NCBI GenBank assembly: GCA_016179685.1
Contig: JACPCR010000064.1
Coordinates: 181,186-245,185 of the forward strand
Length of the DNA: 64,000 bases
Source: Planctomycetota bacterium
GTDB taxonomy: Bacteria > Planctomycetota > PUPC01 > JACPCR01
Direction of reading: 5' to 3'
Shown here: positions 1 through 64,000 of the stretch, one piece after another
How the letters are laid out: each line of letters begins with the position of its first letter
Numbering within the stretch: the stretch's first letter is position 1
Program-made: the position numbers and the translations under genes
The notes under the pieces: model-generated
Told to the model about the DNA's origin: nothing
Seen by the model: only the letters and a program-made list of their open reading frames with translations
The model's database searches: none

Positions 1-27
1 GCTGAATTCGAAGGAGGACTCATTCAA

Positions 28-825
28 ATGAAACTGGGCTTTATCGGCGAGAACAGTCTCGAAAGCGTGGAGAAGGACTGCGTTTTTGCCCGCGAACACG
101 GTTTCGAGGGCCTCGAATACAATTACTGGGGCGGCTTCAGGGACCTCACCGAAGAGACCGTCTCAAAAACACGGGCTATGCACGAGAAACACGGGCTACG
201 GGCCTGCATGCTCGGCCTCTGGGGCTGGAATCATCTCGCGCCGGACGCCGCGGCCCGCAAGGAGTCCCACGAGATGCTCCGCCGGGCCATCGATTATGCC
301 CGTATCCTTCACGCCGACGTGGTCGTCACGGGCGCTGGCGACCTTCCCAACGAGGCCCCGGGCCGCAAGGTCGCCGAGTTCCTCAAAGTCTTTCGGCCGT
401 TCTTCCACCGTGCCGAAAAGGCGGGTCTCCAGCTCGCCTTCTATGCGCTGCACGGTGGCAGCTTCCTCGACAGCATCGAGGCCTTCGAACGCGTCTGGGA
501 ACATCTCCCGGACCTCAAGATGAAATTCGATCCCGCCAACTGGCAGCACCATGGCGACGATTACCTCGACGTGGTCCGGCGGTACGGCAACAAGATCGGC
601 CACGTTCATATCAAGGAGCACCTCACCCATCGCGGCCAGCTCGCCTCGCAGCCCGCGGCGGGCATGGGCGACATCGAATGGGGCAAGGTCATGGCCTTTC
701 TCTATGAGCACGATTACCGCGGCTGGCTTTCCTTCGAGCCCCACGGCGCCCAGTGGTCGCGGGGCGCACTGCGCGAGAGAATGCTCATCCTCTCCAAAAA
801 ATACCTCAGTCAGTTCCTCATGTAG
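28..825 (+). CDS. sugar phosphate isomerase/epimerase (xylose isomerase-like TIM barrel) family protein
   Basis: 265-aa ORF; ATG at 28 preceded by AAGGAGG at 11-17; sequence resembles xylose isomerase-like TIM-barrel enzymes (from memory, not searched). Confidence 0.7.
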   Translation: MKLGFIGENSLESVEKDCVFAREHGFEGLEYNYWGGFRDLTEETVSKTRAMHEKHGLRACMLGLWGWNHLAPDAAARKESHEMLRRAIDYARILHADVVVTGAGDLPNEAPGRKVAEFLKVFRPFFHRAEKAGLQLAFYALHGGSFLDSIEAFERVWEHLPDLKMKFDPANWQHHGDDYLDVVRRYGNKIGHVHIKEHLTHRGQLASQPAAGMGDIEWGKVMAFLYEHDYRGWLSFEPHGAQWSRGALRERMLILSKKYLSQFLM

Positions 826-986
826 ATCGGGTCGTGTAGGAATAGGCGCCTGGGGCGCCCAAATTGGAAAAGGTTCTTAAGTTTGAATTACGCTTTGATC
901 GGATTGCGGCCCTTTGACCGCGTGAAGAACGGACGCCGTGGCTTCGGCGCCTTGCTTCTCGAGTTTAACCAGGAGGCCTCTGTCCC

Positions 987-1943
987 ATGAAGTTTTCGCC
1001 TGTTTACACTGCGCTGAACGCCTTTCCCGGAGCGGCCTGCGGGCTCGTCCTCTTCGCACTGGCGGGCCAGGCGGAAGAGCCTGCCGTTGCCGGTGCCGCC
1101 GGAGCGATCGCCAAGTCTGCCGTCCCCGTCGCCGTTGACGGCGTTCTCGATGAGGAATGCTGGCAAAAGGCGGAGGCGCTGGATGCGGTCTATATCCTGG
1201 GCAAGGTCGGCGTCAAGGCCGCAAACTGCCCCATGAGGGTCCGGTACACCTGGGACGACCACTACCTCTATGTCGGTTACGAGACCTTCGACAAGAACCT
1301 CATCGCCTTGGGGCAGGGTGAAAAACAGGGTCCCTCGGACAACTTGCGGGAGTCCGCCCACATCTGGCATCCCGACCCGAAGGTCAAAGTGGACGTGATC
1401 GAATTCTTCATCACATTCGGTGACCAGCATTTCTTCTGGGAACTCCATCATAACGCCCTCAACCAGTTCAACGACGTTCTGATCGTCCGCGGCCTGCCCT
1501 TCTGGCAGAACGAGGGCAACCGGGCGGTCTATGCCCGCTGGGGCATCTATTTCGGCAGCCGGGACTACGTCGAGGACGAAGCGGAGTTCAAGCTCGCCAT
1601 GGCCGTCCGGCTCAAGCCCCGGGCTGACGGCCAGCCATCCACGCCGAATGACGAGAAGGACGAGGATACGGGCTACAGCGGAGAGCTGCGCCTCCCTTGG
1701 CACGGGATTGGCGCTCCCCTCTCTTGCCAGACCCTCAGGCAAGTCCCGCCTGAAAAGGAAGGGGAGCAGCCCAAACAGAAACCCGGGGGACCCTGGAAAT
1801 TGGCCGGAAAAGAGGTCTGGATTCTCGCCGTCTGTCAGGATGGCGACCTGGAGAACCGCTACCACCACAGCAGCCCGACGCTGAAACCCGGCTGGTTTCA
1901 TGAGGGTGTCGGTGAATATCCCCGTTACCGGTTGACCGAATGA
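987..1943 (+). CDS. secreted protein with carbohydrate-binding family 9-like domain
   Basis: ATG at 987 preceded by AGGAGG; N-terminal hydrophobic signal-like segment; motif VDGVLDEECWQKA resembles the CBM9-like DGxLDExxW signature. Confidence 0.55.
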   Translation: MKFSPVYTALNAFPGAACGLVLFALAGQAEEPAVAGAAGAIAKSAVPVAVDGVLDEECWQKAEALDAVYILGKVGVKAANCPMRVRYTWDDHYLYVGYETFDKNLIALGQGEKQGPSDNLRESAHIWHPDPKVKVDVIEFFITFGDQHFFWELHHNALNQFNDVLIVRGLPFWQNEGNRAVYARWGIYFGSRDYVEDEAEFKLAMAVRLKPRADGQPSTPNDEKDEDTGYSGELRLPWHGIGAPLSCQTLRQVPPEKEGEQPKQKPGGPWKLAGKEVWILAVCQDGDLENRYHHSSPTLKPGWFHEGVGEYPRYRLTE

Positions 1944-2263
1944 CCCTCTTCGGAAACTCCCTGTTCGACTTCAACGTCCATGCCGCTGCTGTCCTGCCCA
2001 GGGTCGAGCGCCTCGAATTCTCCGACTTCCCCGGCCTGGCTTCGAATGGCTGCGTGCGCCAGCCAGTCCGCTTCGGGATGGGCTTCGCTCGCCCGCCGGA
2101 GATGCCCGGCCACGGGCTCGACCCGTGCCCGGACGCGTTCCAAGAATTCAGCCGTCCGGAGTCATGAACATTCCCTCACCCGCGTCTGCCCCTACCTCCC
2201 ACCACCTTGCCGAGGAACGCCACGATGTCCATCAGACCTTGCAGGCCCAAATGGAAGGGCACC

Positions 2264-3346
2264 ATGACGGATCGCCAGCGGTTTCATAACCAGATGCATT
2301 TCAAACCCGTGGACCGGTGCTTCAACCGCGAGTTTGGATACTGGAACGAGAACTTCCAGAAGTGGCCGATCTTCGTGGAAAACGGCATCCGGAATAACAG
2401 TGAGGCCGATCTCTTTCTCAATTTTGATCTCATGGGCGGCGTTGGCGGCCATCACTGGATGAACCCCCCTTTCGAGCACAAGGTGGTCGAGGTCAGAGGC
2501 GACAAGAAGATCATCCAGAACGGGGACGGGCTTCTCGCCGAAATCCCCGTGGACGGGCACGATACGATTCCCCACTACCTTCAATCCTCCATCGTGACAC
2601 CCGAGGATTGGAAACGATGCAAAGCCGAACGCTTCCGCAGGGACGACCCGGCCCGACGGATCGACGTCGAGAAACTCAAGCGGGATCACACGAGGGACCG
2701 GAGCTATCCGCTGGCGGTGGGCTGCGGCTCCATGATTGGCAAGGTGCGGGACATGCTCACTTTTGAAGGGCTCGCCTACGCCCTCTACGATTACCCGAAC
2801 ATGGTGGAGGACATGGTCGAGACCTGCTGCCAGCTTGTGGAGGACTCTCTCGATCAAATTCTGCCCCACGTCGATGTGGATGTCGCCAGCGGGTGGGAAG
2901 ACATCTGCTTCAAGAACGGGCCCATCATCTCGGTACCGTTCTTCGAGAAGGTCGTCGTCCCACGATATCAACGCATCGGCGACAAGCTGCACCGGCACGG
3001 CGTCGACGTCTGGTTCATCGATTGCGACGGGGACATCCGGCCCCTCCTGCCCGGCTTCCTCGAGGCCGGGGTTAACTGCATGTTTCCCTTCGAGGTGAAT
3101 AGCTCTGGACACCCGGCCGCAGCGCTTCAGCAGTATGGTAAAGACCTTCTCATCATGGGGGGCTTCGACAAGCTGGAACTGAAAAAGGGCAGAAAGGCCA
3201 TCCGGGCCTACATGGAAAGCCTCGTGCCCCTCGTGGACCGAGGCGGCTTCATTCCCTTCTGCGACCACCGATGCCCGCCCGACGTCAGCCCGGATGACTA
3301 CCTCTATTACCTCGACTTGAAAGAAAAAATGTTCGGCATACCTTAG
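2264..3346 (+). CDS. uroporphyrinogen decarboxylase (URO-D) family protein
   Basis: ORF 2207..3346; most plausible start is the third in-frame ATG at 2264 (GGAAGG upstream); length and C-terminal region resemble URO-D/methyltransferase MtaA-like fold. Confidence 0.65.
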   Translation: MTDRQRFHNQMHFKPVDRCFNREFGYWNENFQKWPIFVENGIRNNSEADLFLNFDLMGGVGGHHWMNPPFEHKVVEVRGDKKIIQNGDGLLAEIPVDGHDTIPHYLQSSIVTPEDWKRCKAERFRRDDPARRIDVEKLKRDHTRDRSYPLAVGCGSMIGKVRDMLTFEGLAYALYDYPNMVEDMVETCCQLVEDSLDQILPHVDVDVASGWEDICFKNGPIISVPFFEKVVVPRYQRIGDKLHRHGVDVWFIDCDGDIRPLLPGFLEAGVNCMFPFEVNSSGHPAAALQQYGKDLLIMGGFDKLELKKGRKAIRAYMESLVPLVDRGGFIPFCDHRCPPDVSPDDYLYYLDLKEKMFGIP

Positions 3347-3548
3347 AGTCTTCGGGTGTCACTTCCCCGCGCCCGCGCCCACTACGTGGTCACCCGGCGG
3401 AGAAGTTGAAAGGTGTCGGGTGTCGGGTGTCCGTTGATTCCTGAACCCTGAGCCTGACACCTTTTCCAGCCTTGTTGGATTGCGGGCTTCGTCCGCTTTA
3501 AGAATACTCTGCACGGGAGGATAGACGGCACTTCGGAGTCCATCGGCT

Positions 3549-3596
3549 CGTAGACGAGTTCGCAAGTACGGGTGCACTTGCGAGCGCGTCTGCTCG
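3549..3596. repeat. REP-like palindrome (degenerate copy), core AAGTAC-GGGT-GCACTT
   Basis: cgTAGACGAGTTCGCAAGTAC gggt GCACTTGCGAGCgcgtc; imperfect hairpin 70 bp upstream of PhyH gene. Confidence 0.7.
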
Positions 3597-3664
3597 GGTG
3601 TTGTGCAGCACGATCCCGGGCCGATGGACCCTCGTAAACCGGGCAAGAAAATAAGAGGTGGACC

Positions 3665-4492
3665 ATGCCGGATTCGACTCTCAAGGGCCAGCAGGTCGGG
3701 CTCACCGACGACCAGCTTCGTTTCTACAAGACCTTCGGCTACGTCGTCCTCCGGGGGTTCTTCACGCCGGAAGAGGTTCAGATCATCCAGCGTGAGGTCA
3801 GCCACGCCATGACCGTCCAGTACGCGCACAAGCCGTTCGACGGCACGGCCCGGCACTGGACCATGATGCTTGAAGAAGATACGCCGTTCTTTGCGAGCTT
3901 GATGGAGGACCCGCGTTTCCTCACGATCGCCAAGCATCTCTACGGCCAGGACGTGCTCGGCGTCGGGACCGATGCCAATCGCTACGTGGGCAACACCGGC
4001 TGGCATCGGGATACGGCCACCGTCCTGCAATACGGCGTGAAATTCGCCTTCTACCTCGATCCCGTGGACGCCTTGACCGGGGCCCTCCGGGTCGTCCCTT
4101 CCTCTCATCGATACCCCGACGATGAGGAATTCGGCAAGCTCATCCGCGGCTTCGCTGTGCAGGACGTGCCCGCCCAGGCGCTCCAGTCCGAGCCTGGCGA
4201 TGCCGTGGCCTTCGATCTGCGGACCTACCACGCCTCCTTTGGCGGAAGCCGGGACCGGCGGATGTGCACGGTGGTCTACTACGGCAATCCGCGTAACGCA
4301 GAGGAAGAGGAAAGCCTGCGCCGGCAAGGCGAAGGCAACGTCCGGGGCAGCTTTAAACAGTTCGGCTGCAAACGCCAGTACCTTTACCCGAGGACCTGGT
4401 ATCAGAATCCGAACCGGAGTCCCGATCGCCAGTGGTGGATCGACCGCCTCAAACAGATCGGATACTTCGACTGGCCGGGGGTGCTTCAGTAG
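3665..4492 (+). CDS. phytanoyl-CoA dioxygenase (PhyH) family Fe(II)/2-oxoglutarate oxygenase
   Basis: 275-aa ORF; GWHRD...D and HxSFGG-like motifs typical of PhyH family; paralogous to three other ORFs in window. Confidence 0.75.
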   Translation: MPDSTLKGQQVGLTDDQLRFYKTFGYVVLRGFFTPEEVQIIQREVSHAMTVQYAHKPFDGTARHWTMMLEEDTPFFASLMEDPRFLTIAKHLYGQDVLGVGTDANRYVGNTGWHRDTATVLQYGVKFAFYLDPVDALTGALRVVPSSHRYPDDEEFGKLIRGFAVQDVPAQALQSEPGDAVAFDLRTYHASFGGSRDRRMCTVVYYGNPRNAEEEESLRRQGEGNVRGSFKQFGCKRQYLYPRTWYQNPNRSPDRQWWIDRLKQIGYFDWPGVLQ

Positions 4493-4550
4493 GCCTTGCC
4501 GAAAACGTTTCCTGAGCGACGCCCATGGAGGGGCGGCGCGTGATTACGCA

Positions 4551-5381
4551 TTACCTGAGATACATGCTCGGCGTGCGGCTGCGCTCATATTTCACGTCCG
4601 GGTCGTGATTCCGGACCGCATCCGGTATCTCCCCGTCCCACCAGCTCGGCGGCTTCGGAAACTCGAAGATCGAGTGCCACTGAAGCACCAGTGTCCGCCT
4701 CTGGGGCGTCCGGTTCGCCCGCGCGCCATGCAGCAGCCGTGCATCGTTGATCACCAGGTCGCCTCCCCGCACCGGCAGGTCCACTGCATCCGGATGGTCC
4801 TGGAAGGCCGGGTGCGACAAGTCGCGTATCGCCTGAATCTCAGGGCCATGGGCGGGCGGCAAGTGATCGTGCAACGGGATGCGCTTGCGGTGCGTGCCCG
4901 GAATCGCCCGCAAACAGCCGTTCTCCAGCGTCGTATCGGTCATGTAGTAGGACAGGAAAACGCGAGTCGGCCACGGGGAAGCGCTCTCCGGATGATTCCA
5001 GTTCATCAGGTCCTGATGCCAGTAGAGCGGGGGACCGTACGCAGGCTTGCTCAGAACAATGATCGTGTCGTCGGGCCTCTGATGTTCCAGGCCGATCCGC
5101 CGGCAGGCCTCCCAGGCCTCCGGGAGGTCGACCAGTTCGTCCACCAGCTCGGAATACTCGCCGCTTTTTCGTTTCTCCCAAAGCCGTTTGGAAGCGATGT
5201 GGAAATCGCTCCCTTGATACCGATACCGCGGGTCAACGGCTTTTCTCTCGAAAAGCTGGTTCGTGAACTGGCGCATCCGCTCGAGCAGGCTGCCTCGGAG
5301 CACCCCCGGGACCACACAATAGCCGAGCTCGACGAGCTCCTGGCGTTTCTTGACCGCCTGTTCCTCAGTGAGTTCGGGCAT
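4551..5381 (-). CDS. phytanoyl-CoA dioxygenase (PhyH) family protein
   Basis: ORF 4551..5675 on minus strand; start moved to internal ATG at 5381 (MPELTEEQ...) which has GGAGGG upstream; WHQD and HGxxxN motifs. Confidence 0.7.
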   Translation of the reverse strand: MPELTEEQAVKKRQELVELGYCVVPGVLRGSLLERMRQFTNQLFERKAVDPRYRYQGSDFHIASKRLWEKRKSGEYSELVDELVDLPEAWEACRRIGLEHQRPDDTIIVLSKPAYGPPLYWHQDLMNWNHPESASPWPTRVFLSYYMTDTTLENGCLRAIPGTHRKRIPLHDHLPPAHGPEIQAIRDLSHPAFQDHPDAVDLPVRGGDLVINDARLLHGARANRTPQRRTLVLQWHSIFEFPKPPSWWDGEIPDAVRNHDPDVKYERSRTPSMYLR

Positions 5382-5494
5382 GTCACCCTCCGTCCAGCGC
5401 CTGCGAAAGAACTGAAAAATGGTGAAAATACCCGCCAGCCCGTGACGGTTCAGATTCGCAGGCCCGGACCGCACGGCTTTTTGAATTATCGCAC

Positions 5495-6811
5495 GTGAGC
5501 CCTGCGCCCTCAAGTGTTCCGCGAGGCCTTCCCGTGTTTCCCTTGTTTCAACAATGCTCGCGAAGTAGCCTCGTCCGAACCGCGCTCGTTTCCCTGCCTT
5601 TGCTCGGGCTGATCCAACCCTCATGGAGTCAGGCCCAGGACGGGCCCTCCGGCATCCTGCATGCCTTTGCCACACGGCTTACACAGACGGAGGAGCGGCT
5701 TCCCATCATCCTCAGGGCGGCTGAGTTGGCGGCCCGGCGTTTCCTGGAGCACGAGGACGCCTTCATCAATGTGCCGTACGCCGTCCAAATGTCCTTCGCG
5801 GAAGAGATCGTGAACCGCGCCGGCGGCTTGGCCAACGCTCTTCCAGCAGAAGAACGGCCAGGCCACGCCTCTGCCCACGACATCGCGCTGCTCAGTGTCA
5901 GGGCCTGGAACGTCGACGGACCCGCCATTCTCGAACTGGCCAAGGAATACCGGCGGCGGGGCTGGATGGTCATCCTCTTCGCCTCTGAGTCCGGACGGCC
6001 CGATGGCCTCGAGATCGCCTTCCTCGTAGATAACGGAGCGCGTTCGGGCGCGGCCGCTCATGCCCCCGTCAACGCCCTGATTAATGTGCTCCACGCACAC
6101 CTCTGGGCATCCGAATTTGCGGCGGCACTCACCCGCCGGGACCGCTTCCCCGGCGTCCTCCTGTCCGTCGCCGTCGCTGGCTCCGACGAACATAATCGAA
6201 AGGTCCGGGCCAACCCGGGGACCCGATTTCTGGGCGAATGCGGGACCCGCATGCCCCCTGGGACTGCCGCTCGTGTCTACCTCGAACAGGTTCGGCGACT
6301 GGCCGACTCCCTTGCGGGCGAACGGACCCAACAACAGGTCCAAGCGGCCGCAGACCTCGTCCGCTCCACACTGGATTCAGGTAAACGAGTGAAGGTTTCG
6401 TCCTGCACCCATTTTCTAATGTCCGAGATCTTCCAGAACCGCCTGACCCCGCTCGAGCCCTTCCCGATCGTCTGGCAGTCCTCGAATACCGCCAGACATC
6501 TTGGCCGTGACGACCTCATGATCTGGTTTGGCTACGTGGGCATGAGCACGATCTATGAAGATTACGGCGGCGCGTTGCGACGTACGGGTGCAAAGCTTGT
6601 GGCCAGTTACGTGCCGGACCAGAATAGGGCTAATAACGCTGCCGACGCCGCCTGTCTCATCGAGCAGACCTGGGAACCACCCGACGCAGTCGTCCCTATT
6701 CCTTTCCCTCCGGATTGCATGAGCCCCGTCAGCGGCCTCAATGTTGGACTGCTCTATCGAATGCTCGAAGAGAAAATTCTGGAACTTCTGGGCAACCGGT
6801 CTGCGGAATGA
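5495..6811 (+). CDS. hypothetical protein, possibly secreted
   Basis: 438-aa ORF with non-repetitive composition; GTG at 5495, true start uncertain (hydrophobic stretch LVSLPLLGLIQP near N-terminus); no family recognised. Confidence 0.5.
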   Translation: MSPAPSSVPRGLPVFPLFQQCSRSSLVRTALVSLPLLGLIQPSWSQAQDGPSGILHAFATRLTQTEERLPIILRAAELAARRFLEHEDAFINVPYAVQMSFAEEIVNRAGGLANALPAEERPGHASAHDIALLSVRAWNVDGPAILELAKEYRRRGWMVILFASESGRPDGLEIAFLVDNGARSGAAAHAPVNALINVLHAHLWASEFAAALTRRDRFPGVLLSVAVAGSDEHNRKVRANPGTRFLGECGTRMPPGTAARVYLEQVRRLADSLAGERTQQQVQAAADLVRSTLDSGKRVKVSSCTHFLMSEIFQNRLTPLEPFPIVWQSSNTARHLGRDDLMIWFGYVGMSTIYEDYGGALRRTGAKLVASYVPDQNRANNAADAACLIEQTWEPPDAVVPIPFPPDCMSPVSGLNVGLLYRMLEEKILELLGNRSAE

Positions 6812-6866
6812 CAGGGTGCGAAATGGTGAGCGGGGGATTCCGCTCTGGCTTCGTGGTCAGCCTGTC

Positions 6867-6914
6867 CCCCGTACACGAAATTGGAAGTGCATGCGCACTT
6901 CCAATTTCGTGTAC
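6867..6914. repeat. REP-like palindrome, perfect 20-bp stem, core GGAAGTGC-ATGC-GCACTTCC
   Basis: ccGTACACGAAATTGGAAGTGC atgc GCACTTCCAATTTCGTGTACgg in intergenic DNA. Confidence 0.8.
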
Positions 6915-7027
6915 GGGACGGTTTGAGGCAGTGCTGTCACGACCGTTCAGATCCTGCCCCACGTATCCGGTGAGTGCGCCCCACCCACTTAGGTGATGCT
7001 CGACGTACCACCGGCAACAAGGCTTCG

Positions 7028-7429
7028 CTAGTTGTACTTCAAGGCAATCTTCCTCGGTCTCGCGGCCTCGGCCTTGGGCAGGATCACCTGCAATACGCCG
7101 TTTCTCATCGAGGCCTCGATCCGGTTCACATCAAACTCGTCCGAAAGAGTGAATGACCTGCGGAAATTGCCCGGAGGATACTCCTGGACCTTCAACTCAT
7201 AGCCCGGAAATTCTTCCTCCTGGATGTGGCCGGTGAGCGTCAGAACGGCGTTCTCCAGCTCCACGTCCACGGATTTCTCATTCACACCGGGCATGTCCGC
7301 CAGGAGTACCAGTTCCTTGTCGCGCTCGAAAATGTCACAGCGAGGCACATACGTCGAGCAGCTTCGAGTAGCTTCCGGGGCCGCTGGAGCGTTGCTCCCA
7401 TACTTCCGAACATGCGTTTCCATTGACAT
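7028..7429 (-). CDS. Hsp20/alpha-crystallin family small heat shock protein
   Basis: 133-aa ORF; alpha-crystallin domain pattern (DIFE...VLLADMPGV...GVLQVILPK). Confidence 0.85.
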   Translation of the reverse strand: MSMETHVRKYGSNAPAAPEATRSCSTYVPRCDIFERDKELVLLADMPGVNEKSVDVELENAVLTLTGHIQEEEFPGYELKVQEYPPGNFRRSFTLSDEFDVNRIEASMRNGVLQVILPKAEAARPRKIALKYN

Positions 7430-7494
7430 GGTCTTGATCCTCCTTTAAGAGTCGAACTCCGATTCCAAGGCGACGCCCATGAAGAGGCGGCGCG

Positions 7495-7938
7495 TCAAAG
7501 TGCCTTGACCTGGACTTGCCTTGGCTTGTCGGCCTCGACACGCGGCAGCGTGATGCGCAAGACGCCCGACTGGTACGCTGCCTGAACCTTTTCGGGATCC
7601 ACACGCACGGGAAGCTCGATCGTACGGATGAAATTGCCCGTGCGTCTCTCCTGCCGATGATAAACTTCCCCCTCCTTCAGGTCTTCAGGCCGGCGTCGGC
7701 CACTCAACGTCAAGGTGTCGCCAAGAACTGAAATCTCGATATCGCTCGGGGCGACACCAGGCATCTCCGCGGTCACCACCATGTCATCCTTACCCGACCA
7801 AACATTGATCCGCGGAAAAGCACTGGTCACGCCGCTCGTGTCCATCTCACCGAACAGGCGATCCATTTCCTGATGCAGACGCCACATGTCAGGCCAGAGA
7901 CCCCTTGCCCAGTCTCCGCTAAGTTCTCGCTTATGCAT
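7495..7938 (-). CDS. Hsp20/alpha-crystallin family small heat shock protein
   Basis: 147-aa ORF; alpha-crystallin domain pattern (VVTAEMPGV...GVLRITLPR); tandem with 7028..7429. Confidence 0.85.
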   Translation of the reverse strand: MHKRELSGDWARGLWPDMWRLHQEMDRLFGEMDTSGVTSAFPRINVWSGKDDMVVTAEMPGVAPSDIEISVLGDTLTLSGRRRPEDLKEGEVYHRQERRTGNFIRTIELPVRVDPEKVQAAYQSGVLRITLPRVEADKPRQVQVKAL

Positions 7939-8466
7939 ATCTACCTCCTTTCCAAATAAGATGACCTGAACTTGAACTTCGGAACCCCGGTTCCAAACTC
8001 CAGTTTATTGGAAAGCTAAATCCGTTCCAAATCTCACAGTTTATTCGTTAACACTTTTAGCTAAATACTTTACATTAGAATCAGTAAATCATAATTAGAA
8101 ACCCAGCTAATTTGACAGGCCAGAATGACATAATATAGATGCCGTTATGACAGTAAGCCATATTGGCATATTCTCTGAGACGCTAATTTGCCCAGACTTC
8201 TCTTCCGCCGAGGTCTGGCATCGGTTCTTGTGAAGGAAACGATACTGCATGCGCCTTCACAAAGAGCTGTACAGACCTCTCGCACCATTAAATCGGCCGA
8301 GAATGAAGTAGGGGGCTGTTCTAGAGCCGAGCCGATTTTCTGGGTCATCACGATTGAGCGGTCTCTGTAACATAGACTATGCGGCTCGACGCGATTCAGC
8401 GCGCGTTTCCCTCTGACCCGTAAAGATTACGGCTGGCCGCCGGTATCCATACCGGGGTCGGGATCG

Positions 8467-9378
8467 CTATCTGGATCGACGCTTTTCGTCCCGTTCCTCA
8501 GCCTCCAGCGCCTGCCTCATCTGCTCCAGTATCTTCTCTTGCTGCTCCGTTACCTCTGGGTAACGCATCTTCAGCCGCTTCATCCTTTCCACCAGGATGT
8601 GCGAGATGATGAGGCGGGCATTCTTCTTATCATCGCCGGGAATGACGTACCAGGGCGCATAGTCCGTGCTCGTGTGCTTCAGACATTGCTCGTAAGCCTC
8701 CATATACCGCGCCCAATGCCTTCGCTCCTCCACGTCCGCTGGGGAGAATTTCCAGTTCTTGTTCCGCTTCTCGATGCGTTCCAGGAGGCGTTGCCGCTGT
8801 TCCTCCTTCGAGATGTGAATGAAAAACTTCACTATCCTCGTCCCGTTCCGACCCAGGTAGCGCTCGAAATCAACGATGTCCTGATATCGAGCCTTCCAGA
8901 GCCTATCCGGATGATGCAGAACCTCCGCGGGAATCTTCTGTCGTTCGAGTATTTCGGGATGGACCCGCGTGACGATCACCTCTTCATAATAGGACCGGTT
9001 GAAGATACCGATCCGCCCGCGTTCCGGCAGGCAACGCGTTGTACGCCAGAGGAAATCGTGGTCCAGCTCCTCCTCGCTGGGCCTCCTGAAGCTGAAGACC
9101 TGGCAGCCCTGGGGGTTCACTCCCGACATGACGTGCTTGATCGCTCCGTCCTTCCCCGCGGTATCCATGGCCTGGAACAGGATGAGCACCGCGTAGCGAT
9201 CGTGCGCATAGAGAACGTCCTGCATCCGGCCCAGTTCCTCACGGGCGTCTTCCAGCTTCATTTCGTAATCCTTGTTCGATGCGTAAACATCGGATATGCA
9301 AGTCGGGTATGCCTTCAGGGAAACCGCTCGTCTGCCGGAAATCTCGAACCTTTTCCAGTCGATGGCGTTCGGGGTCAT
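8467..9378 (-). CDS. polyphosphate kinase 2 (PPK2) family protein
   Basis: 303-aa ORF; Walker-A-like MDTAGKDG and C-terminal WYVIPGDDKKNARL typical of PPK2 family. Confidence 0.75.
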   Translation of the reverse strand: MTPNAIDWKRFEISGRRAVSLKAYPTCISDVYASNKDYEMKLEDAREELGRMQDVLYAHDRYAVLILFQAMDTAGKDGAIKHVMSGVNPQGCQVFSFRRPSEEELDHDFLWRTTRCLPERGRIGIFNRSYYEEVIVTRVHPEILERQKIPAEVLHHPDRLWKARYQDIVDFERYLGRNGTRIVKFFIHISKEEQRQRLLERIEKRNKNWKFSPADVEERRHWARYMEAYEQCLKHTSTDYAPWYVIPGDDKKNARLIISHILVERMKRLKMRYPEVTEQQEKILEQMRQALEAEERDEKRRSR

Positions 9379-9405
9379 GGCCTGTTGATCCAGATAGGAA
9401 CCCGT

Positions 9406-11097
9406 CTACTCGGAAAACTTTCGCATCACGGAATAAAAGAACTTTCCGGTCTCGAGGGCGTCGACGCTGGCCCGGATCAAGAGAACGTGGGCAGCCTGGA
9501 CGGTCAGCAGCCCGACCCAGATTCCCAGCCGTTCACGCCTGGTATCCGTTCTCGTTCCCGTCCCTGGCAGCCATGTCTCGGCGGCCCGGGCGGTTGCGGC
9601 GGCGAGGATCGGGAACAGGAAGAGCCAAATCCGAGCCACCTCCGCGCGGTTGATGCCGAGTGCCCAGAGCAGCAGGAACGTGAAGAAGACGCCCCAGAAA
9701 ATGGGGGTATCCACCGCCAGGGAGCGCTCGGCGAGCGCCCTTCGGACTTGGGAGAATCCGAGGACGGCGATGGCGCCCGCGGCAGGCATTCCCATGGAAT
9801 AGGCGGCCTCCACGAGGTTCGTCGCGACCCAGGGCCAGTAGTTTACCCCGTGGGTCTGGAGAAAACTCGCATTATTCCTCTGGCAGGCTGCCAGAACGCT
9901 CACGAGGTTGAATTCCGACGTTGCATGGAGAAGAAGCACGGGAAGGAGAAAACCTGCGAGGGCGCCGGCGAGGGGAGGCCCGAGGGGCTTCGGCCCCAGG
10001 GGCCCAGGGCCAGCCGCTGGCCCGACCCGACCGCGTGCGGAGCGCCAGGCAGCCACGCCGGCCCAGAAGACCATGCCGGCAGGCACCAGGAAGCCCAGGG
10101 TGAAGAACAGTGCAGCGGCGCTGGCGAGGCCGAAGAGAAGTCCATAGCGGATGCTGCCGGTCCGCAAGGCCCGCCACCCCAGAAGAACCAATACAAGGGC
10201 GGGCACGGCAAGAGCCTGGTCCAGGCCAGGGCTATATCCGAAAGACCCTGGGAAGAGAGCGGACACCGTGGCCACGGCGAACGACGCCTGCCGGCCCGCA
10301 CCTTCCCGCGCCAGGAGGTAGACGCCAACCGGGACGAGCGAGGCAAGGAGGAAGCAAAAGAGCGCCGCGGCCAAGCTCGTCGCCAGCGGATACCTCAGAT
10401 TCTCCCATTGTGGAGCGGCCCGGGCCAGCGTGGCCTCGAGGATGGGAGATGCCCGCACCGCTTCCTTCTCGAGCCCCTCGCGGCAGGCCGGGAACGTTTC
10501 CAGGATTCGATGCAAGGCCACGAAGAACAGGATGGGACCCGGTGGATGCGTCTCCACGTGCGGCACCTGCGGTCGCCGGGGCGCATCCAGGAACTGTTGC
10601 TGGTAGACGCGCAACAGGCGGCCCGAGTCATCCACCTGGCTCGCCTCGAGGTGATAGGCCCCGTCTCCCAGGGGATTGACGAACGGCCACACCGCCTCGG
10701 CGAGCGAGAATTCCCCAAGGAACATCACGGCCGAAAGGTGGAGGAGGAACTTGAGCGCCACGAGCACGGAGAGGAGCAGGCCCACCCATCGTGCCCCGGT
10801 CGAGGCCGCCTCGAGCTCCGGTCCTCGAGCGATTCCTGCCGCCGCCACCACCACCATCAGTCCCGCGAGCACAGCCGGGAATGGCAGTCCATCCCATTGC
10901 GGATTCGGGGCGTATCGGGTCACGTACTCCCCAAAGACGCCCGAGCGGATTCGCAGCACCACGGGTAGCAGCAGAAGGACAGCCAGAGCCAGGCCTCCCA
11001 AAGCCCAGAGCCGTCGCCCCCGCCATGAAGCCCCGCCAGCCCCCCGGCTGATTCCGTCTCCCCTTTCCTCCTCTGCTTCACCCTTCTCGGGCTTCAT
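9406..11097 (-). CDS. polytopic integral membrane protein, function unknown
   Basis: ORF 9406..11187; start set to internal ATG 11097 (MKPEKGEAEE...); many hydrophobic helices; 28 bp upstream of PPK2 on same strand. Confidence 0.55.
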   Translation of the reverse strand: MKPEKGEAEEERGDGISRGAGGASWRGRRLWALGGLALAVLLLLPVVLRIRSGVFGEYVTRYAPNPQWDGLPFPAVLAGLMVVVAAAGIARGPELEAASTGARWVGLLLSVLVALKFLLHLSAVMFLGEFSLAEAVWPFVNPLGDGAYHLEASQVDDSGRLLRVYQQQFLDAPRRPQVPHVETHPPGPILFFVALHRILETFPACREGLEKEAVRASPILEATLARAAPQWENLRYPLATSLAAALFCFLLASLVPVGVYLLAREGAGRQASFAVATVSALFPGSFGYSPGLDQALAVPALVLVLLGWRALRTGSIRYGLLFGLASAAALFFTLGFLVPAGMVFWAGVAAWRSARGRVGPAAGPGPLGPKPLGPPLAGALAGFLLPVLLLHATSEFNLVSVLAACQRNNASFLQTHGVNYWPWVATNLVEAAYSMGMPAAGAIAVLGFSQVRRALAERSLAVDTPIFWGVFFTFLLLWALGINRAEVARIWLFLFPILAAATARAAETWLPGTGTRTDTRRERLGIWVGLLTVQAAHVLLIRASVDALETGKFFYSVMRKFSE

Positions 11098-11375
11098 GCT
11101 GGCATCCACGAGTTCAGGAGTGAGTCCATGCGTACGGAGGTGCACTCGACCTTGCGGACGCGTGGACCAGGAGTCTCCAAGGGTCAAAACCGTGATAAAT
11201 TAAACAAGTTTTTTCACTCACAGGGAGAGGGCTGTATCTCATTAGAACGTGCGGCTTTGCGAAGCAATGCCTTTTAGCGGAGCGCTTGCCGTATCTTGTT
11301 TCGGTTCTGGTCGTTCGCGCCACATTGTTCGGTTTGAGGCAACGCTTCGCTAACAGAATATGCCAAGCTCCAAAA

Positions 11376-12179
11376 CTACCCTCGAAGCTCAGCCTCCAGG
11401 ACATCCGCGTACGTGTACAGCCGGGGAGGCTTTCCCGCAATGAACCGCGCCGCCCTCAACGCACCCTGTGCAAACGTGTCCCGGCTGTGCGCCCGGTGCA
11501 CCAGCTCGAGGCGCTCCCCGGGTCCGGCGAAGAGCACCGTGTGGTCCCCCACAATGTCGCCCCCCCGGACCGCGTGGACGCCGATCTGGCCCCGTGGCCG
11601 CTCGCCGACCATTCCTTGCCGGCCGTGCACCGCCGAGGCCGGGTAGTTTTTACCCAGGGCTTCGGCTACCACCTCGGCGAGCCGCACCGCCGTTCCGCTC
11701 GGCGCGTCCTTCTTCAAGTTGTGATGCGCCTCGACGATCTCGATGTCGAAGGACCGGCCCAGGACGCGCGCCACTTCGCCCGCGATCTTGAACAGCAGAT
11801 TCACCCCGAGGCTCATGTTCGGGCTGACGAGGCACGGTATCTTCTGGGACACGGAGGCGAGTTGGCTCTTGTGCGAGTCCTGCAAGCCTGTCGTCCCGAT
11901 CACCATCGCCACCCCCCGGGCCGCGGCTTGTTGCGCCCGGTGCACCGTCGATTCCGGCGCGGAAAAATCGATCAGAACGTCCGCCTCCGCTTCCAGGTCC
12001 GCCGTCAGTCGCACCCCGATCTCTCCCAGGCCGTAGACCAGCCCCAGGTCCTTCCCCAGCGAAGGATGGTCCCGGCGCTCCAGTCCACCGACCAGCCTCA
12101 TCCCCCGATCTTCACGCACCAGGGTTGCGACTCGCTGTCCCATTCGCCCGCACGCGCCGTTGACAACCACTCGGATCAT
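11376..12179 (-). CDS. dapB: 4-hydroxy-tetrahydrodipicolinate reductase
   Basis: start at internal ATG 12179 (MIRVVVNGACGRMG = NAD(P)-binding GxxGxxG); EAHHxxKxDAPSGTA motif typical of DapB. Confidence 0.8.
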   Translation of the reverse strand: MIRVVVNGACGRMGQRVATLVREDRGMRLVGGLERRDHPSLGKDLGLVYGLGEIGVRLTADLEAEADVLIDFSAPESTVHRAQQAAARGVAMVIGTTGLQDSHKSQLASVSQKIPCLVSPNMSLGVNLLFKIAGEVARVLGRSFDIEIVEAHHNLKKDAPSGTAVRLAEVVAEALGKNYPASAVHGRQGMVGERPRGQIGVHAVRGGDIVGDHTVLFAGPGERLELVHRAHSRDTFAQGALRAARFIAGKPPRLYTYADVLEAELRG

Positions 12180-12249
12180 GTGACACGCTCCTCTGATCGA
12201 TGTGCCGCCTCGAGTTCTCGTTTTCGGAAAAGCGGGGGCCATTCCAAAC

Positions 12250-13632
12250 TTAAGTATCAAAACAGCCTTCGTCCCTCAGGAGCGACAGGGCAGCGTCAAA
12301 AGCCTTCCCCGTCCGCTCCAGCTCCTCTTCCCCGTGTGCTGAACTGGTCATCCCCCTCAGCTTCGGCATGTCCACTCCGTTCAAAAGCATGGCCAGTCGA
12401 AACCGTTCCGGCACGGGAGGGGACGCGCCGGCGCGCAGCCTCGCCGGATCGTGATGCCCCAGCCGACCGGGATTCCCTTGAAGCGTCCCGGCGTCGGGGA
12501 ACAGGTAGAGGTGGAAATCTGAATACTGACCGTGACAGAGTCCAGGAACGCCCCGGCGGGCCAGGATGCGATTGAATTCCGCCCGAACGGCCGCTGCCGT
12601 CTCGTTGGCCTTCCGGATATCCTCCCCCGATCGCACGATCCGCAGGGTGGCCATCCCGGCCGCGGCGGAGAGAGGATTGGCGTTGAAAGTGCCCGGATGG
12701 TGCATCTTCGCCTTCCGGCCGCCGGGTCCGCCCTCGAGTATCCGCATCAGGTCCGCCCGGCCCGCCAGCGCCCCGCCGGGCAGTCCCCCCGCCACCACCT
12801 TGGCCAGCACGGTCAGGTCCGGCCGAATCCCCAGGAGCTCCTGTGCGCCGCCCGGTGACACCCGGAAGCCCGTGATCACCTCGTCGAAGATCAGGACCGT
12901 GCCGTGCCGCCGCGCCAAATCCCGAAGTCCCCGGACATAGCCGGCCTGCAGGGGGCAACTGCCAAAGCCGCCGCCGGTCGGCTCGAGCATGACGCAGGCC
13001 GCGTCGCCCGCGGCCAGCGCCGCCTCGGCGGCCGCCAAATCGTTCGGCGGGATGGAGGTCACCTGCCGGGCCACTTCCGGCAAAATGCCTGGCGACATCG
13101 GCTCGTCGAACGGCGGATCGACGCCGTGCTCCGTGTGGTCATGCCAACCATGAAAGTGTCCGAGAAGCTTCACGATTCGGCCCCGGCCCGTCGCCGCACG
13201 CGCCAGGCGGACCGCCATGAGCGACGCTTCCGTCCCGGAACTGACGAACCGGACTCGTTCCGCTGCGGGGAGCAAGCGGCAGACCATTTCGGCCCACTCG
13301 ACCTCGAGTTCGTGGCACGCCCCGGGATGGGTCCCCTTCTCGAGCTGCCGCCGCACCGCCTCGACCACCTCGGGGCGGCCGTGGCCGAGCAACAGCGATC
13401 CGTGTCCCATCCAGAAATCCACAAGCTCCGGCCCGTCCACGGCCCACTTGCGGGCGCCGCGGCACTCCCGAACGTACACCGGAAACGGCCGCAGCAGTCG
13501 GGCGTCGTGCGTCACCCCGCCCGGGAGCACGCATCGTGCCCGTTCATAGAGGATGCGGGAACACGGGAACGCCCGTTCATATCGGGCCGTGAGGCCGGTC
13601 TCGGTCGCCGTGGATGTCGACATGCTTTGCAT
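12250..13632 (-). CDS. class III aminotransferase, glutamate-1-semialdehyde 2,1-aminomutase-like
   Basis: ORF 12250..13728, start at internal ATG 13632 or 13623; motifs SGTEA, DEVITGFR, and PLP-lysine context LAKVVAGG. Confidence 0.7.
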   Translation of the reverse strand: MQSMSTSTATETGLTARYERAFPCSRILYERARCVLPGGVTHDARLLRPFPVYVRECRGARKWAVDGPELVDFWMGHGSLLLGHGRPEVVEAVRRQLEKGTHPGACHELEVEWAEMVCRLLPAAERVRFVSSGTEASLMAVRLARAATGRGRIVKLLGHFHGWHDHTEHGVDPPFDEPMSPGILPEVARQVTSIPPNDLAAAEAALAAGDAACVMLEPTGGGFGSCPLQAGYVRGLRDLARRHGTVLIFDEVITGFRVSPGGAQELLGIRPDLTVLAKVVAGGLPGGALAGRADLMRILEGGPGGRKAKMHHPGTFNANPLSAAAGMATLRIVRSGEDIRKANETAAAVRAEFNRILARRGVPGLCHGQYSDFHLYLFPDAGTLQGNPGRLGHHDPARLRAGASPPVPERFRLAMLLNGVDMPKLRGMTSSAHGEEELERTGKAFDAALSLLRDEGCFDT

Positions 13633-13663
13633 CCCGTCGCGTGGGGCTTCCCTCCGTCCCCAC

Positions 13664-14902
13664 TTACTTGTCGTCCAGAAGATCGTCCCGATGCTTGTCC
13701 CACCAGGCCCGCCACTGGTCCTTGTCATAATCGAAGTCTTGACCGGTGATTTTTTTCAAGGCCTCGAGGGCCGAGGCGTTCGTTTCATAGGTCAATTCTC
13801 CCTTCGACTCCTTCGTCGTGAGATTGATGGTCTGCCCGCCCGGAACTTTTTGCACCTGCGGACCCGCCGTGGTGATCACCTGCCCGCCCTCCGTCACCTT
13901 CACCTTCGGGCTCTCCTCGTCCTCGTCCTTGAGGAAAGGGTCCGTTTCCGATACGGTTCTGACCTTGACGTAAAGAGCCTGGATCAGGCTTGGAATGGCT
14001 CGCGGGTCCCCCATCTCACCCAGCGCCCGGGCCGCCCGGATACGCTTGATCTTGTCCTTGTCCAGCAAGAACGGGACGAGGGCGCTCAGTCCCTCGTTGC
14101 CGCCGATCTGGCCCAGGGCTGCGCCCGCTTGACGTCGAACCTCCTTTTCCGGGTCTTCCATTGCCCGCCTTGCCAGGGCGGAAACGGCCGATTTTTCCTT
14201 CAATCGGCCAAGGGCCACGATCGCCGCCTCCCTCAAGGCCGGGCTTTCCTCATTCAGGTGCTTCAAGACATAGTGGCCCGCCTGGGGCGACTGCACCTCC
14301 AGAAGCTGCTGCAGCAAGGCATCGCGTTCGAAGGCCTTTGCACGCCGCATCCGGCTGAAAATCTCCTCTACCTTCTGGCTCGTCACAACCCGATCGCTAT
14401 TCGATTGCAGGCGATCGCGTTCCTCCGGCGCCATCCAGCGGCCTCCGTACTTCACCAGGCCCCGGGCCGCCTTCGCCTCCTCCAGGGGCAGCCACTTGCC
14501 CCCGAACTTTTCGTAGCCCAGATGCCGGCGCGCCACCGCATGGTCGGGATCCAGTTCCAATACCTTCTGAAATTCGGCCTCCGCCTCCCGGTCCAACCCC
14601 TGCCTCTTGCACCACAGCGCCAGTTCGATGCGCTCCTTGGCGCTCTTCGGGTCCAGAGCCATCCATTTCTCCCGAAACAGGTCCATGAGGCCCTTTCCGC
14701 GCTCGATGGACTTGATGCTGGACCGTGGCACCTCGACGACGCCCAGGCCCGTCTTCATTTTTATGTAAAACTCCGATTCCTCGAGGATTTCGCCTTCCGT
14801 GATGCCGCTCTGAAGGATTAAGAGGTCCGCCCGGATGTCGCCCGCGGCCGCGAAACAGCAAAGTCCCGCGCCAGCCCATCGAAACCTTCGGGACACCTTC
14901 AT
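13664..14902 (-). CDS. secreted HEAT-repeat (PBS lyase-like) protein
   Basis: 412-aa ORF; N-terminal signal-like segment; repeated ...VRRQAGAALGQIG / ...RIRAARALGEMGDPRAIPSL units typical of HEAT/PBS-lyase repeats. Confidence 0.65.
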   Translation of the reverse strand: MKVSRRFRWAGAGLCCFAAAGDIRADLLILQSGITEGEILEESEFYIKMKTGLGVVEVPRSSIKSIERGKGLMDLFREKWMALDPKSAKERIELALWCKRQGLDREAEAEFQKVLELDPDHAVARRHLGYEKFGGKWLPLEEAKAARGLVKYGGRWMAPEERDRLQSNSDRVVTSQKVEEIFSRMRRAKAFERDALLQQLLEVQSPQAGHYVLKHLNEESPALREAAIVALGRLKEKSAVSALARRAMEDPEKEVRRQAGAALGQIGGNEGLSALVPFLLDKDKIKRIRAARALGEMGDPRAIPSLIQALYVKVRTVSETDPFLKDEDEESPKVKVTEGGQVITTAGPQVQKVPGGQTINLTTKESKGELTYETNASALEALKKITGQDFDYDKDQWRAWWDKHRDDLLDDK

Positions 14903-15043
14903 GGCCGACCCCTGCTTCCGGGATTACGGGCAGATATCCGCCAGCCGCCACCGCGATTATAAGCCCGCCATGAATGGGATTCAATCCCGCCGGCGAAGCT
15001 CGAAGTGCCCCGTCAAACGAGCTTCCCATCAGGCATGGCCGGC

Positions 15044-16048
15044 TCACTTCCTCCGAAGTGTCTCCCTCAGCGCCTGCCAGATCGCCGGGTCCTCACCGCC
15101 GAGGACCCAAAAGCAGACGCCGGCGAGGTCGAGCGTCTCCACGGTGCGGAGATGGCTGCGGGTGCTGCGGGCGTCGGACACCCAGAGGAGATGGGCGTGT
15201 CCCCGCGCGTCCGTGTATCGGATCAGGCTGACGTCCCAGTAGTAGCACCAGCCGCGTCCGATCGGTGATTCCTTCTCACGCTCGGCGATCCATCGGAAAT
15301 CGTTGACCTGGGTAGACTGGGCGGGGTCCGTGATGTTCCAGTCCACGGAATAGGTCGGCAGCCCCATGACGATCTTGTGGCGCGGGGCCTGGCTAGCCAG
15401 ATAGGCCATGGTTTCCCGGCCCCACGGCGCCGTCGAGGTCGGACCGATGAATAACGAAGGCGGACAGTAGAGGTCGTAAACCATCGCCCGCAGATGATCG
15501 GCGTGGTGGGCCAGGACGGACGTGTCCTGGAAACCGATCCCGTTCTCGCGGCGTGCCTCCGGGCTGAGCGCGCCGACGCAGACGCTGAGCATGAGATGGC
15601 GCTCGTGGAGGGCTTCCGATGCCTCGCGGACCAGTCGAGCATAGGGAAACCGCCCCTCCGGAGGCCAGCCTTCGATGTCAAGGTCCACGCCGTCGGCCCC
15701 GACTTCGTTGCACTCTTCGAGCATGCGGGCAATCCAGGAGGAAGCGATACCCGGCGTGCGGGCCAGGGCCATGCCGGCGCCTTCCCATGGGCCGGAGTAA
15801 TCGAGAAGCACCGAGATGCCCAGGCCGCGCAGCTCGGCCGCAAGAGCACGGCGTCCCTCGACGGGCCACTGCCGGGGAAGCGACCCATCCGCCTGAAAAC
15901 TCCCGCACATCAGGATGATCTGGTCGAAGAGGTCGTGAAACTCCCGGACGTTCACCAGCGCAGCGGGAACAGACTCGCGGACCATCCACGCGGAGACGAG
16001 CCGGCGGGACTTGCTGGGCCTGAAAATGGAATTGAGCGCGGAATTCAT
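15044..16048 (-). CDS. glycoside hydrolase family 18-like protein
   Basis: 334-aa ORF; DGVDLDIEGW matches the GH18 DxxDxDxE catalytic motif. Confidence 0.6.
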   Translation of the reverse strand: MNSALNSIFRPSKSRRLVSAWMVRESVPAALVNVREFHDLFDQIILMCGSFQADGSLPRQWPVEGRRALAAELRGLGISVLLDYSGPWEGAGMALARTPGIASSWIARMLEECNEVGADGVDLDIEGWPPEGRFPYARLVREASEALHERHLMLSVCVGALSPEARRENGIGFQDTSVLAHHADHLRAMVYDLYCPPSLFIGPTSTAPWGRETMAYLASQAPRHKIVMGLPTYSVDWNITDPAQSTQVNDFRWIAEREKESPIGRGWCYYWDVSLIRYTDARGHAHLLWVSDARSTRSHLRTVETLDLAGVCFWVLGGEDPAIWQALRETLRRK

Positions 16049-16073
16049 CTGAAATACTTAGGGTAGCACTCCG

Positions 16074-16826
16074 CTAACCGGCGCCTCCCTTGACGCTCCA
16101 GACTGAACCGGTGGTGTAGGTGTTGCGTTCCGAGGCAAGGAATTCGACGACCTCGGCGACCTCTTCAGCGTCGGAGTAGCGGCCGATGGGGACTGGAGGA
16201 TTGGCGAGGAACTCGGGTGAGAATCGGGGGATGACCATCTGGGTGAGGGCGCGGCCGGGCTCGACGCCATTGACGAAGACATTCTGGCGCGGGTAGGCGT
16301 TCCCGAGGGCGTTGATGAAGGAATAAACGCCGCCCTTGGAAACGCCGTAGGGGACGAGGCTGGTGGCCCCCAGGCGTGCGCCGGAGGTGATGGTGACGCA
16401 GCGGCCCCATCCCCGGGCGAGCATCTGGGGAATGGCCGCCTGGTGCGCGTGATATACGCCGTGCAGGTTGATGCGCAGAACACGATCGAACTCCGCCGCA
16501 GTCTGCTCGAGGAACGGGGCTTCCCGGCCCAGCACGCCGGCACAGCAGATGAGGATGTCCAGGCGGCCCAAGGTCTCGACCGTGCGGGCCGCCAGGCACC
16601 GCACGGACGCCTCGTCGGTGACGTCCGTTCGAACGAAAAGCGCTCGGGGACCCAAAGCTTCCACCTCGTGCACTACGTCGGGCCCCGACTCGAGGAGATC
16701 GGCGATGACAATGTCCCGGCCCTCTTCCGCCAGGCGCAGGGCGCACGCGCGGCCTATCCCTCTTGCGCCACCGGTGACGATCGCGACGCGCCGCTCCTTG
16801 GGCGCGGCAAACCTGAGATGGGGCAT
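16074..16826 (-). CDS. SDR family oxidoreductase
   Basis: 250-aa ORF; N-terminal TGGARGIG Rossmann motif and YxxxK-type active-site region (YGVSK). Confidence 0.8.
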   Translation of the reverse strand: MPHLRFAAPKERRVAIVTGGARGIGRACALRLAEEGRDIVIADLLESGPDVVHEVEALGPRALFVRTDVTDEASVRCLAARTVETLGRLDILICCAGVLGREAPFLEQTAAEFDRVLRINLHGVYHAHQAAIPQMLARGWGRCVTITSGARLGATSLVPYGVSKGGVYSFINALGNAYPRQNVFVNGVEPGRALTQMVIPRFSPEFLANPPVPIGRYSDAEEVAEVVEFLASERNTYTTGSVWSVKGGAG

Positions 16827-17017
16827 CAGTCACCTGCCGGACTTGTAAGGTGAGAATTCCGACCAGATGATAGGATGAGGACACCCGCTTTACAAGATAA
16901 AGATTGCTCAGTTTGAAGCAGCGTCTTGCTCGGAACGTTCGCGGCCCCCGCTTTCCAAACCGGGACGACGTGGTTAAAGTTTCTGGTTCTTGGAGACGCT
17001 TCGAGGAGGCAGGACAC

Positions 17018-18193
17018 ATGGATGAGATTCGAGTGGGGGTGGTCGGGCTGGGAGGTCGCGGCCAGCACTGGCTGCGGATGCTTCAGAAGTTTGCCGGCTA
17101 CCGAGTGACGGCCATTTGCGATCGCCAGGCGGCTCTGCTCGAGGCGGCAAAGGCCGCCCTGACCTCCCCGGCCTCGGTGAAAACCTATGCGAGATACGAG
17201 GACCTTCTCGCCGACTCGGGCGTGGACGCGGTGGCGCTCTGCGTCCGCGCCCGCAACCAGGGCGCTCTGGCGGCCCAGGCGCTCGAGGCTGGCAAGCACG
17301 TCAGCTCGGAGGTGCCCGCCGCCCACACGCTCGAGGACTGCTGGCGCATCGTCGTTGCCGCGGAACGGACCGGCCTCGTCTACCTCCTCGGCGAGCAGAC
17401 GCGTTACTGGGGCTTCGTGGACGCTTGGCGCGACCTGGTCCTTCAGGGCCGCCTGGGCCGCGTCACCTTCGCCGAAGGCCAGTACATCGGTTTCTACGGC
17501 ACCTGGTGGTACTTCAGTGATCCCGAGACCGGCCGGTTCTATACCGTGGAGGAGCTGAAGGACCACCCGGAGGCGCGGCCCACCTGGCTGCATGAGATGC
17601 CGCCGATCCACTATCTGCCGCACGAGTTGAGCCCGATGCTGAAGATTCTGGACGATCGCGTGGTGGAGGTGACGGCGATGAGCACCCGCGCCCCGAGCTA
17701 CTCGTTCCCGGAGATCGGCCAGCCGGACATCCAGGTGGCGCTGATGAAGACGCGCAAGGACGCCATTCTGCGGCTGGCCACCGGCTACGCCCAGCCGGTC
17801 CCGAAGCGCGGCCACCACTGGTATCAGGTGATGGGGACGCGCGGGTGCCTGGAGTGGAAGCGCTCGGCCCGCGATCTGCCCAAGATGTGGCTCGCCGATG
17901 CCCAGATGTTCGACGTCGCCGAGGTGGACTGGCGCTTCGAGCGGCTCGACGCGCCTGCCGAGGCCCGTGGCAGCGGACACGGCGACGCGGATTACTACGT
18001 CCACGCCTCTTTCCGCGACGCGGTGCTGGGTCGCCAGCGCCTCGAATTCGACGTCTACCAGGCGATGGACACGGCCGCGCCCGCCATCCTCGCAGCAGAA
18101 TCCATCGACCAGGGTACGAAGCTCATGAAGGTGCCGGACTTCCGGCCCAGCGCCCTCCGGCCAGCCGGCCAGTGGCCCGCCTCCCTGGCGTGA
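17018..18193 (+). CDS. Gfo/Idh/MocA family oxidoreductase
   Basis: ORF 16904..18193; ATG at 17018 preceded by GAGGAGG; N-terminal IRVGVVGLGGRG Rossmann motif. Confidence 0.8.
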   Translation: MDEIRVGVVGLGGRGQHWLRMLQKFAGYRVTAICDRQAALLEAAKAALTSPASVKTYARYEDLLADSGVDAVALCVRARNQGALAAQALEAGKHVSSEVPAAHTLEDCWRIVVAAERTGLVYLLGEQTRYWGFVDAWRDLVLQGRLGRVTFAEGQYIGFYGTWWYFSDPETGRFYTVEELKDHPEARPTWLHEMPPIHYLPHELSPMLKILDDRVVEVTAMSTRAPSYSFPEIGQPDIQVALMKTRKDAILRLATGYAQPVPKRGHHWYQVMGTRGCLEWKRSARDLPKMWLADAQMFDVAEVDWRFERLDAPAEARGSGHGDADYYVHASFRDAVLGRQRLEFDVYQAMDTAAPAILAAESIDQGTKLMKVPDFRPSALRPAGQWPASLA

Positions 18194-18337
18194 CGGTACG
18201 CCGCGACCGGCCGTGAAGTAGCGCTGCCGCTGCGGGGCCGACCGCCCCCCTTCGCGTGACGGGAAACGACCCCTGAAACGAAATCCGCGCCCTGGCCGGC
18301 TGCCATCGTAAACCTTCAACACCCCGCCGCCAGAATG

Positions 18338-19341
18338 TCATCGGACCATCAGCAGGGATTGAGAGGAAGCGCCAGAATCCGGGGGTCCACTATGTCCGGA
18401 GCTTCGCCGCGGCTCGCTGGAGAGCGCGGCCAGGTGCGCCAGGCCGGCCAGGAAGTAAAGGTGGTGGTGGAGATGGCCCTGATAACTGCCGTCGCGGGCG
18501 CTGATGCCAATGACGCCCTGGCCCGGCTGGAGATCGGCCAGGACGCCTTCGGCCAGCGCCAGGCCGAACTCGAGCGCCTCGGAGTCGCCCGTGGCCTCGA
18601 AGTACTCGCACAAGCCCTGCGCGACCAGAGGATACTGGCCCACCAGGCTCGAGCCCCAATGATGCGTGGGCATCACCTCGCCCGTCGCCTTCACCGGGAT
18701 CATCCCGTGCGCGTAGTAGGCCCGGCCCGTGTCCCACGACGCCGTGCTGCGCAAGGCCTCGAAACACCTCCGGGCCAGCACCCGGTCCCCCTCGCGGCCC
18801 TGCGTCCGGCCGCGCCGCGCCAGAACCCCCATGAGCACCGCCGTGGTCCAGGGGTTTGGCCAGTCGCCGCCCCCGTCCACCGCCGTGAAAGTTTTTCCGG
18901 TATCCACACCCAACCATCATCCCGCAGCAGACTGAGCAGCCGCCGCCGGATGCCCGCTTCCACCTCGGGCGCGTCCGGCACGACGCCCAGCATCTCGCGG
19001 ACGACATCGTAGGAGCGACACCACTCCGCGTCCGTCTGGCCGATGGTGATGGCGTCGCGGGAACGGGGACGGGATGGCGCGACGACGGGCACGACGGCGG
19101 GATAGCCCAGGGGCCCGATGCAATGGGAGCATTCGTAATCGTACTCCGGCTCGGGCATGTGGACGAGGTAGTGGCCGATGCGGCGGAGGATGGGCAGGAG
19201 GTCGGAATTCGACGCCGGCGCAGAGGCCGCGGGTGCGACGCCCGGCGCTCCCTCGAGGAGTAACGTCATCCGTCCCCCGCCGCGGTGAAAGCCCCGGGTA
19301 GGCGAAGACAGCGAGGAGTTGAAAAGGTCCTTGCCGTTCAT
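18338..19341 (-). pseudogene. hypothetical protein (possible glycosyl-hydrolase-like fold), interrupted by -1 frameshift at a T5/A5 run
   Basis: ORFs 18700..19341 and 18338..18913 are consecutive parts of one reading frame if the T5 run near 18892-18896 is read as T6 (...IPEKTFTAVDGGGDWPNPW...). Confidence 0.45.
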
Positions 19342-19467
19342 CCGATGGTCTCCTAAAGACCCCGATTTTCTTGCCGGGGATGTTGAGCCCGTATAGCGAA
19401 TTCCCCGTGGCGGACCGTCATGGGCCGAAATCCTCGTTCCCGGCGTATCCCTCTATGAGGTCAGAAG

Positions 19468-20517
19468 TTACCAAAGACCTTGAGGGACCTGAACCTCGTA
19501 TCGACCCGCCGTTTCGGCAATGAGACGCCAGGTCTCTTCCGGCAGCGAAATCCCTTCGCGCTGGCGGCGGGCCTGCTCCCGCGCCTCCGGCTCGCCTGGG
19601 ATCAGAATCTCCTCGCAACCGGGCGCCGGGGGACAGTTCTTGACGTAATCCACGAAACGGCGGACGTCCTCCTCGAAAGCCGAGAGTTCCCGGAACTGAC
19701 GTACGTCCAGCACGATGGCCAGAAAGCTGTTGCCCACTCGGTCCGTCTCCGGCCGGCTGCAGCCGGCCCCGCTGAGCGCGCCCGCGAGGATGTCCGTCAT
19801 GAAACCGAGGCCGAAGCCCTTGTGGCCGCCGAAAGGAAGAAGGGCGCCGGGAGGCGGTCCGTAGAGGTCCGCCGGACGGGTCGAAGGCTGGCCCGAGGCA
19901 TCCAGCAGGCAGCCCTCGGGCAGGCGTCCGCCACGGTACATCAGGTTTCTGACCTTGCCCTCCGCGATGGCGCTGGTCGAGATGTCCAGGACCAGAGGGG
20001 GGCCGCCTCGGCCGGGCACGGCGATCGAAATCGGGTTTGCCGAGAGCCGCCGCTCACGTCCGCCCCAGGGTGCGACGAGCTTCCCGCCGCCGTGGGTATT
20101 GACGAAAAGGATAGCCGCCATGCCCCGGTCCGCAGCTATCCGGGGATAATCGCCCACGCGGCCGATGTGGCAGCACTGGCTGACCGAGGCAACGCCGACC
20201 CCGGCCGCTTCGGCTTTCGCCATGGCCACCGCCATGGCCTTGCGGCCGACGACCTGCCCGAAGCCCCACCCCCCATCGAGCACCGCCAGCGCCGGGGTCT
20301 CCCGGACGACTCGAATAGGCGCTCCGGGCACAATCCATTTCTGTTCCATCCACCGCACGTATTCCGGGATGCGCAGCACGCCGTGGGAGTCATGGCCCGC
20401 CAGGTTGGCATCGACCAGCGCCTGGGCGACCACTGTCGTCTCCTCCGGCTGGGCCCCCGCGGCCGCAAAGATGGCCCGTGTCAGCTCCCGCAGTTCTTCG
20501 CTACGAAAATTCATCAT
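19468..20517 (-). CDS. Ldh_2 family (malate/L-lactate/L-sulfolactate dehydrogenase-type) oxidoreductase
   Basis: 349-aa ORF; LAGHDSHGV motif characteristic of Ldh_2 family. Confidence 0.75.
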   Translation of the reverse strand: MMNFRSEELRELTRAIFAAAGAQPEETTVVAQALVDANLAGHDSHGVLRIPEYVRWMEQKWIVPGAPIRVVRETPALAVLDGGWGFGQVVGRKAMAVAMAKAEAAGVGVASVSQCCHIGRVGDYPRIAADRGMAAILFVNTHGGGKLVAPWGGRERRLSANPISIAVPGRGGPPLVLDISTSAIAEGKVRNLMYRGGRLPEGCLLDASGQPSTRPADLYGPPPGALLPFGGHKGFGLGFMTDILAGALSGAGCSRPETDRVGNSFLAIVLDVRQFRELSAFEEDVRRFVDYVKNCPPAPGCEEILIPGEPEAREQARRQREGISLPEETWRLIAETAGRYEVQVPQGLW

Positions 20518-20585
20518 GGACGTGCTCGCGAACAGACTTAGGAAATCAGTTCAGAAATGGTTTCGCACCGTTTCTGAATCGATTT

Positions 20586-20637
20586 GCGAGTAGACGAGTT
20601 GGCAAGTGCACCAGCACTTGCCAACTCGTCTACTCGC
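20586..20637. repeat. REP-like palindrome, perfect, core CAAGTGC-ACCA-GCACTTG
   Basis: gcGAGTAGACGAGTTGGCAAGTGC acca GCACTTGCCAACTCGTCTACTCgc between two minus-strand genes. Confidence 0.85.
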
Positions 20638-21780
20638 TCAATCCTCCGGGACGGCAGGCAGATCCATGGCGTCTTCCTTCTGCATGGCCTGCACCTGGGT
20701 CCGAAACTCCTGCGTGGCAGGCAGGAGCTTCTTCAATACCACATCGTCCCAAAAGACCTCCCCTTTCGGCCAGTAAGCGTACAGCCCGATGCGGATGAAC
20801 CTCAGCCGGTGCGCCAGCGGCATCGGCTGTCCCTTTCGAAGGACATCCATCCCGGGGTGAAGATCGGTCTGGCAGGCGGTCCATTCCCCCGTTTTTGCCG
20901 GAAGCGTCTGCTTGCGATTCCACGCCTCGCGCCATGAGAAGGATTCGTTCCCGGTCCCCTGCACCCACGCGTAGCCTTTGATGAAGAAGATCAGGGTGGG
21001 TCCCCGGGTGAGGACGTTCACCTGAACGCGGTACGTGCCACCGACCTCGACCGGGATCGGCGTGCTGAAGGCCATGATGCCCTGGTTGGCGGCGATGGCC
21101 TCTGGCAAGTCATATCTCAGGCAGCGGCCGACCCGGCCTGGCACAGGGACGCCGGAGACGTAGGGCCCGCAGTCCTCGCGCAGCACACGCCAGAAGCCCG
21201 GAAACGGTTCGCCCTGTTCAAAGTCCCCATTCCTGCAAAGATTGGCGGAGGTCTTCCATGCCTCTTCGGCCTCGCGTGGCAGTCCCTCCCGCCGGGTTGC
21301 CGGGGCGGCTGGCGGATGCAGGGCGGCCAGGAGCTTTTCGCAGGCGGCGGACACTCCCTGCCGGCCATCGGCCCGAAAGGTCTCTTCGCGCACCTTTTCG
21401 CCGCCCCCGTCCCGGGGGTCCATCATGCGTGCAGTGATTTCGAGGGTCTCGCCCTGCTGGCGCACCTCGCCCCAGATCACCCAGGATGCGCCGCACTCCC
21501 GGGCCATTTTCTCGACAGCGGCAGAGTCCATGCCGGCCCCCTCACCCAAGCCATGCTTCCGGGCCATCTCCTCGAAGTCCATGTCCTCGAGGGTCTCGAA
21601 CTGGCCCGTCTTCCTGGCCCGGGCGCGAAGGATGCTTCCAACCCGTCTCCCTTCCCTGCTTTGGTCATATTCCGAACTAAAATCGAAAACGAGGAGGAGG
21701 GGGCGAGCTTCCTCGCCGGGGAGGGCATCGATGAGCCCGCCGAGGGTGAGGAGAGCCAGAAATGCTGGAAAGTTCAACAT
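20638..21780 (-). CDS. hypothetical secreted protein
   Basis: 380-aa ORF; N-terminal MLNFPAFLALLTLGGLIDALP signal-like peptide; no family recognised. Confidence 0.55.
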   Translation of the reverse strand: MLNFPAFLALLTLGGLIDALPGEEARPLLLVFDFSSEYDQSREGRRVGSILRARARKTGQFETLEDMDFEEMARKHGLGEGAGMDSAAVEKMARECGASWVIWGEVRQQGETLEITARMMDPRDGGGEKVREETFRADGRQGVSAACEKLLAALHPPAAPATRREGLPREAEEAWKTSANLCRNGDFEQGEPFPGFWRVLREDCGPYVSGVPVPGRVGRCLRYDLPEAIAANQGIMAFSTPIPVEVGGTYRVQVNVLTRGPTLIFFIKGYAWVQGTGNESFSWREAWNRKQTLPAKTGEWTACQTDLHPGMDVLRKGQPMPLAHRLRFIRIGLYAYWPKGEVFWDDVVLKKLLPATQEFRTQVQAMQKEDAMDLPAVPED

Positions 21781-21868
21781 TCAGGTTTTCGCCCCGTGAC
21801 ATCCCCCTCCCGCAGGGATGCCGCTGCGAGCAGGTCCGCGTTGCGGGCAGGGTGTTGTGTGCGGAACT

Positions 21869-21914
21869 CGTACACGAGCACGGAAGTGCGGGTGCATCTT
21901 CGCAGGCGTGTACG
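21869..21914. repeat. REP-like palindrome (imperfect), core GAAGTGC-GGGT-GCATCTTC
   Basis: cGTACACGAGCACGGAAGTGC gggt GCATCTTCGCAGGCGTGTACg. Confidence 0.65.
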
Positions 21915-21916
21915 AG

Positions 21917-22762
21917 CTAGCCCCGTGAGGGCTCAGTCATCTTGAGCCTCGCCTGGCGTGAAAGCTCCGCCAGATGGCCGTCGTTGGCCATCACCTGATC
22001 GAGGTGTCGGAGTCGCCCGGGCCCCGCGGTCCGTACCATCGCCTCCCCGTAAACATGGTCGATCCAGAATCGAGCGGCCCCGCTGATGTAGGTGCGCAGC
22101 GCTTCGATCCGATCCTCAGGATAGCGCTGGGAAAGATTGATGGTGAACATCCGGCGGCGTCCGCTGCCGCCGAACGAGGCATGCTTCGTGTTGTGATTGA
22201 ACAGGACGACGTCGCCAGGCCGGGTCTCCAGCGCGACGGCGGGCACGTCCCGCCCGCCCATCCCCCACAGGTCCTGGCTCTTGCGGACGCCTTCCTGCAG
22301 GCCATCGGCGTAGTGGTCGCCGATCCGGTGGCTTCCGGGGATCACCCGAAGGGCGCCGGTGTCGCGGGTGAGCGGGTCGAGGTAGAGAGCGATCTTGACG
22401 TGGAGGATATCGCGATGCCAGCCGTCGGAGTGCCAGCCGGTGTCGCCGGCGTAATAATTGCCGTCGCTGCCCATGTAGTTGAAGTCTTCGCCGAGCAGGC
22501 TGACGGCCATTCCGTGGATGCGCGGGTCGTCCAGCAGCGAGCAGAGCTTCTCGCGCTGATCGAGGAAGGGCACGATGCAGGAGCGGGCCTTCCCATCGTG
22601 GGGCCGGCCATGGTGTCCGCCGCCGCGCTCGCTCCAGACCGCTTCGAACTCCCCGATGATCTCGCCAATCCGGTCCGAGAGCAGGCCCGGGAATCCGAGG
22701 TAGCCGAAGGTCTGGAAAAAAGACAATTGCTGACTGGTGAGGTGGATGGGGGTCGAATCCAT
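21917..22762 (-). CDS. phytanoyl-CoA dioxygenase (PhyH) family protein
   Basis: ORF 21917..22915; start at internal ATG 22762 (MDSTPIHLTSQQLSFF...); GWHSDGWHRD and HNTKHASFGG motifs. Confidence 0.75.
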   Translation of the reverse strand: MDSTPIHLTSQQLSFFQTFGYLGFPGLLSDRIGEIIGEFEAVWSERGGGHHGRPHDGKARSCIVPFLDQREKLCSLLDDPRIHGMAVSLLGEDFNYMGSDGNYYAGDTGWHSDGWHRDILHVKIALYLDPLTRDTGALRVIPGSHRIGDHYADGLQEGVRKSQDLWGMGGRDVPAVALETRPGDVVLFNHNTKHASFGGSGRRRMFTINLSQRYPEDRIEALRTYISGAARFWIDHVYGEAMVRTAGPGRLRHLDQVMANDGHLAELSRQARLKMTEPSRG

Positions 22763-22884
22763 GGGGGACCTCTGAGGCGGCGAAGGCTTGATTCTTCGTC
22801 CCGGAACGAGCCCGGCCGTCCGATGCCTTATGCGGACAGCCATGGCGGCGGGACAAGCAAACGGGGTATCCCTTCTTGCAGCAT

Positions 22885-22978
22885 CGAGTAGACGAGCTCG
22901 CAAGTGCACCCGCACTTGCGAGCTCGTCTACTCGTATTCCTGTTCAGAAGGGCGGGTGCACTTCTGAACAGGAATACG
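22885..22978. repeat. tandem pair of REP-like palindromes (BIME-like arrangement)
   Basis: cGAGTAGACGAGCTCGCAAGTGC accc GCACTTGCGAGCTCGTCTACTCg immediately followed by cgTATTCCTGTTCAGAAG ggcgggtgca CTTCTGAACAGGAATAcg. Confidence 0.85.
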
Positions 22979-22983
22979 AGTAT

Positions 22984-23799
22984 TCAGGATGCCTTCCCGC
23001 CCGTCAAGCCCTCGAAAAGTCTGAGGGCGTCGTCGAGGGACTCGAGCTTCTGGTAAGCCATCCAGGCCCGGGCGGACACGGTCTCGTCTTTCGAAACATC
23101 CCGGCCCACCAGAGAAAAATCGTGGGCGTGCCAGGTGCGGTTGGCGGACAGGCTCGGGCAGAGCCCCGGCTCGACGACGTGGACGAGGGACCATCCGGTA
23201 TCGCGGATGGGCGAAATGAGGATAGGGCAGTCGTAGGGTTGCGGGTCTACGCTGATCCGATAATCGTTCTTGACTTCAGCGAGGAACTCATCGAGCCGCC
23301 CATCGCGGATGTCGTTCGCTTCGGCATTGCTGCGAGCCCAGTAGCGGTGCTCTCGGTCGCCGAGCTGCGGGCGCATCCAGACGCCCCCCACGTGGACGAA
23401 GGGCTCGACGGGCTCGTGGAAATAGTTGCTGACGAAGGCCTCGAAGGCCTGGAACGCTTCATGGAACGTCAACTCGAAGCGGGCCTCGATGACGCGGTTG
23501 GGCAGAAGCCGATAGTCGATCTGGACCCCGACCTGCCACGAGCCGCAGGGAGCGATCCGCAGGCGCATCCCGTTGTCACCGAGTTTCTCCGTTTTCACTT
23601 CCGCCTTGTAACGCGGCACGAAACGACCCCCTCGTGCGCTTCGGGCGTAATAATGCTCGAGGTTGAGGCCCATGGGGCGGGTCACGGGCCGGCCGTCGGC
23701 CCCGGCCGTCAGTTCGATCCCGTGCTCGTGGCCGCCGCAGAAGTAGCCCGCGAGGCCGTCATACTTGAATTTCCAGGATTCCACGAGAGAAGGAGTCAT
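22984..23799 (-). CDS. hypothetical protein
   Basis: ORF 22984..23949; start at internal ATG 23799 overlapping upstream amidohydrolase stop by 4 nt; no family recognised. Confidence 0.5.
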   Translation of the reverse strand: MTPSLVESWKFKYDGLAGYFCGGHEHGIELTAGADGRPVTRPMGLNLEHYYARSARGGRFVPRYKAEVKTEKLGDNGMRLRIAPCGSWQVGVQIDYRLLPNRVIEARFELTFHEAFQAFEAFVSNYFHEPVEPFVHVGGVWMRPQLGDREHRYWARSNAEANDIRDGRLDEFLAEVKNDYRISVDPQPYDCPILISPIRDTGWSLVHVVEPGLCPSLSANRTWHAHDFSLVGRDVSKDETVSARAWMAYQKLESLDDALRLFEGLTGGKAS

Positions 23800-24623
23800 G
23801 GGGGTAGCCGGAACACTTTTTCCGCGTTGCGCCGGGTGATCTTCTGGAAGGCCGACCTGGGCAGTCCCACGGTGCGGATGTGCTCGATGATGGGCGTCTT
23901 CTGGCCCACCATGAGGTAGTCCGTGGCGAACATGAGCCGGTCCTGCCACCTCAGAAGAAACTCGTATCCGAACTCCGGATCGCGGGTGATGGCGTTATAG
24001 CCCGAGCCGGCGGACAAGTCGGCGTAGAGGTTGTCATATTTCTTGAACAGCTTGTCGAGCCGGCCGCCGGGAACGATGGGCCCCTTGGGGTAGCCGATCT
24101 TGGGCGGGTAACGGGCGGAGATTTCCCGCCAAAAATTGGGTGAATGTCCGATGAAGCGTGCCTTGGGATAGGCTTTTAACATGTTTTCAAAGCCCGGCAG
24201 GCCTTTCCGATCCCGGTTGATCCAGTAGTCGAAATGCATGACGATGGGCAGCCGAAGTTCATGGCAAGCGGCATAGACGATCTGCTGCATCGGGTCGTCC
24301 ACGGGGAGACCTGTGAGGTTTTCCCCGTATCCGACGCAGCCTTCGTCGATGTAGGACTTGAGAATGGCCAGAGGCTTGAAGTGGCCCGGGTAGCGGTGTC
24401 TCGGGTCCACGGCACACAGGGGGAAGAGCCGGTCTCGGTGGGGTCTTGTCATCCGCAACAGGTCGCGGGTCGTCACGAAAAAATCCAGCTCTTCGGGCAC
24501 CTCGACCGCCATGATGATGGCCTTCTCGATGCCGTTGCGGTCCATCCACCGCAAAAGTTGGGAAGGCTTGAGACCGGGGTCTTCCCAGCGCAGTTGACCC
24601 AAGTGGGTGTGTGTGTCAATCAT
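23796..24623 (-). CDS. amidohydrolase-2 family metal-dependent hydrolase (TIM barrel)
   Basis: 275-aa ORF; N-terminal MIDTHTHLG metal-binding HxH motif and C-terminal FATDY typical of amidohydrolase superfamily. Confidence 0.7.
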   Translation of the reverse strand: MIDTHTHLGQLRWEDPGLKPSQLLRWMDRNGIEKAIIMAVEVPEELDFFVTTRDLLRMTRPHRDRLFPLCAVDPRHRYPGHFKPLAILKSYIDEGCVGYGENLTGLPVDDPMQQIVYAACHELRLPIVMHFDYWINRDRKGLPGFENMLKAYPKARFIGHSPNFWREISARYPPKIGYPKGPIVPGGRLDKLFKKYDNLYADLSAGSGYNAITRDPEFGYEFLLRWQDRLMFATDYLMVGQKTPIIEHIRTVGLPRSAFQKITRRNAEKVFRLPP

Positions 24624-24842
24624 GTGAAAAAATTCTCCGACGGATTCGAAATGGCAACTGGGAGCCGCTCGATGGAGCTTGCGAATGGTAAGGGTTTATT
24701 CGGCGACCGGCAATGTGTCCGTTCGAGTTCTTTGCGGGGGGAATATTTCTTCACATCCGACGGCCCGATCTTGGTGTAATAATAGGAGTGGAACGTCGGG
24801 ACCGACCAAACCCGGTCTCTCACTTCAACGGGAGGGTTCGTT

Positions 24843-26324
24843 ATGGCTGAACGGTATTTCAACTGGATAGGCGGCCAGTGGGTAGCGGCGCGGTCCGGCG
24901 AGATTTTCCAGAGCCTGAACCCGGCTCGGCTTGATGACGTCATTGGGGAATTCCCCGCCTCCGATGGGGCGGACGTGGGAGCTGCGGTCGAAGCGGCTCG
25001 GGAGGCCCTGGAGGGCTGGCGGAAGATGCCGGCGCCCAAGCGAGGCGAGATTCTGTTCAAGGCCGGGGAGATTCTCAAGGCCCGCAAGGAGTCGCTGGCC
25101 AGGGAGATGACGCGGGAAATGGGCAAGCCCCTTCGGGAAACTCTCGGGGACGTGCAGGAAGCCATCGATACCGCCTACTACGCCGCAGGAGAGGGCCGGA
25201 GGCTCGCCGGTGAGACCGTGCCCGCCGAGTTGCCCAATAAGTTCGCCATGTCGGTCCGTTGCCCCGTCGGTGTCTGCGGCCTGATCACGCCCTGGAATTT
25301 CCCTATGGCCATCCCGGCGTGGAAAACCTTCCCCGCCTTGATCTGCGGCAACACCGTGGTCTTCAAACCGGCCAAGGACACGCCGCTTCTGGCCACGAGG
25401 TTGGTCCAGATTCTGGAAGAAACGGGCGTGCCGGCAGGCGTGGTGAACCTCGTTCACGGCTTCGGCGAGTCCGTGGGCAAGGCCATCGTGGAGCATCCGA
25501 GAGTGGACCTGGTCTCCTTCACCGGGTCCTGCGAGGTGGGCCGGGTGATTGCAGAAAGCTGCGGCCGGAGGCTTCGAAAACATTCGCTCGAGATGGGCGG
25601 GAAGAATGCTCAGATCATTCTCCACGATGCGAATCTCGACCTGGCCCTGGAGGGCGCCCTCTGGGGGGCGTTCGGGACGACCGGGCAGCGCTGCACGGCC
25701 ACGAGCCGGTTGATCGTGGAGCGTAGCATAGCCGAAGAGTTCACCCGCCGTTTCCTCGAACGTGTGCAGGCGCTCCGTGTCGGCTACGGACTCGACCCGA
25801 AGGTGGACATCGGGCCGCTGGTCAACCTGGCTCAACTTCAGCGCGTGCAAGGCTACGTGGACATCGGCGTCCGTGAGGGGGCCAAGCTCCTTTGCGGGGG
25901 CCGGCCGCTGACCGAAGGCGAACTGGGTCATGGGTGTTTCTATGCCCCGACGGTCCTGGGCGAGGTTCAGCCGCGCATGCGCGTCGCCCAAGAGGAGATT
26001 TTTGGACCCGTGACGGCCATTCTCACCGCTGATGGCTTCGAGGATGCCCTGGAGATCGCGAACGGGACGAACTATGGACTTTCCTGCTCCATCTACACCC
26101 GCGACGTGAATCGGGCCTTCGCGGCCATACGTGATCTGGCCTCTGGAATCGTCTACGTCAACAGCCCCACGATCGGGGCCGAGGTCCAGCTTCCCTTCGG
26201 GGGAATAAAGAATACGGGAAACGGACACCGGGAAGCCGGGACAACGGTTCTCGATATCTTCTCCGAGTGGAAGACGGTTTACGTGGATTACAGCGGCCGG
26301 CTGCAGAAAGCCCAGATGGACTGA
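24843..26324 (+). CDS. NAD(P)-dependent aldehyde dehydrogenase
   Basis: 493-aa ORF; ALDH signatures (ITPWNFP, LEMGGKN, catalytic Cys context GQRCTA, EEIFGPV). Confidence 0.9.
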
Positions 26325-26434
26325 CCGACAATCAGTGAGCCGTGAGCAGTAATCGATGACCGGCAAGGAGCGTCAGGTTAAGCTGACGCCTGAACACGGA
26401 GACCTGTCTCCTCGCAGAGCAAAGGGAATCGATC

Positions 26435-27742
26435 ATGCCTTCCCATTCCAAGCCATGCGTGCGCACGCCTCTGCCGGGGCCCCGAGCACGGCAGCTCCTC
26501 GAGCGTGATGCGAATGTGGTCTCACCTTCTTACACCCGGGCCTATCCGCTCGTGGCAGCACGAGGCAAAGACGTCTGGATCGAAGACGTGGATGGCAACG
26601 TTTTCCTCGATTTCGCCGCAGGCATCGCGGTTTGCGCTACCGGCCACTGCCATCCGGAAGTGGTTGGCGTCATCTGCGAACAAGCCGAAACGCTCATCCA
26701 CCTGTCGGGCACGGATTTCTATTACGCGCCGCAGATCGAACTGGCTGAGAAGCTCGTGGCTATTGCACCCGGCAACTTTCCGAAGAAAGTCTTCTTCACC
26801 AATTCCGGCGCCGAGGCCGTGGAAGCGGCCATTAAGTTGTCCCGCTTCGCCACCCATCGACCACACCTGATCGCCTTCTACGGCGGATTCCACGGCCGTA
26901 CCATGGGGGCGCTCACTCTGACCGCCAGCAAACCGGTGCAGCACCGGGGTTTCTTGCCGCTCCTGCCGGAGGTATCGCATGTGACCTTCCCGACGGAGGA
27001 CTGCGAACCGACCTGGAAACAACTGGCGGAGCTGTTCCACCGCAAGATCGATCCTCGAGAGGTTGCGGCGATCGTCGTCGAGCCCATTCAGGGCGAGGGC
27101 GGCTACCTCGTTCCGCCTCCCGAGTTTCTTCGGGGTCTTAAGGACATCTGCGAAAAGCACGCCATCCTCCTCGTTGCCGATGAAATCCAGTCGGGCATGG
27201 GCCGCACCGGTAGGATGTTCGCCATCGAGCATTTCGGCGTGCAACCGGACATTCTTTGCGTGGCCAAGGGCATTGCCAGCGGGCTGCCCCTGGGGGCTAT
27301 CATTGCCCGGGCGGAATTGATGAGCTGGCCGCCCGGCGCCCATGCCAGCACCTTCGGAGGGAATCCGGTGGCCTGCCGGGCCGCACTGGCAACCATCCGC
27401 CTTCTCGAATCTTCACTGATCGCCAATGCGGCCCGAATGGGAGAAATCCTGCTGCAGGGCATGGATGACCTGGCCAAAAAATATCCGTTTCTCGGGCATG
27501 TCCGGGGGAAGGGGCTCATGGCCGCCATGGATGTCTTCACGGATGAAACCCGGAGCAAGCTGTCGCCTGCCCGCCGGCAGGAGATACTCAAACTTTGCTT
27601 CGAAGGCGGCCTACTTCTTCTGGGATGCGGTGACGCGGGCATCCGGTTCTGTCCCCCCCTTACCGTGGGGCCTGACCACGTCTCCATCGCCCTTGACCTG
27701 CTCGGTCAGGCTTGCGAGAACACGGAAGGGGAGATAACTTGA
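26435..27742 (+). CDS. class III aminotransferase (4-aminobutyrate/omega-amino acid transaminase-like)
   Basis: 435-aa ORF; motifs TNSGAEAVE, DEIQSGMGRTG, STFGGNP typical of PLP fold-type I class III. Confidence 0.8.
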   Translation: MPSHSKPCVRTPLPGPRARQLLERDANVVSPSYTRAYPLVAARGKDVWIEDVDGNVFLDFAAGIAVCATGHCHPEVVGVICEQAETLIHLSGTDFYYAPQIELAEKLVAIAPGNFPKKVFFTNSGAEAVEAAIKLSRFATHRPHLIAFYGGFHGRTMGALTLTASKPVQHRGFLPLLPEVSHVTFPTEDCEPTWKQLAELFHRKIDPREVAAIVVEPIQGEGGYLVPPPEFLRGLKDICEKHAILLVADEIQSGMGRTGRMFAIEHFGVQPDILCVAKGIASGLPLGAIIARAELMSWPPGAHASTFGGNPVACRAALATIRLLESSLIANAARMGEILLQGMDDLAKKYPFLGHVRGKGLMAAMDVFTDETRSKLSPARRQEILKLCFEGGLLLLGCGDAGIRFCPPLTVGPDHVSIALDLLGQACENTEGEIT

Positions 27743-27981
27743 TCTTGTTGACGCGGACGACGCCATCTACTCCAAAAGGGAGGGAACGGTGTCAGGTTTC
27801 AGGAAGACACAGATATCTGATGTCTAGAAGGGAATGGACTTGAGTAGTTTAGCGCCGTGTCGGGAATCCCTACACATCCAGGAACTGGAATCGATGGCCA
27901 AGAGGCCAGCCGGTTCATTCTATCCGCCGTGTATGATTATTATTCATTTGTTCACAACAACTTATGGCTATATGTAGTGAT

Positions 27982-27997
27982 TGGCACGCTGTCTGCT
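27982..27997 (+). promoter_or_regulatory. candidate sigma-54 (-24/-12) promoter
   Basis: TGGCACGctgtCTGCT fits the GG-N10-GC spacing of the TGGCAC-N5-TTGC consensus with one mismatch in the -12 element; about 60 nt upstream of ATG 28059. Confidence 0.3.
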
Positions 27998-28058
27998 TTC
28001 TGTTCAAACCAGTCAATTGTCTATCCCACTGGAGAACACACGTTTAAGGAGTCATGCC

Positions 28059-29342
28059 ATGAACCGATGGGTTGCTTTCCTTATTATTTTCTGCTTGATC
28101 GGTCTCGTCCCTTCCGTTGCATCAGCCGATGATGCCAAGCCGGGTCTCTTCGAGAAGTGGCGTAAGGCATTCCATGAGAGACAGGAGAAGAGGAAGGCTG
28201 CAAGCGCGACCTCCTCGACCGAAGCGGCCGTGTCGGAAGGCGACAAGAGTCGCACTTATGAAAGCGATACGACGATCAACGGCCCGAGGGGCACGACCGA
28301 GATCGACCACGAGCACACGGTGACCAAGACCGGACAGGGCACGGCGACCTACGAAGGCGAGACGACCAGGACGAATCCGGACGGATCGCAGGCCCACAAG
28401 TCATCGACCGGTACGATCACCAAGACGGGTGACGGCAACGCCTCGTTCAGCGGACACACGGATGGTGAACGTGCGAACGGCACGAGCTGGTCTTCGGATA
28501 CGACCGGCACCTCGACCAAGACGGATAGTGGAAGGACCACTTCGAGCACGACCACCGGGTCGGACTCGAAGGGGCACTCCTGGACCACGGATCGGGACAC
28601 GGAAGTGACGAAGAACGAGGACGGCTCGAAAACCATCTCACACGATGCCACGCGGACCAACAGCGACGGCACGACGGTCTCCAAGAGCCACGACACGACG
28701 GTCACGAAGAACGAGGACGGCAGCCGGGCAGTCACCAGCGAGGGTTCCCGGACGAACGCCCAGGGCGAGACGGGCACCTGGTCGTCCAGCGGCACGATCC
28801 AGAAGACCGACAGCGGCGCCTCGTTCACCGGACACACGGATGGTGAGCGTGCGAACGGCACGAGCTGGTCTTCGGACACGACCGGAACGGTGACCAAGAC
28901 GGAAGACGGCCGCGTCCGTGAGAGCACGACGACCGGATCGGACTCCAAGGGTCACGAGTGGGAGACGGACCGGAAGAAGACGGTCGAGCATACGGATACC
29001 GGCACGAAGGTGGACCGGGAGATCAACCGGACGGGCAGCAAAGGTTCGGGCTCAGGCAGTTCCTCGGCGGCCTCTTCCCTAGGGGCGACGAACATGAATC
29101 AGAATGCCTCCTCGAAGCCCTCTTCCTCGTCCACCTCGGCGAAGATGAGCAAGCCTTCGGGCAGCCAGGCCCAAGGCAAGGCGGGCAGCTCCTCCGGAAG
29201 TGCCAAGAAGCCGAACACGAAGCCTCAGCATTCCCCTTCGAGCGGCGGGCATTCTGGGAAGATGAAGAGCGCCGCAGGGAAGGCGGGCGGTTTCAAGAGC
29301 GGAGGAGGCGCCGCGAAGGCCGCCGGCGGCCGCCACAAGTAA
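28059..29342 (+). CDS. secreted Thr/Ser/Gly-rich low-complexity repeat protein
   Basis: ORF 27981..29342; start at ATG 28059 (AAGGAG 8 nt upstream); signal-like MNRWVAFLIIFCLIGLVPSVASA; internal duplicated blocks (GHTDGERANGTSWSSDTTGT twice, TKNEDGS twice). Confidence 0.65.
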   Translation: MNRWVAFLIIFCLIGLVPSVASADDAKPGLFEKWRKAFHERQEKRKAASATSSTEAAVSEGDKSRTYESDTTINGPRGTTEIDHEHTVTKTGQGTATYEGETTRTNPDGSQAHKSSTGTITKTGDGNASFSGHTDGERANGTSWSSDTTGTSTKTDSGRTTSSTTTGSDSKGHSWTTDRDTEVTKNEDGSKTISHDATRTNSDGTTVSKSHDTTVTKNEDGSRAVTSEGSRTNAQGETGTWSSSGTIQKTDSGASFTGHTDGERANGTSWSSDTTGTVTKTEDGRVRESTTTGSDSKGHEWETDRKKTVEHTDTGTKVDREINRTGSKGSGSGSSSAASSLGATNMNQNASSKPSSSSTSAKMSKPSGSQAQGKAGSSSGSAKKPNTKPQHSPSSGGHSGKMKSAAGKAGGFKSGGGAAKAAGGRHK

Positions 29343-29367
29343 GCTTCGCAGTCCCTTCGCCCCCCAG

Positions 29368-29398
29368 CAGGAGGCCATCGGCCTCCTGCTTTTTTTTT
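29368..29398 (+). terminator. rho-independent terminator
   Basis: GCAGGAGGCC atc GGCCTCCTGC hairpin followed by T9 run, immediately after stop of 28059..29342. Confidence 0.65.
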
Positions 29399-29544
29399 GC
29401 CTTGGTTACGTTTCTTTGCGGCTCAAATCCTTCTTGCCGAATCTCTCGAAGGTGAACATCCGTTTGCCGTATCATGGTGATGTAGGTCGTGCCGTGTCAG
29501 GACCAGGCCTTCGAGCCCAAGACCGGGAGTGCGAGTAAGAAGGG

Positions 29545-38709: not shown

Positions 38710-39594
38710 ATGCCCGCGCGGATCCTCCACCAGCTCGTCGATTGGCCCTCCAGAATCCTCTGGGCAATCCGGTCATGGCCCCACGGCAACGAAATGCTCC
38801 GGTGGGACCGGCTTCGCTTCCTCGCCTCCGGCTGCCGCGTCGAGCCGTTCCTCTCCTGCCCGTCCTGGTATCTGCGAAACATCGGCATCAAGCTGATTGT
38901 ACAGTTCCAGCTCGAAGAGTACTACCCGATTCTGGCGCTGAAGCTGTTGGACCTGCGAGAGGCCCCGATCCTGCGCCGGAACTGCGCCGAAGGCCTGGGC
39001 CGGCTGCGTCAGGCCGGCGCAGAGGCTCGTTCCGCTCTGTGGCGTGCCCTGGCCGACCCGTACTGGGAGACCCGGACTGAGGCCTTGCGCGCCATCACCC
39101 GGACCGAGAAGCCTTCGGCGGAGATCACCGCGGAGCTGGCGGAGCGGTTCTTCATGCCTTTCCTCGACCCCGGGCCTTGCGCGGGCAACCCGGCTTCGGT
39201 CCTCGCCCCGAGCGAGGGAAACTTCGAGGTCCGGGCCACACTGGCATCCGTTCTCGGAAAGATCGGGACAGGCCGTAAAGCCCTTTCCGCCCTCCACGCT
39301 CTCGCCCGGGATGAGAATTGGATCGTCCGGGCCCAGGCAGCCCTGGCGCTCCGCGACCTCGCGCGGCGCGAGCCGGACTCACGTGAAGCGTGCCGGCGGG
39401 TGCTCGACCTCATCGATCCTTCTTCCGAAGGGGCCATCCCGCACTTCATCCTGCCGGAAATCCTCCGGCACGTCAGGACGGGACTGGACGATCCCGCCCG
39501 AGCCTGCCTGGTCCCCCGGGCCGAGGTGGATTCGACCATGGACCTGAAGCTGGGCTGGAACAAGACCGCCCTGCCGCCCCGCCTGCCCTTCTGA
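38710..39594 (+). CDS. HEAT-repeat protein
   Basis: 294-aa ORF; repeated ...RxxAxxALxxL... HEAT/PBS-lyase-like units; stop is 9 nt upstream of mraY. Confidence 0.5.
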   Translation: MPARILHQLVDWPSRILWAIRSWPHGNEMLRWDRLRFLASGCRVEPFLSCPSWYLRNIGIKLIVQFQLEEYYPILALKLLDLREAPILRRNCAEGLGRLRQAGAEARSALWRALADPYWETRTEALRAITRTEKPSAEITAELAERFFMPFLDPGPCAGNPASVLAPSEGNFEVRATLASVLGKIGTGRKALSALHALARDENWIVRAQAALALRDLARREPDSREACRRVLDLIDPSSEGAIPHFILPEILRHVRTGLDDPARACLVPRAEVDSTMDLKLGWNKTALPPRLPF

Positions 39595-39602
39595 GGTGTC
39601 TC

Positions 39603-40691
39603 GTGTTTTACGGTCTGTTCCAATCCCTCGGCCCGTGGCCGCACGACGGCCTTCTCCTCCGCGCCTTGCTGGCGGCGCTCACGGCCGCACTCCTGGGCCT
39701 CGTTGCTGCGCCGAAGCTCATCCGTAGGCTCAAGGCCCGCAAGGTCACCGATCCTTCCAAAGGCTACACGGGCCTCAACCCGGCCAGCAAACAGGGCGTG
39801 CCCATCCTGGGCGGCCTGATCATTCTTGCCGCCCTTTACCTCTCCGCACTCCTCTGGTGCGACCTGACCAACCGGATGGTCCAGGTCGCCCTGGTCTGGG
39901 GCCTGGGTTACGCTGCGCTGGGCTTCTTGGACGACTGGAGCAAGATTCGGCCCGATCAGCGCGGCCTGGGCCTGAACCAGCCGCAAAAGTACGCCGTTCA
40001 GTTCCTGCTGGCCCTTCTCTTGGGAGTCTTGTTCCTATCCCAGGCCTATCTCCCCGTGGAGCGGGCCGTCGCCGGGTCCCTCTACCTTCCCTTCACCTCG
40101 ATCTGGCGCTGGAATCTCTCGTGGGGTTACTTGGCAGTGATTGTTTTTTTTCTCATCTATGCGGCCAATGCCGTCAACATCACGGACGGGATGGACGGGC
40201 TGGCGACCTTCCCGGCGATGCTGCTGGCCGCGGTCCTCGGTCTCGCGGCCTTCATCCTCCATAGCCCGGCGACGGCATCCTCCTTCCGATTCGAGCCCGT
40301 GCCCGGCAGCGGCGAGTGTGTCGTGCTCCTGGCCGCGCTTCTCGGGGCCTGCGGCGCATTCCTCTGGTACAACGCCTATCCGGCCACCATCTTTATGGGG
40401 GACACCGGCTCGATCGCCCTGGGCGGCATCCTGGGAACGGTGGCCGTCCTGCTGAAGCAGGAGATTCTTTTCCTGATCGTCGGCGGGGTTTTCTTGATCG
40501 AGACGGCCAGCAGCTTCCTTCAGACCTACGTCGGCGTCGGTCTGCTTGGCCGGCGTCTCTTCTTCCGCGCCCCGCTCCACGACCACTGGCTCTACCAGGG
40601 CCTGAGCGAATCGAAGGTCACGCTCCGCCTCTGGCTGCTCTCCCTCCTCTTCGCCATCCTGGGCCTGGCGGCCCTGGAGCTTCGGCTCTAG
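39603..40691 (+). CDS. mraY: phospho-N-acetylmuramoyl-pentapeptide-transferase
   Basis: ORF 39390..40691; likely GTG start at 39603 just after upstream stop; motifs NAVNITDGMDGLA, YPATIFMGDTGSIALGG, HDHW closely match MraY (GT4 polyprenyl-phosphate transferase family). Confidence 0.75.
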   Translation: MFYGLFQSLGPWPHDGLLLRALLAALTAALLGLVAAPKLIRRLKARKVTDPSKGYTGLNPASKQGVPILGGLIILAALYLSALLWCDLTNRMVQVALVWGLGYAALGFLDDWSKIRPDQRGLGLNQPQKYAVQFLLALLLGVLFLSQAYLPVERAVAGSLYLPFTSIWRWNLSWGYLAVIVFFLIYAANAVNITDGMDGLATFPAMLLAAVLGLAAFILHSPATASSFRFEPVPGSGECVVLLAALLGACGAFLWYNAYPATIFMGDTGSIALGGILGTVAVLLKQEILFLIVGGVFLIETASSFLQTYVGVGLLGRRLFFRAPLHDHWLYQGLSESKVTLRLWLLSLLFAILGLAALELRL

Positions 40692-41048
40692 GAAATGGCA
40701 AAGCCAAGCAAGTTGACAGAAAGGCGTGAATCCTTATAAGGGAGTCTTATAGCTCCCGCAAATAACTGCTCTTGTGAGTGTTGGCCATAGAGGCCATAAA
40801 TCTGATATATTCTTACCTTAGATCACTTACGTGCCGATACCAGCGAGACCCGCCTGCGCCGCGGGCGCGGCAGGCAGGCGTTGGCATTTCCAGTTAGGTT
40901 TTTGCGGCTGCTCTTAGGTTGTCACTTCCCCGCGCCCGCCTCCCATAGTCCCAACGGGATCCCTCCCGCCGGGATAAGTTCGGCGGGCACCCGGCGGAGA
41001 TCTTTCACGGTCATGGAAGCGCTTTGCTTCCGCATCGGGAGTTGCAAT

Positions 41049-41444
41049 ATGGCTGACTCTGAAATTCTTCCCGAGGGGAAAGTAGCTTCATCGGGAAAAC
41101 ATGGGGAAGTCAAGTTTGACTACATCAAGAGCAATCATTTTCGGGTAATCTATGCTGACGGTGTCTGGGGTGGTCTAACTCCACGTCTCAAGATGCAGAT
41201 CACATTTTGGAATGAACGCCACCCCATCCCCAGGCAAATCGTTCAGGAACTCACGGAGAAAGAACAGCCGGGTAGAGAATTAAGGCGAGAATCCAGAGAG
41301 GCAATCGTTCGAGAACTCGAGGCTTCGGTCATCATGGACCTCGAGGTGGCCCGCTCTTTCTGCAAGTGGCTCACCGAAAAGATTGAGAAAGCTGACCAAC
41401 TCTTGGCCCAACACAAAGAATCAGAAAAAAAGGAGAATCGTTGA
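41049..41444 (+). CDS. hypothetical protein (island cassette gene 1)
   Basis: within ORF 40881..41444; ATG 41049 preceded by GGGAG; lower-GC region; C-terminal predicted helical/charged tail; no family recognised. Confidence 0.5.
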   Translation: MADSEILPEGKVASSGKHGEVKFDYIKSNHFRVIYADGVWGGLTPRLKMQITFWNERHPIPRQIVQELTEKEQPGRELRRESREAIVRELEASVIMDLEVARSFCKWLTEKIEKADQLLAQHKESEKKENR

Positions 41445-42040
41445 TGCCACCGGCGAGTGCAATGTCCGATGTTATTCGCGCAGGTTCTCACTGCACCAGC
41501 ACTCTTGACTTGAGAGTGCCCCTTCCAGGAGCCAGTCAACTAGAATATGCAGCGTGCTTCCGAAATCCTATTGCCCTGGGTGAAGAGATTCCTTCAGAAT
41601 CCCCATCGGATTGGCCTGTGCCGTTGGACGAGGCGACCGTGGATGCCCTGGGTGAACATAATCTTTCGGAGTTCCCATCGGATTTGACATTTTCCGAACC
41701 TTGCAGCGAGCGAGATCTGGAAGATTATCTCAGAAGTCTCGAAGATGAGGGGTTTATTCCCTCCTCGATGAGGAGGAGCGCTCTGAAACTGTGGAAAACT
41801 TTAGAGCATCTTTCAGGTCATTGTTTGACGATTCCGGGTGCTGCTCCAGGCCCTGACGGGAAGTTATTCCTCGTTTGGGGTGAGGGCGAGCACCACTTCG
41901 AGGCCGAGTTGATCCCTGACAACCCGATAGAGTTCTTCTACATGAACCGCGGAACCAACGAGACTTGGAGTGGAGAGGCTGCTGATGAGAATGAGGTATC
42001 CCACGAAATCGTAGAGAAGCTGATGTCTCTTTGGGGGTAG
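41444..42040 (+). CDS. hypothetical protein (island cassette gene 2)
   Basis: ATG 41444 overlaps upstream stop (TGATG), AAGGAG 9 nt upstream; acidic protein; no family recognised. Confidence 0.5.
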   Translation: MPPASAMSDVIRAGSHCTSTLDLRVPLPGASQLEYAACFRNPIALGEEIPSESPSDWPVPLDEATVDALGEHNLSEFPSDLTFSEPCSERDLEDYLRSLEDEGFIPSSMRRSALKLWKTLEHLSGHCLTIPGAAPGPDGKLFLVWGEGEHHFEAELIPDNPIEFFYMNRGTNETWSGEAADENEVSHEIVEKLMSLWG

Positions 42041-42044
42041 CCTC

Positions 42045-42533
42045 ATGCCCGCAGTGAAGCGAGGGGTGGAGGGCGAGCCCTTACCCGGCGAGGAAGTCGT
42101 TTTCCGTCTCTGGCGGAAAGGAAAGGATGGCACGCGCGATGAATTGGTGGCCGCTTTTGAGTTGTCAAGCGATGAGAGGCGGTCACTACGCCCCACGTTG
42201 TCAGTTTTTGCTGAGGGGCTCACTTCCCATGAACAGGCATTCGAAATTACTGGGAAGAATTCGTTGAAGCGACTCGTGCTCCGAATGCAGGTCTGCGAAA
42301 TTCGGAAGATCGACTTGGTGCCTCCTGACCTGAATTTTCGTGGTCTCGATGTCATCTGGGTCCAAGCCAAACTGCAGGAGAATGGCCGAGAAGTCCCGGA
42401 CGAAAGACCGGGTGCTGAAGGTCATGCTGGAATTTTGGGACTCAGTAGCCCTCCAAACAAGAACTCTAGAAAAGTACTTCGAGTGAAACTTGCCGAATTA
42501 GCCTACCACAACGATCCCTTTGACAAACGTTGA
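42045..42533 (+). CDS. hypothetical protein (island cassette gene 3)
   Basis: 162-aa ORF 5 nt after previous stop; no family recognised. Confidence 0.5.
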   Translation: MPAVKRGVEGEPLPGEEVVFRLWRKGKDGTRDELVAAFELSSDERRSLRPTLSVFAEGLTSHEQAFEITGKNSLKRLVLRMQVCEIRKIDLVPPDLNFRGLDVIWVQAKLQENGREVPDERPGAEGHAGILGLSSPPNKNSRKVLRVKLAELAYHNDPFDKR

Positions 42534-42638
42534 CGGCGAGTGCAGGTACCCGGCAATCACGTCCGATGAGTCCCATCCTCTGATCGAATACCCGCACCGA
42601 GAATCCAGTCAGGTTCTGCAGATAGCGCAGCTTCTTGT

Positions 42639-44681
42639 TTACTCCAGAATAAGCGATTTCGTCAGAAGCTTCTCGATGTAGGTGGCCTTGTCTTCCTTCT
42701 GGAAAAGCACATGGTGCTTCTCGAAGGAGGCCTTGTTCGTCCCGCCCTCCCACCAAGTGACTTCCTCCCGGCGGGTACTTGAAAGGATGAAGGAATTCAG
42801 GATGACGGCTGGATCGCCTATCCGGCCCTCCAACTCTTTGATCGTGGCGTGGAAACGAATCTTCGGGTCGTTCTTGCCCTCAAGATTCCGGATGCCTTTG
42901 GGATCAATGAAGGTGATGTGCTGGCGGCTGCCCGATAGAAGCCAGAGGATGAAATCCGGGTAGAAGTTCCCCGCCTCGAAGAACCCGATACCCCGGCCCC
43001 GGCTCTGGTTGCGTAACAGGTAGAGTTCCTTCTCCTTGAAGAAGCCCTTGTTGCTGTCGAAGAAGGAGCGCAGGTCGAGGACGAATTCCCTTTCGCCTTC
43101 GTTCAGGGAAACCGGTCGGACCTCGATGTTGTCGCCCTTGAGGTAGAGGAGAGGGCGGTAGAGGTGCTGGCCGAAGCAGATGCCGCGAAACCGGTCGTGC
43201 TCGATGTCCCGCCATTCGCCCCGCTCCACGGCCTGCTTCAGTTCCTTGAGCTTGGCGATGATTTCCTTCTCGGATTCGTCAATCAGAATGCGGTATTCTT
43301 CGATGAAGTTGGGGTCGTCCGGGCGCAGTTCCCGATACTCTAGGTGTGGATTCTCATACTCCGCCTTCCGGTAATAGTAGTAACGCTCGCAGTATTTCTT
43401 CAGCAGGGCGATCGCCACCTCTTCCCATGCCCGAACCCTGCCGAAGCGGGTCAGGCTTAGCTCCGTTTCGGGAATGTAGAGCGTATACCAGTCCGACCGA
43501 GCCAGCAGACTTCGCACCTGCTCCCTGGACAGGCTGAGGTTATGCCAGGCCTTCTCGCTCTTGAAGTGCTCAAGCTCGAAGAACACGCGGTCGAAATCCA
43601 TGAAAGCCAACTGGACGTCCCGCAGCTTCCCTTCGTGCTGTTCGGCAGCGCCCTGACTCGTTCCCGCGCCGCGGCTGATGTGCGCTTGGACTCTCGGATA
43701 CCAGTCCAGGACGACCGGATACCTGACCAGATGTTCCGGCGGCACGTCGAGCGCCGGCTTGGGTCCGTCCCGCTTGAAATCAATGCCGTCTTTCAGCTTG
43801 AGAGTCTTGAGCTTCGTCTGGCCGAGGTTCTTCAGGACGGGCAGGACAAACTCCATCCGATCTTCGTTGGACGGCAGCCCCTCCTCTTCGAGGTATTCCT
43901 TGAACTGCCGCATGTAATCGGCCCGGATGCCGAAGATGTGAATGTCGATGATTTCCACGGATTTCCCGGCGAACAGCCCACGCCCGTCCTTCGAGAACAT
44001 TTCCGCCTGAAGCCCGGACAGCCCGAATTCCTCCAGGTGTTGCCTCGATAGCCCTTCGTTGGGAGTCAGGAGAATGATGCGATTGAGGTTGCGTTCCTTG
44101 CCGTGCTGGGCCAGGTAGTGTCGATACTGAAGCAGGTTGACGTGCATGAGCAGCGTCTTGCCCGACCCAGTGGCGCTCCAGAAGGCCAGCTTATTGAGCT
44201 GCTCCGGCTCGTAGGGCTGAATCTTGTCCCCCTCTGTTTTGTCCTCGTTGAAGCGCCTGACGAACGCGTTCAGGTCATTGAGCAGGGTATCCGGATTCTG
44301 GAAGTAACGGTCGAGGTAAATCTCCGTGAACAGCAGCGAGAGGTATTGGAAATACTTCGGGTAGAGGTTGTTGGCCTGGTGGCGCTTCTCGGTGATGACT
44401 CGCCAGTGGCGGACAATGTTTTGGTCGTATTGGAGAAGCAGGTCCGAGGGAAGCTGCTTGCGCTGGAATAGGCGGGCTTTGAGGACGTGGTGATAATGGC
44501 TGACGCCTTCGCCGTCGAACCCCTCCAGGTTTGGGCTTTTCAGCTCCTCGGCGAGCTGGCCAATGCGTTCGACCTCGAACAGGTCGAGCCTCCACTGGGC
44601 GAGGACGAGGCGCTCGTCGAATTTGAGGCGGGTCTCGCGGCGGGTTGGGCCGGCTCTCCTTCGGGCGGTTCCTGAAGGCAT
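42639..44681 (-). CDS. restriction-endonuclease-like P-loop NTPase (Res-like: helicase-type ATPase with C-terminal PD-(D/E)xK-like motif)
   Basis: 680-aa ORF; Walker A FWSATGSGKT; degenerate motif II-like IIDIH (no DExH); C-terminal YPDFILW...TFIDPKG fits PD...(D/E)xK nuclease pattern; last gene of the mod-containing minus-strand array. Confidence 0.55.
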   Translation of the reverse strand: MPSGTARRRAGPTRRETRLKFDERLVLAQWRLDLFEVERIGQLAEELKSPNLEGFDGEGVSHYHHVLKARLFQRKQLPSDLLLQYDQNIVRHWRVITEKRHQANNLYPKYFQYLSLLFTEIYLDRYFQNPDTLLNDLNAFVRRFNEDKTEGDKIQPYEPEQLNKLAFWSATGSGKTLLMHVNLLQYRHYLAQHGKERNLNRIILLTPNEGLSRQHLEEFGLSGLQAEMFSKDGRGLFAGKSVEIIDIHIFGIRADYMRQFKEYLEEEGLPSNEDRMEFVLPVLKNLGQTKLKTLKLKDGIDFKRDGPKPALDVPPEHLVRYPVVLDWYPRVQAHISRGAGTSQGAAEQHEGKLRDVQLAFMDFDRVFFELEHFKSEKAWHNLSLSREQVRSLLARSDWYTLYIPETELSLTRFGRVRAWEEVAIALLKKYCERYYYYRKAEYENPHLEYRELRPDDPNFIEEYRILIDESEKEIIAKLKELKQAVERGEWRDIEHDRFRGICFGQHLYRPLLYLKGDNIEVRPVSLNEGEREFVLDLRSFFDSNKGFFKEKELYLLRNQSRGRGIGFFEAGNFYPDFILWLLSGSRQHITFIDPKGIRNLEGKNDPKIRFHATIKELEGRIGDPAVILNSFILSSTRREEVTWWEGGTNKASFEKHHVLFQKEDKATYIEKLLTKSLILE

Positions 44682-44687
44682 CGGTGG

Positions 44688-45013
44688 CTAAGGTGATGGA
44701 AGAGGAATTTCAACATACTGGCCGGGTTTCACGGTCTTCAGTGTTTGCTCGATGACGGACAGAAGGCCGGCCACCATCGGAACCTGGTTGCTGGGAAGAA
44801 CCACCACTGCGAGCTTTATTGCGGCAAGGTTCTGCTGATAGCGTAAGTTCTTGTCCGTGGTCATGAAGACGTCAAACTCGTTCTCCGCTCGCCTGAGCAA
44901 TTCGCCGTTCTTCAGCCCGCTCCACAAACCATTTCCTGAACGGTTCGGATTGCCAGATCGGGAAGTCGCGTCTTCACCAGCCGCGGCACGCACTCATCAA
45001 GTAAGATTCTCAA
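44688..45013 (-). pseudogene. DUF5615-like (PIN-like) toxin-type gene, apparently frameshifted
   Basis: N-terminal ILLDECVPRLVKTRL (DUF5615-like) is read in one frame from TTG ~45013, the remainder (...WSGLKNGELLRRAENEFDVFMTTD...) in ORF 44688..44993; frames differ by 1 nt near 44930. Confidence 0.4.
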
Positions 45014-45255
45014 TTCGACCTACCCAGGCGCAGAAGGGTGGCTTTGGAGAATTCAAGGACTTGTAACGCCTGCTCTCGAGTCACGGAAGGGAAGTTCTCC
45101 AGAAATTCTTCCAGGGTCAGGCCCGCCTCGAGGTTGTCAATGAGGGCTTGCACCGGGACCCGCGTCCCCCGGAAAACGGGCGCTCCGCTGACGATTTCGG
45201 GATCGATGGTTATCGGCAACTGCTCAAGCTCTGCCTCTTCAATGACCAGTGACAT
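45010..45255 (-). CDS. DUF433 family protein (antitoxin-like partner of DUF5615)
   Basis: ORF 45010..45297; start at ATG 45255 with GAAGGAGG upstream; GAPVFRGTRVPVQALIDNLEAG matches DUF433 pattern from memory. Confidence 0.6.
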   Translation of the reverse strand: MSLVIEEAELEQLPITIDPEIVSGAPVFRGTRVPVQALIDNLEAGLTLEEFLENFPSVTREQALQVLEFSKATLLRLGRSN

Positions 45256-45318
45256 CGTGGGCCTCCTTCGTGAGGGTCGGGAATCGACGAGAGCCATTTT
45301 ACTCCAGATTGCCTTCCC

Positions 45319-48300
45319 CTACACGTCCTTCACGTCGAACATCAGCCGCTGGAATTCCTCCTCAATTAGCCGGACTTTCCAGGTCATGTCCTCACGGCGC
45401 AGGTTTTCCAGGTGGTTGTCGCCGTTCACGTAAATCAGGTCGAACTCCTGGTCCCGGGTGTTGTACTTCTGCTTCCGGAAAAACTCGTCCAGGTCCTCGT
45501 TCGACTTCCCTGCCTTCCCGTCGGGAGCAGACAGGTCCTTCAAGCTCCGCCAGATGACCAAAACCTTCTCGCCCTGGGGATTCGTGCCTTGGACGACCCG
45601 GAAGCCCCGGATAACGTCCACGTGCATTACCCGGAGGCCCAGCAGGTAGTTGAAGGTCTCGACCAGGTCCACGGTTGTGGGCCGAGTCTCGCCCGCGCTG
45701 CCGGTGGCGATGTTGAGCTTGTAGAAGAAGGGGTCTTCGAACGCGGCGATGTTCAGCAGCGACGCGCTGCCGCGGCTCTCCACGTCCAGCATATAGGAGA
45801 GGAGGTAGTCCTCCCGGACTCCGTCGTTGGCTTCCAGGAGGGCGGCCTGCAAGTCGGTGCGTTTCAGTTCCAGGTTGTTGAGGGTGTCTTCGTAGGATTT
45901 CAGCCGGAGGTATTTGAAGAGGTGGCTGGAGCCTTCGCGGCTAACCGGCTTGCCGTCTTTCCAGTCCTTGGAGTAGATGACCTTCTGGATGCGTGGCTTG
46001 AGGACGGTATTGAAGTATTCGGCCATCTCGACGAGGATATACTTGCGGCCCCCCCCGGGTCTCGCGCGTCATCGCGATTCAGGTTGATGACGGCATGGCC
46101 CGTGGTGCCGGAACCGGCGAAGAAGTCCAAGACCAAGGAGTCCTCCGCGTCCGAGCAAATAAGCACGCAATCCTTGACAGCGTGTAGGGATTTGGGGAAG
46201 TCGAATGGACTCAGCGGACCAAACATTTCCTTCAATTCTTTCGTTCCATTGTCCCGAGCAGAATAGGCCGGGCTATCCCACCACGTGCGAGGCAGCGACC
46301 CTTCTTCGCGTAAGTACTTCCGTTTGTAAACCTCGTACTTGCCATCTCGCTTCATCACCTTCATTAGACAGACCTCTGCGATCGCCCTTTGAACGCCGAA
46401 GTTCCAGACCTTTTCAACGCCTGAATCGTCAATGGGCCAAATAGCGACTTCGCCGGGACGGGTTTTCTCGTTGATCCTCCAACTTTTACTGGTTTCTAGC
46501 CATTCCATCCCGGGGATCCGCTGTGCGTGATGCGCCTCGTCGAAGTAGATCGGAAAGAATTGCTTCGGTCGGTCTGGTCTGTCCGATCCCCTGCTGCTCT
46601 TCCTGAAGTTCTCCCATTCGAACGGTTTTCCCTCCTCATCTACTTGGTCGTACCTTTGTCGCTGAGAGTCACTGTGAGGCAACCGACCAACTTCGGAAGA
46701 CTGTGCAAGTTTCGAGTAGAACAGCGCGTACTCGTGGTTAATGGCGAACCCCTTCGTCGTAGCGCGACCGGACGGGTTGTTGCGAATCACAACGGTCGCC
46801 ATGTAGTTCTCATCAAAGAAAACACGATCTAACACAGACCTCAGGCGGTGGGATTCGTAGTCATCTATCGTCACGCACAGCAGCCCGTCGCAAGACAGGA
46901 CTTCACGTGAGAGTGCAACTCTATCTTCGACGAGGGAAATCCAAGTCGAGTGCTTGTACTCGTTCTTATACAGAATCTCGCTCTCTATCGCGTTATAAGG
47001 TGGATCGATGTAGATACACTTAATCTGTTCCCTATAGCGTGTTTCTATTAGGTTGAGCGCCTGGAAGTTCTCCCCGTGCACCAGCAGCCCGTCGGTATTC
47101 TCGTCCAGGTCCTGGATGCTGGCCAGCAGGCGGTCTTTGAACTCCGGGTCGAAGAAACGGGTGTCCAACACCAGGAAGGGATTAGCCTTCAGGAACTCCA
47201 CAGTGAGCGGCTTGGAATATTTCGGGGTGTGCAGGTCGCCCTGGATTTCGTCAATGGCGAAGAGGCGGACCCATTCCTCCCGCTGGGCGTCGCTGGCCGC
47301 GATTTCTACGTATAGCTCCCCAGGGACGCGGTCGAGCGTGATGCAGTAGTTCGTCTCGACCACGAACTTCTTCTTGAGCCAGAGCTTCTTCTGGAAGTTC
47401 TCCAGTTGCTCCAGGAAGGCGATGATCTTGTGGGCGATGCGGCGGAGCGCACGGATTTTGCCGAGATACTGCTCCACGCGGGGCGCGGACTCGCTTTCGA
47501 TGTCGTCCAGGTGCATGACCTCGTTCTTGATGTAGAAGTCCAGCTCCCGGCGGAGGAAGCCGCCCAGGTCCTTGTGGATGAAGTAGTCGAAGGTGTTGCG
47601 GGCGGTGTAGTCCGTGAGGTGCTTTTCGAGAAGGGTGCGGTCGGGATTCTTTTCGGTGGGGGCGGGGGTGGAGAGTTCCTCAATCCATTCTTTCGCATTG
47701 GCGGCTTGTAGTGCCCTCTTTAGAGGGTTGCCTTCGTCTGCACTACCCGCATCGAAGAGACCCGCTGTCCCAGCGGGATCCCTATGGGAAAGCGGCACTA
47801 CGAACCCGGAAGCGATGGCGGCGTTGTGATCCGACTGTTTCCGTTTCTGCGGGTCCGGCTGGTAGAGGAAGTGGATGAATAGCTCGTCAGGCTTTATGTC
47901 CACGGGATTCGATTCGCAGAGCATGAACCGGCGCTCCTTGTCGGGCCCGGCTTTCTGGTTGTCCTTCTCGGTGTCGGCTTCGACGAGCTTGAAGTGGACG
48001 CGGCGGCCGGAGGGGAGCTTGAAGGTGTAGTCCCGGAAGTATTCGGACGACTTGACGTAATACTGGTCGTGATTGGCCCAGTGGAGCTTGACCTCCTCGC
48101 CTTCGTAGGGGATGGCATAGACGCCTTCCTTGTAGCGGCGGAGGGAAAGGAAGTCGCCCTCGTGGTAGTAGCGGCGGAAGAAGTTGGTGAGGTCGGAGAA
48201 GATTTCCTGTTCGAGGGCGGCGGGGTCGCCGGCGGACTGGTATTTGGCCTTGAGTTCCTTGACCTTCGGGCTGGTTTCCGGGTCGATGCCAAGTCCTTTG

Positions 48301-48527
48301 GCCTGTTCGATGGCTTCCTTGAGTTGGGACTCGATGACGCGCTGGTCGCCGGACTGGTGTTCGCTTAGGGCATTGCGGACTTGCGGGAGGAGGTCTTTGT
48401 CGAGGAAGCGGGTAATCTCGTCCCGCTTCTGGTTCATGATGCGGTAGATGCCGAAATCGAGGTCGGCCTGGTCGAGCTGGAAGAGCTCGGCGAGCAACCG
48501 CCTCAACTTCTCGAGGTTTTGAGACAT
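45319..48527 (-). CDS. beta-class (N6_N4_Mtase-type) DNA methyltransferase, type III Mod-like, with ~500-aa N-terminal extension; reading frame interrupted at a C8/G8 tract
   Basis: ORF 45900..48527 contains motif IV IYIDPPYN and, ~300 aa later, motif I LDFFAGSGTTGHA (order IV then I = beta class); C-terminus continues in ORF 45319..46026 if the G8 run at 46049-46056 is read as G9 (...NLNRDDARDPGGGRKYILVEMAEYF...). Confidence 0.7.
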
Positions 48528-48546
48528 TGCGACAAACCCTCTGCGT

Positions 48547-49650
48547 CTATTCGTTGTGCTCGAGGAGCACGAATTTCCGTTTCAGGCCGTTCAAACAGTC
48601 GTGGCGGAGATGCCCCTCGTGCTGAAGCCGCCCGACGACGATACCGGGAGCGATACCGAGTTGACGGGCGAAGGCCGAAATGTCCTTCTCGCTTCGGTAC
48701 TTGCCCGTGGTTACCAGCTCGTCGTACTTGGCTTGCGGGATCAGCATCTTCACCGCGAAACGGTCCGCCTCCGTTTCCTCCATGCTCTTCGGCTTCTCCT
48801 TGTCGTCGACGAAGGCGGCCCTCTTGCCGTGCAAGAGTATGTGGCCTGCCTCGTGGAAGAAGCTGAACCAGAAATGGTCGTCGCTCTTATGCCGAAGGCT
48901 GAGCATCAGGAGGGCCTTGTCCTTGCTCAGCCAGCGTGTCGCGCCGCTGAGGTGCGTGCCCGGCAACTCCGCTACGAAGACGACGGCTACGCCGGCGTCG
49001 CAACAGAGGGCCTTCATCTTCGGCTCGAAGATGGCAGGCTCCGCGTTGGTGACCGACTGAATCTCCCGTAGCGCCGCGAGGAACCGTTCTTTGTCGTAGC
49101 GCGAGCAGACAACTTCCCGCGCCCACAGCTCCCCGATCCGTAGCCACGCCGTCAGGGACTCGGGAGCGCTCTTGAATGCAGGGGAATGCCTATAGGCTAC
49201 GTTGAGACCGGCGTAGGCTTCTTGCCAGGCCTCCACGCTTCCCACACCGAAGAAAGCAAGAAGGGAGGCAACGAGCTCGGCTGGGTCATCGGTTTTGGGA
49301 ATCAACCGGCGTTCAGCAAGCTCCTTGATGGGGAACTTCCTTGCCCACGCTTCCTGGCCCTCAAGCGCGGACCGGTCGGCAGCCTTGGCCGCGTGGAGCC
49401 GGAACAGACCATCCAGGTTGTTCCAGACCGCAGCGGACACGCCAAGGACCCTCTCCAGTTGGATGGCAGTCTCCGACGTGACGTTAGCCTTTCCAGTGAT
49501 GATTTGGCTAACCGTCTTCTCGCTCAGACCGCACCGTTGGGCCAGGTCCGTCCCCTTCATGCCCTTCGCTTCCAGGGTCTCCTTCAAGATCTCTCCCGGG
49601 TGAACGGCGTAGTCGGGATGGAATTCGTTCCTATCCGTGCTAAGTGTCAT
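48547..49650 (-). CDS. HigA-like HTH (XRE family) antitoxin domain fused to ImmA/IrrE-family metallopeptidase domain
   Basis: 367-aa ORF; N-terminal HPGEILKE...LSEKTVSQIITGKANVT HTH; C-terminal FFHEAGHILLH HExxH zinc-peptidase motif (COG2856-like). Confidence 0.7.
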   Translation of the reverse strand: MTLSTDRNEFHPDYAVHPGEILKETLEAKGMKGTDLAQRCGLSEKTVSQIITGKANVTSETAIQLERVLGVSAAVWNNLDGLFRLHAAKAADRSALEGQEAWARKFPIKELAERRLIPKTDDPAELVASLLAFFGVGSVEAWQEAYAGLNVAYRHSPAFKSAPESLTAWLRIGELWAREVVCSRYDKERFLAALREIQSVTNAEPAIFEPKMKALCCDAGVAVVFVAELPGTHLSGATRWLSKDKALLMLSLRHKSDDHFWFSFFHEAGHILLHGKRAAFVDDKEKPKSMEETEADRFAVKMLIPQAKYDELVTTGKYRSEKDISAFARQLGIAPGIVVGRLQHEGHLRHDCLNGLKRKFVLLEHNE

Positions 49651-49985
49651 CGGTGGTAGTCCTCCAGGCTCAGGATGCGGATAGTGGTGATCCGGGTAAG
49701 GTCGATGCCCCCGTCAGGTTTGAGCGGCAGGTCGGCCTCAGCGGGCCCAAAAACGAGACGGAAGGGATGTTTGAGGTCAACGGCGAACTGCCCCTTCCTG
49801 TTCCCCGTCAACTCGTGTCGGCGCGTGGGCGGCACGTGGGGGACCTCGGCGAGTGTCGGGGCAGCTCGAAGGAAGGCCATGCGCTTCATGATAACCTTCC
49901 CGTTCTCTGCGCCGTACTCGCGGCATAGTGCCTTCTCGGAATTGAAGGTCTTAGCCATCTTGTCGTTCCCGAACAGGATGTTCAT
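49647..49985 (-). CDS. HigB-like (RelE/ParE superfamily) toxin
   Basis: 112-aa ORF overlapping downstream gene by 4 nt; resembles plasmid-maintenance-system-killer/HigB toxins (KALCREYG...LTGNRKGQFAVDL...FRLVF). Confidence 0.6.
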   Translation of the reverse strand: MNILFGNDKMAKTFNSEKALCREYGAENGKVIMKRMAFLRAAPTLAEVPHVPPTRRHELTGNRKGQFAVDLKHPFRLVFGPAEADLPLKPDGGIDLTRITTIRILSLEDYHR

Positions 49986-50050
49986 CCCCGCCTCATTATA
50001 ATCAGTTTACCTAAAAGGTAAAGCTTTTTCTCGCGTTCGCACCAGGAGTC

Positions 50051-51543
50051 TCAGGTGACCGACCATCGGATGGTGAAGAGATGCTCCACAGTTGTTCGCT
50101 GGGTCATTCGCTTTTCGAGCGCGGCGATGAGCGTGTCCCGCTTCGCCAGAATCTCATCTTCGAGGTCGAAAATCTTCTGCCGCTGTTTCCGCTGCTTCTG
50201 CTCCAGGTCCCGGATTTGGACCTACAACTGATGCTGCTCTTCAGTGGTGGCAGACATCCGGGCCTGCCGGTTCAGCGCCCGGATCTGCGCTTTGGTGTCC
50301 GCCAACTCCTTTTCCGCGGCCAGAACTTTATCCTCCGCCCATTTCTCCAGCCGTTCCCGCTCCTCCTGGAGGAAGCGGTTGTTCATCTCAAGGGAGCGGC
50401 TGATGGTGGCTTTGACGTGCCGCTGGGCTTCCTTGCCGAGCCGGTCTTTTATTTCCTGCGGCTGGCTTTCCAAAGGGGAAGCCTTGCCATTGCAAAGGAA
50501 AAGCTTCTCGCAGGTTTCCTGGTTCACGGGCCGGGCGGAATCGTCCAGCGCGGAGAAGAGGAGGTATTCCTCCCGGTCGAAGGATTCGATGACGAGCCGC
50601 TGAAGCACGAGCCAGCCGGAGTTGCCTTTGAGGGCCTCCACTACGGAAAGCCGGGTGGGATGGCTGGTGATATCGAAGGCGACTTCCGCGAGCGGGGTCG
50701 GGCAGGAGCGGCCTTCGCTGAGCGCGTGCTGGCCGAGCGGATGGGAGAGGCGATAGAGGAACTCGCCGGAAACGTTCTGCTGGGACTTGGAGATGAGGTG
50801 GTATCGGCCGGGCCGGACGCCATCGCAAGGGGCGGCGTGAAGGTCGAAGTGAAGCGCCTGGTCGTCAAAGCTGGCCGCGTTCCGCAGGATAAACTTGGTC
50901 AGCGCCCAGAAGAGCTTGCCGAAGCGGTCGAGCTGCTCGCGGGCGCTGTCGAGCTGCACTCTCAGGCGGGCGTGGACCTCTTCATCGAAGTGTTCGAGGA
51001 GGATGCGGCGGGTCTCGTCGATCCGGGACTTGATGGAGGATTCGAGTTCGGCGCGGAGCTGCTGGAACGCGGCTTCGATCTCGCCGGGCGTCCGGCACTG
51101 CTGATAGATGGCGAGGATGCGCTTTTCAAAGTCCACGCCGGATTCGATGGTGCCGAGGACTTCGTCCGACGCGCCGAAGACGCCCGTGAAGAGGTTGAAC
51201 TTATCCTGGAGTTCGAGCGACCACTGCTTGCGGATGGATGCCGGGCAGATGACAAGGAGTCGGCGGCGCTGCTCTGTCCAATGCTGTGGCACAGGACAAG
51301 CCCCGCCTCGATGGTCTTGCCCAAGCCGACCTCATCCGCCAGGATGACGCCTTTGGAGATGGGTGAGCGGAGGGCAAAGAGCGCGGCGTCAATCTGGTGG
51401 GGGTTGAGGTCCACGCAGGCGTCGAACAAGGACCGGGAGATGCGGTCCACTCCGGTTGTCGGCCCCTGGCGGGTCAGTTCGTAGGCATAGTAGCGGGCGT
51501 GGTAGGGAGTGCTCACGACCGGGCCAATCTCCGGGGCTATCAA
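50051..51543 (-). pseudogene. SNF2-family helicase remnant (frameshift, in-frame TAG, helicase core apparently missing)
   Basis: N-terminus in ORF 50962..51543 has SNF2 motif I (ILADEVGLGKTIEAG); continuation LVICPASIRKQW is in a different frame (ORF 50222..51292); reading continues in frame through TAG at 50222-50224 for 56 more codons; no DExH or motif VI seen. Confidence 0.5.
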
Positions 51544-51684
51544 GACAAGTGGGCCTGTTTCTGAAGCCGTGAAGGCGGCCTCCAGGACAGCATTCTATCC
51601 ATTTGTCTTTGCGCGTTCCGACCGAGACAATCCAATCGGACACAGGACGCATTTCGAACACGCCGTGTAAAAAATCCGGGCCAG

Positions 51685-52350
51685 GTGGTCCCCATTTGGA
51701 ATCGCTGGGTGCTTCAAGTGGAGATTCATCCGGCGGCTGGCCGCACCTGTCCCGCCGCGCTTCGCTCCACTCTGCGTTCCGCCCCGAATGTCATCGCGCT
51801 CGGAGCGATACGGGACCCGGAATCTCTGGCCCTTTGCCTGGAAGCTTCTCTCATGGGCCATCTGGTCCTGGCGGTTCTGCAAGTCGAAGACGCAGCGGCG
51901 GCGCTCCAGCGCATGGTTGAAATGTCGGGCGACCCACTCGTGGTGGCTGATGCAACGAAGCTGGTGGTCTCGCAGAGATTGGTGCGGAAGCTATGCACCC
52001 GATATTCCCGGGAAGAGCCGCCCGGGGATGAGCTTCTCGAGTGGGCCAGGAGCGCGGCGGAGAGCGGAGGCCTGGATTGGGCAACAGCCTCGAAACGCTT
52101 CCGCTCTGCCACGGGGTGTCCTGAGTGCATGAATACGGGATACCGTGGCCGGAACGTCATCGCCGAGGCGCTGGAGGTCACGCCCGGTATCCGGGCCGCG
52201 CTCCGTGAGAGAGCGGCGACCGGTCGTCTTCGGGCCGTGGCCATCGAACAGGGTATGATCTCCTTCAGCGCCCATGGGATTCTGAAAGCGTCGCCAGGCT
52301 TCACCACCTTGGGCGAGATCGCCCGTCACTCGGGCAGCTCATTCGTTTGA
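51685..52350 (+). pseudogene. C-terminal fragment of GspE/PilB-type secretion ATPase
   Basis: 221-aa ORF lacks Walker A/B but retains C-terminal features (PNVIALGAIRD, GHLVLAVLQVED degenerate His box, GCPECMNTGYRGR zinc-knuckle region). Confidence 0.45.
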
Positions 52351-52491
52351 GCCCCAAGAAGCAGCAGGAGGATTGCCAAGCTCCAATGCCTGCCTAGCCC
52401 GACAGCGCTGGATTTTGGCGAAAGTCGTTGGAGTGAGCGCTTGAACTTCTAGATTTCGCCTCCCTGCCATGGGGGCAGGTTCGGGAGAGGT

Positions 52492-52521
52492 CTCAGAAGT
52501 GCGGGTGCACTTTCGAGCTCG
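52492..52521. repeat. REP-like palindrome (short, imperfect), core GAAGTGC-GGGT-GCACTTT
   Basis: CTCAGAAGTGC gggt GCACTTTCGAGCTCG ~100 bp upstream of E1 gene. Confidence 0.6.
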
Positions 52522-52620
52522 TGCCCAGCACGACTTTCGCTCCCTGGCGCATTCTGCTAAGATTTGGAATAGGGGCACGCGATCGGAATCCCGAAATGGA
52601 GACTCCCTGAACCCTGCGCC

Positions 52621-54993
52621 ATGGTCCTTCAGATCGATAGCTTGCCCGTCGCCGAGCCCGGACACCTGACGTTCCGGCCCATTCCGGTCTTCCAGAATTC
52701 CTTGTCGCTCGAGCAGGCGCTCGAACGGAATCTGCTGACGCCGGCCCGCGCCCTCGAGCTGCTCGAGCAGATGCGGACTGTCCGGGCATTCGAGGAGATG
52801 ATTCTGACGTTGCGTGCGGGCGCGTACGAGCCCCTGAAGGGCTACGAGTACCGGGGTCCGACGCATCTTTCGATCGGGCAGGAGGCGACATCGGTGGGGG
52901 GCTGCGCGGCCATCGGGCCGGAGGACTACATCACCAGCACGCACCGGGGCCACGGCGACGGCATCGCCAAGGGCTTCAGCGCCATCACGGCCATGCCGGA
53001 CGAGGGTCTGCGGGCGCGGCTCGGGCTGGGGAATGCGAGTGCGGCGACTCGGCCGGAGCTGCTGGATCGGGCGCTCGAGGATCATCTCTTCCGGACGATA
53101 GCGGAGCTGTTCGGCAAGGAGGCGGGCTACTGTCGGGGCCGGGGCGGCGGCATGCACATCGCCGATTTCAGCGTGAACCATCTCGGCGCGAACGCCATCG
53201 TCGGCGGCAGCACCGGCATCGCCGCGGGGGCGGGCATCAGCAGCCGATACCGCCGGTCCGGCCAGGTGGCCCTCGCCTTCGTGGGCGATGGGGCCTATAG
53301 CAACGGCATCACGCTCGAGTCGATGAACCTCGCCAGCATGGCCCAGTTCTCGAATCCGAAGCTGACGGACCATCCCTTCGGAGTCCCCACGGTCTTCCTA
53401 ATCATCAACAACCAATATGCCATGACCGGGCAGCAGCAGGGCGAGATCAGCGGGGTGGACTACCTGGCCCGCCGAGCCGCGGGATTCGATCTCGACGGGC
53501 TGCACGCCGAGGTGATCAATGGGATGGATGTCCTGGCCGTGTTCGACAGCATTCGCCGGGCGGCCCAGCTTTGCCGAGAGGGTCATGGTCCCGTCGTCCG
53601 CGAGCTGGTGACTTACCGCTACTACGGCCATTCGCTGAGCGACCAGGGCTCGGAATATCGCCGGAAGGAAGAGGAGAAGGCATGGAAGGAGATCGATCCG
53701 ATTCCGGCCCTGGAGAAGCAGATTCTGCGGCTGGGCCTGGCGACGGAGGAAGGGTTGGCGGCGTTGCGTGCCCGCGTGCAGGCGCGGCAGGACCGCGCGG
53801 CGGTCCGCGCGGCGGAAGCGCCGGAGCCGGACGTGCGTGAGTTGACGCGCTACGTCTTCACGGAACGGCGTGAGGCGCACGTGCCCGAGCCGTTCCGCCA
53901 GGTGAAGACGCTGTCGCCCGCCGTGCGCTCCAAGCGCGACAAGGACGGCCAGATCACCTTCAAGGAGGCGGTCCGGGAGGCGCTCATGGAGGAGATGCTC
54001 CGGGACCGCCGAGTCCTCTTCTACGGCGAAGACGTCGCCGATTACGGCGGCGCATTCAAGGTCACCAAGGGCCTCCTCGAGATATTCGGCCGGGACCGCG
54101 TCTTCAATACCTCCATCTCCGAGGCCGGGATCGTGGGGACCGGCGTCGGCTGCGCCATGACGGGGCTGCGGCCCGTCGTCGAGCTCATGTATTCCGACTT
54201 CGAGTTCCAGGCGAGTGACCAAATCCACAACCAGGCCGCCAAGTGGAGCTACATGTCCGGCGGGCAGACCTCCGTTCCGCTGGTGATCCGGACCTCGCAG
54301 GGCGCGGGCAAGGGCTACGGGGGCCAGCACTCCCAGGCGCTCGAATCGCATTCCACCCATACGCCGGGCCTGAAGGTCGTCGTTCCCTCCACACCCTACG
54401 ACGCCAAGGGACTGCTCAAGACGGCCATCCGAGACGGCAACCCGGTCCTCTACGTCGAGAACCAGAGCCTCTACAACCTGAAGGGGCAGGTGCCGGAGGA
54501 GGAATACCTTGTCCCGTTCGGCGAAGCCCGCGTTCTGCGCCGCGGCCAGCACGCGACGATCGTGGCCTGGTCGCTCCTCGTGCACGAGGCCATCAAGGCC
54601 GCGGACGAGTTGGCCCGGGAATTCGAGATCAAGGTGGAGGTGATCGATCCGCGGACGCTTTGCCCGCTCGACCTCGACACCATCGTCGAATCCGTGCGAA
54701 AGACCGGGCGACTCCTGGTGGTTTCCCAGGCCTGCCGGACGGGCAGCTTTACGGGCGAGATCGCCGCCCGCGTCCAGGAAGCGGCATTCGATGACCTGGA
54801 TGCCCCGATCGCGCGCCTCGGCTCGGCTGACGGGATATCGCCCCAATCTCACGTTCTCGAAAAGGCCTACCTGCCGAACGCGACGTCCATCGTCGCCGCG
54901 GTCCGGGCGCTGACTCAAGGCCTCTCGGTGGGACAGGCACGGTCCGGCGAGCGCACAGAGCGGCTACAGGTTCACCGCTCGGCTGACACTTGA
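52621..54993 (+). CDS. thiamine-diphosphate-dependent 2-oxoacid dehydrogenase E1 component, fused alpha and beta subunits
   Basis: 790-aa ORF; N-terminal half has E1-alpha TPP-binding region (GDGAYSNG ... YRYYGHS); C-terminal half has E1-beta features (transketolase-like pyrimidine-binding and C-terminal domains). Confidence 0.8.
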   Translation: MVLQIDSLPVAEPGHLTFRPIPVFQNSLSLEQALERNLLTPARALELLEQMRTVRAFEEMILTLRAGAYEPLKGYEYRGPTHLSIGQEATSVGGCAAIGPEDYITSTHRGHGDGIAKGFSAITAMPDEGLRARLGLGNASAATRPELLDRALEDHLFRTIAELFGKEAGYCRGRGGGMHIADFSVNHLGANAIVGGSTGIAAGAGISSRYRRSGQVALAFVGDGAYSNGITLESMNLASMAQFSNPKLTDHPFGVPTVFLIINNQYAMTGQQQGEISGVDYLARRAAGFDLDGLHAEVINGMDVLAVFDSIRRAAQLCREGHGPVVRELVTYRYYGHSLSDQGSEYRRKEEEKAWKEIDPIPALEKQILRLGLATEEGLAALRARVQARQDRAAVRAAEAPEPDVRELTRYVFTERREAHVPEPFRQVKTLSPAVRSKRDKDGQITFKEAVREALMEEMLRDRRVLFYGEDVADYGGAFKVTKGLLEIFGRDRVFNTSISEAGIVGTGVGCAMTGLRPVVELMYSDFEFQASDQIHNQAAKWSYMSGGQTSVPLVIRTSQGAGKGYGGQHSQALESHSTHTPGLKVVVPSTPYDAKGLLKTAIRDGNPVLYVENQSLYNLKGQVPEEEYLVPFGEARVLRRGQHATIVAWSLLVHEAIKAADELAREFEIKVEVIDPRTLCPLDLDTIVESVRKTGRLLVVSQACRTGSFTGEIAARVQEAAFDDLDAPIARLGSADGISPQSHVLEKAYLPNATSIVAAVRALTQGLSVGQARSGERTERLQVHRSADT

Positions 54994-55206
54994 CGCGCCG
55001 TCTCTCCTTGGACGTCGCTTCTCCCGTAGGGACCTGCGGAGGACATGAGGGGGTGCGGTGGCCTCCAGCCCCGGCATCCCCGGCACCTCCCATTTCCGTC
55101 GCTGACCGGGGCGGCGCGACAAGACAGGAAAAATCCACAAAGCGAAGAAATTTCGCCGTAAGAATTTGGTGAAAAGAATGATGATTTGAGCCCTGTAGGG
55201 GCGCAA

Positions 55207-55258
55207 TAATGGTTTCGCTAGTAGACGAGTTCGCAAGTGCAGGTGCATTTGCGAACTC
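55207..55258. repeat. REP-like palindrome, core CAAGTGC-AGGT-GCATTTG
   Basis: gcTAGTAGACGAGTTCGCAAGTGC aggt GCATTTGCGAACTCGTCTACTCgg immediately upstream of DUF58 gene. Confidence 0.8.
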
Positions 55259-55267
55259 GTCTACTCG

Positions 55268-56251
55268 GTGCTCACCGCGTTGCTTCTTCCTGTGCCTACC
55301 GTTCCGAAAGAAATCCTCAAACGCGTCCGCCAGATTCAAATCCGGACGTCCCACCTCGTCAACGATGCCCTCGCTGGCGAATACGTCAGCGTCTTCCGAG
55401 GCCAGGGCATGGAGTTCCAGGAGGTCCGGGAATATCAGCCCGGGGACGAAATCCGAACCATCGATTGGAACGTCACGGCCCGCACGGGCAGGCCGTTCGT
55501 CAAGCGCTTCCGTGAGGAACGGGAGCTGACGGTCATGCTGTTGGTGGACGCCAGCTCTTCGGGCCAATTTGGCAGCCAGGGCCGGACGAAGAGCGACCTG
55601 TCCGCGGAGGTCTGCGCGGTCCTCGCCTTCAGCGCCATCAAGAACAACGATAAGGTCGGCCTCCTGATCTTCACGGACCGTGTCGAGAAATTTGTTCCGC
55701 CCAAGAAGGGCAAGCAGCACGTGCTGCGAGTCATCCGAGAGCTTCTCGCTTTTCAGCCGGAGAGCCCCCGGACGGATATTCGGCTGGCCCTCCAGTACCT
55801 GTCCCAAGTGACCACCCGACGCTGTGTGACCTTCCTCGTTTCGGATTTCATTTCCGAGGGGTACGAGAAGGCGCTGCGCATCGCCAATCGCCGGCACGAC
55901 ATCATCGCGGTCCGCGTCATCGATCCACGGGAGATGGGATTGCCCGAGCCGGAGCAGCCGCCCGCTCCCCTCCGTCTCCTGGGGCCGGCAGGCCGATGGA
56001 TTTGGGGTCTCTTCCAGCCTCCGGCCATCTTCGAGCTGGAGGACGCGGAAACGGGAGAGACCCTGCTCGTCGATACTCGGGACCCCAACACCCTGCGCGG
56101 CTTCGGCCTGCTGAGCCAGAATCAGGTCCAGCAGAGCGGGGAGTATTTCCGCTCCATCGGTGTGGATTCGATCGAAATCCGAACGGATCGGCCCTACACG
56201 GATATCCTGTTGCGCTTCTTCCGAATGCGAGAACGCCGCATGAGGGCCTGA
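55268..56251 (+). CDS. DUF58 domain protein (vWA-like; MoxR-associated family)
   Basis: 327-aa ORF starting at GTG; N-terminal LKRVRQIQIRTSHLVNDALAGEYVSVFRGQGMEF is the canonical DUF58 start region. Confidence 0.75.
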   Translation: MLTALLLPVPTVPKEILKRVRQIQIRTSHLVNDALAGEYVSVFRGQGMEFQEVREYQPGDEIRTIDWNVTARTGRPFVKRFREERELTVMLLVDASSSGQFGSQGRTKSDLSAEVCAVLAFSAIKNNDKVGLLIFTDRVEKFVPPKKGKQHVLRVIRELLAFQPESPRTDIRLALQYLSQVTTRRCVTFLVSDFISEGYEKALRIANRRHDIIAVRVIDPREMGLPEPEQPPAPLRLLGPAGRWIWGLFQPPAIFELEDAETGETLLVDTRDPNTLRGFGLLSQNQVQQSGEYFRSIGVDSIEIRTDRPYTDILLRFFRMRERRMRA

Positions 56252-56252
56252 C

Positions 56253-57644
56253 ATGGAGAAATTTCAGTACCCTGACCTGCCGCCGAGGAATCCGCCGAGG
56301 AAGCTGTTCGACCGGCGTTCCGCCTTCTTTACCGCCCTCGCCCTCCTGTTGTTTCTCGTCCTTTTCGGGATTCAGGTCTGGATGGCCCGGCGGTTGGCCC
56401 GAAGCCCGGCCCCCTTGCCGGGTCCCGCAGAGGCCCCTCCCGCAGCCAGTGGCAAGAGGTGGACCCCCGCCCTTCAGCGGCAATTCGCCCAGAAACTGGC
56501 CGCCGAGGGGCTTCGCAAAGAGGCCGCCGCCGCCTTCCGGCAATACCTCGAGCAGGCCGATGTTCCCAATGACGAAAGAGCCCGGGTGCTCTACACCCTG
56601 GCCGGCCTTCATTTCGAGGATGCCCAGTACGAGGCCGCACTCGCCGCTTTCTACCAGGCCGAGGTCGCCGGCCTCCCCGAGGACATCCGGCCTGAAGTCA
56701 ACCGCAAGGTCGTCGCCTGCCTCGAGCGCCTCGGCAAGTCCTTCTCCGCGCAGTCCGAGCTGGACCGGCGCACCGCGCTCACGCCCGGGCAGGTCCGAAG
56801 CCCCGCGGGCGACCTCGCCGTGGCCCGCATCGGCGACGAGACCGTCACCCTCGGACAGCTCCAGGATGAAATCCAGCGGCTGGAGCTGGCCCAGCCTCAG
56901 CTCGCCCAGGCCCTCCGGTCCGACCCCCGCCGCCTCGTCGAATTCCTGCGCCAGTACCTCTTCGAGAAGCTCCTGGCTCGCAAGGCCAGAAAGCTCGGCA
57001 TCGATCAGCAGCCGGACTTCCGAAAACAGATGAACGACCTGGTCGATCGCTCCCTCGCCCAGATTCTCATCCGCCAGGAAATCGAACAGAAGGTGAAGAT
57101 CGATCCCCGGGACGTCGAGCTGTACTACCAGGCCAACCGGGAGCGCTACGTGCAAAAAGGCCGGGCCAGCGTCGCCCACGTTCTTCTCGAAGACGAGGAG
57201 ACGGCCCGGAAAGTCCTTGCCCTGGCGCAGAAAGGCGGTGATTTCGCCCAGATCGCCCGGGATTACTCGAAGGACGAGGCCACCCGGTCCGAGGGCGGCC
57301 GCATCGCCCAGCCCCTCATCGAGGACTCGCCTGACGTGCCCGGGATCGGGCGCTCCGCCGAGTTCCTCAAGGCCGCGTTCTCCACGCCCGCAGGACAGGT
57401 CGGCCCCGAGATCGTCCGTTCACCCGCGGGCTTCCACGTCCTCAAGGTCCTCGAAGTCCAGCCTTCGCGCCCGATGCCGCTCGAGGAGGCCCAGCAGGCC
57501 GCCGCCCGCGACTACCAGGTCGAAAAGGCCCAGACGGTCATCCAGCGCTTGATCCAGGAGACCCTAGAAGTGGAACGCGTGCAGATATTCGAGGACAAAA
57601 TCCTCGGCCCCAAGAGCCCGCTTAAGGTGGAGGCGCCCGAATGA
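56253..57644 (+). CDS. membrane-anchored parvulin-type peptidyl-prolyl isomerase (SurA/PpiD-like) with helical N-terminal region
   Basis: 463-aa ORF; one N-terminal TM segment; C-terminal parvulin-like domain (ASVAHVLLEDEETARKV...GGDFAQIARDYSKD). Confidence 0.65.
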   Translation: MEKFQYPDLPPRNPPRKLFDRRSAFFTALALLLFLVLFGIQVWMARRLARSPAPLPGPAEAPPAASGKRWTPALQRQFAQKLAAEGLRKEAAAAFRQYLEQADVPNDERARVLYTLAGLHFEDAQYEAALAAFYQAEVAGLPEDIRPEVNRKVVACLERLGKSFSAQSELDRRTALTPGQVRSPAGDLAVARIGDETVTLGQLQDEIQRLELAQPQLAQALRSDPRRLVEFLRQYLFEKLLARKARKLGIDQQPDFRKQMNDLVDRSLAQILIRQEIEQKVKIDPRDVELYYQANRERYVQKGRASVAHVLLEDEETARKVLALAQKGGDFAQIARDYSKDEATRSEGGRIAQPLIEDSPDVPGIGRSAEFLKAAFSTPAGQVGPEIVRSPAGFHVLKVLEVQPSRPMPLEEAQQAAARDYQVEKAQTVIQRLIQETLEVERVQIFEDKILGPKSPLKVEAPE

Positions 57645-57940
57645 AAAGCCGCTCTCTTGGCGCTTTCCTGCAGCATTTCGGGACTTAAAGAATTGAGGCG
57701 CATGCTTTACGGTTTCCCCACAAGGTGGACGGTTTGCGCGCCCGGCCACGCGTGAATAAAATATTCCATAAAACGGGTTCAGAAGGTCCGCCCCAAGAAG
57801 AAAACTGTAGTCCCCGTCCCGGAAATTTGCTATCCGGAATCGGATGGAAAACCCATGGCCGAGACGGACCTCCATCGAAAGATCATGATCGACCTGCTAC
57901 ACGCGCTCCTTTGAATTAATTCTTTTTAAATCGGCAACTT

Positions 57941-59233
57941 ATGCATGCGCGTGTTTCCGTATTTCGCCCGCATTGCCTCATGTACCCGCGTGCGGAAGTA
58001 GGATTCCACTTCCCGGCGCAGGTACTCGTCTGCCTCGCCCTGGCCGCGCTGGCATGGGCCGAGGGCCCCGCGCCCGGCCTCCCTCCGGATGCGTTCTCTC
58101 CCGCACCCCCGGCAACCACGTCCCCGGAGTCACCCGGTGACGCCCCTGTCGAGGCCCCGACGGCCTCCCCGCCGCCTCATGCGCCCGGGAACGAGTGGGC
58201 GGACGAGGCTTCGCCAGCGCCCGGGAGCGAGGCTGCGAACGAGCCTGAACCAGCGCCACCAGGAACGCCACTGCGTCTGCCGGCCGGAAACGCCGTCCGG
58301 CACGACGACATTCAAATCACCGCCTCGGTCGATAATTCGCGGCCCAGCATCGGCGATTGGGTCACCTATCGCCTTCGGGCCGAGGGGCCCGAAGGCATCG
58401 AGCTGCGCCGCGCCGAAATCCCCGAAAAGATGCCGGACTACCTGGCCCTGAAGGGCCGTCTCGCTTCGGAAAGCCGGACCGAGAACGGCCGCGTCTCCCG
58501 GACCTGGGAGTTCCTCCTCGATTTCTACTTCTCCGGGCAGTTCCCCCTTCCGCCCATCGTGGTCACCTACCGCGGGCTGGATGGGACCGAAAAACAGGTC
58601 ATTGCGCCCCTGTTCCTGCTCGACATCCAGGGCCTGCAACTCGATCCCGATCACCCCGCCGATATCCGTCCCAACAAGCCCATGAGAGACATCCCCACGA
58701 GCCGTCGCCGGGCATGGATCATCACCGGGTCCGTCCTCTCAGCCCTCGCCCTCGCCTCATTAGGCCTCTTCTTCTTGCTCCGCTGGTGGTGTCGTCCGGA
58801 GGACACGCCTCCGCTCCCCGCCCATCTCCTCGCCTACGAGCAGATGCGGCGGCTTGTCGAAGACCGCCTCGTGGAACAGGGGCGCATCGAGGAATACTAT
58901 GTGCGTCTCTCCGATATCTGCCGTCACTACCTCGAGAACCGCTTCGACCTCCGAGCACCCGAGTGCACCACGGAGGAGTTCCTTGCCGAGATGGCCCAGA
59001 CTCGCCTGCTGACGGACCACCAGAAGCAGCGGGTGAGGGATTTTCTCGGGCATTGCGACTTGGTCAAGTTCGCTCGTTACGGCCCCACGGTGGAGGAGAT
59101 GCAGCAGGCTTTTGATGCGGCCAAGCGCCTCGTGGACGAGACGCGGGAGCGCACCCCGGACGAAATGGAAGCGGGCGCGCCCGAAGGAGAAAACGTCGAG
59201 CCGGCGCAGGCTGTGGGTCCCAAAGTGGAGTGA
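57941..59233 (+). CDS. DUF4381-like membrane protein (Bat-operon associated)
   Basis: 430-aa ORF; alternative start ATG ~57980; signal-like segment, Pro/Ala-rich linker, single TM (WIITGSVLSALALASLGLFFLL), C-terminal ...CDLVKFARYGPT motif. Confidence 0.5.
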   Translation: MHARVSVFRPHCLMYPRAEVGFHFPAQVLVCLALAALAWAEGPAPGLPPDAFSPAPPATTSPESPGDAPVEAPTASPPPHAPGNEWADEASPAPGSEAANEPEPAPPGTPLRLPAGNAVRHDDIQITASVDNSRPSIGDWVTYRLRAEGPEGIELRRAEIPEKMPDYLALKGRLASESRTENGRVSRTWEFLLDFYFSGQFPLPPIVVTYRGLDGTEKQVIAPLFLLDIQGLQLDPDHPADIRPNKPMRDIPTSRRRAWIITGSVLSALALASLGLFFLLRWWCRPEDTPPLPAHLLAYEQMRRLVEDRLVEQGRIEEYYVRLSDICRHYLENRFDLRAPECTTEEFLAEMAQTRLLTDHQKQRVRDFLGHCDLVKFARYGPTVEEMQQAFDAAKRLVDETRERTPDEMEAGAPEGENVEPAQAVGPKVE

Positions 59234-59241
59234 CCGGTGTC

Positions 59242-60348
59242 ATGTTCGCCGGACTCTTTCGTGACGTACTCGCTTTCTTCCTCCTGTTGCCCGTGGCTGG
59301 CCTGGCCGCGCTGACCCTCTACCGGGACCGAAGCGGAGGCACGCTCCGTTTCTCGTCCCTCAAGAACCTCCTGCGACTCCGGCCCTCCTGGACGCTGCGC
59401 GCCCGCGCCGCCCTGCATTTTCTGCGCCTCTTGGCCCTTGTCCTGATCGTCCTCGCTCTCGCCAGGCCACAGAAGGGCAAGGAGGAGACCCGGGTGACCA
59501 CCGAAGGCATCGATATCGAGCTGGTCGTCGACTGTTCCCTGAGCATGCGGGCCCTCGACCTCGACCCCCGAATGGCCGACATCGAGGCTACGGTGGAAGC
59601 CATCCGGTCAAGAAAACTCGACCTGACGAGCCTCAAGGACCGCCTCGAAGTCGTCAAGGAGGTGGTTGAGGAATTCGTCAAGGGCCGCGAAGGCGACCGG
59701 ATCGGCCTGACCGTTTTTGCGGATACGGCCCAGCTTCAGTGTCCGCTGACGACGAACCACGGCATTCTGCTGGACTTCGTGCGCCGGCTGCGCCTGCCTT
59801 CCTGGCGCGAGATGGTTCAGGCGGAGGAGCGCGGCGAGCCGATCTGGGGCAATCAGACCGCCATCGGCCTGGGCCTCGCCTCCGGCGTCCGGCGGCTCGA
59901 GAAGTCCGGGGCCAAGTCCCGGGTCCTCATTCTGCTGACCGACGGCAGCAACAACGTTTGGGAGCTGACGCCGGAGACCGCGGTGGAGATGGCCGCGGCC
60001 CTGGGCATCCGAATCTATGCCATCGGCGCGGGGACCGACGACCAGGCCTACGCACTCGTCGAGCAGTGGGACGGATCGCCCGCCCTCCGGGCCATTCCCG
60101 GCGCGGCGATCGATGAGAAATTTCTCCAGAAAGCCGCGGAGAGCACCGGCGGCCGCTATTTTCGCGCCCGCGATGAGCAATCCCTTCGGGAGATTTACCG
60201 GGAGATCGACCAGCTTGAAAAGGTCAGGACCGAAGGGGCCAAGTACACGGAGTACCGGGAACTGTTTCCGTACCTGCTGCTGCCCGCGGCCGGGCTCCTG
60301 CTTTTCGAGATCGGACTCGGCCGCACTCGTCTGAGGAAACTCCCTTGA
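59242..60348 (+). CDS. BatA-like vWA-domain membrane protein
   Basis: ORF 59230..60348; ATG 59242; two N-terminal TM helices then vWA MIDAS-like region (DCSLSM ... LTDGSNN), C-terminal TM. Confidence 0.7.
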   Translation: MFAGLFRDVLAFFLLLPVAGLAALTLYRDRSGGTLRFSSLKNLLRLRPSWTLRARAALHFLRLLALVLIVLALARPQKGKEETRVTTEGIDIELVVDCSLSMRALDLDPRMADIEATVEAIRSRKLDLTSLKDRLEVVKEVVEEFVKGREGDRIGLTVFADTAQLQCPLTTNHGILLDFVRRLRLPSWREMVQAEERGEPIWGNQTAIGLGLASGVRRLEKSGAKSRVLILLTDGSNNVWELTPETAVEMAAALGIRIYAIGAGTDDQAYALVEQWDGSPALRAIPGAAIDEKFLQKAAESTGGRYFRARDEQSLREIYREIDQLEKVRTEGAKYTEYRELFPYLLLPAAGLLLFEIGLGRTRLRKLP

Positions 60349-61373
60349 ATTTCGCTGCGCCGCATTACCTCTATGCCACCGCGCTGTTCGTGCCCGCGTT
60401 CATCCTTTTCAACGCCTGGGCGCAGGCCCAGGCGCGGCGCGCCCTCCAGCGCTTCGTCGGGACCGAGTTGCTCGATCGCTTGACTCAGTCCGTCAGCCCG
60501 GCCCGGCAAAAAGTCAAGGCCGCTCTCCTCCTTCTCGGCCTCGTCCTTCTGGGCATCAGCCTCGCCCGGCCCCGGTGGGGCGCAACCACCGAAACCCTCC
60601 GCCGAAAAGGCGTGGAAATCCTTCTGGCCGTCGATGTCTCCAAGTCCATGCTCGCCCGGGACCTCGCACCCAGCCGCATCGAAAGGGCGCGTCGCGAGCT
60701 CCAGGACCTCCTCCGCCTCCTCGAAGGACACCGCGTCGGCCTCATCGCTTTCGCCGGCGAGGCCTTTGTGCACTGCCCGCCGACCACCGACCTGGACGCC
60801 TGCTCCCTGTTCATCGACAGCATGGACGTCGGCCTCATCGGCCGCGGCGGCACGCACATCGGCGACGCCATCCGCCAGGCAAATCGTGTCTTCGCTCAAA
60901 GCCCCGCTTCCCATAAGGCGCTCATCCTGATCACCGACGGCGAAGACCACGATACGGAGCCCGTCGCCGCCGCCCAGGACACTCTGAAAGTCGGTGGAAA
61001 AATTTATGCCATCGGCATGGGAACGCCCGAAGGGTCTTTCATTCCGGTACTCGATGAGAGGGGCAACACATCCTACCTGAAGGACCGGCAGGGCCAGTAC
61101 GTGCAGGCCCGCCTCGATGAGACCACGCTGCAAAAAATCGCCCTGGAAACGGGCGGGGCATATCATCGCGCCACGGGAGCGGGACTTGAGCTGCAAGAAA
61201 TCCTGAAAAAAATAGAATCCCTGGAAAAGTCGGAGCTGGAGTCCCAGAAGCTTCAACGTTTCCAGGAACGTTACCAGCTCTTCCTGCTGGCTGGCTTCGC
61301 CCTGCTGATGGTCGAGGCCGGACTGACCGACCGCCGGCGCCGGGCCTCCATCGGCGCAGTCCCCATGACATGA
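60345..61373 (+). CDS. BatB-like vWA-domain membrane protein
   Basis: TTG start overlapping previous stop; N-terminal TM helices; vWA motifs (DVSKSM ... ITDGEDH); C-terminal TM. Confidence 0.7.
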   Translation: MNFAAPHYLYATALFVPAFILFNAWAQAQARRALQRFVGTELLDRLTQSVSPARQKVKAALLLLGLVLLGISLARPRWGATTETLRRKGVEILLAVDVSKSMLARDLAPSRIERARRELQDLLRLLEGHRVGLIAFAGEAFVHCPPTTDLDACSLFIDSMDVGLIGRGGTHIGDAIRQANRVFAQSPASHKALILITDGEDHDTEPVAAAQDTLKVGGKIYAIGMGTPEGSFIPVLDERGNTSYLKDRQGQYVQARLDETTLQKIALETGGAYHRATGAGLELQEILKKIESLEKSELESQKLQRFQERYQLFLLAGFALLMVEAGLTDRRRRASIGAVPMT

Positions 61374-62269
61374 AATCCAGAAAGCAAGTCCCCATCCTGC
61401 TCCTCGCCTTCGCTGCCTCCGCCTCCGCAGAGTCGGTCGCCGGACGCGTCCGCGAAGCCAACCAGCGGTATCGCCAGAACGACCTTGAAGGAGCCATGAA
61501 CCTGTATCAGGACGCGCGGACCGACGCGCCCGAGTCCCCTGAGTTGGCTTACAACATCGGGAATGTCTATTTTCAGGAGAAAAAGCTCGATGAGGCCATT
61601 CGCTCCTTTCAGGAGGCAGCGCAGAAGGGCGATGCGGCCCTGAAGGCCGACGCCCTTTTCAATCTGGGAAACTGCACCTACCGCCGGGCCCAGCAGAAGG
61701 AATCGGCCGAGAAGCTCGATGAAGCCCTGCAGGACGCCCGGACGGCCCTCGATCTCTACAAGGAGGCGCGCCAGACGCGTAAGGCCCTGATGCGGGATGG
61801 CGCTTCGGAGGACCCGGACCTGGATCACAACATCGAGTTCACCCAGCGGGAAATCCGGCGCATCCTGGATAAGATGCTTCAGCGGGCGAAACAGAACGAA
61901 AAGAGCAACCAGGACTCCAGCTCGCAGGGAGAGAAACAGCAGCAACAGCAGGAGCAACGGGCCGGGGATGAAAAGGCCAGGCCTGACCCGTCGCGTTCAC
62001 AAGACGAGGAGAAAAAGCAGGAGGGGAAAGCGCCGGAACAGGAGCAGGAGGAAGCCGCGGCGCAGCCAAAGCCCGCCGGAGGAAAGAAGGAAGACCCGGA
62101 GGGAAAGGAGGACAAGGAAAGCGACGGGAAGGATGCCCGCGCTCAACGCCTGACGCCGGAACAGGCCCGGGCCTTGCTGGACCGGCTTTCCGACAAGGAA
62201 AAGGAAGAGCTGAAAAAGAGGAAGATGCAGGCCAGGGGCGGAGGGCATTACACCGACCGCGACTGGTAA
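61370..62269 (+). CDS. BatC-like TPR-repeat protein with charged low-complexity tail
   Basis: ATG overlaps previous stop (ATGA); signal-like N-terminus, TPR-like units, then Q/E/K-rich tail. Confidence 0.65.
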   Translation: MKSRKQVPILLLAFAASASAESVAGRVREANQRYRQNDLEGAMNLYQDARTDAPESPELAYNIGNVYFQEKKLDEAIRSFQEAAQKGDAALKADALFNLGNCTYRRAQQKESAEKLDEALQDARTALDLYKEARQTRKALMRDGASEDPDLDHNIEFTQREIRRILDKMLQRAKQNEKSNQDSSSQGEKQQQQQEQRAGDEKARPDPSRSQDEEKKQEGKAPEQEQEEAAAQPKPAGGKKEDPEGKEDKESDGKDARAQRLTPEQARALLDRLSDKEKEELKKRKMQARGGGHYTDRDW

Positions 62270-62469
62270 CTCCTTGATGGAGACGCCGCCTGCAAGGGTC
62301 AAGACCGTAACAGATGAGACCCGCCTTGGATTCTCGTGCCTTATTGTTCTCGTTGCCCTCGTCCTCGTCGTCGAAATGTCCGCTCGGGCTTCGAGAACGA
62401 ACACGAGCACGGATGAACGGGGATACGAGCGTCAACGCTCCGGTGTTCAGACACATCATCGTTACAACC

Positions 62470-64000
62470 ATGGGTCCGTGGATATCGACCATCTCTCAGC
62501 CGTTTCTCCTGACGGGCCCCCTCCTTTGCCTTCTCCTGGCGCTCCTCGGCGTCCAGCTTGACGCCCGCGGGGAAGTCTCCGTGTCCGCGGAAATCCATCC
62601 GCCCCGCGTTTCCCTGGGCGAGGCCGCGGTCCTCGAGGTCCAGATCACCGGGTCGACCAAAGCCTCCCCTCCGGCCTTCCCTGAGATCGCCGGTCTCGGC
62701 TTCTCCCGATGCAGCCAGTCCACTCAGACCTTCGTCGTCAATGGCCGAGTCTCCCAAAACATCGCCTTCTCCTGCCAGGTCATGCCCGAAAGGGCCGGTA
62801 ACTATACCCTCCAGGGCATCACCCTCGAAATCGATCGTCAGGTCCATGCCGTCCCGCCCGTCTCCCTCGAGGTCGCACCGGCCAGCCGCACGAACGACGT
62901 CCTCGCTATCGTCGGCCTGAGCAAGCCCGAGATCGTCGTCGGCGAGCCTGTCCTGCTCACGGTCGACTGGCTCTTGCGCAAGGATATCCAAGGCTACGAA
63001 ATCCGCATCCCCTGGTTTCCTCCCAGAGATTTCACCGTGATGGATCCGATCCATCGCCGATCCCAGCAGGGACAGAGTCTCCCCAACGAGGACGACGAGG
63101 TGGTCGTCATCAATCCTCAGACCGCTGGCCAGAAGGTCTTTTTTCAGCGGGGTCAGGCACAGCACGACGACCGCGAATACACCCGCTTCCGCCTCCAGCG
63201 CCTTCTCACCACGCTCAAGCCGGGTTCCTATCGATTCGAACCGACGCAGATTCTTTGCCGGATTGTCACGGGCGCGAAGTCCTCCAAACGCCGAAACTTC
63301 TTCGGCGACGAGGACCCCTTCGAGGCCTTTGGCTTCGGTAACCGATCCCGTGTGGAACTGAAGTCCCTGCTCATCACGGCCGACCCCGTTGTGCTCGACG
63401 TGAAGCCGCTGCCCGAAGAGGGCCGCCCCGAGGGTTTTTCCGGCAGCGTGGGCTCGTTCGAGCTCGAAGTCTCGGCTTCGCCGCGGAAGGTCAAAGTGGG
63501 CGATCCGGTCACCCTCACGTTGACCGTCAGGGGGAGAGGCAGCTTTGAGACCGTAACTTGTCCGGGACTTGAAAGTGTCTTGGGATTCCGGGAATACGAA
63601 GCGGAAAGCAAGGTCTCTTGTGAGGCCGATGGGGCGGCCTTCCGGGGTGAGAAAACGTTTTCGAAGCCTCTCGTCCCGACGGAAGAATCGGTTCGGGAAA
63701 TTCCTCGCGTTCGCTTCTCCTACTTCGATCCGGAGCGCCGGGAATACCAGACGGTCGTCCGCGGTCCCTTTCCCATCGAGGTCGCCCCGTCGCTGAGCGA
63801 CGGGACCGTGGGGTTGGTCACTGCGCCGGAGCCCGGACAAAAAAAGATGGACGTCCGGCCAGCGGCCGGCGTTTTCCCCTTGCGGAAGCCTTCGCTGACG
63901 CAGTTTCGTGACCGCTCCCTGCCCTGGTATCTCCGGCCCGGGTTGTGGCTGCTCCTTCCCTTGCCCGCCTTCCTCTGCCTCGCCTGCGCCCTTTTCGAGC
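62470..64000 (+). CDS. BatD-like protein (oxygen-tolerance family), 3' end beyond window
   Basis: not in ORF track (no stop before window end); hand translation from ATG 62470 gives signal-like start MGPWISTISQPFLLTGPLLCLLLALLG and stays open to 64000; BatD-like blocks (FSGSVGSFELEVSASPRKVKVGDPVTL) and late TM segment. Confidence 0.6.
   Translation, partial: MGPWISTISQPFLLTGPLLCLLLALLGVQLDARGEVSVSAEIHPPRVSLGEAAVLEVQITGSTKASPPAFPEIAGLGFSRCSQSTQTFVVNGRVSQNIAFSCQVMPERAGNYTLQGITLEIDRQVHAVPPVSLEVAPASRTNDVLAIVGLSKPEIVVGEPVLLTVDWLLRKDIQGYEIRIPWFPPRDFTVMDPIHRRSQQGQSLPNEDDEVVVINPQTAGQKVFFQRGQAQHDDREYTRFRLQRLLTTLKPGSYRFEPTQILCRIVTGAKSSKRRNFFGDEDPFEAFGFGNRSRVELKSLLITADPVVLDVKPLPEEGRPEGFSGSVGSFELEVSASPRKVKVGDPVTLTLTVRGRGSFETVTCPGLESVLGFREYEAESKVSCEADGAAFRGEKTFSKPLVPTEESVREIPRVRFSYFDPERREYQTVVRGPFPIEVAPSLSDGTVGLVTAPEPGQKKMDVRPAAGVFPLRKPSLTQFRDRSLPWYLRPGLWLLLPLPAFLCLACALFE

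Follow-up and report, generated by a model that had tools for sequence, protein, structure and literature searches.

Shared blocks at three intergenic loci

The 64,000-nucleotide stretch of DNA from an uncultured planctomycete analysed here (the window) harbours three related elements, c1, c2 and c3, all of which are intergenic, on the + strand and between + strand genes, and which lie within 37.6 kb, separated by gaps of 7 kb and 30 kb with normal genes. The first, c1 (3348..3414, 67 nt), begins 2 nt past the TAG (3344-3346) that terminates a URO-D-like gene, and a PhyH gene follows it; GGTGTC repeats adjoin this copy only. The 5' arm of c2 (33944..34062, 119 nt) overlaps the TGA (33947-33949) with which a creatininase-family gene ends, and a caspase-FGE gene follows, i.e. 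two of the three copies start 0-4 nt from the upstream stop codon. The third, c3 (40911..41011, 101 nt), is located between mraY and an unknown gene, 220 nt downstream of the mraY stop (40691) and 38 nt upstream of an ATG at 41049. Since the three flanking gene pairs are functionally unrelated, a riboswitch or gene-specific leader was rejected, and the arrangement is typical of dispersed repeats rather than of a gene-specific regulator.

Element c3 also sits where a low-GC defence island (41-51 kb) begins on its left side, exactly at the point where the GC content falls from ~0.62-0.69 to 0.50-0.55. The island carries a type III R-M system, TA-like genes and a DrmD fragment. The interval 3358-40921 consists of ordinary metabolic genes of native composition. 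No genes for a transposase, RAYT or integrase/recombinase were found by Pfam among about 50 ORFs of the window. For a 725-aa gene, the best non-self homologues were ~50 % identical; those of the URO-D-like gene came from several phyla and reached at most 76 %.

The first-pass annotation had described six short blocks recurring in otherwise unrelated intergenic regions as fragments of one larger dispersed element, and all six are present close to where it had placed them, except that block C, put at about 33961 and 40932, lies 45-75 nt away. Four of them link the three loci, i.e. block A (TGTCACTTCCCCGCGCCCGC; 3357-3376 and 40920-40939, 20/20 identical), block B (CCTCCCAWAGTCCCAACG; 33962-33979 and 40939-40956, 17/18 identical), block C (AGTTCGGCGGG; 34035-34045 and 40977-40987) and block D (CACCCGGCGGAGA; 3391-3403 and 40988-41000). 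The other two lie outside the element family: block E (CCCCACGTATCC; 6957 and 33981) is a 12-mer whose partner at 6957..6968 (+) is an isolated match to the 5' arm of the c2 central hairpin, and block F (CTCCCGTAGGG) is an 11-mer shared by 34142-34152, outside c2, and 55021..55031 (+).

Significance was judged against the ~12.3 kb of non-coding DNA in the window with dinucleotide-type shuffles. This DNA contains 52 shared 11-mers (20.9 from shuffles), 23 shared 12-mers (5.9 from shuffles) and two shared runs of at least 16 nt, of which the shuffles yield none. Ungapped or low-gap local alignment gave a score of 46 for c1 and c3 (26/28 identical) and 37 for c2 and c3 (25/27), against a null of 18.7 +/- 2.1 with a maximum of 28 in the same test, while the chained scores reached 61.2 (null 31.3 +/- 5.2) and 54.2 (null 34.6 +/- 6.1), respectively. 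Blocks C and D, each taken alone, are not significant, but they count despite their shortness because they are collinear with B and A. Block E, in contrast, does not extend by a single base beyond its 12 nt, and gapped alignment adds only about 1 score unit to block F; with ~6 such 12-mers and ~21 such 11-mers expected by chance, both were dropped as parts of the element. That GC-rich, low-complexity intergenic DNA produced the matches by chance, which the first-pass annotation had named as a refuting outcome, therefore holds for E and F and is refuted for A-D, where a 20-mer and a 17/18-mer are each accompanied by a collinear second block and exceed the null maximum; that every shared block arose in this way is hardly credible. 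In practice, this leaves four genuine blocks out of six, and the other two should be abandoned.

Blocks A-D assemble into the composite, full-length copy c3, in the order A, B, a variable 20-nt hairpin (40957-40976), C and D. Compared with this copy, c1 contains the outer shell only, i.e. A, extended to 3349-3376, and D (26/28 and 13/13 nt) around a 14-nt mini-hairpin, CCAC-UAC-GUGG, whereas c2 contains the inner module only, i.e. B, lengthened to 33953-33979, and C (25/27 and 11/11 nt), which enclose a perfect-stem hairpin of 55 nt (33980-34034), with outer arms of differing sequence (CCCUG/CGGGG). A global alignment of c1 to c3 fits an internal deletion of ~35-40 nt that keeps 'CCCA..TA.GT..GG' remnants. 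Each of c1 and c2 has the appearance of a partial or variant copy, the former through internal deletion and the latter as an inner module with an expanded central hairpin. Direct comparison of c1 with c2 revealed no significant similarity, so the family is modular or mosaic, and the proposed decay of one single element, although c1 and c2 do resemble parts of c3, is no better supported than two modules that are nested in c3. Only three loci were seen in 70.8 kb of the genome, with each module present only twice.

Folding potential and searches for further copies

As RNA, c3 is predicted to fold into nested helices (UUCCCCG/CGG.GGAG, GCCCGCC/GGCGGGC, GUCCC/GGGAU and CGGGA/UCCCG) with an MFE of -39.7 kcal/mol (z = -2.7 against dinucleotide and z = -3.8 against mononucleotide shuffles). 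A nested-helix fold is common to c3 and c2 (MFE -48.8 kcal/mol, z = -3.9), while c1 does not fold better than its shuffles (z = -0.15). The structural comparison of c2 and c3 was anchored on the blocks because MAFFT had misplaced block C. In helix P3, the B segment GUCC/GUCCC has a different 3' partner in the two copies (GGAC versus GGGAU), and their apical hairpins are both perfect and of unrelated sequence. The outer stem of c3 is weakened without compensation, and no compensatory double substitutions are available across the copies, since the paired blocks are nearly invariant. The minus strand of the elements folds at least equally well.

The ncRNA-like nature suggested for the blocks found no counterpart in Rfam 15, which gave no match in the whole window at the gathering threshold and only matches of at most 20 bits (E >=0.3) in permissive scans of the three loci. 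No terminator-like site was detected at any of them either: a U-tract is absent and the 25 nt downstream of the elements are not T-rich, while a canonical U-tract terminator is present elsewhere in the window (29366-29399), which argues against a simple terminator and led us to reject intrinsic (Rho-independent) termination. Likewise, a sigma-70, sigma-54 or ECF promoter within block A was discarded, as the hexamer spacing is not acceptable, and so was a small ORF or coding remnant, since minus-strand ORFs that stop at the TGA within the reverse complement of A overlap real genes and are spurious.

Profile searches (nhmmer) with four sub-blocks in 70.8 kb of the genome found no additional copy; a weak D-like match at 49582-49605 (E = 0.12) falls within a coding region. 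There was also no true match in GTDB species-representative genomes, metagenomes, viral contigs or plasmids. A scan of the genome collection with AGTCCCAACG...AGTTCGGCGGG returned 19 matches, none in a CCCAWAGT context, in agreement with a back-of-envelope expectation of ~17 chance matches for a 21-base pattern. In metagenomes, the B...C pattern gave no match and the block A 19-mer gave 20, none of which was followed by D, and scans of viral contigs and BLAST against plasmids returned nothing. De Bruijn (Logan) contigs pass unbroken through all three copies, which argues against a young, homogeneous high-copy family, and none of these contigs, which come from five sequencing runs, differs from the window (100 % identity), i.e. 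neither strain polymorphism nor empty sites were found.

Nature and origin of the elements

With moderate confidence, we interpret blocks A-D as marks of a small family of intergenic repeats that are lineage-specific, modular and imperfectly palindromic, of the class to which ERIC/IRU, Correia/NEMIS, BOX and BIME belong; they look like an ordinary lineage-specific intergenic repeat rather than a new kind of system, and the block identity and collinearity, well above chance, support this assignment. The unit would be a nested hairpin, consisting of an outer stem (A/D), an inner stem (A tail/C), a conserved unpaired segment (UCCCAWAGUCCCAACG) and a variable apical hairpin. Copies, presumably dispersed over the genome, would diverge as their interior is partly deleted, expanded or replaced, with the basal blocks staying nearly identical. 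Given the sense orientation between co-directional genes and the two starts 0-4 nt from a stop codon, co-transcription with the flanking genes is most likely for all three copies, which would then form stable stem-loops in the mRNA, either in a 3'-UTR or between cistrons. Their predicted effect is protection from 3' exonucleases or the provision of a processing site, not intrinsic termination. Several further repeat families, GTAG-tagged REP-like palindromes among them, occur in these intergenic regions as well, which points to a genome with a propensity for such elements.

A possible, though unlikely, alternative is that the three loci are the entire 'family', i.e. non-functional remnants of local duplication or gene conversion in which parts of a GC-rich hairpin region of ~100 nt would have reached two other intergenic sites, for example through template switching at hairpins. 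The confinement of the partial and mosaic copies to 37.6 kb, their unbroken contigs and the lack of more copies in 70.8 kb or in any public collection searched point in this direction, but the copies occupy three independent intergenic sites in one orientation, with ordinary genes between them and flanks that are not duplicated, and they show sharp block boundaries and a replaced interior instead of contiguous partial copies, in a genome that hosts several other dispersed intergenic repeat families. We consider it clearly unlikely that the elements form a structured functional RNA family, either as a cis-acting UTR element or as a small RNA, whose core would consist of the basal helices and the unpaired UCCCAWAGUCCCAACG, a potential binding site for protein or RNA. 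Such RNAs usually combine a conserved core with variable apical helices, as seen here, and P3 forms in both c2 and c3 with different 3' partners; moreover, the folds of c2 and c3 have z values of about -2 to -4, all three copies are in sense orientation, and a sigma-70-like site at 40782-40811 would place c3 in a 5' leader. However, the same orientation in 3/3 copies has a p of ~0.25, the whole core is missing from c1, and the weakening of the c3 outer stem is not compensated. Also against it are the unrelated neighbouring genes, an inconsistent placement (c1 and c2 directly follow a stop codon, c3 precedes a start codon by 38 nt), the failure of Rfam to match even at a permissive threshold and the lack of a homologue outside this MAG in the collections searched.

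It is tempting to speculate that c3 is a true nested insertion of B...C into the loop of A...D, or that the UCCCAWAGUCCCAACG core represents a new lineage-specific structured RNA, but we regard this pair of ideas as improbable. As a nested insertion, the inner B...C would be a small mobile hairpin element, present 'solo' as c2, and the outer A...D shell a hairpin repeat, 'empty' as c1, whose loop would be specifically targeted; if true, this would reveal, in Planctomycetes, a mobile element not described before that targets hairpin loops and relies on a transposase in trans. It is even more doubtful that the blocks are recombination or attachment sites, be it attL/attR of an island, an integron attC-like site or an insertion hot-spot hairpin, with c3 as the junction of the 41-51 kb island. 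Exact 20-nt direct repeats do occur 37.5 kb apart, and c3 coincides exactly with the GC drop at the island edge, but attL/attR of a 37.5-kb island was rejected because its interior would consist of metabolic genes and an integrase is absent throughout the window, and so was an island-end repeat, as no counterpart turned up at the right junction (49.9-50.3 kb; score 19, the null level). Integron attC sites are 57-141 nt long, combine R'' (RYYYAAC) with R' (GTTRRRY) and occur with cassette arrays and/or IntI. The ...CCCAAC of block B and GTTCGG... of block C loosely resemble these halves, but TCCCAAC and GTTCGGC both depart from the consensus in a single position. Moreover, the distance spanned from R'' to R' in c3 is ~37 nt, short of the minimum of ~57 nt expected of attC, and a cassette array is missing.

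Relation to known repeat classes

ERIC/IRU of enterobacteria and Correia/NEMIS of Neisseria are small intergenic repeats of ~70-150 nt that form imperfect palindromes and do not code for protein. They reside in transcribed intergenic regions beside unrelated genes, are co-transcribed with them, form long stem-loops in the mRNA, occur in size variants due to internal deletions or insertions at defined positions, and number tens to hundreds of copies per genome. The lineage-specific repeats proposed here share the length range, imperfect palindromy, intergenic location and internal indel variants, whereas only three copies were seen, all in this MAG, and the defined terminal inverted repeats and TA target duplication of Correia were not found. 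The likeness is thus one of functional class, without homology or sequence similarity. The BIMEs of Escherichia coli and the pneumococcal boxA-boxB-boxC repeats are mosaics of short conserved motifs in varying subsets. The present elements are similarly modular, with subsets that differ by locus (the outer shell in c1, the inner module in c2, both in c3), but their modules are nested within a hairpin, while BIME and BOX are linear, and they contain neither a REP unit nor a tandem boxB-like repetition.

The MITE-like character proposed in the first-pass annotation was not supported. MITEs have terminal inverted repeats flanked by target-site duplications and occur in many dispersed copies alongside a cognate autonomous IS. 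The elements are small, non-coding, intergenic and able to form hairpins, as MITEs are, but their inverted termini amount to an imperfect outer stem only (in c1, GTCACTTCCCCGCG / CGGCGGAGAAGTTGA), no shared direct repeat that could be a target-site duplication flanks c1, c2 and c3, and no transposase or parent IS was found in the window.

GTAG- or CGTC-tagged REPs are palindromes of 20-40 bp that bear the tetranucleotide tag at one end, are mobilised by RAYT transposases, are extragenic and mostly downstream of coding regions, and have been reported in Planctomycetes (Di Nocera et al. 2013, PMC3733652). Although GTAG REP-like palindromes share intergenic regions with our elements, the latter are longer (67, 119 and 101 nt) and have nested helices. 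As for the tags, c3 contains none of GTAG, CTAC, CGTC and GACG, the sole occurrence in c1 is a CTAC inside the loop, and the occurrences in c2 are scattered and non-terminal. A RAYT, i.e. an IS200/IS605-like Y1 transposase, had no Pfam match among the window ORFs.

Although bacteria commonly carry small intergenic palindromic repeats, those of Planctomycetes are almost uncharacterised, and this modular, nested example extends the catalogue; on present evidence, it neither opens nor resolves a larger question. Should many copies exist, they might be of use for strain typing or for studies of mRNA-end stabilisation in the phylum. Several other repeat families in the window are at least as well supported, among them the ATTGAAATTCCGAGA motif, a repeat of ~115 nt and the GTAG REP-like palindromes.

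Shared blocks and their assembly

All six short blocks (A–F) listed in the first-pass annotation as shared between intergenic regions were located in the window sequence, i.e. A (TGTCACTTCCCCGCGCCCGC) at 3357 and 40920 (20/20 identical), B (CCTCCCAWAGTCCCAACG) at 33962 and 40939, C (AGTTCGGCGGG) at 34035 and 40977, D (CACCCGGCGGAGA) at 3391 and 40988, E (CCCCACGTATCC) at 6957 and 33981, and F (CTCCCGTAGGG) at 34142 and 55021; the approximate coordinates reported for block C lay 45-75 nt away from its true sites. Chance was assessed with shuffled controls of ~12.3 kb of non-coding sequence, counting k-mers shared between different intergenic stretches. This gave 52 shared 11-mers vs ~21 in shuffles, 23 12-mers vs ~6, and two runs of >=16 nt vs none. 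Since shuffles yield so many of them, isolated 11- and 12-mers are uninformative. Block E showed zero bases of extension beyond its match and gapped extension of block F added only ~1 score unit; both are chance-level matches.

Judged by sequence alignment, blocks A and B are real repeats. Positions 3349-3376 matched 40912-40939 at 26/28 (score 46) and 33953-33979 matched 40930-40956 at 25/27 (score 37), while the null averaged 18.7 +/- 2.1 and peaked at 28, which makes pure chance an extremely improbable source of blocks A–D. Although short, C is collinear with B and D with A, and the chained scores were 61.2 vs 31.3 +/- 5.2 for c1-c3 and 54.2 vs 34.6 +/- 6.1 for c2-c3, c1 to c3 being the three loci with these blocks. 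Four of the six reported blocks (A, B, C and D) are thus real, and E and F are not.

In c3 (40911-41011, + strand), block A, block B, a 20-nt hairpin, block C and block D lie contiguously and in this order within one ~100-nt element. In c1 (3348-3414, +), A and D enclose a 14-nt mini-hairpin, and in c2 (33944-34062, +), B, together with the final ~9 nt of A, and C enclose a perfect 55-nt hairpin unrelated to that of c3, the outer arms also being of different sequence. The similarity of c1 to c2 was not significant (chained score 38.5 vs 35.6 +/- 6.1), leaving c3 as their sole link. The single larger element first proposed is therefore partly supported: A–D assemble in c3, E and F are not part of it, and c1 and c2 are not supported as direct relatives. 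Global alignment of c1 to c3 is consistent with an internal ~35-40-nt deletion that left small remnants; alternatively, the interior may have been replaced, or a B...C module nested in an A...D hairpin.

Genomic setting and predicted folds

Each of the three copies is a + strand element flanked by + strand genes, and these have unrelated functions: URO-D-like/PhyH for c1, creatininase-family/caspase-FGE-sulfatase for c2, and mraY/an unknown 131-aa protein for c3. c1 starts 2 nt past a TAG stop codon, the outer arm of c2 overlaps a TGA stop codon, and c3 follows the mraY stop codon by 220 nt and precedes the next ATG by 38 nt. MAGs labelled Latescibacterota, Gemmatimonadetes, Armatimonadetes, Lentisphaerae, Kiritimatiellae and others encode homologues of the URO-D-family protein upstream of c1 (2225-3346), most of them 69-75 % identical to it and the closest 76 %, which points to a highly conserved or often transferred gene.

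c3 sits exactly at a GC drop (about 0.62-0.69 to 0.50-0.55) that forms the left edge of a ~10-kb, low-GC (0.50-0.59) defence island directly downstream of mraY (41049-51292). The island contains three unknown genes, a type III R-M Res (42639-44681) and Mod (45900-48527), a PD-Lambda-2_B/ImmA-like HTH-M78 protein (48547-49650), a TA-like toxin (49647-49985), a DISARM DrmD-like helicase fragment (50222-51292) and a DUF433 gene. The C-terminal portion of the Mod profile is matched by a separate ORF (45319-46026), which could mean a split or frameshifted mod.

The predicted + strand folds consist of nested helices, with an outer stem (c1 ACUUC.CCGC/GCGG.GAAGU; c3 UUCCCCG/CGG.GGAG; c2 CCCUG/CGGGG), an inner stem (c3 GCCCGCC/GGCGGGC; c2 GCCC..CC/GG.GGGU), an unpaired UCCCAWA segment, the B-segment helix P3 (c3 GUCCC/GGGAU; c2 GUCC/GGAC) and a variable apical hairpin. 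Relative to mononucleotide shuffles, the folds had z-scores of about -3.8 for c3, about -3.9 for c2 and -0.15 for c1; against dinucleotide shuffles, c3 reached -2.7 and c2 -2.1. Extra G.U pairs let the G-rich minus strand fold no less well, and the near-invariance of the paired blocks leaves no compensatory changes to draw on. Directly 3' of c1 is a further hairpin (3408-3461; AAAGGTGTC...GACACCTTT around three GGTGTCG heptads), and directly 3' of c2 (34071-34203) a perfect 15-nt inverted repeat (GGCTGAAGGCTGAAG/CTTCAGCCTTCAGCC) enclosing a loop of ~100 nt; the secondary-structure potential of both intergenic regions is unusually high.

Identity and relatives of the A–D element

With about even confidence, we regard the A–D element as a lineage-specific, modular, imperfectly palindromic intergenic repeat, functionally classed with ERIC, Correia, BOX or BIME elements. 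Such a repeat would probably be co-transcribed with its neighbouring genes and form a stable stem-loop in UTRs. It lacks the target-site duplication that defines MITEs, so the MITE-like label is not supported, and it departs in size and tag from the GTAG/CGTC REPs (PMC3733652). The tested defining features of an integron attC site were likewise not found. Neither a sigma-70-like promoter nor a U-tract terminator occurs inside c1, c2 or c3, and an intrinsic terminator was rejected for want of the U-tract; the textbook example at 29366-29399 (stem + T9) indicates that such signals are in use in this genome.

That the copies are remnants of local duplication seems unlikely. A structured functional RNA is somewhat less likely still: Rfam, the covariance-model check of the ncRNA-like claim, recognised no family, with zero matches at gathering thresholds in the whole window and only noise in permissive scans of the three loci. 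We consider it improbable that the element is a recombination or attachment site connected with the defence island; the position of c3 at the island's edge speaks for this, but the island encodes no integrase or recombinase, and at its right junction no equivalent of the element occurs. An attL/attR pair formed by the two A repeats is unsupported because the intervening 37.5 kb encodes ordinary metabolic genes.

Profiles of four sub-blocks (nhmmer) detected no further copy in 70.8 kb, comprising the window, 6.4 kb on its upstream side and 0.4 kb on its downstream side. In species-representative genomes, a 21-base gapped B...C pattern gave 19 matches, close to a back-of-envelope chance estimate, none (0/19) with the adjoining CCCAWAGT context; the window's own copies were missing, indicating that the collection does not include this MAG. 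In metagenomes, B...C had no match and the A 19-mer had 20 unrelated ones, none followed by D; viral contigs and plasmids yielded nothing. The protein database contained no close relatives of the organism, the best non-self matches being about 50 % and at most 76 % identical, the second set coming from several phyla. Five runs of one study yielded Logan assemblies that were 100 % identical to the window. De Bruijn contigs run unbroken through c1, c2 and c3, which speaks weakly against a young, homogeneous high-copy family.

Other repeats in the window

Near-perfect palindromes of 45-55 nt (GAGTAGACGAGTTCGCAAGTGC-N4-GCACTTGCGAACTCGTCTACTC, with GTAG/CTAC at the ends) lie mostly downstream of genes, at 3550-3596, 6868-6917, 20586-20637, 21870-21913, 22885-22934, 22929-22982, 36560-36585, 52492-52522 and 55220-55267. 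These palindromes, presumably the first set of the first-pass annotation, match what Di Nocera et al. 2013 (PMC3733652) define as GTAG-tagged REPs; no RAYT gene was found in the window. A third shared intergenic motif with ATTGAAATTCCGAGA forms a 27-nt inverted pair at 93 % identity (34237-34263 and 37469-37495, inverted) with a third site at 13/15 (38572-38586). Logan contigs from >=3 samples begin or stop exactly at 37470-37497, which suggests a multi-copy sequence or a graph branch point.

A ~115-nt dispersed repeat (77 % identity; 11265-11375, +, and 32930-33045, -) is oriented alike with respect to the flanking genes at its two sites and has a partial copy at 6919-6937, where its CGGTTTGAGGCA core recurs. 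It has no Rfam match and is at least as strong a candidate as the A–D element. Motif GCGACGCCCATGAAGAGGCGGCGCGTCAA occurs at a gene end in all three of its sites (4516-4540, 7470-7494 and, inverted, 54990-55018; 83-92 % identity).

In 29366-30017, ~600 nt of low-GC non-coding DNA come after the terminator. Two exact copies of a 28-nt direct repeat (29544-29571 and 29605-29632) flank a palindromic spacer of 33 nt there, and a third, degenerate copy lies near 29779. This layout resembles CRISPR, but with just two exact repeats, protein-binding sites or an ncRNA locus are more likely. The ORF at 27981-29342 (453 aa, no Pfam hit) carries internal 96-nt and 378-nt tandem repeats (75-89 % identity) and probably encodes a repeat-domain surface protein.

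Follow-up and report, generated by a model that had tools for sequence, protein, structure and literature searches.

Which described elements come closest to the intergenic palindromes found in the genome of an uncultured Planctomycetota bacterium? In canonical REPs, the foot and lower stem of the hairpin are conserved, and a GTAG or GTGG tetranucleotide, normally unpaired, lies 0–2 nt 5' of the foot; the REP/BIME elements of Escherichia coli protect upstream mRNA and modulate read-through or translation. RAYT genes with flanking REPs, as well as class 3 TnpA-Y1, have been described in Planctomyces and Pirellula. Stems of the GTAG-family REPs measure 5–13 bp (PMC3733652), and for REPs a basal stem of 7–20 nt is also given (PMC6006769); GTAG REPs have been reported in Rhodopirellula baltica (PMC3733652), and "symmetric" REPs, in which GTAG is paired to CTAC, are included in Table S1 of PMC6006769. 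The hairpins of class 3 TnpA-Y1 ("TIRYT"-like) occur in Planctomycetes and Acidobacteria, with ~600 copies in Solibacter usitatus; they have 4-nt loops, a 5' CnGA(G) foot, and ~9 bp of imperfect pairing, and they flank the class 3 gene (PMC6006769).

The window analyzed here—the whole stretch of 64,000 nucleotides from the planctomycete genome—had been predicted to hold at least ten hairpins with an AAGTGC-N4-GCACTT core. All ten listed sites are present, and each folds as a hairpin (Table 1). Exact matches to AAGTGCNNNNGCACTT (the AAGTGC-N4-GCACTT core) number five, with 0.00 expected from 100 dinucleotide shuffles; allowing up to two mismatches returns precisely the ten listed sites, where 1.81 ± 1.17 are expected and the shuffle maximum is 6, an excess at the scale of the window. 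Within the window, hairpin stems of at least 13 bp are confined to family members (7 centers vs. ~1 in shuffles). The list of ten was incomplete: a covariance model adds at least four window units—a tandem partner of site 3 and three decayed copies—and, in a search extended to the adjoining 6.3 kb upstream, two more copies. The family thereby totals 16 units per 70.7 kb, or roughly one per 4–5 kb, and its 14 window units occupy 12 of 48 intergenic gaps, about a quarter. Four unlinked copies of subfamily a (at 3.5, 20.6, 22.9, and 55.2 kb) are 87–92% identical over 47–50 bp; two heterodimers (20543+20586 and 22885+22929) occur, with a remnant at 55208; and the decayed copies form a graded series under the covariance model, intergenic without exception. 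Because of this copy number, the intergenic-only placement, the hairpin covariation, the subfamilies, the dimers, and the decayed copies, the reading as a REP-like intergenic palindrome family is supported, and we consider it probable that the units are a lineage-specific family of REP-like dispersed palindromic repeats with a presumed mobilizer and a presumed effect at the RNA level. The repeat family is real and apparently undescribed; since E. coli and Pseudomonas have REP repeats of the same general kind, it adds an example without adding a principle.

Table 1. Units of the palindrome family in the window, with form, score, folding, and genomic setting
Unit	Position	Form and sequence	Bits (E)	Folding	Setting
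Site 1	3547..3596	Subfamily a, CTCGTAGACGAG-TTCGC-AAGTAC-GGGT-GCACTT..., stem imperfect	60.8	-27.5 kcal/mol, z -4.1	70 nt 5' of PhyH gene 3665-4492(+)
Site 2	6868..6917	Perfect 23-bp stem, outer arm GTACACGAA, inner arm ATTGG, loop ATGC	64.2	-42 kcal/mol, z -11.6	Flanked by convergent 5534-6811(+) and hsp20 7028-7429(-)
Decayed member	11121..11170	Core GCAAGGTC-GAGT-GCACCTCC, outer stem GTCCAYGCGT	19.5 (E 0.011)		Within gap 11098-11375
Diverged member	20543..20585	TTCAGAAATGGT-TTCGC-ACCGTTTCTGAA, tandem with site 3		-16.1 kcal/mol, z -5.4	
Site 3	20586..20637	Subfamily a, perfect 24-bp stem	69.2	-48.6 kcal/mol, z -12.4	Adjoins stop codon of 20638-21780(-); 69 nt 5' of Ldh_2 19468-20517(-)
Site 4	21867..21916	Outer arm GTACACGAG, inner arm CACGG, imperfect	57.1		Adjoins stop codon of PhyH 21917-22762(-)
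Site 5	22885..22934	Subfamily a, perfect 23-bp stem, first half of heterodimer; 6-bp boundary TACTCG common to sites 5 and 6	73.5	-46.4 kcal/mol	
Site 6	22929..22982	25-bp stem, outer arm GTATTCCTG, inner arm TTCAG	65.4	-39.1 kcal/mol	Ends 1 nt from stop codon of 22984-23799(-)
Site 7	33045..33086	19-bp stem with one G-T pair (17 bp perfect), inner arm CACGG, without GTA end	58.6	-36.9 kcal/mol	96 nt past stop of PhyH 32077-32949; 30 nt ahead of creatininase start 33116
Site 8	36560..36585	Short form TTCAGAAGTGC-TGCC-GCACTTCTGAA	43.3		21 nt 5' of AstE/AspA-family start 36607, immediately ahead of AGGAG ribosome-binding site
Site 9	52492..52517	Short imperfect form CTCAGAAGTGC-GGGT-GCACTTTCGAG	51.2	z only -1.3 (50-nt frame)	~100 nt 5' of E1 dehydrogenase 52621-54993(+)
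Site 10	55220..55265 (start first given as 55207)	Subfamily a, 22-bp arms, 95% complementarity, G-T pair within core; left flank has remnant ATGGTTTCGC of 20543-type unit	68.2	-36.9 kcal/mol	Ends 2 nt ahead of called GTG start of DUF58 gene 55268
Decayed member	57979..58028	GTAC-N10-AAGTAG-GATT-CCACTT...GTAC, 14-nt GTA-to-core spacing kept	18.6 (E 0.019)	z -4.1	Overlaps called start of gene 57980-59233
Weak decayed member	62358..62407	Arm CGAACACGAGCACGGA, 83% identity to site 4 left arm	15.5 (E 0.14)		Gap 62270-62412

A full unit is a near-perfect palindrome of 44–54 bp, laid out as a GTA(G/C/T) end, an ACGAG-type outer arm, a variable inner arm of 4–5 bp, and the apex AAGTGC-NGGT-GCACTT; shorter variants of 26–42 bp and decayed forms also occur. 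Stems across the ten sites span 11–25 bp (19–25 bp in the long forms and 11–13 bp in the short ones), rather than ending at the 22 bp first given, and in the long form the distance from GTA to AAGTGC is constant at exactly 14 nt. The shared core is found at all ten sites with no more than two mismatches. Sites 4 (21869) and 9 (52492) are imperfect, and the loops, written as N4 in the original prediction, are not random but read NGGT/ACCN in 7 of 10 cases. Conservation is best at the hairpin apex, not at the foot: AAGTGC and GCACTT are (near-)invariant in 10 of 10 copies, with the AAGTGC half-sites 10 bp apart, center to center. On the + strand GTAGACGAG occurs four times, always as the 5' end of an element, and three of the four elements terminate in its complement, CTCGTCTAC. 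A fourth CTCGTCTAC, at 17375, is intragenic.

Minimal MITEs, in which two TIRs of a DDE-type IS are joined head to head and moved by the IS transposase, could account for perfect 44–54 bp palindromes, for outer arms (GTAGACGAG, GTACACGAR) common to several loci, and for a lineage-restricted, intergenic occurrence. This origin is very unlikely: the termini are more variable than the center, the opposite of TIR-based elements; the short forms retain the center and have lost the ends; inspection of the flanks showed a target-site duplication or direct repeat beside none of the copies; and no IS or transposase is present within 70.7 kb. Integron attC sites have conserved outer R''/R' core sites (GTTRRRY) around a variable center, in a cassette array beside intI. 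We rejected them as a candidate, as a conserved center with variable ends is the reverse pattern and there is neither GTTRRRY nor an integrase (Pfam).

Is the pairing itself under constraint? Base pairing has been kept through double (compensatory) changes: paired cells make up 87% of the alignment, 14 of 23 stem pairs are altered on both sides, and the covariation score of 0.439 (vs. 0.167 in shuffles) was reached in 0 of 500, the signal being lost when the 3' partners are slid. Folded as RNA, the units give stem-loops of -17 to -49 kcal/mol, with z-scores down to -12. A conserved apex on a covarying, variable stem is the look of protein-bound RNA hairpins, and an RNA regulon resembling iron-responsive elements—an apical stem-loop bound by an RNA-binding protein or nuclease that tunes the stability or translation of flanking cistrons—would fit the hairpins that lie between the cistrons of gene strings on one strand (e.g., 24623 to 19468) and the slight sense-strand preference of G-U wobble pairs, just 8:4. 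The asymmetric loop, however, occurs in both orientations relative to transcription (GGGU vs. ACCC, 6 vs. 3), the decayed copies and the copy between convergent genes speak against a uniform function, and Rfam returned no match above the gathering score in the window. Such a regulon is unlikely, and it is compatible with the repeat explanation because REPs have also been exapted as RNA elements.

How are the units placed relative to genes? Intergenic gaps make up 14.6% of the window sequence yet hold all 14 window units, a placement whose chance probability we ourselves estimate, from these two figures, at ~1e-10. Against the corrected gene map, 16 of 16 units (window plus 6.3 kb upstream) are intergenic. 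The prediction that all sites are intergenic was borne out once gene calls had been corrected: the ORF at 21917-22915 has its true start at 22762, and the ORF at 33089-34117(-) is spurious, the real gene being a creatininase at 33116-33949(+). The companion claim, that most copies lie upstream of a start codon, captures one side of the arrangement. At 8 of 9 loci a same-strand start codon does follow 2–123 nt downstream, but the copies lie equally 0–227 nt after a same-strand stop codon, which is found upstream of every copy and is abutted within 0–2 nt by four. Because of this equal after-stop placement and the one copy between convergent genes, no 5'-UTR or promoter role is implied.

A position 3' of a same-strand stop in all copies, within 0–2 nt in four, would also suit ordinary intrinsic (Rho-independent) terminators that are alike by coincidence, a reading we regard as extremely improbable. 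The elements have no U-tracts, site 7 alone passed a stem-plus-T-run test, and only marginally, and terminator-like structures in 19–38 kb are at shuffle level (17 vs. 15.2). The organism's canonical terminator, at 29366-29399, has an 11-bp GC stem plus T9, and neither sequences shared over 50 bp nor families with decayed copies are a property of terminators.

Could the units instead be operator sites, bound by a dimeric global regulator or nucleoid protein that controls the downstream genes? Protein binding leaves unexplained the 19–25 bp of perfectly complementary yet sequence-variable flanks with their 14 compensatory pairs, even though the 10-bp half-site spacing matches the classical geometry of helix-turn-helix dimers and the near-invariant apex is the best-conserved part. 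Start codons within 2–123 nt at 8 of 9 loci and the several related catabolic genes among the neighbors (four PhyH, two Ldh_2, creatininase, and AstE/AspA) would suit a regulator; other neighbors are of unrelated function (E1 dehydrogenase, DUF58/BatA, and hsp20), and entire 47–50 bp units are 87–92% identical beside unrelated genes. Tandem heterodimers, the copy between convergent genes, and an upstream-of-window copy directly after the ffh stop codon are likewise at odds with operators, as is the filling of a quarter of the intergenic gaps while none of the approximately seven divergent promoter regions is occupied. The AAGTGC hexamer is not enriched away from the hairpins, and a regulator gene is absent nearby. 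Control by such a protein is, on balance, quite improbable.

Does the GTAG end tie the family to RAYTs? The REP half of the original reading stands, insofar as the units are REP-like palindromes; the RAYT half is not established, because GTAG belongs to one subfamily only and is paired, conservation is at the apex, and no RAYT is encoded in 70.7 kb. GTAG is the 5' tetranucleotide in 4 of 16 units, GTAC in 3, and GTAT in 1, the others having none, and GTAG is always base-paired within the stem instead of forming an unpaired 5' foot. As predicted, a RAYT is absent from the window: no ORF there or in the 6.3 kb upstream has a Y1/RAYT domain, and neither PF01797 nor another transposase domain occurs within 70.7 kb. 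The units are short stem-loop palindromes, extragenic, and at some loci dimerized from differing subtypes, as REPs are; in stem length, the short forms (11–13 bp) alone match REPs, the long forms (19–25 bp) being too long. Membership of the family in the RAYT system is unproven.

Where are copies missing? No copy lies in 37.5–52.4 kb, which includes a low-GC restriction-modification island; this island without copies is recently acquired. The core was not found in loci of 11–22 kb from the nearest sampled relatives (73–84% E1 protein identity), which show no synteny with the window and in which the covariance model detected just one weakly related hairpin, in the 84% relative. Scans of metagenomes and viruses returned either nothing or matches at chance level. 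Short-read Logan contigs end inside three copies, at 3554 (site 1), 21897 (site 4), and 22916 (site 5), the breaks that repeated palindromes would be expected to cause. The region is 100% identical in every sample that carries it, so insertion polymorphism was not observed.

How might such a family have spread? The copies may owe their multiplication to a trans-acting enzyme that recognizes the folded single strand, probably a hairpin-recognizing HUH-Y1 enzyme; the most plausible mobilizer would be a RAYT or a "class 3" TnpA-Y1 whose gene lies in another part of the genome. After insertion and transcription, the units would fold into highly stable RNA stem-loops, located between cistrons or at 3' ends, where they could protect upstream mRNA or modulate read-through or translation of the next gene; we infer this RNA-level function purely by analogy with the REP/BIME elements of E. 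coli. It is also conceivable, if rather unlikely, that the 16-bp apex (AAGTGC-NGGT-GCACTT), whose half-sites are separated by one helical turn, is a recognition site carried around the genome by the palindromes, either for a class 3 HUH-Y1 enzyme or for a dimeric protein of the host. In the former case, it may be a putative double-footed, strand-symmetric substrate of little-studied planctomycete/acidobacterial enzymes; in the latter, a mobile repeat would wire a quarter of the intergenic regions into one protein-hairpin network.

With this repeat family, the catalog of REP-like elements gains a well-defined member from an uncultured Planctomycetota lineage, and its unusually long, perfect, apex-conserved architecture could help define planctomycete HUH-Y1 recognition. 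In practice, the repeats break this organism's short-read assemblies at predictable points, their in-arm TAG produces spurious ORF extensions and stops, and, as a marker specific to the lineage, they can serve to bin contigs and to track strains.

How, then, does the family compare with known systems? With CIRCE (TTAGCACTC-N9-GAGTGCTAA, bound by HrcA) it shares an inverted GCAC/GTGC half-site pair and one copy near hsp20 genes, but the half-site order is reversed, the spacing differs, site 2 lies downstream of hsp20 and outside its promoter, and extended covarying stems are no operator feature. Self-complementary TIR repeat families beside tyrosine-transposase genes, such as the ORF1152 TIRs of Stenotrophomonas maltophilia (PMC3733652), are likewise long and moderately abundant, commonly form dimers or clusters, and are not GTAG-tagged stem-loops; unlike ours, they are defined by a flanking tyrosine-transposase gene, none being observed here, and the sequences are unrelated. 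REP/BIME/REPIN elements with RAYT (Di Nocera et al. 2013, PMC3733652; Quentin et al. 2018, PMC6006769) resemble the family as short extragenic palindromes of similar density (about one per 4–5 kb) with compensatory stem changes between subfamilies, inverted or hetero dimers, mosaics with other intergenic repeats, species specificity, and positions that follow stop codons or fall within operons, and in one subfamily here both strands have GTAG at their 5' ends. They differ in that the stems here are 19–25 bp and perfect (vs. 5–13 bp in GTAG families), GTAG is missing or replaced by GTAC/GTAT in most units, the apex is conserved instead of the foot, the loop is a conserved NGGT, and no RAYT lies in 70.7 kb. 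Class 3 TnpA-Y1 hairpins are ~26 nt, imperfect, and asymmetric, and subfamily a, unlike them, has CGCA before AGTGC; yet they come from the same phylum and have a 4-nt loop, CGGA/CAGA stands just before AGTGC in five of our units (subfamilies ii and iv), and, in a short resemblance noticed post hoc and by eye, the Planctomyces limnophilus sequence CACGAGC-CGGAAGCG matches the site 4 arm CACGAGCACGGAAGTG at 14 of 15 positions with one gap.

Are the ten palindromes with the core AAGTGC-N4-GCACTT (sites 1 to 10, numbered by position) a genuine repeat family? The motif AAGTGCNNNNGCACTT occurs exactly five times in the window versus 0.00 expected and, with up to two mismatches, 10 times versus 1.81 expected (shuffle maximum, 6). 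These ten matches are the same set as the sites of the original prediction, and each forms a hairpin apex, confirming that all ten are real. Stems of 13 bp or more occur in the window only in hairpins of this family, giving 7 centers versus ~1 in dinucleotide shuffles. Folded as RNA, the units would have energies between -17 and -49 kcal/mol, and z-scores go down to -12. The feature is real and highly non-random. A covariance model built on the 50-nt unit, run without filters on the window, scores the ten sites at 43 to 74 bits; a partial match at 25449-25481 (16.9 bits), within an aldehyde dehydrogenase gene, was regarded as chance. The family totals 16 units in 70.7 kb (window plus 6.3 kb upstream on Logan contig L124).

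Units of the palindrome family (window coordinates, except for those on contig L124)
Unit	Position	Inner arm	Stem	Model score (bits)	Remarks
Site 1	3547	YTSGC	imperfect
Site 2	6868	ATTGG	23 bp, perfect
Site 3	20586	YTSGC	24 bp, perfect
Site 4	21867	CACGG	imperfect
Site 5	22885	YTSGC	23 bp, perfect
Site 6	22929	TTCAG	25 bp, near-perfect (96% complementarity)
Site 7	33045	CACGG	17 bp, perfect
Site 8	36560	TTCAG	11 bp		short form
Site 9	52492	TTCAG	imperfect
Site 10	55220	YTSGC	22 bp, near-perfect (95% complementarity)
Diverged unit	20543-20585	TTCAG			begins TTCAGAAATGGT; directly adjoins site 3 as its partner
Decayed copy	11121-11170			19.5	full-length, intergenic
Decayed copy	57979-58028			18.6	full-length, intergenic
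Decayed copy	62358-62407			15.5	full-length, intergenic
Upstream unit	L124:2305-2354			31.5
Upstream unit	L124:3805-3857		28 bp, perfect	30.2	immediately 3' of ffh stop codon

Alignment of the ten sites at the loop center, with orientation set by the loop, gave the unit consensus (C/A)GTA(G/C/T)-ACGAG-[4-5 variable nt]-(C/G)AAGTGC-NGGT-GCACTT(G/C)-[complement]-CTCGT-(C/G/A)TAC. Each of the seven long units has a GTA-to-AAGTGC spacing of exactly 14 nt, which the decayed copy at 57979 keeps as well. Because seven loops read NGGT or its complement, the units have polarity, and both orientations are present. The inner arms, by which the subfamilies are distinguished, combine as a mosaic with outer arms of the types GTAGACGAG, GTACACGAR, GTATTCCTG, or none, and conservation in the ten-site alignment is highest at the apex and lowest at the ends. 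A head-to-head dimer in which each arm is a separate REP was ruled out, as by inspection the arms have no internal stem-loop. Other known element types were also rejected: TIR-type MITEs, given that there are no target-site duplications and that conservation is weaker at the ends than in the center; attC sites, with a reversed conservation pattern and no integrase; and DUS/USS-like uptake sequences, the hexamer showing no enrichment outside the hairpins. Rfam held no match for the family. Canonical terminators were rejected as well: a stem-plus-T-run test is passed by site 7 alone, and there marginally, with overall counts matching those of shuffles. That this organism does use canonical terminators is seen from a textbook example at 29366-29399 (11-bp GC-rich stem plus T9), after the stop codon of an ORF at 27981-29342.

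Do the two arms of each unit evolve together? In a 23-pair structure, standard pairs fill 87% of cells versus 71% in column shuffles, and both partners change in 14 of the 23 pairs. Covariation scores 0.439 versus 0.167 in shuffles, none of 500 shuffles attaining the observed value, and pairing falls to 29 to 51% when the 3' partners are slid by 1 to 3 columns. Between sites 3 and 5, three positions of the stem differ, each changed on both arms. Such symmetric variation is not something that a dimeric DNA-binding protein would demand; therefore, either single-strand base pairing is under selection or one arm has been copied from the other. The reading of the palindromes as operator sites of a DNA-binding protein is kept alive by the conserved apex and by half-sites 10 bp apart, center to center, yet it leaves unexplained both the covarying 20-bp flanks and the 87 to 92% identity of whole units beside unrelated genes. 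Nothing relevant on AAGTGC/GCACTT as an operator motif turned up in a literature search. An RNA–protein regulon, in which the hairpins would act in transcripts, is compatible with the architecture, but the asymmetric loop points either way with respect to transcription, and wobble pairs favor the sense strand by only 8:4.

How are the units placed relative to genes? Gene calls came from Logan records and Pfam, with two ORF artefacts corrected (the PhyH start is 22762, and site 7 is followed by a creatininase-family gene at 33116-33949(+)). Units fill 12 of the 48 intergenic gaps of the window; intergenic gaps account for 14.6% of its sequence. Eleven occupied gaps are flanked by same-strand genes and one, that of site 2, by convergent genes; none of the ~7 divergent gaps is occupied, numbers too few for a test, and the 8:1:0 ratio of tandem, convergent, and divergent placement for the nine loci of the ten sites is statistically uninformative for the same reason. 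The placement before start codons originally described holds insofar as the next start is 2 to 123 nt away, but copies also lie 0 to 227 nt past the preceding stop codon (four within 0 to 2 nt), and one is convergent. Three consecutive spacers are occupied in the same-strand gene string from 24623 to 19468. Sites 5 and 6 overlap by the 6-bp boundary TACTCG, and this heterodimer of a TTCAG-type unit with a unit of subfamily a (sites 1, 3, 5, and 10) recurs at 20543 plus site 3 and, as a remnant, left of site 10. Position often upstream of catabolic genes again keeps the operator reading alive, but operators would not explain the dimers and decayed copies, the convergent and post-ffh copies, or why one gap in four is filled. 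The catabolic genes lie at 3665-5381, 19468-27742, and 30018-37473 and comprise four PhyH-family dioxygenases, two Ldh_2, and creatininase-family, AstE/AspA-family, Amidohydro_2, aldehyde dehydrogenase, and class-III aminotransferase genes, a grouping that looks like a concentration of genes for breaking down modified or cyclic amino acids of the ectoine or hydroxyproline kind.

No copy occurs at 37.5-52.4 kb. This stretch includes a low-GC (0.56-0.57) segment at ~40700-51500 that is probably a restriction-modification or defence island gained by horizontal transfer. Its genes encode a DNA methylase (45900-48527), a ResIII helicase (42639-44681), an HTH/Peptidase_M78 protein, and a DUF433 protein, besides small ORFs lacking family matches. 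The ORF at 27981-29342 has unusual codon-position GC (gc1 0.47, gc2 0.61), no Pfam match, and internal repeats of 96- and 378-nt period (28317-28910); it competes with an opposite-strand ORF at 28349-28948 and probably encodes a repetitive secreted or surface protein.

Other intergenic repeats accompany the family. A ~75-100-bp module, itself a large hairpin (AGCGAAGCGCTGCC...GGCAAGCGCTTCGCT), lies at 32950-33023, 22 nt from site 7, and inverted at 11276-11349, 105 nt from the decayed 11121 copy; its two copies are 81% identical, and the arrangement suggests composite mosaic units. The 20-mer GTCTCGGAATTTCAATCGCG is present in three intergenic gaps, at 34237-34255 (reverse complement), 37476-37495, where two Logan contigs stop exactly (37470-37497), and 38574-38587. 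A short repeat, GCGACGCCCATG..GGCGGCGCGT, lies directly past stop codons at 4506-4541 and 7460-7495 (83% identity between copies), and in four or five genes the stop codon is overlapped by the motif TGACGCGCCGCC (31069-31079, 33945-33960, and 54990-55000 were noted). An exact 28-bp direct repeat, GGTCGATCCTCGATCGCAAGGGGCGGGC, at 29544-29571 and 29605-29632, with a 33-nt palindromic spacer, sits in ~1 kb without genes (28949-30017); with two copies only, it was rejected as a CRISPR array.

How far does the family extend beyond this genome? The source is an uncultured planctomycete: proteins of "MAG: Planctomycetes bacterium" (MBI2192368.1, locus tag HYU36_10320, 315-kb contig) match the E1 dehydrogenase (gene at 52621-54993(+)) and a hypothetical protein of 380 aa at 100% identity. 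Logan assemblies of four runs (SRR12113401, SRR12113426, SRR12113429, and SRR12113432) hold contigs identical to the window (GC, 56-67%); all overlapping Logan contigs are 100% identical to it, with no polymorphism of the region among the four samples carrying it. These short-read assemblies break within palindromes, with contig ends at 3554 (L125/L126), 21897 (L129), and 22916 (L127/L128). By E1, the closest sampled relatives have 84%, then 73 to 77% identity. The core motif is absent from the relatives with 73 to 84% E1 identity (11 to 22 kb examined in each), and the covariance model's single match among them was a hairpin of weak relatedness (28 bits), carried by the 84% relative. An empty-site comparison found no synteny with the window in relatives of E1 (73-84%) or of the 380-aa protein (49-53%). 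The strict subfamily-a arm pattern had no matches in JGI metagenomes; the 18-base pattern CAGAAGTGCN4GCACTTCTG had 27 in metagenomes, roughly estimated as chance level, none with family arms. The loose pattern GCAAGTGCN4GCACTTGC gave at least 114 chance-type matches in genome contigs, with family arms in none of those listed, and a viral scan gave three, all in unrelated coding sequence.

Two other repeats surfaced in these searches. The Gammaproteobacteria MAG_seacave_3 (JBPCWX01; L002, L013, L058, L061, L089, and L096) carries at least eight copies of a multi-hairpin repeat, CACCCCCCGC-TTTA-GGGGGGGGT-GCAAGTGC-N4-GCACTTGC-GGGGGGTG followed by a second C/G-rich hairpin, twice in tandem 200-243 bp apart. 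Its 8-bp apex GCAAGTGC is common to the window family; we judged this coincidence rather than kinship, because the chance of a palindromic 8-bp stem is only 1 in 65,536 for each hairpin family. JGI metagenome contigs L144, L145, and L159 all contain a 21-bp-stem palindrome, AAACCTTACATACAGAAGTGCGATCGCACTTCTGTATGTAAGGTTT, with a HIP1-like GCGATCGC center, probably an unrelated cyanobacterial repeat.

The window palindromes quite probably form a lineage-specific, REP-like dispersed family. This part of the original prediction stood, the palindromes being real, highly non-random, and dispersed; its tie to RAYTs through GTAG was not established, GTAG occurring in one subfamily only. The predicted lack of a RAYT gene in the window was borne out, with no transposase within 70.7 kb (window plus upstream; Logan gene calls and Pfam). 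GTAG-tagged REPs, R. baltica families included, have 5-13 bp stems and an unpaired GTAG and form dimers and clusters (Di Nocera et al. 2013, PMC3733652), whereas the long forms here exceed that stem-length range. RAYT genes are flanked by REPs in Planctomyces brasiliensis, P. limnophilus, and Pirellula staleyi, and RAYT-flanking REPs include "symmetric" ones with GTAG paired with CTAC (Quentin et al. 2018, PMC6006769). Class 3 TnpA-Y1 enzymes, found mainly in Planctomycetes and Acidobacteria, have atypical CnGA-footed hairpins in up to ~600 copies (PMC6006769); the P. limnophilus class 3 hairpin and the site 4 arm are alike at 14 of 15 positions in a by-eye, post hoc count. The window family works like known REP and class 3 elements, of which it is a candidate, unproven member. 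Such an HUH-Y1 enzyme may well mobilise it; for Y1 mobilisation of this family specifically, our confidence is tentative and leans toward doubt. An apex-conserved, long-stem architecture is somewhat unusual for a REP-like family, and the companion intergenic repeats recall the mosaic organization of BIMEs.

Follow-up and report, generated by a model that had tools for sequence, protein, structure and literature searches.

A decayed SNF2–Mod–Res restriction-modification operon with embedded toxin–antitoxin-type modules in a Planctomycetota genome

Introduction

Do the genes lying between mraY and an E1 dehydrogenase gene in this Planctomycetota genome form a new defence array, or are they the remains of a known one? 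The locus was analysed within a window of 64 kb, this being the whole stretch of DNA under study. The original prediction was of a composite, partly decayed defence-type island, and this was supported; the decay goes beyond what had been noticed, with disruption of 5 of the 9 genes that lie between 42.6 and 52.4 kb (res through the GspE fragment). At its core the block has a three-gene restriction-modification operon of a widespread kind (SNF2 helicase – type III-like Mod – Res), here in a broken copy. Taken as a whole, the block is probably best explained as an acquired, now decayed SNF2–Mod–Res operon with embedded toxin–antitoxin-type modules.

Position and composition of the block

The block, put at about 12 kb in the original prediction and confirmed as about 11–12 kb, is flanked by two resident genes on the plus strand: mraY on the left (39603–40691; TIGR00445, 254 bits, cutoff 192), for which Logan assemblies have a gene call of 362 aa, and the fused E1 alpha/beta dehydrogenase gene on the right (52621–54993; E1_dh, Transket_pyr and Transketolase_C). 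Relatives of the E1 protein are found in Planctomycetota/Brocadiia MAGs at identities of 72% or less; in the closest genome of the collection, E1 is only 72% identical at the amino-acid level and synteny is absent. The island is present in all near-identical assemblies.

The composition was not uniform, and both GC content and tetranucleotide usage set the block apart. At the AT-rich left junction (40692–41048) GC drops from 0.63 to 0.50–0.54. Lower GC toward the left end, as predicted, was borne out by windowed GC, which is 0.528 for 40692–42638 and 0.579 for 42639–50053 (flanks, 0.625 and 0.641), and tetranucleotide distance from the remaining window peaks at 40–48 kb (22–25 versus 11–19 elsewhere). 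The deviant stretch is about 40.7–50 kb, since GC is host-like in both the SNF2 remnant (0.622) and the GspE fragment (0.641). The fragment at the right edge (51685–52350, plus strand; PF00437 T2SSE, 4e-35) is a 5'-truncated GspE/PilB-family ATPase gene, covering only positions 187–370 of the 370 in the T2SSE profile, its C-terminal part.

Integrase, transposase and tRNA genes had been reported as not visible, and this stands: no tRNA was detected in the 64-kb window, and an integrase or transposase would not fit, because ORFs tile the block with all gaps between annotated ORFs below 360 nt. No significant flanking direct repeat or att-like repeat was found around the block. Judged from composition, the block appears to be a horizontally acquired defence island. 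Profile searches upheld the predicted identities of the N6_N4 beta-class methyltransferase, DUF433, the HTH_3 and Peptidase_M78 fusion, the Res-like ATPase, the SNF2 remnant and the T2SSE C-terminal fragment.

The SNF2–Mod–Res operon family

Intact SNF2–Mod–Res operons were found in Anaerolineales and Phycisphaerales MAGs, on IncF plasmids of E. coli and Klebsiella, and at most of 80 surveyed metagenome loci. In the two MAG operons (L087/L088 and L089/L090), SNF2 (~960 aa), Mod (~1010–1070 aa) and Res (~1060 aa) are all intact. Among metagenome loci with room on the relevant side, SNF2 lies directly upstream of Mod in 40 of 52, and Res lies downstream of Mod in each of the 40 with room there. 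The same operon is carried by E. coli plasmid pEC316_2 (NZ_CP018955.1, 29496–39248), where the annotations read HTH, SNF2-related, DNA methyltransferase and DEAD-DEAH helicase; its Res is 40% identical to that of L087. A literature search found no paper describing the three-gene system. The array of HTH-peptidase, methyltransferase, toxin–antitoxin and Res-like genes, first taken for an unrecognised architecture, is this conserved operon, tightly packed in intact relatives, plus cargo. Being a widespread restriction operon, in a broken copy, with toxin–antitoxin modules between its genes, the block is ordinary in kind.

Modules embedded in the operon

The first module lies between SNF2 and Mod. 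Its larger gene (48547–49650, minus strand) is intact and encodes a fusion of a HigA-type HTH with an ImmA/IrrE (M78) peptidase in which HEAGH is present (HTH_3, 1.4e-11; Peptidase_M78, 1.2e-9). This protein scores 59.9 bits against TIGR02607 HigA (cutoff 47.7), matches PADLOC PD-Lambda-2_B over residues 15–346 (7.9e-38), and matches HigA and GraA in PDB. The adjacent gene (49647–49985, minus strand) is an intact ORF overlapping the fusion gene by 4 nt. Its product, predicted as a HigB-like toxin, is kept here as a putative one, the label coming from weak matches to PF05015 (E 0.037) and to a single PDB chain, 6f8s_B (GraT 'killer protein', E 0.018), whose partner chain 6f8s_A is matched by the adjacent HTH protein; no PADLOC model matched the HigB-like protein. 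A sigma70-like match (TTTACC-16-TATAAT, 10 of 12 positions) lies just upstream (49995–50022, minus strand), one of two such matches in 12.2 kb, a total not above that in shuffled sequences.

The second module lies between Mod and Res. The DUF433 gene (45010–45297, minus strand; PF04255, 8.1e-21), the antitoxin-like partner, is intact, and the DUF5615-like (PIN-like) toxin gene (44688–45019, minus strand) is a pseudogene, frameshifted near 44925–44931 so that the N-terminal ELRILLDECVPRLVKTRLPDLAIRTVQEM is out of frame with the remainder. The assignment to DUF5615 held in part: the ORF as it stands gave no Pfam match, and the frame-corrected protein matched PF18480 (E 4.7e-4) just under the cutoff (20.4 versus 23.8 bits), in an alignment crossing the frameshift junction.

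Embedded cargo is common in the family. Of 70 Mod–Res junctions, 23 have inserts longer than 250 nt, as do 6 of 50 SNF2–Mod junctions; nearly all of the inserts are co-directional, and those sampled encode Fic/DOC, AAA_21 (AbiEii-like), RhuM with HTH, DUF3800, GmrSD_N, AIPR, HTH and sigma-factor proteins. The particular gene combination of the window was seen at no surveyed locus. Other embedded genes are PrrC in EcoprrI and the 'restriction-linked ORFs' of type I loci. The available part of one preprint describes the same pattern in other multi-gene defence systems, where the named hosts are Hma, BREX, DISARM and type I R-M, and contains no treatment of the SNF2–Mod–Res family (Payne et al., bioRxiv 10.1101/2024.01.29.577857). 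The host operon in the window appears to be dead, so any functional coupling to the cargo would be gone.

Lesions in the core genes

As read from the DNA, all three core genes of the window are inactivated. The SNF2 remnant (50051–51516, minus strand), identified by tblastn and PADLOC, had been predicted as a remnant at the block end; a remnant it is, not as a separate leftover but as the DrmD-like first gene of the Mod–Res operon. Its lesions were mapped by tblastn with the intact SNF2 proteins of L087 and L089. Homology runs through aa 1–77 in one frame (51516–51286), aa 77–116 in another (51286–51167) and aa ~546/571–956 (to 50054), a pattern implying that the gene has shifted frame and lost about 455 aa. 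A stop codon in frame lies at 50222–50224, past which homology goes on. Both pieces match PADLOC DrmD PDLC02619, as does the SNF2 protein of an intact relative (7.7e-203).

The mod gene (45319–48527, minus strand; PF01555, 8e-27; PADLOC MTase_III) encodes a type III-like beta-class adenine methyltransferase. Predicted as one ORF of about 1070 aa, it is in fact a pseudogene split into ORFs of 875 and 235 aa (5e-180 and 1.9e-53 against PADLOC MTase_III PDLC03646), with the frame switch at a run of eight G residues (46049–46056). Uncorrected, Mod lacks everything after motif I. Phase-variable type III mod genes are known in Haemophilus, Neisseria and Helicobacter. The run might likewise be a contingency tract, ON at G9 and OFF at G8, in a methylase kept for epigenetic regulation beside an inactive Res (a phasevarion). 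In agreement with this, the run is the only G/C 8-mer of the 64-kb window, one added G restores a reading frame of 1069 aa whose product is collinear with 11 homologues, the remainder of the reading frame is otherwise clean, and res is inactivated; sited in a homopolymer, the frameshift could in principle be reversible. The tract is lineage-specific, however: in the corresponding 120 nt of 78 homologous mod genes no homopolymer exceeds 5 nt, even at 60–67% GC. It also adjoins four inserted codons (ARDP) that none of the 11 aligned homologues has, so that an insertion of 11 nt would account equally well for the frameshift. Moreover, G8 was found in the window and in both Logan assemblies covering the site (L082 and L083), and among 5.8 billion proteins only the 875-aa Mod product was present and no full-length near-identical Mod. 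The neighbouring SNF2 and DUF5615 pseudogenes point to general decay. We therefore regard phase variation as unlikely and decay of the operon as the preferred reading.

The res gene (42639–44681, minus strand; PADLOC REase_III PDLC03654, 1.7e-114) was correctly recognised as a Res-like ATPase with a PD-(D/E)xK-like motif, but at 680 aa it is an allele with an internal deletion, members of its family being about 1060 aa long. In the alignment, 380 aa are cleanly missing, in frame, between VEIIDIH and IFGIRADY (junction 43937/43938), so that DEGH and all later helicase motifs (II–VI) are gone, and tblastn gave two pieces in one shared frame. Walker A is kept, as are the invariant PD...DPK residues at the C-terminus, and the shortened protein, still with its nuclease domain, might retain some activity. 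Could the short Res-like nuclease then work with the HTH-peptidase as sensor, the methyltransferase and the toxin–antitoxin modules as an undescribed defence system? The retained Res residues and reading frame would suit such a system, as would the intact HigA-M78 and HigB-like ORFs and the co-directional, tightly packed genes (gaps of 6–68 nt or a 4-nt overlap). An exactly in-frame deletion, on the other hand, is expected by chance one time in three. Among the 120 best Res homologues, all are 1033–1097 aa except the identical copy P0001. Each component fits a known module, the combination recurs at no surveyed locus, Mod is lost beyond motif I unless frame-corrected, SNF2 has three independent lesions and DUF5615 is frameshifted. 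The lesions largely refute this possibility, which we consider very improbable.

Equally hard to credit is that the lesions are sequencing or assembly artefacts of a truly intact system: the source is a MAG, homopolymers are a classic site of frameshift errors and chimeric joins could mimic internal deletions, but the Res and SNF2 deletions lie in unique sequence with repeat-free junctions, by the source lists NCBI has the 680-aa Res protein and no Mod protein, which would fit a pseudogene call, and five partial Logan assemblies from separate runs (SRR12113432, -426, -401, -390 and -429) match the window at 100% identity wherever they cover it. Jointly they span every lesion (two each for mod, DUF5615, Res and the SNF2 frameshift; up to three for the SNF2 deletion and stop), and the lesions are identical wherever assemblies overlap.

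The left cassette

Three intact plus-strand genes with the lowest GC of the block occupy its left part: c1 (41049–41444), encoding a 131-aa member of a large family; c2 (41444–42040); and c3 (42045–42533), encoding a 162-aa candidate ADP-ribosyltransferase-fold protein. By BLASTP, the C-terminal ~110 aa of c2 match the 'b' genes of a conserved a-b-c cassette in L171, L172 and L174 (E 3e-15 to 2e-22); profile family searches gave no match for c2. The second sigma70-like match lies upstream of c1 (40782–40811, plus strand), among matches whose overall count is not above chance. The cassette probably arrived separately from the operon, and may encode an ADP-ribosyltransferase-like toxin.

Discussion

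On the preferred reading of an acquired and decayed operon, foreign DNA would have been taken up between mraY and the E1 gene, and this event or a later deletion may have truncated a gspE-like gene. By analogy with type III systems, Mod would have methylated host sites and directed Res to unmethylated DNA, Res supplying the ATP-driven motor and the PD-(D/E)xK nuclease, and the SNF2 protein may have been an accessory translocase. Two small toxin–antitoxin-type modules would have settled in the operon junctions. Restriction would now be dead through the SNF2 frameshift, deletion and nonsense lesions, the Mod frameshift after motif I and loss of the Res motor beyond motif Ia; the intact HigB-like/HigA-M78 pair, DUF433 and the c1-c2-c3 cassette are possibly still active.

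Comparison with known systems places each part of the block. As in class 1 DISARM (DrmD SNF2 helicase, methylase, DrmA, DrmB and DrmC), the SNF2 protein has DrmD as its best PADLOC model and adjoins a DNA methylase. In contrast, that methylase is of the PF01555 type III-like kind, and DrmA (YprA-type helicase), DrmB (DUF1998) and DrmC (PLD) are absent both from the window and beside intact relatives. The window shares with PD-lambda-2 A and B a HigB-like gene followed by a HigA-like HTH with a C-terminal M78 peptidase, the PD-Lambda-2_B model being covered over nearly its full length. The third PD-lambda-2 gene, related to the P4 antitoxin and required for defence (Vassallo et al. 2022, PMC9519451), is absent; mod begins 19 nt past the fusion gene. 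As in the predicted COG2442–COG4634 (PIN-like) pair, and as in L009, DUF433 is followed directly by the DUF5615-like gene, which here differs in being frameshifted and below the Pfam cutoff even when corrected. Both modules resemble the genes embedded in other multi-gene defence systems, namely small, unrelated defence or toxin genes placed co-directionally between restriction-operon genes, and Fic, AbiEii-like ATPase, RhuM, AIPR and GmrSD_N, the cargo of relatives, belong to the usual embedded-gene repertoire.

Type III R-M (EcoP15I, EcoP1I, Mbo45V) is the nearest analogue of the core. The window Mod is likewise a beta-class N6_N4 methyltransferase with DPPY before FxGxG, and its core matches the solved type III Mods Mbo45V (7dsu, 3e-54), EcoP15I (4zcf, 1e-33) and 6k0w. 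Mod lies upstream of Res in the same direction, Res joins a superfamily-2 ATPase to a PD-(D/E)xK-like motif at its C-terminus, and the PADLOC models matched by both are labelled Type III. The family differs in that Mod is ~1050 aa against 567–644 aa in those solved type III Mods, which lack both its N-terminal extension (~470 aa) and its C-terminal domain (~235 aa), and in that most members have the SNF2 helicase as a third, upstream gene; the window differs further in the inactivation of all three core genes. Because neither EcoP15I Res nor any chain in PDB was matched by the Res family in sequence searches, a 'type III' mechanism is meant as an analogy. The intact operons of pEC316_2, Anaerolineales L087 and Phycisphaerales L089 are full length with 10–30-nt spacers and often a small HTH gene upstream, whereas the window copy has lost the SNF2 and Res helicase cores and the Mod reading frame, has cargo in both junctions and lacks the upstream HTH gene. 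The three protein families, their order and their orientation nevertheless agree with those of the window, whose remnants share about 52–82% amino-acid identity with L087 and L089.

Identification of the SNF2-Mod-Res operon

The minus-strand array of the block at 40692-52620 was found to contain the genes of a restriction-modification (R-M) operon. The 680-aa product of res (42639..44681) matched the PADLOC model REase_III (PDLC03654, 1.7e-114), and both ORFs of mod (45319..48527) matched MTase_III (PDLC03646, 5e-180 and 1.9e-53). The Mod domain was also recognized by PF01555 (8e-27) and by PDB entries 7dsu (3e-54) and 4zcf (1e-33). Within Mod, IYIDPPYN precedes DFFAGSGTT, that is, motif IV stands before motif I as expected of the beta-class N6-adenine methyltransferases of type III systems. 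The mod and res genes are adjacent and co-directional, with 638 nt of embedded cargo between them in the window. More than 7000 homologues of Res and more than 8000 of Mod were detected below 1e-10, with lengths of about 1060 and 1025 aa, respectively, and the best of these share about 60% identity with the proteins of the window, though spread over several phyla.

The order of the complete operon was established from intact relatives. Co-directional genes for SNF2 (about 960 aa), Mod and Res, separated by spacers of 10-30 nt, were observed in metagenome-assembled genomes (MAGs) of Anaerolineales (L087/L088) and Phycisphaerales (L089/L090). We then surveyed 80 metagenomic loci anchored on Mod, counting the upstream side when at least 3 kb and the downstream side when at least 5 kb was available. 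SNF2 was located directly 5' of Mod in 40 of 52 loci, and Res was located 3' of Mod in all of the 40 loci that could be counted. The SNF2 protein of an intact relative matched PADLOC DrmD (PDLC02619, 7.7e-203), and both SNF2 fragments of the window (50051..51516) matched the same model. From this match and the context of the intact homologues, the SNF2 remnant, which the original prediction treated as a separate piece at the end of the array, is the first gene of the operon to which the methyltransferase and Res-like genes also belong. The array, presented there as an unfamiliar architecture, is instead a dead copy of the common SNF2-Mod-Res operon, into which toxin-antitoxin modules have been inserted.

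Matches to the Res family were obtained in 27 plasmid records, 11 of which are from Klebsiella. On pEC316_2 (NZ_CP018955.1), a conjugative IncF plasmid of E. coli, an operon of this family at 29496-39248 (2602-12354 in the locus L181) is annotated as HTH regulator, SNF2-related protein, DNA methyltransferase and DEAD-DEAH box helicase, and is bracketed by IS30 and IS26. In the Anaerolineales MAG L087, the intact operon (4039-13186) has genes for a tyrosine integrase and a small HTH protein on its upstream side and is directly followed at 13241-17054 by genes for an OLD-family ATPase/TOPRIM protein and for a UvrD helicase, together forming a textbook defence island; by domain content, we read this last pair as putatively Gabija-like. 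The mod gene itself looks interrupted in L086 (4764-8229), where three ORFs of 137, 407 and 334 aa are called, and the mod match falls into two to three pieces over 4-6 kb in L160 (7742-13782), L101 (3280-8502) and L159 (2-4032). These apparent interruptions may represent further decay, or insertions inside mod.

The SNF2-Mod-Res family is thus large and widespread, even on clinical IncF plasmids, yet apparently uncharacterised; a limited literature search, which is not proof of absence, yielded no paper on a named system combining SNF2 with type III Mod and Res. The operon of pEC316_2 offers a tractable model for this family.

Decay of the window copy

All three genes of the operon are broken in the window. 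When aligned with five full-length homologues of about 1060 aa, Res proved to lack 380 aa between VEIIDIH and IFGIRADY, in a gap that is clean and in frame, with the junction at 43937/43938. The gap takes out motif II (DEGH) through the end of the helicase core. Among superfamily-2 helicase motifs I-VI, only I (Walker A) and Ia are kept, and Pfam ResIII covers just residues 155-225. The C-terminus keeps P575-D576 and D593-P-K595, which are invariant in the alignment and form a candidate PD-(D/E)xK nuclease motif; no PDB sequence matched. The predicted Res-like ATPase does match REase_III, but the protein of 680 aa is an internally deleted form.

The methyltransferase, predicted as a single gene for about 1070 aa, is split into ORFs of 875 and 235 aa. 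The frame changes within CCCGGGGGGGGCC, at a G8 run (46049-46056) that is the sole 8-nt G/C homopolymer in the 64-kb window. Addition of one G gives a 1069-aa protein collinear from end to end with 11 homologues. Because the frame is interrupted just after motif I (DFFAGSGTT), the 875-aa product lacks both the conserved segment RKYILVEM and the last 235 aa, and no single frame runs through motifs I-III. This product is probably inactive.

A frameshift at a homopolymer in mod, together with a dead res, is the classic picture of a phasevarion in type III systems. As the G8 tract coincides with the frame switch, it could be proposed that the tract would turn the mod frame ON and OFF, with res dead. 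We regard this as improbable, since the tract is lineage-specific: none of 78 homologues has a homopolymer of more than 5 nt at this position, even in GC-rich contigs, and a conserved contingency tract is thereby ruled out. The tract lies beside a four-codon insertion (ARDP) that none of the 11 aligned homologues shares, and an 11-nt insertion explains the shift equally well. The run is of the same length, G8, in the window and in both assemblies covering the site; no full-length (ON) allele is on record in the protein database, and the neighbouring genes are also decaying. We thus prefer simple decay of mod.

By tblastn with intact queries, aa 1-77 of SNF2 were found in one frame and aa 77-116 in another (51286-51167), followed by about aa 546/571-956. 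An in-frame stop is present at 50222-50224, and 56 homologous codons continue beyond it. As judged from sequence, the remnant carries at least three independent lesions. In the DUF5615 gene (44688..45019), the N-terminal ELRILLDECVPRLVKTRLPDLAIRTVQEM is out of frame with the remainder, the shift lying near 44925-44931. The uncorrected ORF gave no Pfam match, and the frame-corrected one matched PF18480 across the junction (E 4.7e-4), though its 20.4 bits fall short of the cutoff, 23.8. Intact ORFs in the array are those for DUF433 (45010..45297; 8e-21), the HigA-HTH/M78 fusion with its HEAGH kept (48547..49650), and the HigB-like protein (49647..49985). Logan assemblies, each made from a single sequencing run (SRR12113390, -401, -426, -429 and -432), were 100% identical to the window wherever they overlap. 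Since each lesion is covered by two to three of these separate-run assemblies, the lesions are not artefacts of a single assembly; all of the runs seem to have drawn on one population.

By analogy with type III enzymes, Mod of an intact operon would methylate host sites and recruit Res, and Res would translocate or diffuse along DNA with ATP, cutting unmethylated DNA, while SNF2 would serve as an accessory motor. Both restriction and methylation would be lost in the window, where none of the three genes is whole. Type III systems are typified by ATP-dependent cleavage, for which two unmethylated sites in inverse orientation are required, and by hemimethylation through Mod. In type III systems such as EcoP15I, Res relies on Mod for DNA recognition. 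Loss of Mod would therefore not be suicidal, which fits the unpunished decay.

Embedded toxin-antitoxin-type modules

Both junctions of the operon hold cargo in the window. The SNF2-Mod junction contains 1.5 kb with the HigB-like gene and the HigA-HTH/M78 gene, and the Mod-Res junction contains 0.64 kb with the DUF433 and DUF5615 genes. Among the surveyed loci, junctions longer than 250 nt were observed at SNF2-Mod in 6 of 50 cases and at Mod-Res in 23 of 70 (about a third), reaching up to 4.7 kb and holding mostly co-directional ORFs. Sampled cargo included Fic/DOC and AAA_21 AbiEii-like ATPases (four loci each), and further RhuM with HTH, DUF3800, GmrSD_N, AIPR, an HTH protein and a sigma factor. 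Defence genes embedded in Hma, BREX, DISARM and type I R-M systems are among those described in a preprint (bioRxiv 10.1101/2024.01.29.577857). With defence-type cargo in about a third of its Mod-Res junctions, the SNF2-Mod-Res family is a good substrate for discovery through 'guilt by embedding'.

The HTH/M78 protein is composed of HTH_3 and Peptidase_M78, scored above cutoff for TIGR02607 (HigA), and matched HigA and GraA in PDB. It also matched PADLOC PD-Lambda-2_B (PDLC03982, 7.9e-38), with residues 15-346 covering 57-377 of the 402 profile positions. The 112-aa ORF upstream is weakly HigB-like, with PF05015 below cutoff (E 0.037) and no PADLOC match. Its single PDB match was GraT (6f8s_B, E 0.018), of which the partner chain 6f8s_A is matched by the adjacent HTH. 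The position of this gene and its 4-nt overlap with the HTH/M78 gene fit component A of PD-lambda-2. A scan of the block for sigma70-like promoters gave only two matches, both sensibly placed, one of them (50022-49995) directly 5' of the pair; the total count was not above that of shuffled sequences and thus not above chance. The pair, both ORFs of which are intact, could still work on its own in a toxin-antitoxin or abortive-infection role.

Borders and composition of the island

The block is flanked by mraY on the left (39603-40691; TIGR00445, 254 bits with the cutoff at 192) and by the gene for a fused E1 dehydrogenase on the right (52621-54993). On its other side mraY adjoins a HEAT-repeat gene; of its upstream neighbours, the two inspected, this gene and one for a short-chain dehydrogenase, are not cell-wall genes. 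GC content is 0.528 at 40692-42638 and 0.579 at 42639-50053, against 0.625 and 0.641 in the flanks. The tetranucleotide distance to the rest of the window, measured in 4-kb segments, peaks at 22-25 at 40-48 kb, the largest in the window, compared with 11-19 elsewhere. The compositionally distinct block between mraY and E1 was thus confirmed, with the deviant composition of a genomic island. The deviation holds for about 40.7-50 kb, but the SNF2 remnant (GC 0.622) and the GspE fragment (51685..52350, plus strand; GC 0.641) are host-like. Only positions 187-370 of the 370 in the T2SSE profile remain in the latter. Patches of low GC were also observed in 1-kb windows at 7501-9000 (0.51-0.57) and 31001-32000 (0.55-0.57), and these may be further acquired DNA.

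Neither tRNA nor tmRNA was detected in the 64-kb window, no meaningful direct repeats were found at the borders of the block, and no Rfam family matched within it. Since ORFs tile the block with gaps of less than 360 nt, no integrase or transposase is hidden there, in agreement with the original prediction. The source organism is a Brocadiia-related Planctomycetota MAG, and the E1 of the nearest genome in the collection is only 72% identical in amino acids, without local synteny. By scanning genome contigs with E1 followed by tblastn, none of the island and left-flank genes was found near E1 of these relatives, all at most 72% identical. Look-ups of the exact E1, HigA-M78 and MraY proteins gave only window-identical contigs and no empty site; the island is present in all near-identical contigs. 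The whole is a decayed defence island, real yet ordinary, and belongs to known kinds. The result for the window is mainly corrective, and the apparent new defence architecture is not worth pursuing as a new system.

The c1-c2-c3 cassette

The plus-strand cassette at 41049-42533 has the lowest GC in the block and consists of three intact ORFs, c1 to c3. For these three, as for the HigB-like gene, searches of Pfam, NCBIfam and PADLOC gave either nothing or matches below threshold. The c2 and c3 genes have their homologues in b and c, respectively, of an a-b-c cassette conserved in unrelated contexts (L171, L172 and L174). Gene a of these three loci encodes a TIGR04255-family protein, and c1 stands in its place in the window. 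In another genome (L176, 4001-5128), a c1 homologue is followed by a DUF7689 gene instead of the b-c pair, so c1-family genes may pair with variable downstream partners. An imperfect 41-nt direct repeat (41572-41612 and 41644-41684, 83% identity) is present in c2, with a repeated ALGE..xSExPSD peptide.

Only about 20 homologues of c3 were detected. Its structure was modelled with high confidence (pLDDT 91); the fold assignment is tentative because Foldseek against PDB gave nothing significant. The conserved residues R21, S53 and E125-G-H127 would fit an R-S-E-type site, making c3, which also has a conserved RPGAEGH motif, a candidate ADP-ribosyltransferase (ART). The b-c cassette is a rare, portable and unannotated module, possibly with an ART-fold protein. 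A broader double proposal appears to us doubtful when its two parts are taken jointly: that the cassette is an undescribed toxin module, with c3 as divergent ART-fold effector and c2 as neutraliser or sensor, and, separately, that SNF2-Mod-Res forms a distinct restriction class whose junctions are landing pads for defence cargo.

Comparison with known systems

The closest relationship is to type III R-M systems. Through the sequence match of its Mod to solved type III Mods, the core of the operon can be placed among type III-like R-M systems. The family differs in its long Mod and SNF2 partner, and in a Res without detectable match to solved Res proteins or any PDB sequence. Searches of the literature and of PDB sequences gave no characterised member of this family with its long Mod and SNF2. 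The window copy does not qualify as a functional type III system because of its lesions.

The HigB-like/HigA-M78 pair resembles PD-lambda-2 in its A and B arrangement, with the HigA-like HTH and M78 domains of component B. In PD-lambda-2, B is the toxic component and a third gene (C, P4-antitoxin-like) is needed for defence (PMC9519451). The third gene is missing here, mod beginning 19 nt past the fusion gene.

The operon is neither a DISARM nor an Hma system. The likeness to DISARM is limited to the DrmD-like SNF2: DrmA (YprA-like helicase) and DrmB (DUF1998) are absent both from the window ORFs and beside the intact relatives. As to Hma, the HmaA match is far weaker than the DrmD match. Rather than any component of DISARM or Hma, Mod and Res match only the models of R-M methyltransferases and type III restriction enzymes.

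What the first reader, a model, noticed from the sequence alone, without database searches (positions are those of the whole stretch)
42639..44681. Res-like protein is atypical: Walker A present, canonical DExH absent
A type III Res partner would normally show SF2 motifs including DEAH. This 680-aa protein has Walker A (ATGSGKT) and a possible degenerate motif II (IIDIH), with a PD...DPK nuclease-like motif near the C-terminus. It is either a divergent or inactivated Res, or a different ATPase-nuclease.
Basis: partly seen in the sequence, partly recalled or inferred. Interest (0 to 1): 0.5.

Follow-up and report, generated by a model that had tools for sequence, protein, structure and literature searches.

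The report
Restriction enzyme gene with deleted motor
The odd "Res-like" protein is an ordinary restriction-enzyme subunit whose gene has lost about 1.1 kb encoding most of its ATP-driven motor, and the other two genes of its three-gene defence locus are also broken, so this is a decaying defence system, not a new kind of enzyme.

Summary
A 680-aa ORF lies at 42639-44681 on the minus strand. It has Walker A (ATGSGKT, aa 170-176), IIDIH (aa 244-248) and PD...DPK (aa 575-595), and it has no DExH.

The cause is an in-frame internal deletion, not divergence. All 119 listed relatives are 1033-1097 aa. Each aligns end to end with the window protein except for about 380 residues that fall exactly between H248 and I249. 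In the relatives that block carries a canonical DEGH (motif II), SAT (III), motif V and QLFGRGVR (VI). IIDIH is therefore a conserved segment upstream of motif II, not a degenerate motif II.

The rest of the locus is damaged too. The upstream Mod gene has a -1 frameshift in a G8 run. A third gene, an SNF2 helicase that precedes Mod-Res in about 55 of 83 related loci, has a +2 frameshift, a 468-aa deletion of its ATPase core and a TAG stop.

Outside the lesions, all three genes keep family-conserved residues as well as intact relatives do, so the decay is recent. Two Logan assemblies from different sequencing runs carry the same sequence.

Verdict: a recently inactivated type III-like SNF2-Mod-Res system. 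It is ordinary and of low interest.

The parts
42639..44681 (-). Res remnant: 680-aa ORF with an in-frame internal deletion of about 380 aa (about 1.14 kb). It keeps the N-terminal domain, helicase motifs I and Ia, the C-terminal linker region and the PD-(D/E)xK nuclease domain.
   Evidence: All 119 listed relatives are 1033-1097 aa. The alignment gap lies exactly between aa 248 and 249.
44154..44174 (-). Walker A / SF2 motif I, ATGSGKT (aa 170-176). Motif Ia, LLTPNEGL, follows at aa 204-211.
   Evidence: These residues are invariant in 37 aligned sequences.
43938..43952 (-). IIDIH (aa 244-248), the last conserved segment before the deletion. The junction lies between 43938 (H248) and 43937 (I249), DNA gacattcac|atcttcggc.
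   Evidence: Relatives read [35 protein letters not shown]...ETLN-IFGIRADY.
42897..42959 (-). PD-(D/E)xK-type nuclease motif: P575 D576 ... D593 P594 K595.
   Evidence: These residues are invariant across the aligned relatives.
45319..48527 (-). Mod gene (beta-class N6/N4 methyltransferase, about 1069 aa when repaired), split by a -1 frameshift into ORFs 45900-48527 (875 aa, the last ~52 aa out of frame) and 45319-46026 (235 aa).
   Evidence: PADLOC MTase_III PDLC03646 positions 278-814 match ORF1 and 825-1053 match ORF2. Adding one G gives a 1069-aa protein that aligns 1-1069 to 1-1007 of the Mod in L004 at 55% identity.
46049..46056 (-). G8 homopolymer (C8 on the + strand) at the Mod frameshift, codon ~824. 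G9 would restore the frame.
   Evidence: It is the only G/C run of 8 or more in the 64-kb window. It is also G8 in two Logan assemblies.
50051..51516 (-). SNF2-family helicase pseudogene, the first gene of the ancestral SNF2-Mod-Res operon. It has a +2 (CA) frameshift at codon 77 (~51287), a 468-aa deletion of the ATPase core (junction ~51205) and a TAG nonsense codon at 50222-50224.
   Evidence: It is 64-71% identical to the 956-aa SNF2 of L004 over aa 1-104 and 571-956. The family consensus carries EEKFNL at both deletion end points.
48547..49985 (-). Two-gene cassette inserted between SNF2 and Mod: a weak HigB-like ORF (49647-49985, 112 aa) and an HTH_3 + Peptidase_M78 protein (48547-49650, 367 aa).
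   Evidence: The same pair lies inside the operon in L026 and L029 and is absent from most loci.
44688..45297 (-). Two small ORFs inserted between Mod and Res: a DUF433 protein (45010-45297) and an ORF with no family match (44688-44993).
   Evidence: In 48 of 75 related loci Mod and Res are less than 400 bp apart.

Best explanation
The ORF is the Res (restriction/translocase) subunit of a type III-like restriction-modification system whose usual operon is SNF2 helicase - Mod - Res.

In this genome the Res gene has an in-frame deletion of about 1.14 kb. The deletion removes the second half of RecA-like domain 1 and all of domain 2, that is SF2 motifs II (DEGH), III, V and VI. It joins the segment ending in IIDIH directly to IFGIRADY.

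Shown:
- The deletion and its end points in the protein alignment.
- The -1 frameshift of Mod in a G8 run.
- Three lesions in the SNF2 gene.
- The same sequence in separate assemblies of two sequencing runs.

Inferred:
- With Walker A but no Walker B/DExH, no arginine-finger motif VI and no second RecA lobe, the 680-aa product cannot hydrolyse ATP or act as the ATP-dependent DNA switch/translocase that type III enzymes need for cleavage. Restriction is therefore off.
- The locus is a recently inactivated, horizontally acquired defence island undergoing neutral decay.
- The SNF2 deletion arose by recombination or slippage between two short direct repeats (EEKFNL-coding). The Res deletion arose by illegitimate recombination with at most a few bases of microhomology.
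- The Mod frameshift arose by slippage in the G tract and is in principle reversible.
For: 1. Length. Relatives P0002-P0120 are all 1033-1097 aa. The only 680-aa entry is the identical P0001.

2. Alignment. There is a single clean gap of 383 columns between H248 and I249. Relatives carry [19 protein letters not shown], LIGSKKFTEGWxSWRVSTMGLM and IQLFGRGVRLKG in it. In A2 the residues D272 E273 G274 H275, S303 A304 T305 and Q589-R596 of P0003 are invariant.

3. PADLOC REase_III (1154-position profile) matches in two separate stretches. The C-terminal one is aa 247-674 to profile 673-1125. Pfam ResIII matches only its first half.

4. None of the 83 related loci examined (80 from the scan of one genome per species, 3 from the earlier look-ups) shows a comparable gap. 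Res coverage is 96-99% wherever the contig allows.

5. Outside the gap the protein keeps 212 of 215 columns that are at least 95% conserved in 119 relatives. Counted over all 232 such columns, intact relatives keep a median of 230 and a minimum of 220.

6. Mod: the frameshift is at G8, and the repaired Mod aligns full length and keeps 174 of 178 conserved columns.

7. SNF2: frameshift, 468-aa deletion and TAG stop; 129 of 133 conserved columns kept.

8. Logan contigs from SRR12113432 and SRR12113390 are 100% identical to the window over 8.1 kb and 5.4 kb. Both include the Res junction and G8.

9. The AlphaFold model of the 680-aa protein has pLDDT below 50 over residues 232-289, which span the junction, and pTM 0.40.

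10. GC is 51-60% over 41-51 kb against 62-68% in the flanks.
Against: - No intact near-identical allele is available. The closest relatives are 61-64% identical, and a 22-mer from the left flank found nothing in the metagenome contigs. The end points and the deletion mechanism are therefore inferred from protein alignment only.
- The deletion is in frame and the remnant keeps its conserved residues. That is also what selection on a shortened protein would produce.
- The two Logan runs may sample the same population as the MAG, so they exclude an assembler artefact but are not independent biological replicates.
- The 'type III' label rests on the PADLOC profile name, the architecture and the adjacent Mod. 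Direct comparison with EcoP1I Res aligned only motif I-Ia (hhalign probability 4%). PDB sequence and fold searches found nothing.
- Loss of function is inferred, not measured.
Confidence: 0.9

Rival explanations
1. The shortened Res is kept for a function. It would act as a motor-less nuclease or as a structural partner of Mod, while Mod switches ON/OFF through the G8 tract. The locus would then work as a phase-variable methylation switch (phasevarion-like) rather than as a dead system.
For: - The deletion is in frame and the remnant keeps 212 of 215 conserved positions, including the invariant PD...DPK.
- The Mod frameshift sits exactly in the only G/C run of 8 or more in 64 kb, and one added G restores a full-length Mod that keeps its conserved positions.
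- Simple-sequence repeats at frame changes occur in Mod genes of this family: C16, C13 and (ATCC)7 at one site in L012, L013 and L011.
- From my own knowledge, phase-variable type III mod genes in Haemophilus, Neisseria and Helicobacter are often paired with inactive res genes.
Against: - One in three random deletions is in frame.
- Retention of conserved residues is equally explained by a recent event. The plainly dead SNF2 gene retains them too, at 129 of 133.
- The short form is a singleton among 7199 relatives.
- The junction region is predicted to be disordered.
- G8 is short for a contingency tract, and both assemblies show G8 only.
- The tract lies late in the gene (codon 824 of 1069), after both catalytic motifs.
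Confidence: 0.07
2. The deletion is an assembly or binning artefact. The real genome would carry an intact Res of about 1060 aa.
For: - The window comes from a metagenome-assembled genome (P0001 is named 'MAG... Planctomycetes bacterium').
- The SNF2 deletion lies between short similar sequences, which can confuse assemblers.
Against: - Two Logan contigs, made by a different assembler from two different runs, carry the identical junction, G8 and Mod ORF.
- The peptides flanking the Res deletion (IIDIHKL and TLNIFGI) do not resemble each other in the relatives, and no repeat of 16 nt or more maps to the junction in the window. A k-mer collapse is therefore implausible.
- Five separate lesions in three adjacent genes are not what a single misassembly produces.
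Confidence: 0.02
3. The ORF is a naturally short, divergent ATPase-nuclease in which IIDIH serves as a degenerate Walker B.
For: Walker A and an acidic residue after a hydrophobic stretch (IID) are present.
Against: - Intact relatives have the same IIDIH and also a canonical DEGH about 25 residues downstream, so IIDIH is not motif II.
- No other member has the short form.
- Everything between motif Ia and the post-helicase linker is missing, including the whole second RecA lobe.
Confidence: 0.01

Closest known systems
PADLOC REase_III model PDLC03654 with MTase_III PDLC03646: the Res and Mod family of about 1060 aa each, found here as SNF2-Mod-Res operons in many phyla
   Same: - The window Res matches at E=1.7e-114 and Mod at E=5e-180. 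Full-length relative P0003 matches at E=2.5e-248.
- It is 61-64% identical to the full-length members.
- Gene order and orientation are the same as in about 55 of 83 related loci.
- Walker A, motif Ia and the PD...DPK residues are the same invariant ones.
   Different: - About 380 aa (motifs II-VI) are deleted from Res.
- Mod is frameshifted.
- SNF2 is reduced to a pseudogene.
- Two small two-gene cassettes are inserted between the genes.
Classical type III Res subunits (EcoP1I of phage P1; EcoP15I)
   Same: - Overall logic: an SF2 ATPase (motifs I-VI with DExH) followed by a C-terminal PD-(D/E)xK nuclease.
- It is encoded directly downstream of, and in the same direction as, a beta-class adenine methyltransferase.
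   Different: - Sequence similarity to EcoP1I Res is limited to motif I-Ia (hhalign probability 4%), with no PDB hit.
- The family's Res has an N-terminal domain of about 150 aa.
- Its Mod is about 1050 aa against about 645 aa for the classical Mods (figure from memory).
- Most loci add an SNF2 helicase.
- The window copy lacks the motor altogether.
Phase-variable type III mod loci with inactive res ('phasevarions' of Haemophilus, Neisseria, Helicobacter; from my own knowledge, not tested here)
   Same: - A homopolymeric tract in mod sits exactly at the frameshift.
- The res partner is inactivated.
- Related Mod genes of the family carry long simple repeats at frame changes.
   Different: - The tract is only G8, late in the gene, and invariant in the assemblies available.
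- The organism is an environmental Planctomycete.
- No evidence of switching or regulation.
DISARM DrmD (SNF2 helicase)
   Same: The family's SNF2 partner matches PADLOC DrmD model PDLC02619 at E=5.5e-198. The window remnant matches at E=2.5e-26.
   Different: No DrmA, DrmB or DrmC genes are seen in the loci whose genes were listed. The partners are Mod and Res instead.

Membership tests
Type III R-M Res subunit | Complete SF2 helicase/ATPase core: motifs I, Ia, II (DExH), III, V, VI in two RecA-like lobes | tested here: not met
   The window protein has only motifs I and Ia. Motifs II-VI fall in the deleted block of about 380 aa. Full-length relatives do meet this feature (DEGH, SAT, QLFGRGVR).
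Type III R-M Res subunit | C-terminal PD-(D/E)xK endonuclease motif | tested here: met
   P575 D576 ... D593 P594 K595, invariant in the alignments. This is sequence level only. The fold was not confirmed: the models were too weak and Foldseek found no significant hit.
Type III R-M Res subunit | Encoded next to, and in the same direction as, a Mod methyltransferase of the beta class (DPPY before FxGxG) | tested here: met
   Mod lies at 45319-48527 on the same strand. Pfam N6_N4_Mtase E=8e-27 and PADLOC MTase_III E=5e-180. The gene is frameshifted and separated from Res by a 637-bp insert.
Type III R-M Res subunit | Significant profile match to recognised type III Res sequences | tested here: inconclusive
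   PADLOC REase_III E=1.7e-114 and Pfam ResIII just above its cut-off (23.5 against 22.5 bits). NCBIfam gives nothing. hhalign against EcoP1I Res covers only motif I-Ia at probability 4%. No PDB hit.
Type III R-M Res subunit | ATP-dependent cleavage that requires Mod and two inversely oriented unmethylated sites | not testable with these tools
   Biochemical property. Predicted to be lost here because the ATPase core is missing.
SNF2-Mod-Res three-gene operon (the family's usual architecture) | SNF2 helicase of about 956 aa directly upstream of Mod, in the same direction | tested here: met
   A remnant at 50051-51516 is 64-71% identical to the L004 SNF2 over aa 1-104 and 571-956. It is a pseudogene (frameshift, deletion, stop).
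Phase-variable type III mod (phasevarion) | A simple-sequence repeat inside mod whose length varies between cells or strains and switches the frame | tested here: inconclusive
   G8 lies at the frameshift and G9 restores the frame. No length variation is seen in two other assemblies. Read-level data are not available.

The most novel reading that the evidence does not exclude
The locus is not simply dead. Mod would be a reversible, G-tract-controlled (phase-variable) orphan methyltransferase in an environmental Planctomycete, and the motor-less Res remnant would be kept as a partner. This would extend phasevarion-type epigenetic switching, with loss of the restriction motor, to free-living bacteria. 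Simple-repeat tracts in the same Mod family in soil Pyrinomonadaceae (L011-L013) point the same way.
Probability: 0.07. Interest if true: 0.5.

Novelty: new member of a known kind. Interest (0 to 1): 0.2.

Why it matters
The result is mainly a caution about annotation. The protein is deposited as a 'DEAD/DEAH box helicase family protein', and defence-system finders would score this locus as a type III R-M system. In fact none of its three genes is intact.

Showing that 'Walker A without DExH' comes from a clean internal deletion removes the suggestion of a new ATPase-nuclease class.

The locus also gives a small, well-resolved snapshot of how an acquired defence island is dismantled. It carries five independent lesions: two large deletions of motor domains, two frameshifts and one nonsense codon. 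Missense decay at conserved positions (3 to 4 departures per gene) is within the range of intact relatives.

The wider family may deserve separate study. It is a widespread SNF2-Mod-Res triad with cargo insertion points between its genes and simple-repeat tracts in some Mod genes. That is outside the finding as given.

Tried and rejected
The AlphaFold2 model of the 680-aa protein (pLDDT 72, pTM 0.40) and of full-length relative P0003 (pLDDT 63, helicase core below 50) were too weak. The alignments had only 36-37 fairly similar sequences. Foldseek of the 680-aa model against the PDB gave no hit with E<=0.001 (best 0.16). I did not run the poor full-length model.
- PDB sequence search with the protein and with a 9-sequence profile: no hit at E<=1.
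- hhalign of the family profile against EcoP1I Res taken from phage P1: only motif I-Ia aligned, probability 4%. Homology to classical Res beyond the generic SF2 motifs is not demonstrated here.
- NCBIfam: no model for Res.
- Search for an intact near-identical allele with a 22-nt left-flank pattern in the metagenome contigs: no match.
- Repeat search across 40.5-52.5 kb for repeats that could explain the deletions or mark a mobile element: only short, chance-like matches.
- Literature searches for the SNF2 + Mod + Res triad or similar decayed loci returned nothing specific.
- Considered and rejected: IIDIH as Walker B, a natural short family, and an assembly artefact.
Full report
**The observation**

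The window has a 680-aa ORF at 42639-44681, on the minus strand. Its translation contains:
- ATGSGKT at aa 170-176.
- IIDIH at aa 244-248.
- PD at aa 575-576 followed by DPK at aa 593-595.

There is no DExH/DEAH anywhere.

The protein is a real family member, not a chance ORF:
- PADLOC's REase_III model PDLC03654 matches at E=1.7e-114.
- A protein search returned 7199 relatives.
- Pfam ResIII matches only aa 155-225, against the first half of the model (positions 20-79 of 164), at 23.5 bits versus a cut-off of 22.5.
- The PADLOC match comes in two separate stretches of a 1154-position profile.

Both of the last two results suggested early on that a piece is missing.

**Why DExH is absent**

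Every one of the 119 listed non-identical relatives is 1033-1097 aa long. The only 680-aa entry is the identical sequence deposited from a Planctomycetes MAG.

In the alignment with eight relatives, the window protein aligns from end to end except for one clean gap of 383 columns. The gap lies between ...VEIIDIH(248) and I(249)FGIRADYMRQ....

In the relatives this block reads [30 protein letters not shown] ... [11 protein letters not shown] ... LIGSKKFTEGWxSWRVSTMGLM ... IQLFGRGVRLKG ... ETLN. That is a canonical DEGH motif II, motif III (SAT), motif V and motif VI. All are invariant in a 36-sequence alignment: P0003 residues D272-H275, S303-T305 and Q589-R596.

The deleted block corresponds to residues 248-626 of P0003, which is 379 aa or about 1.14 kb. 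IIDIH is a conserved segment that intact relatives also have, about 25 residues before their DEGH. It is not a degenerate motif II.

**Is the short form unique and real?**

A scan of one genome per species found at least 563 relatives. In the best 80 of those loci, plus 3 loci from the earlier look-ups, Res is covered 96-99% wherever the contig allows. No locus has a comparable gap.

The same 680-aa ORF occurs on Logan contigs assembled from two different runs, SRR12113432 and SRR12113390. These contigs are 100% identical to the window over 8.1 kb and 5.4 kb. No repeat long enough to collapse an assembly graph lies at the junction. An assembly artefact is therefore very unlikely, although the runs may sample the same population as the MAG.

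**The rest of the locus**

*Mod.* The upstream ORFs 45900-48527 (875 aa) and 45319-46026 (235 aa) match consecutive parts of one PADLOC MTase_III profile, positions 278-814 and 825-1053 of 1057. The break lies in a G8 run (C8 at 46049-46056 on the + strand). This is the only G/C homopolymer of 8 or more in the 64-kb window. Adding one G gives a 1069-aa Mod that aligns 1-1069 to 1-1007 of the Mod next to an intact Res in locus L004, at 55% identity.

*SNF2.* In L004 and L005, and in about 55 of the 83 related loci, a 956-aa SNF2 helicase precedes Mod in the same direction. PADLOC calls this helicase DrmD-like, at E=5.5e-198. The window has its remnant at 50051-51516, with three lesions:
- aa 1-76, including the Walker A DEVGLGKT, are in one frame. 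A 2-nt CA insertion then shifts the frame.
- aa 77-104 are fused to aa 573 onwards, deleting 468 aa that hold the whole ATPase core.
- A TAG codon at 50222-50224 interrupts the C-terminal domain.

The family consensus carries the same peptide at both end points of this deletion (LELEEKFNL and LELLEEKFNL). The SNF2 deletion therefore looks like recombination or slippage between short direct repeats (the mechanism is inferred).

*Inserts.* Two small cassettes sit between the genes:
- A weak HigB-like ORF plus an HTH_3/Peptidase_M78 protein, between SNF2 and Mod.
- A DUF433 protein plus an ORF with no family match, between Mod and Res.

**Age of the damage**

I took columns that are at least 95% conserved in the intact relatives and at which the window protein has a residue. 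The window genes keep:

| Gene | Conserved columns kept | Intact relatives |
|---|---|---|
| Res | 212 of 215 | median 230, minimum 220, counted over all 232 conserved columns including 17 inside the deletion |
| Mod (repaired) | 174 of 178 | median 176, minimum 170 |
| SNF2 | 129 of 133 | median 132, minimum 116 |

All three lie inside the range of intact relatives, so the lesions are recent relative to the divergence of the family. By my rough reckoning, five disruptive lesions with only a handful of extra missense changes fits neutral decay at about 1% divergence. This is inference, not a test, and it needs no selection for retention.

The island has 51-60% GC against 62-68% in the flanks, which fits horizontal acquisition.

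**How it most likely works, or no longer works**

From established knowledge of type III enzymes (my own knowledge of EcoP1I and EcoP15I):
- Mod recognises an asymmetric site and methylates it.
- Res uses its SF2 ATPase as an ATP-triggered switch to move along DNA.
- Res cuts with its C-terminal PD-(D/E)xK domain when two complexes meet.

The family's full-length members have all the sequence parts for this. Most loci also carry an SNF2 helicase whose role is unknown.

The window copy keeps Walker A and motif Ia but lacks Walker B/DExH, motifs III-VI and the second RecA lobe. It should therefore bind, at most, but not hydrolyse ATP. The AlphaFold model has pLDDT below 50 across residues 232-289 at the junction, and pTM 0.40. 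The nuclease motif is intact but has no motor to license it, and the second motor protein of the locus is also destroyed.

I conclude that restriction is off and the locus is a decaying remnant (confidence about 0.9). The deletion, the frameshifts and the stop codon are shown. The loss of activity and the deletion mechanisms are inferred.

**Rivals**

- *Retained function with a phase-variable Mod.* The in-frame deletion and the preserved residues would also fit a retained function. The G8 tract could make Mod phase-variable, as in phasevarions, where res is often inactive (own knowledge). In support, Mod genes of this family in three Pyrinomonadaceae genomes carry C16, C13 and (ATCC)7 at one site, exactly where the frame changes. 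Against: the short Res is a singleton, the clearly dead SNF2 gene preserves its residues equally well, G8 is short and lies late in the gene, and both other assemblies show G8. I give this about 7%.
- *Assembly artefact*: about 2%.
- *A natural short ATPase-nuclease with IIDIH as Walker B*: about 1%. The alignment contradicts it.

**Comparison with what is known**

The closest family is the one behind PADLOC REase_III PDLC03654 and MTase_III PDLC03646. The window genes are damaged members of it.

Relative to classical type III systems, the architecture is the same: an SF2 ATPase plus a PD-(D/E)xK nuclease, downstream of a beta-class Mod. Direct similarity to EcoP1I Res, however, was limited to motif I-Ia (hhalign probability 4%), and no solved structure matched by sequence or fold. 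'Type III-like' is therefore the defensible label. The window protein itself fails the defining feature of a complete helicase core.

**Verdict**

The finding is explained and ordinary: an internally deleted Res in a recently inactivated three-gene R-M-type locus. Interest is low (0.2). It counts as a new, defective member of a known kind.

Noticed in passing
L006-L085, L004, L005 (related loci); window 44682-45318 and 48528-50050: The two gene junctions of the SNF2-Mod-Res operon are recurrent insertion points for small cargo genes. Gaps of 400 bp or more occur between Mod and Res in 27 of 75 loci and between SNF2 and Mod in 15 of 60. The cargo includes Fic/DOC (8 loci), AAA_21 ATPase + DUF4276 pairs (5), 23S_rRNA_IVP four-helix proteins (4), DUF1016/YhcG nucleases (3), GmrSD_N (2), PIN (2), HTH-M78 (2) and DUF3800. 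The window's two cassettes fit this pattern.
   Followed up: partly
L012:8134 (C16), L013:8213 (C13), L011:~8085-8111 ((ATCC)7): Three Pyrinomonadaceae genomes carry different simple-sequence repeats at the same site of the Mod gene (codon ~433), exactly where the reading frame changes. This is the signature of phase-variable type III mod genes, here in soil Acidobacteria. Across 648 kb of related SNF2, Mod and Res sequence, the only G/C runs of 8 or more were these two. These loci hold only a C-terminal SNF2 remnant.
   Followed up: partly
window 48547-49985 (-); L026:3374-4809; L029:8578-9982: The HTH_3 + Peptidase_M78 protein (367 aa) matches PADLOC PD-Lambda-2_B (E=8e-38), RmrA and capP models, and NCBIfam HigA. 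The overlapping upstream 112-aa ORF is only faintly HigB-like (E=0.037). The same pair occurs inside the operon in two other loci, once in each junction. Whether it is a toxin-antitoxin pair or a CapH/CapP-type regulator of the defence genes is open.
   Followed up: partly
window 44688-45297 (-): A DUF433 protein (E=8e-21) is followed by a 79-101-aa ORF with no match in Pfam, NCBIfam or PADLOC. Its stop codon lies 6 nt before the Res start. From memory its C-terminal part resembles the PIN-like partners of DUF433, but the N-terminus looks atypical. It may be a truncated toxin. This was not tested.
   Followed up: no
L003:5189-8226; L031:10001-13356; L033, L039, L072, L079 Mod; L074, L079 SNF2: Frame changes in one gene of the triad are common in other genomes too. 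Examples are Mod in three frames next to an intact Res in L003, and Res in three frames in L031. Either the family decays often or MAG sequence errors contribute.
   Followed up: no
window 40881-42533 (+): Three co-directional ORFs (187, 199 and 162 aa) downstream of Res, in the lowest-GC part of the island (51-54%), have no match in Pfam, NCBIfam or PADLOC. ORF 41441-42040 contains a 41-nt direct repeat, 83% identical, spaced 72 nt apart at 41572-41612 and 41644-41684.
   Followed up: no
window ~51853-52350 (L001:2332-2829): The gene called next to the SNF2 remnant is a 165-aa product with a T2SSE (secretion/pilus ATPase) hit. That is short for the family as I remember it. It may be a fragment left at the island boundary.
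   Followed up: no
L031, L050, L060, L061, L063, L064, L070: Seven related loci with enough upstream sequence have Mod-Res but no SNF2 gene. The SNF2 helicase is therefore a frequent but dispensable third component. Literature searches found no description of this triad.
   Followed up: partly

Follow-up and report, generated by a model that had tools for sequence, protein, structure and literature searches.

The window analysed here, a 64,000-nt stretch of DNA from a planctomycete, carries a string of genes in which two small genes of the DUF433 and DUF5615 families lie between the methyltransferase (mod) and restriction (res) genes of a Type III-like restriction-modification (R-M) operon. 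All of these genes, together with the HigB-like and HigA-type genes next to them, are on the minus strand. Read 5' to 3' on that strand, the order is HigB-like, HigA-type, mod (two ORFs), DUF433, DUF5615 (two frames) and res, with the following features.

49647-49985, minus strand: HigB-like gene, 112 aa; the Pfam HigB-like_toxin profile matches at only E 0.037.
48547-49650, minus strand: HigA-type gene, 367 aa, helix-turn-helix plus M78 peptidase (HTH_3, Peptidase_M78; TIGR02607).
45319-48527, minus strand: pseudogene of a Type III-like DNA methyltransferase (mod), in two ORFs, 45900-48527 (875 aa) and 45319-46026 (235 aa).
46049-46056, minus strand: G8 homopolymer (C8 on the plus strand) at which the reading frame of mod is lost; a run of G9 or G6 would keep it.
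45010-45255, minus strand: DUF433 (COG2442) antitoxin-type gene, 81 aa, intact; PF04255.
44688-45013, minus strand: pseudogene of a DUF5615 toxin-type protein (COG4634-type, PIN-like by annotation), TTG start, two frames.
44922-44931, minus strand: frameshift site in the DUF5615 gene, with a net gain of 2 nt over intact relatives that brings a TGA at 44912-44914 into frame.
42639-44681, minus strand: Type III-like restriction subunit gene (res) with an in-frame internal deletion, 680 aa instead of ~1060.
43937-43938, minus strand: res deletion junction between H248 and I249 (VEIIDIH/IFGIRADY), placed by alignment to homologues.

The pair is closely packed against its neighbours. The DUF433 ATG (45255) follows the mod stop (45319) after 63 nt, the stop of DUF433 overlaps the TTG start of DUF5615 (AATTGAG), and 6 nt separate the DUF5615 stop (44688-44690) from the Res ATG (44681). 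The coordinates on which the initial annotation had placed the pair between the methyltransferase and the Res-like gene, with spacings of 63 and 6 nt, are therefore exact. A scan with the sigma-70 consensus gave no internal promoter or terminator above chance in the gene string of this planctomycete host. The sole sigma-70-like promoter match was at 50022-49995, ahead of the HigB-like gene, and this consensus may not be that of the host.

The product of the first gene of the pair matched Pfam PF04255 over profile positions 1-55 of 56 (E 5.3e-21), and with 74.6 bits against a cutoff of 23.6 the DUF433 assignment made in the initial annotation is firm. It also matched PDB entry 2GA1 ('DUF433') with an E value of 4.4e-5. 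Its 81 aa fall within the family range of ~70-85 aa, and an AGGAGG ribosome-binding site lies 8 nt upstream of the ATG. The gene combines a full-domain profile match with a position immediately upstream of a PIN-superfamily gene, the arrangement expected of this antitoxin family. PADLOC and NCBIfam profile searches returned no match for either DUF433 or DUF5615.

The second gene is read in two frames, one at 44912-45013 (33 aa, then a stop) and one from 44688 to ~44930. Neither piece matched Pfam singly, and the two joined into one reading scored 23.9 bits against PF18480, which is marginal for a cutoff of 23.8. The DUF5615 assignment holds through the homologues, which are decisive for family membership. 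The joined reading has more than 3,400 of them, aligned with 95-100% coverage, ~105 aa in length and at best 74% identical. They bear the NCBI name 'DUF5615 family PIN-like protein', and precomputed PF18480 matches exist for those up to 74% identical. The family-invariant and nearly invariant alignment columns are all kept in the joined reading, with D6, E7, D48, T52, D54 and N76 among the conserved acidic and polar residues. For a homologue with 74% identity, a confident structure model (pLDDT 88.8) matched only generic alpha/beta folds in a fold search; by analogy with PIN-type proteins, the DUF5615 protein may be a nuclease.

The frame of this gene is lost after codon 28-29. Homologues read QEMG-WSG at the lesion site, and in a nucleotide alignment five intact relatives have ATGGGC--TGGAGC where the window has ATGGTTTGTGGAGC, a net gain of 2 nt. 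The initial annotation had described a 1-nt shift near 44930; this is correct for the change of phase, but physically a +2 is more likely than a -1. An uninterrupted ORF of ~105 aa is absent here, and since the net +2 nt brings a stop after 33 codons, the gene is a pseudogene of the DUF5615 family and not a functional member. Gene callers predict a 79-aa C-terminal remnant, and exactly this remnant is on record from contigs of five sequencing runs. Because the family-invariant residues are all still present, inactivation of the toxin looks recent. Compared with the nearest relative, the antitoxin of the window is 82% identical and the toxin 73%; this difference is not a sign of relaxed selection on the toxin, as an intact pair (L095) has the same asymmetry.

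We also considered whether the broken toxin could still be made in functional form by programmed frameshifting, transcriptional slippage or assembly of two fragments. The candidate catalytic residues are all retained, and a TTG with an upstream AGGA could start the 79-aa fragment that the gene callers predict. However, this fragment is without the first strand, which carries D6 and E7, inspection of positions 44915-44940 revealed neither a slippery heptamer of the form X XXY YYZ nor a long stretch of A/T, and the intact relatives have no similar shift. Functional expression of the broken gene is thus extremely unlikely.

The host operon has the arrangement of a Type III system, with a mod gene that encodes an N6/N4 methyltransferase domain (Pfam N6_N4_Mtase, E 8e-27) upstream of a co-oriented res. 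The mod product carries DPPY at aa 508 and FAGSG at aa 803. Against the PADLOC MTase_III profile PDLC03646 (1057 positions), the match of the 875-aa ORF extended to position 814 (278-814 being its best stretch), and that of the 235-aa ORF covered positions 825-1053. The gene has no intact ORF owing to the frameshift in the G8, and one G added there yields a single mod ORF of 1069 aa. In the window as a whole, this G8 is the longest run of G/C; it falls late in the gene, at ~codon 826 of 1069. Among 68 homologous mod genes, none had a run of seven or more G at the corresponding place.

The res gene has lost helicase motifs II-VI. In blastp alignments, res aa 1-248 correspond to homologue positions 1-247 and res aa 235-677 to positions 612-1054, and the PADLOC REase_III profile PDLC03654 (E 1.7e-114) aligned its positions 673-1125 with aa 247-674. 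The deletion of ~378 aa (~1.1 kb) removed the DEGH box and helicase motifs III-VI; the Walker A motif GSGKT (aa 172) and a C-terminal YPDF...IDPKG nuclease-like (PD-(D/E)xK-like) motif are kept. The homologues are all 1035-1097 aa long, and all have DEGH and motifs III-VI. What remains here is not a complete superfamily-2 helicase motor (motifs I-VI) with a nuclease domain, and a Type III enzyme without a motor domain should not cleave. An identical 680-aa protein has been deposited from a 'Planctomycetes bacterium' MAG, on a 315-kb contig. A search of 5.8 billion proteins found no closely related intact copy of the operon, the best non-identical Res relative being 62% identical. The view that the locus would otherwise be a mod-res operon was correct in that the pair lies between mod and res, but the operon itself is dead. 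It is a fossil with three lesions, namely the +2 in the toxin gene, the G8 frameshift in mod and the in-frame deletion in res. Of the pair and its host operon, the antitoxin-type gene alone remains intact.

Logan contigs from five separately assembled runs (SRR12113390, -426, -428, -429 and -432), 1.1-17.5 kb in length, were 100.000% identical to the window over their full length, and those spanning a lesion reproduced that lesion. The broken toxin frame of the initial annotation is thus borne out in the assemblies of five runs, and this agreement makes a one-off assembly artefact unlikely as the source of the break. The accession numbers of the five runs are consecutive, so the runs probably sample one population rather than independent lineages, and a systematic error remains compatible with their agreement. 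One may then ask whether the organism in fact has an unbroken, working toxin gene (and mod), both frameshifts being errors of sequencing or assembly, given that a G8 homopolymer is a classic error site and that the toxin retains every family-invariant residue. Such errors would have to recur in five assemblies that are identical over both frameshift sites, and in the toxin gene they would have to produce a +2 change outside any long homopolymer. A T8 at 40144-40151 in a 433-aa glycosyltransferase ORF, like the other homopolymers of the window, breaks no ORF, and the 1.1-kb res deletion in the same operon cannot be a base-calling error. We therefore regard the error explanation as very unlikely.

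Phase-variable Type III mod genes (phasevarions) are known from Haemophilus, Neisseria and Helicobacter, and simple-sequence repeats are a known switching mechanism in such genes. As in a phasevarion, the Type III-like mod gene here owes its loss of frame to a homopolymeric G run within the ORF. The G8, which stands out in 64 kb and where one extra G restores the full-length ORF, could accordingly be a switch by which the operon and its toxin-antitoxin (TA) cargo are turned ON and OFF reversibly, caught in the OFF state. Unlike the repeats of phasevarions, however, this run is not conserved in the family (0/68), lies near the 3' end of the gene and is G8 in all five assemblies, with no length variation seen. 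Moreover, res is irreversibly deleted, and slippage could reverse neither this deletion nor the +2 insertion in the toxin gene. A phase-variation switch is thus quite improbable.

The pair also occurs away from R-M genes. In the 10 loci with the closest toxin homologues (L086-L095), the toxins are 60-73% identical and their DUF433 partners 66-82% identical to those of the window, and DUF433 lies immediately upstream with overlapping stop and start in 10/10. The flanks of these 10 loci contained no mod or res but housekeeping or unrelated genes. Two small co-oriented overlapping genes thus move together between unrelated contexts, as type II TA genes do. As the same two-gene unit is present in all 10 loci outside R-M operons, the pair is a self-contained mobile unit of TA type. 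Around the insert in the window, target-site duplications or recombination scars were not found beyond chance expectation. The best flanking direct repeat (21 nt, 76% identity, 44656-44676 and 45263-45283, 607 nt apart) was taken as chance rather than an insertion scar, because 11 comparable repeat families occur within the same 1 kb.

A survey of homologous mod-res loci for TA insertions, as proposed with the initial annotation, was carried out on 80 loci encoding Res homologues from many phyla (of at least 515 matching). The mod, res and other window proteins were located in each, and mod and res were counted as adjacent when no more than 150 nt apart. Both genes were present in 73 loci, and in 73/73 they were co-oriented with mod upstream. 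They were directly adjacent in 42/73, and 31/73 (~42%) had cargo of 0.4-2.6 kb between them, nearly all of it on the same strand. The cargo came from many unrelated families, as follows; some loci hold more than one type, and for a few inserted ORFs Pfam gave no match, which is why the counts do not have to add up to 31.

AAA_21 ATPase: 8 loci, with DUF4276 in three
Fic/Doc: 5 loci
GmrSD: 2 loci
RhuM: 2 loci
Schlafen-AlbA_2: 2 loci
23S-rRNA-IVP protein: 2 loci
DUF3800: 1 locus
AIPR: 1 locus
YhcG/DUF1016: 1 locus
SMC-like AAA_21 protein: 1 locus
PIN + Phd/YefM (VapBC-like) pair: 1 locus (L073), on the opposite strand
HigB-like / HigA-M78 pair: 1 locus (L036)
Intact DUF433 (E 1.5e-23) + DUF5615 (E 1.3e-23) pair: 1 locus (L054)

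Because 31/73 loci carry cargo at this same junction, the position of the pair between mod and res is not special. A DUF433/DUF5615 pair was found in 1/73, and the members of that pair are only ~36% identical (antitoxin) and ~27% identical (toxin, compared with relatives of the window pair). Such low identity marks it as an independent arrival and not shared ancestry, so that DUF433/DUF5615 pairs have entered the mod-res junction independently at least twice.

These counts also bear on whether DUF433 and DUF5615 might be accessory or regulatory R-M subunits, for example a controller protein and an auxiliary nuclease, rather than an autonomous TA. The tight co-oriented packing with gaps of 63 and 6 nt, in a gene string where an internal promoter was not found, would suit such a role, as would the DNA-binding fold of DUF433 (PMC2701414). 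However, a large part of the family does without any gene between mod and res (42/73), only one locus in 73 has such a pair, and the closest relatives of the two genes sit side by side in housekeeping surroundings, with no R-M genes near them. An accessory-subunit role is highly unlikely.

Taken together, the pair is probably a mobile TA-type module that entered the mod-res junction of a horizontally acquired Type III-like operon as cargo and then decayed with it. Its first gene would encode a DNA-binding antitoxin (DUF433) and its second a PIN-like putative RNase toxin (DUF5615/COG4634); both point the same way as the operon and are probably transcribed with it. By reference to the PIN-COG2442 class, the intact module would have been an addiction or abortive-infection unit, in which a labile DUF433 protein would keep the toxin inactive and control transcription; if the supply of antitoxin failed, the toxin would be released and arrest growth. 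With the +2 frameshift, the gene could give no more than two pieces, an N-terminal peptide of 33 aa and a C-terminal fragment of 79 aa, the latter without the first conserved acidic pair. As for the order of events, restriction may have been lost first, after which methylation would no longer have been needed, and loss of the toxin would never have been selected against.

PIN-COG2442 was predicted as a TA class in which a DUF433 DNA-binding antitoxin is paired with a PIN-superfamily toxin (PMC2701414). One member, VapBC10 (ssr2962/slr1767) of Synechocystis PCC 6803, is a working TA in E. coli whose antitoxin is degraded by ClpXP, and promoter binding and toxin neutralisation by a DUF433-type antitoxin have been demonstrated only for VapB10 (PMC3834315). 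The pair in the window resembles this class in that a short DUF433 gene precedes a short PIN-superfamily gene and overlaps it, and in being bicistronic, mobile and found in many unrelated contexts. It differs from VapBC10, with its canonical PIN toxin (PF01850), in that its toxin belongs to the COG4634/DUF5615 (Mut7-C-like) branch and is frameshifted. COG4634 and PIN_10 have been described as putative toxins in a reduced 'Mut7-C-like' PIN group without a solved structure (PMC5499597). Our literature search found no DUF5615 member or DUF433/DUF5615 pair with an experimental test.

Matelska et al. reported a DUF433-PIN_10 pair in the type I R-M operon hsdM/hsdS/GmrSD of Belliella baltica (PMC5499597). 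As in that module, the same kind of antitoxin and a toxin from a sister Mut7-C-group PIN-like family are found inside an R-M operon, whereas the host operon in the window is Type III-like (mod-res) and its toxin, mod and res are all pseudogenes. PIN-like TA modules in R-M operons are thus already known (PMC5499597), and the present case is different in its Type III-like host and in that all but the antitoxin-type gene are broken. Toxins in R-M operons have also been described as second-line or back-up defence, as with PrrC/EcoprrI, RloC, Doc/Fic and RhuM (PMC3710099). The window shares with these systems a toxin gene in a slot within an R-M operon, and the homologous slots hold Fic, RhuM, AAA_21/DUF4276, GmrSD and AIPR. 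Unlike the PrrC-type toxins, DUF5615 comes with an antitoxin-type partner, and the two genes are also found together away from R-M loci. By itself the locus has little significance; it is a clean example of a decaying defence island, with a different lesion in each broken gene and the antitoxin-type gene surviving.

The gene string belongs to a block of ~11 kb (window ~40700-51700) that has a lower GC content than its flanks and lies directly after a glycosyltransferase-4 (MraY/WecA-type) gene. The GC content is 53-58% over 40.7-48.5 kb and 62.5-64% in the flanks, which fits horizontal acquisition. The block is a horizontally acquired defence island, most of it in ruins. In its lowest-GC part (53%), three tightly packed plus-strand ORFs (40881-42533; ~131-187, 199 and 162 aa) are convergent with res. 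They had no match in Pfam, NCBIfam or PADLOC and are possibly further cargo of the island. At the other end, a 356-aa minus-strand ORF (50222-51292) matched the DISARM SNF2-like helicase DrmD (NF038318, E 7.3e-26) only over positions 556-650 of 868 and probably represents part of a further decayed defence gene beside the R-M operon. A T2SSE/PilT-type ATPase ORF on the plus strand (51685-52350) matched only the C-terminal half of the Pfam profile (187-370 of 370); this gene looks 5'-truncated, and the inserted island may have its right-hand border here.

A second TA-type pair, the HigB-like and HigA-type genes (48547-49985), heads the same gene string. The HigA-type product scored 59.9 bits against TIGR02607 HigA (cutoff 47.7) and matched PADLOC PD-Lambda-2_B with an E value of 7.9e-38. 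Homologues of the HigB-like/HigA-M78 pair, 42-60% identical, were found in two of the surveyed loci, upstream of mod in L055 (1593-3028) and between mod and res in L036 (6551-7955). These occurrences suggest a recurrent association of the HigB/HigA-type pair with this R-M family, or a regulatory role.

A stronger version of the cargo account holds that the mod-res junction is a dedicated, recombination-prone slot whose back-up toxins, DUF433/DUF5615 among them, are coupled to the R-M complex in transcription and perhaps also in function, in the manner of PrrC, and are freed when restriction is disabled. We consider this unlikely. If it were true, the res deletion would have forced inactivation of the toxin, the joint decay of the three genes would be accounted for, and uncharacterised cargo ORFs such as those in L015, L017 and L030 would be candidate new defence genes. 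In this large Type III-like family, which spans phyla, foreign defence and toxin genes at 31/73 mod-res junctions make that junction a practical place to seek uncharacterised defence genes. ORFs without a Pfam match occupy the slot in L015 (~7451-8065), L017 (~5533-6123), L030 (~6845-7888) and L027 (~7160-7957) and are candidates for such genes; the one in L030 resembles a multi-pass membrane protein.
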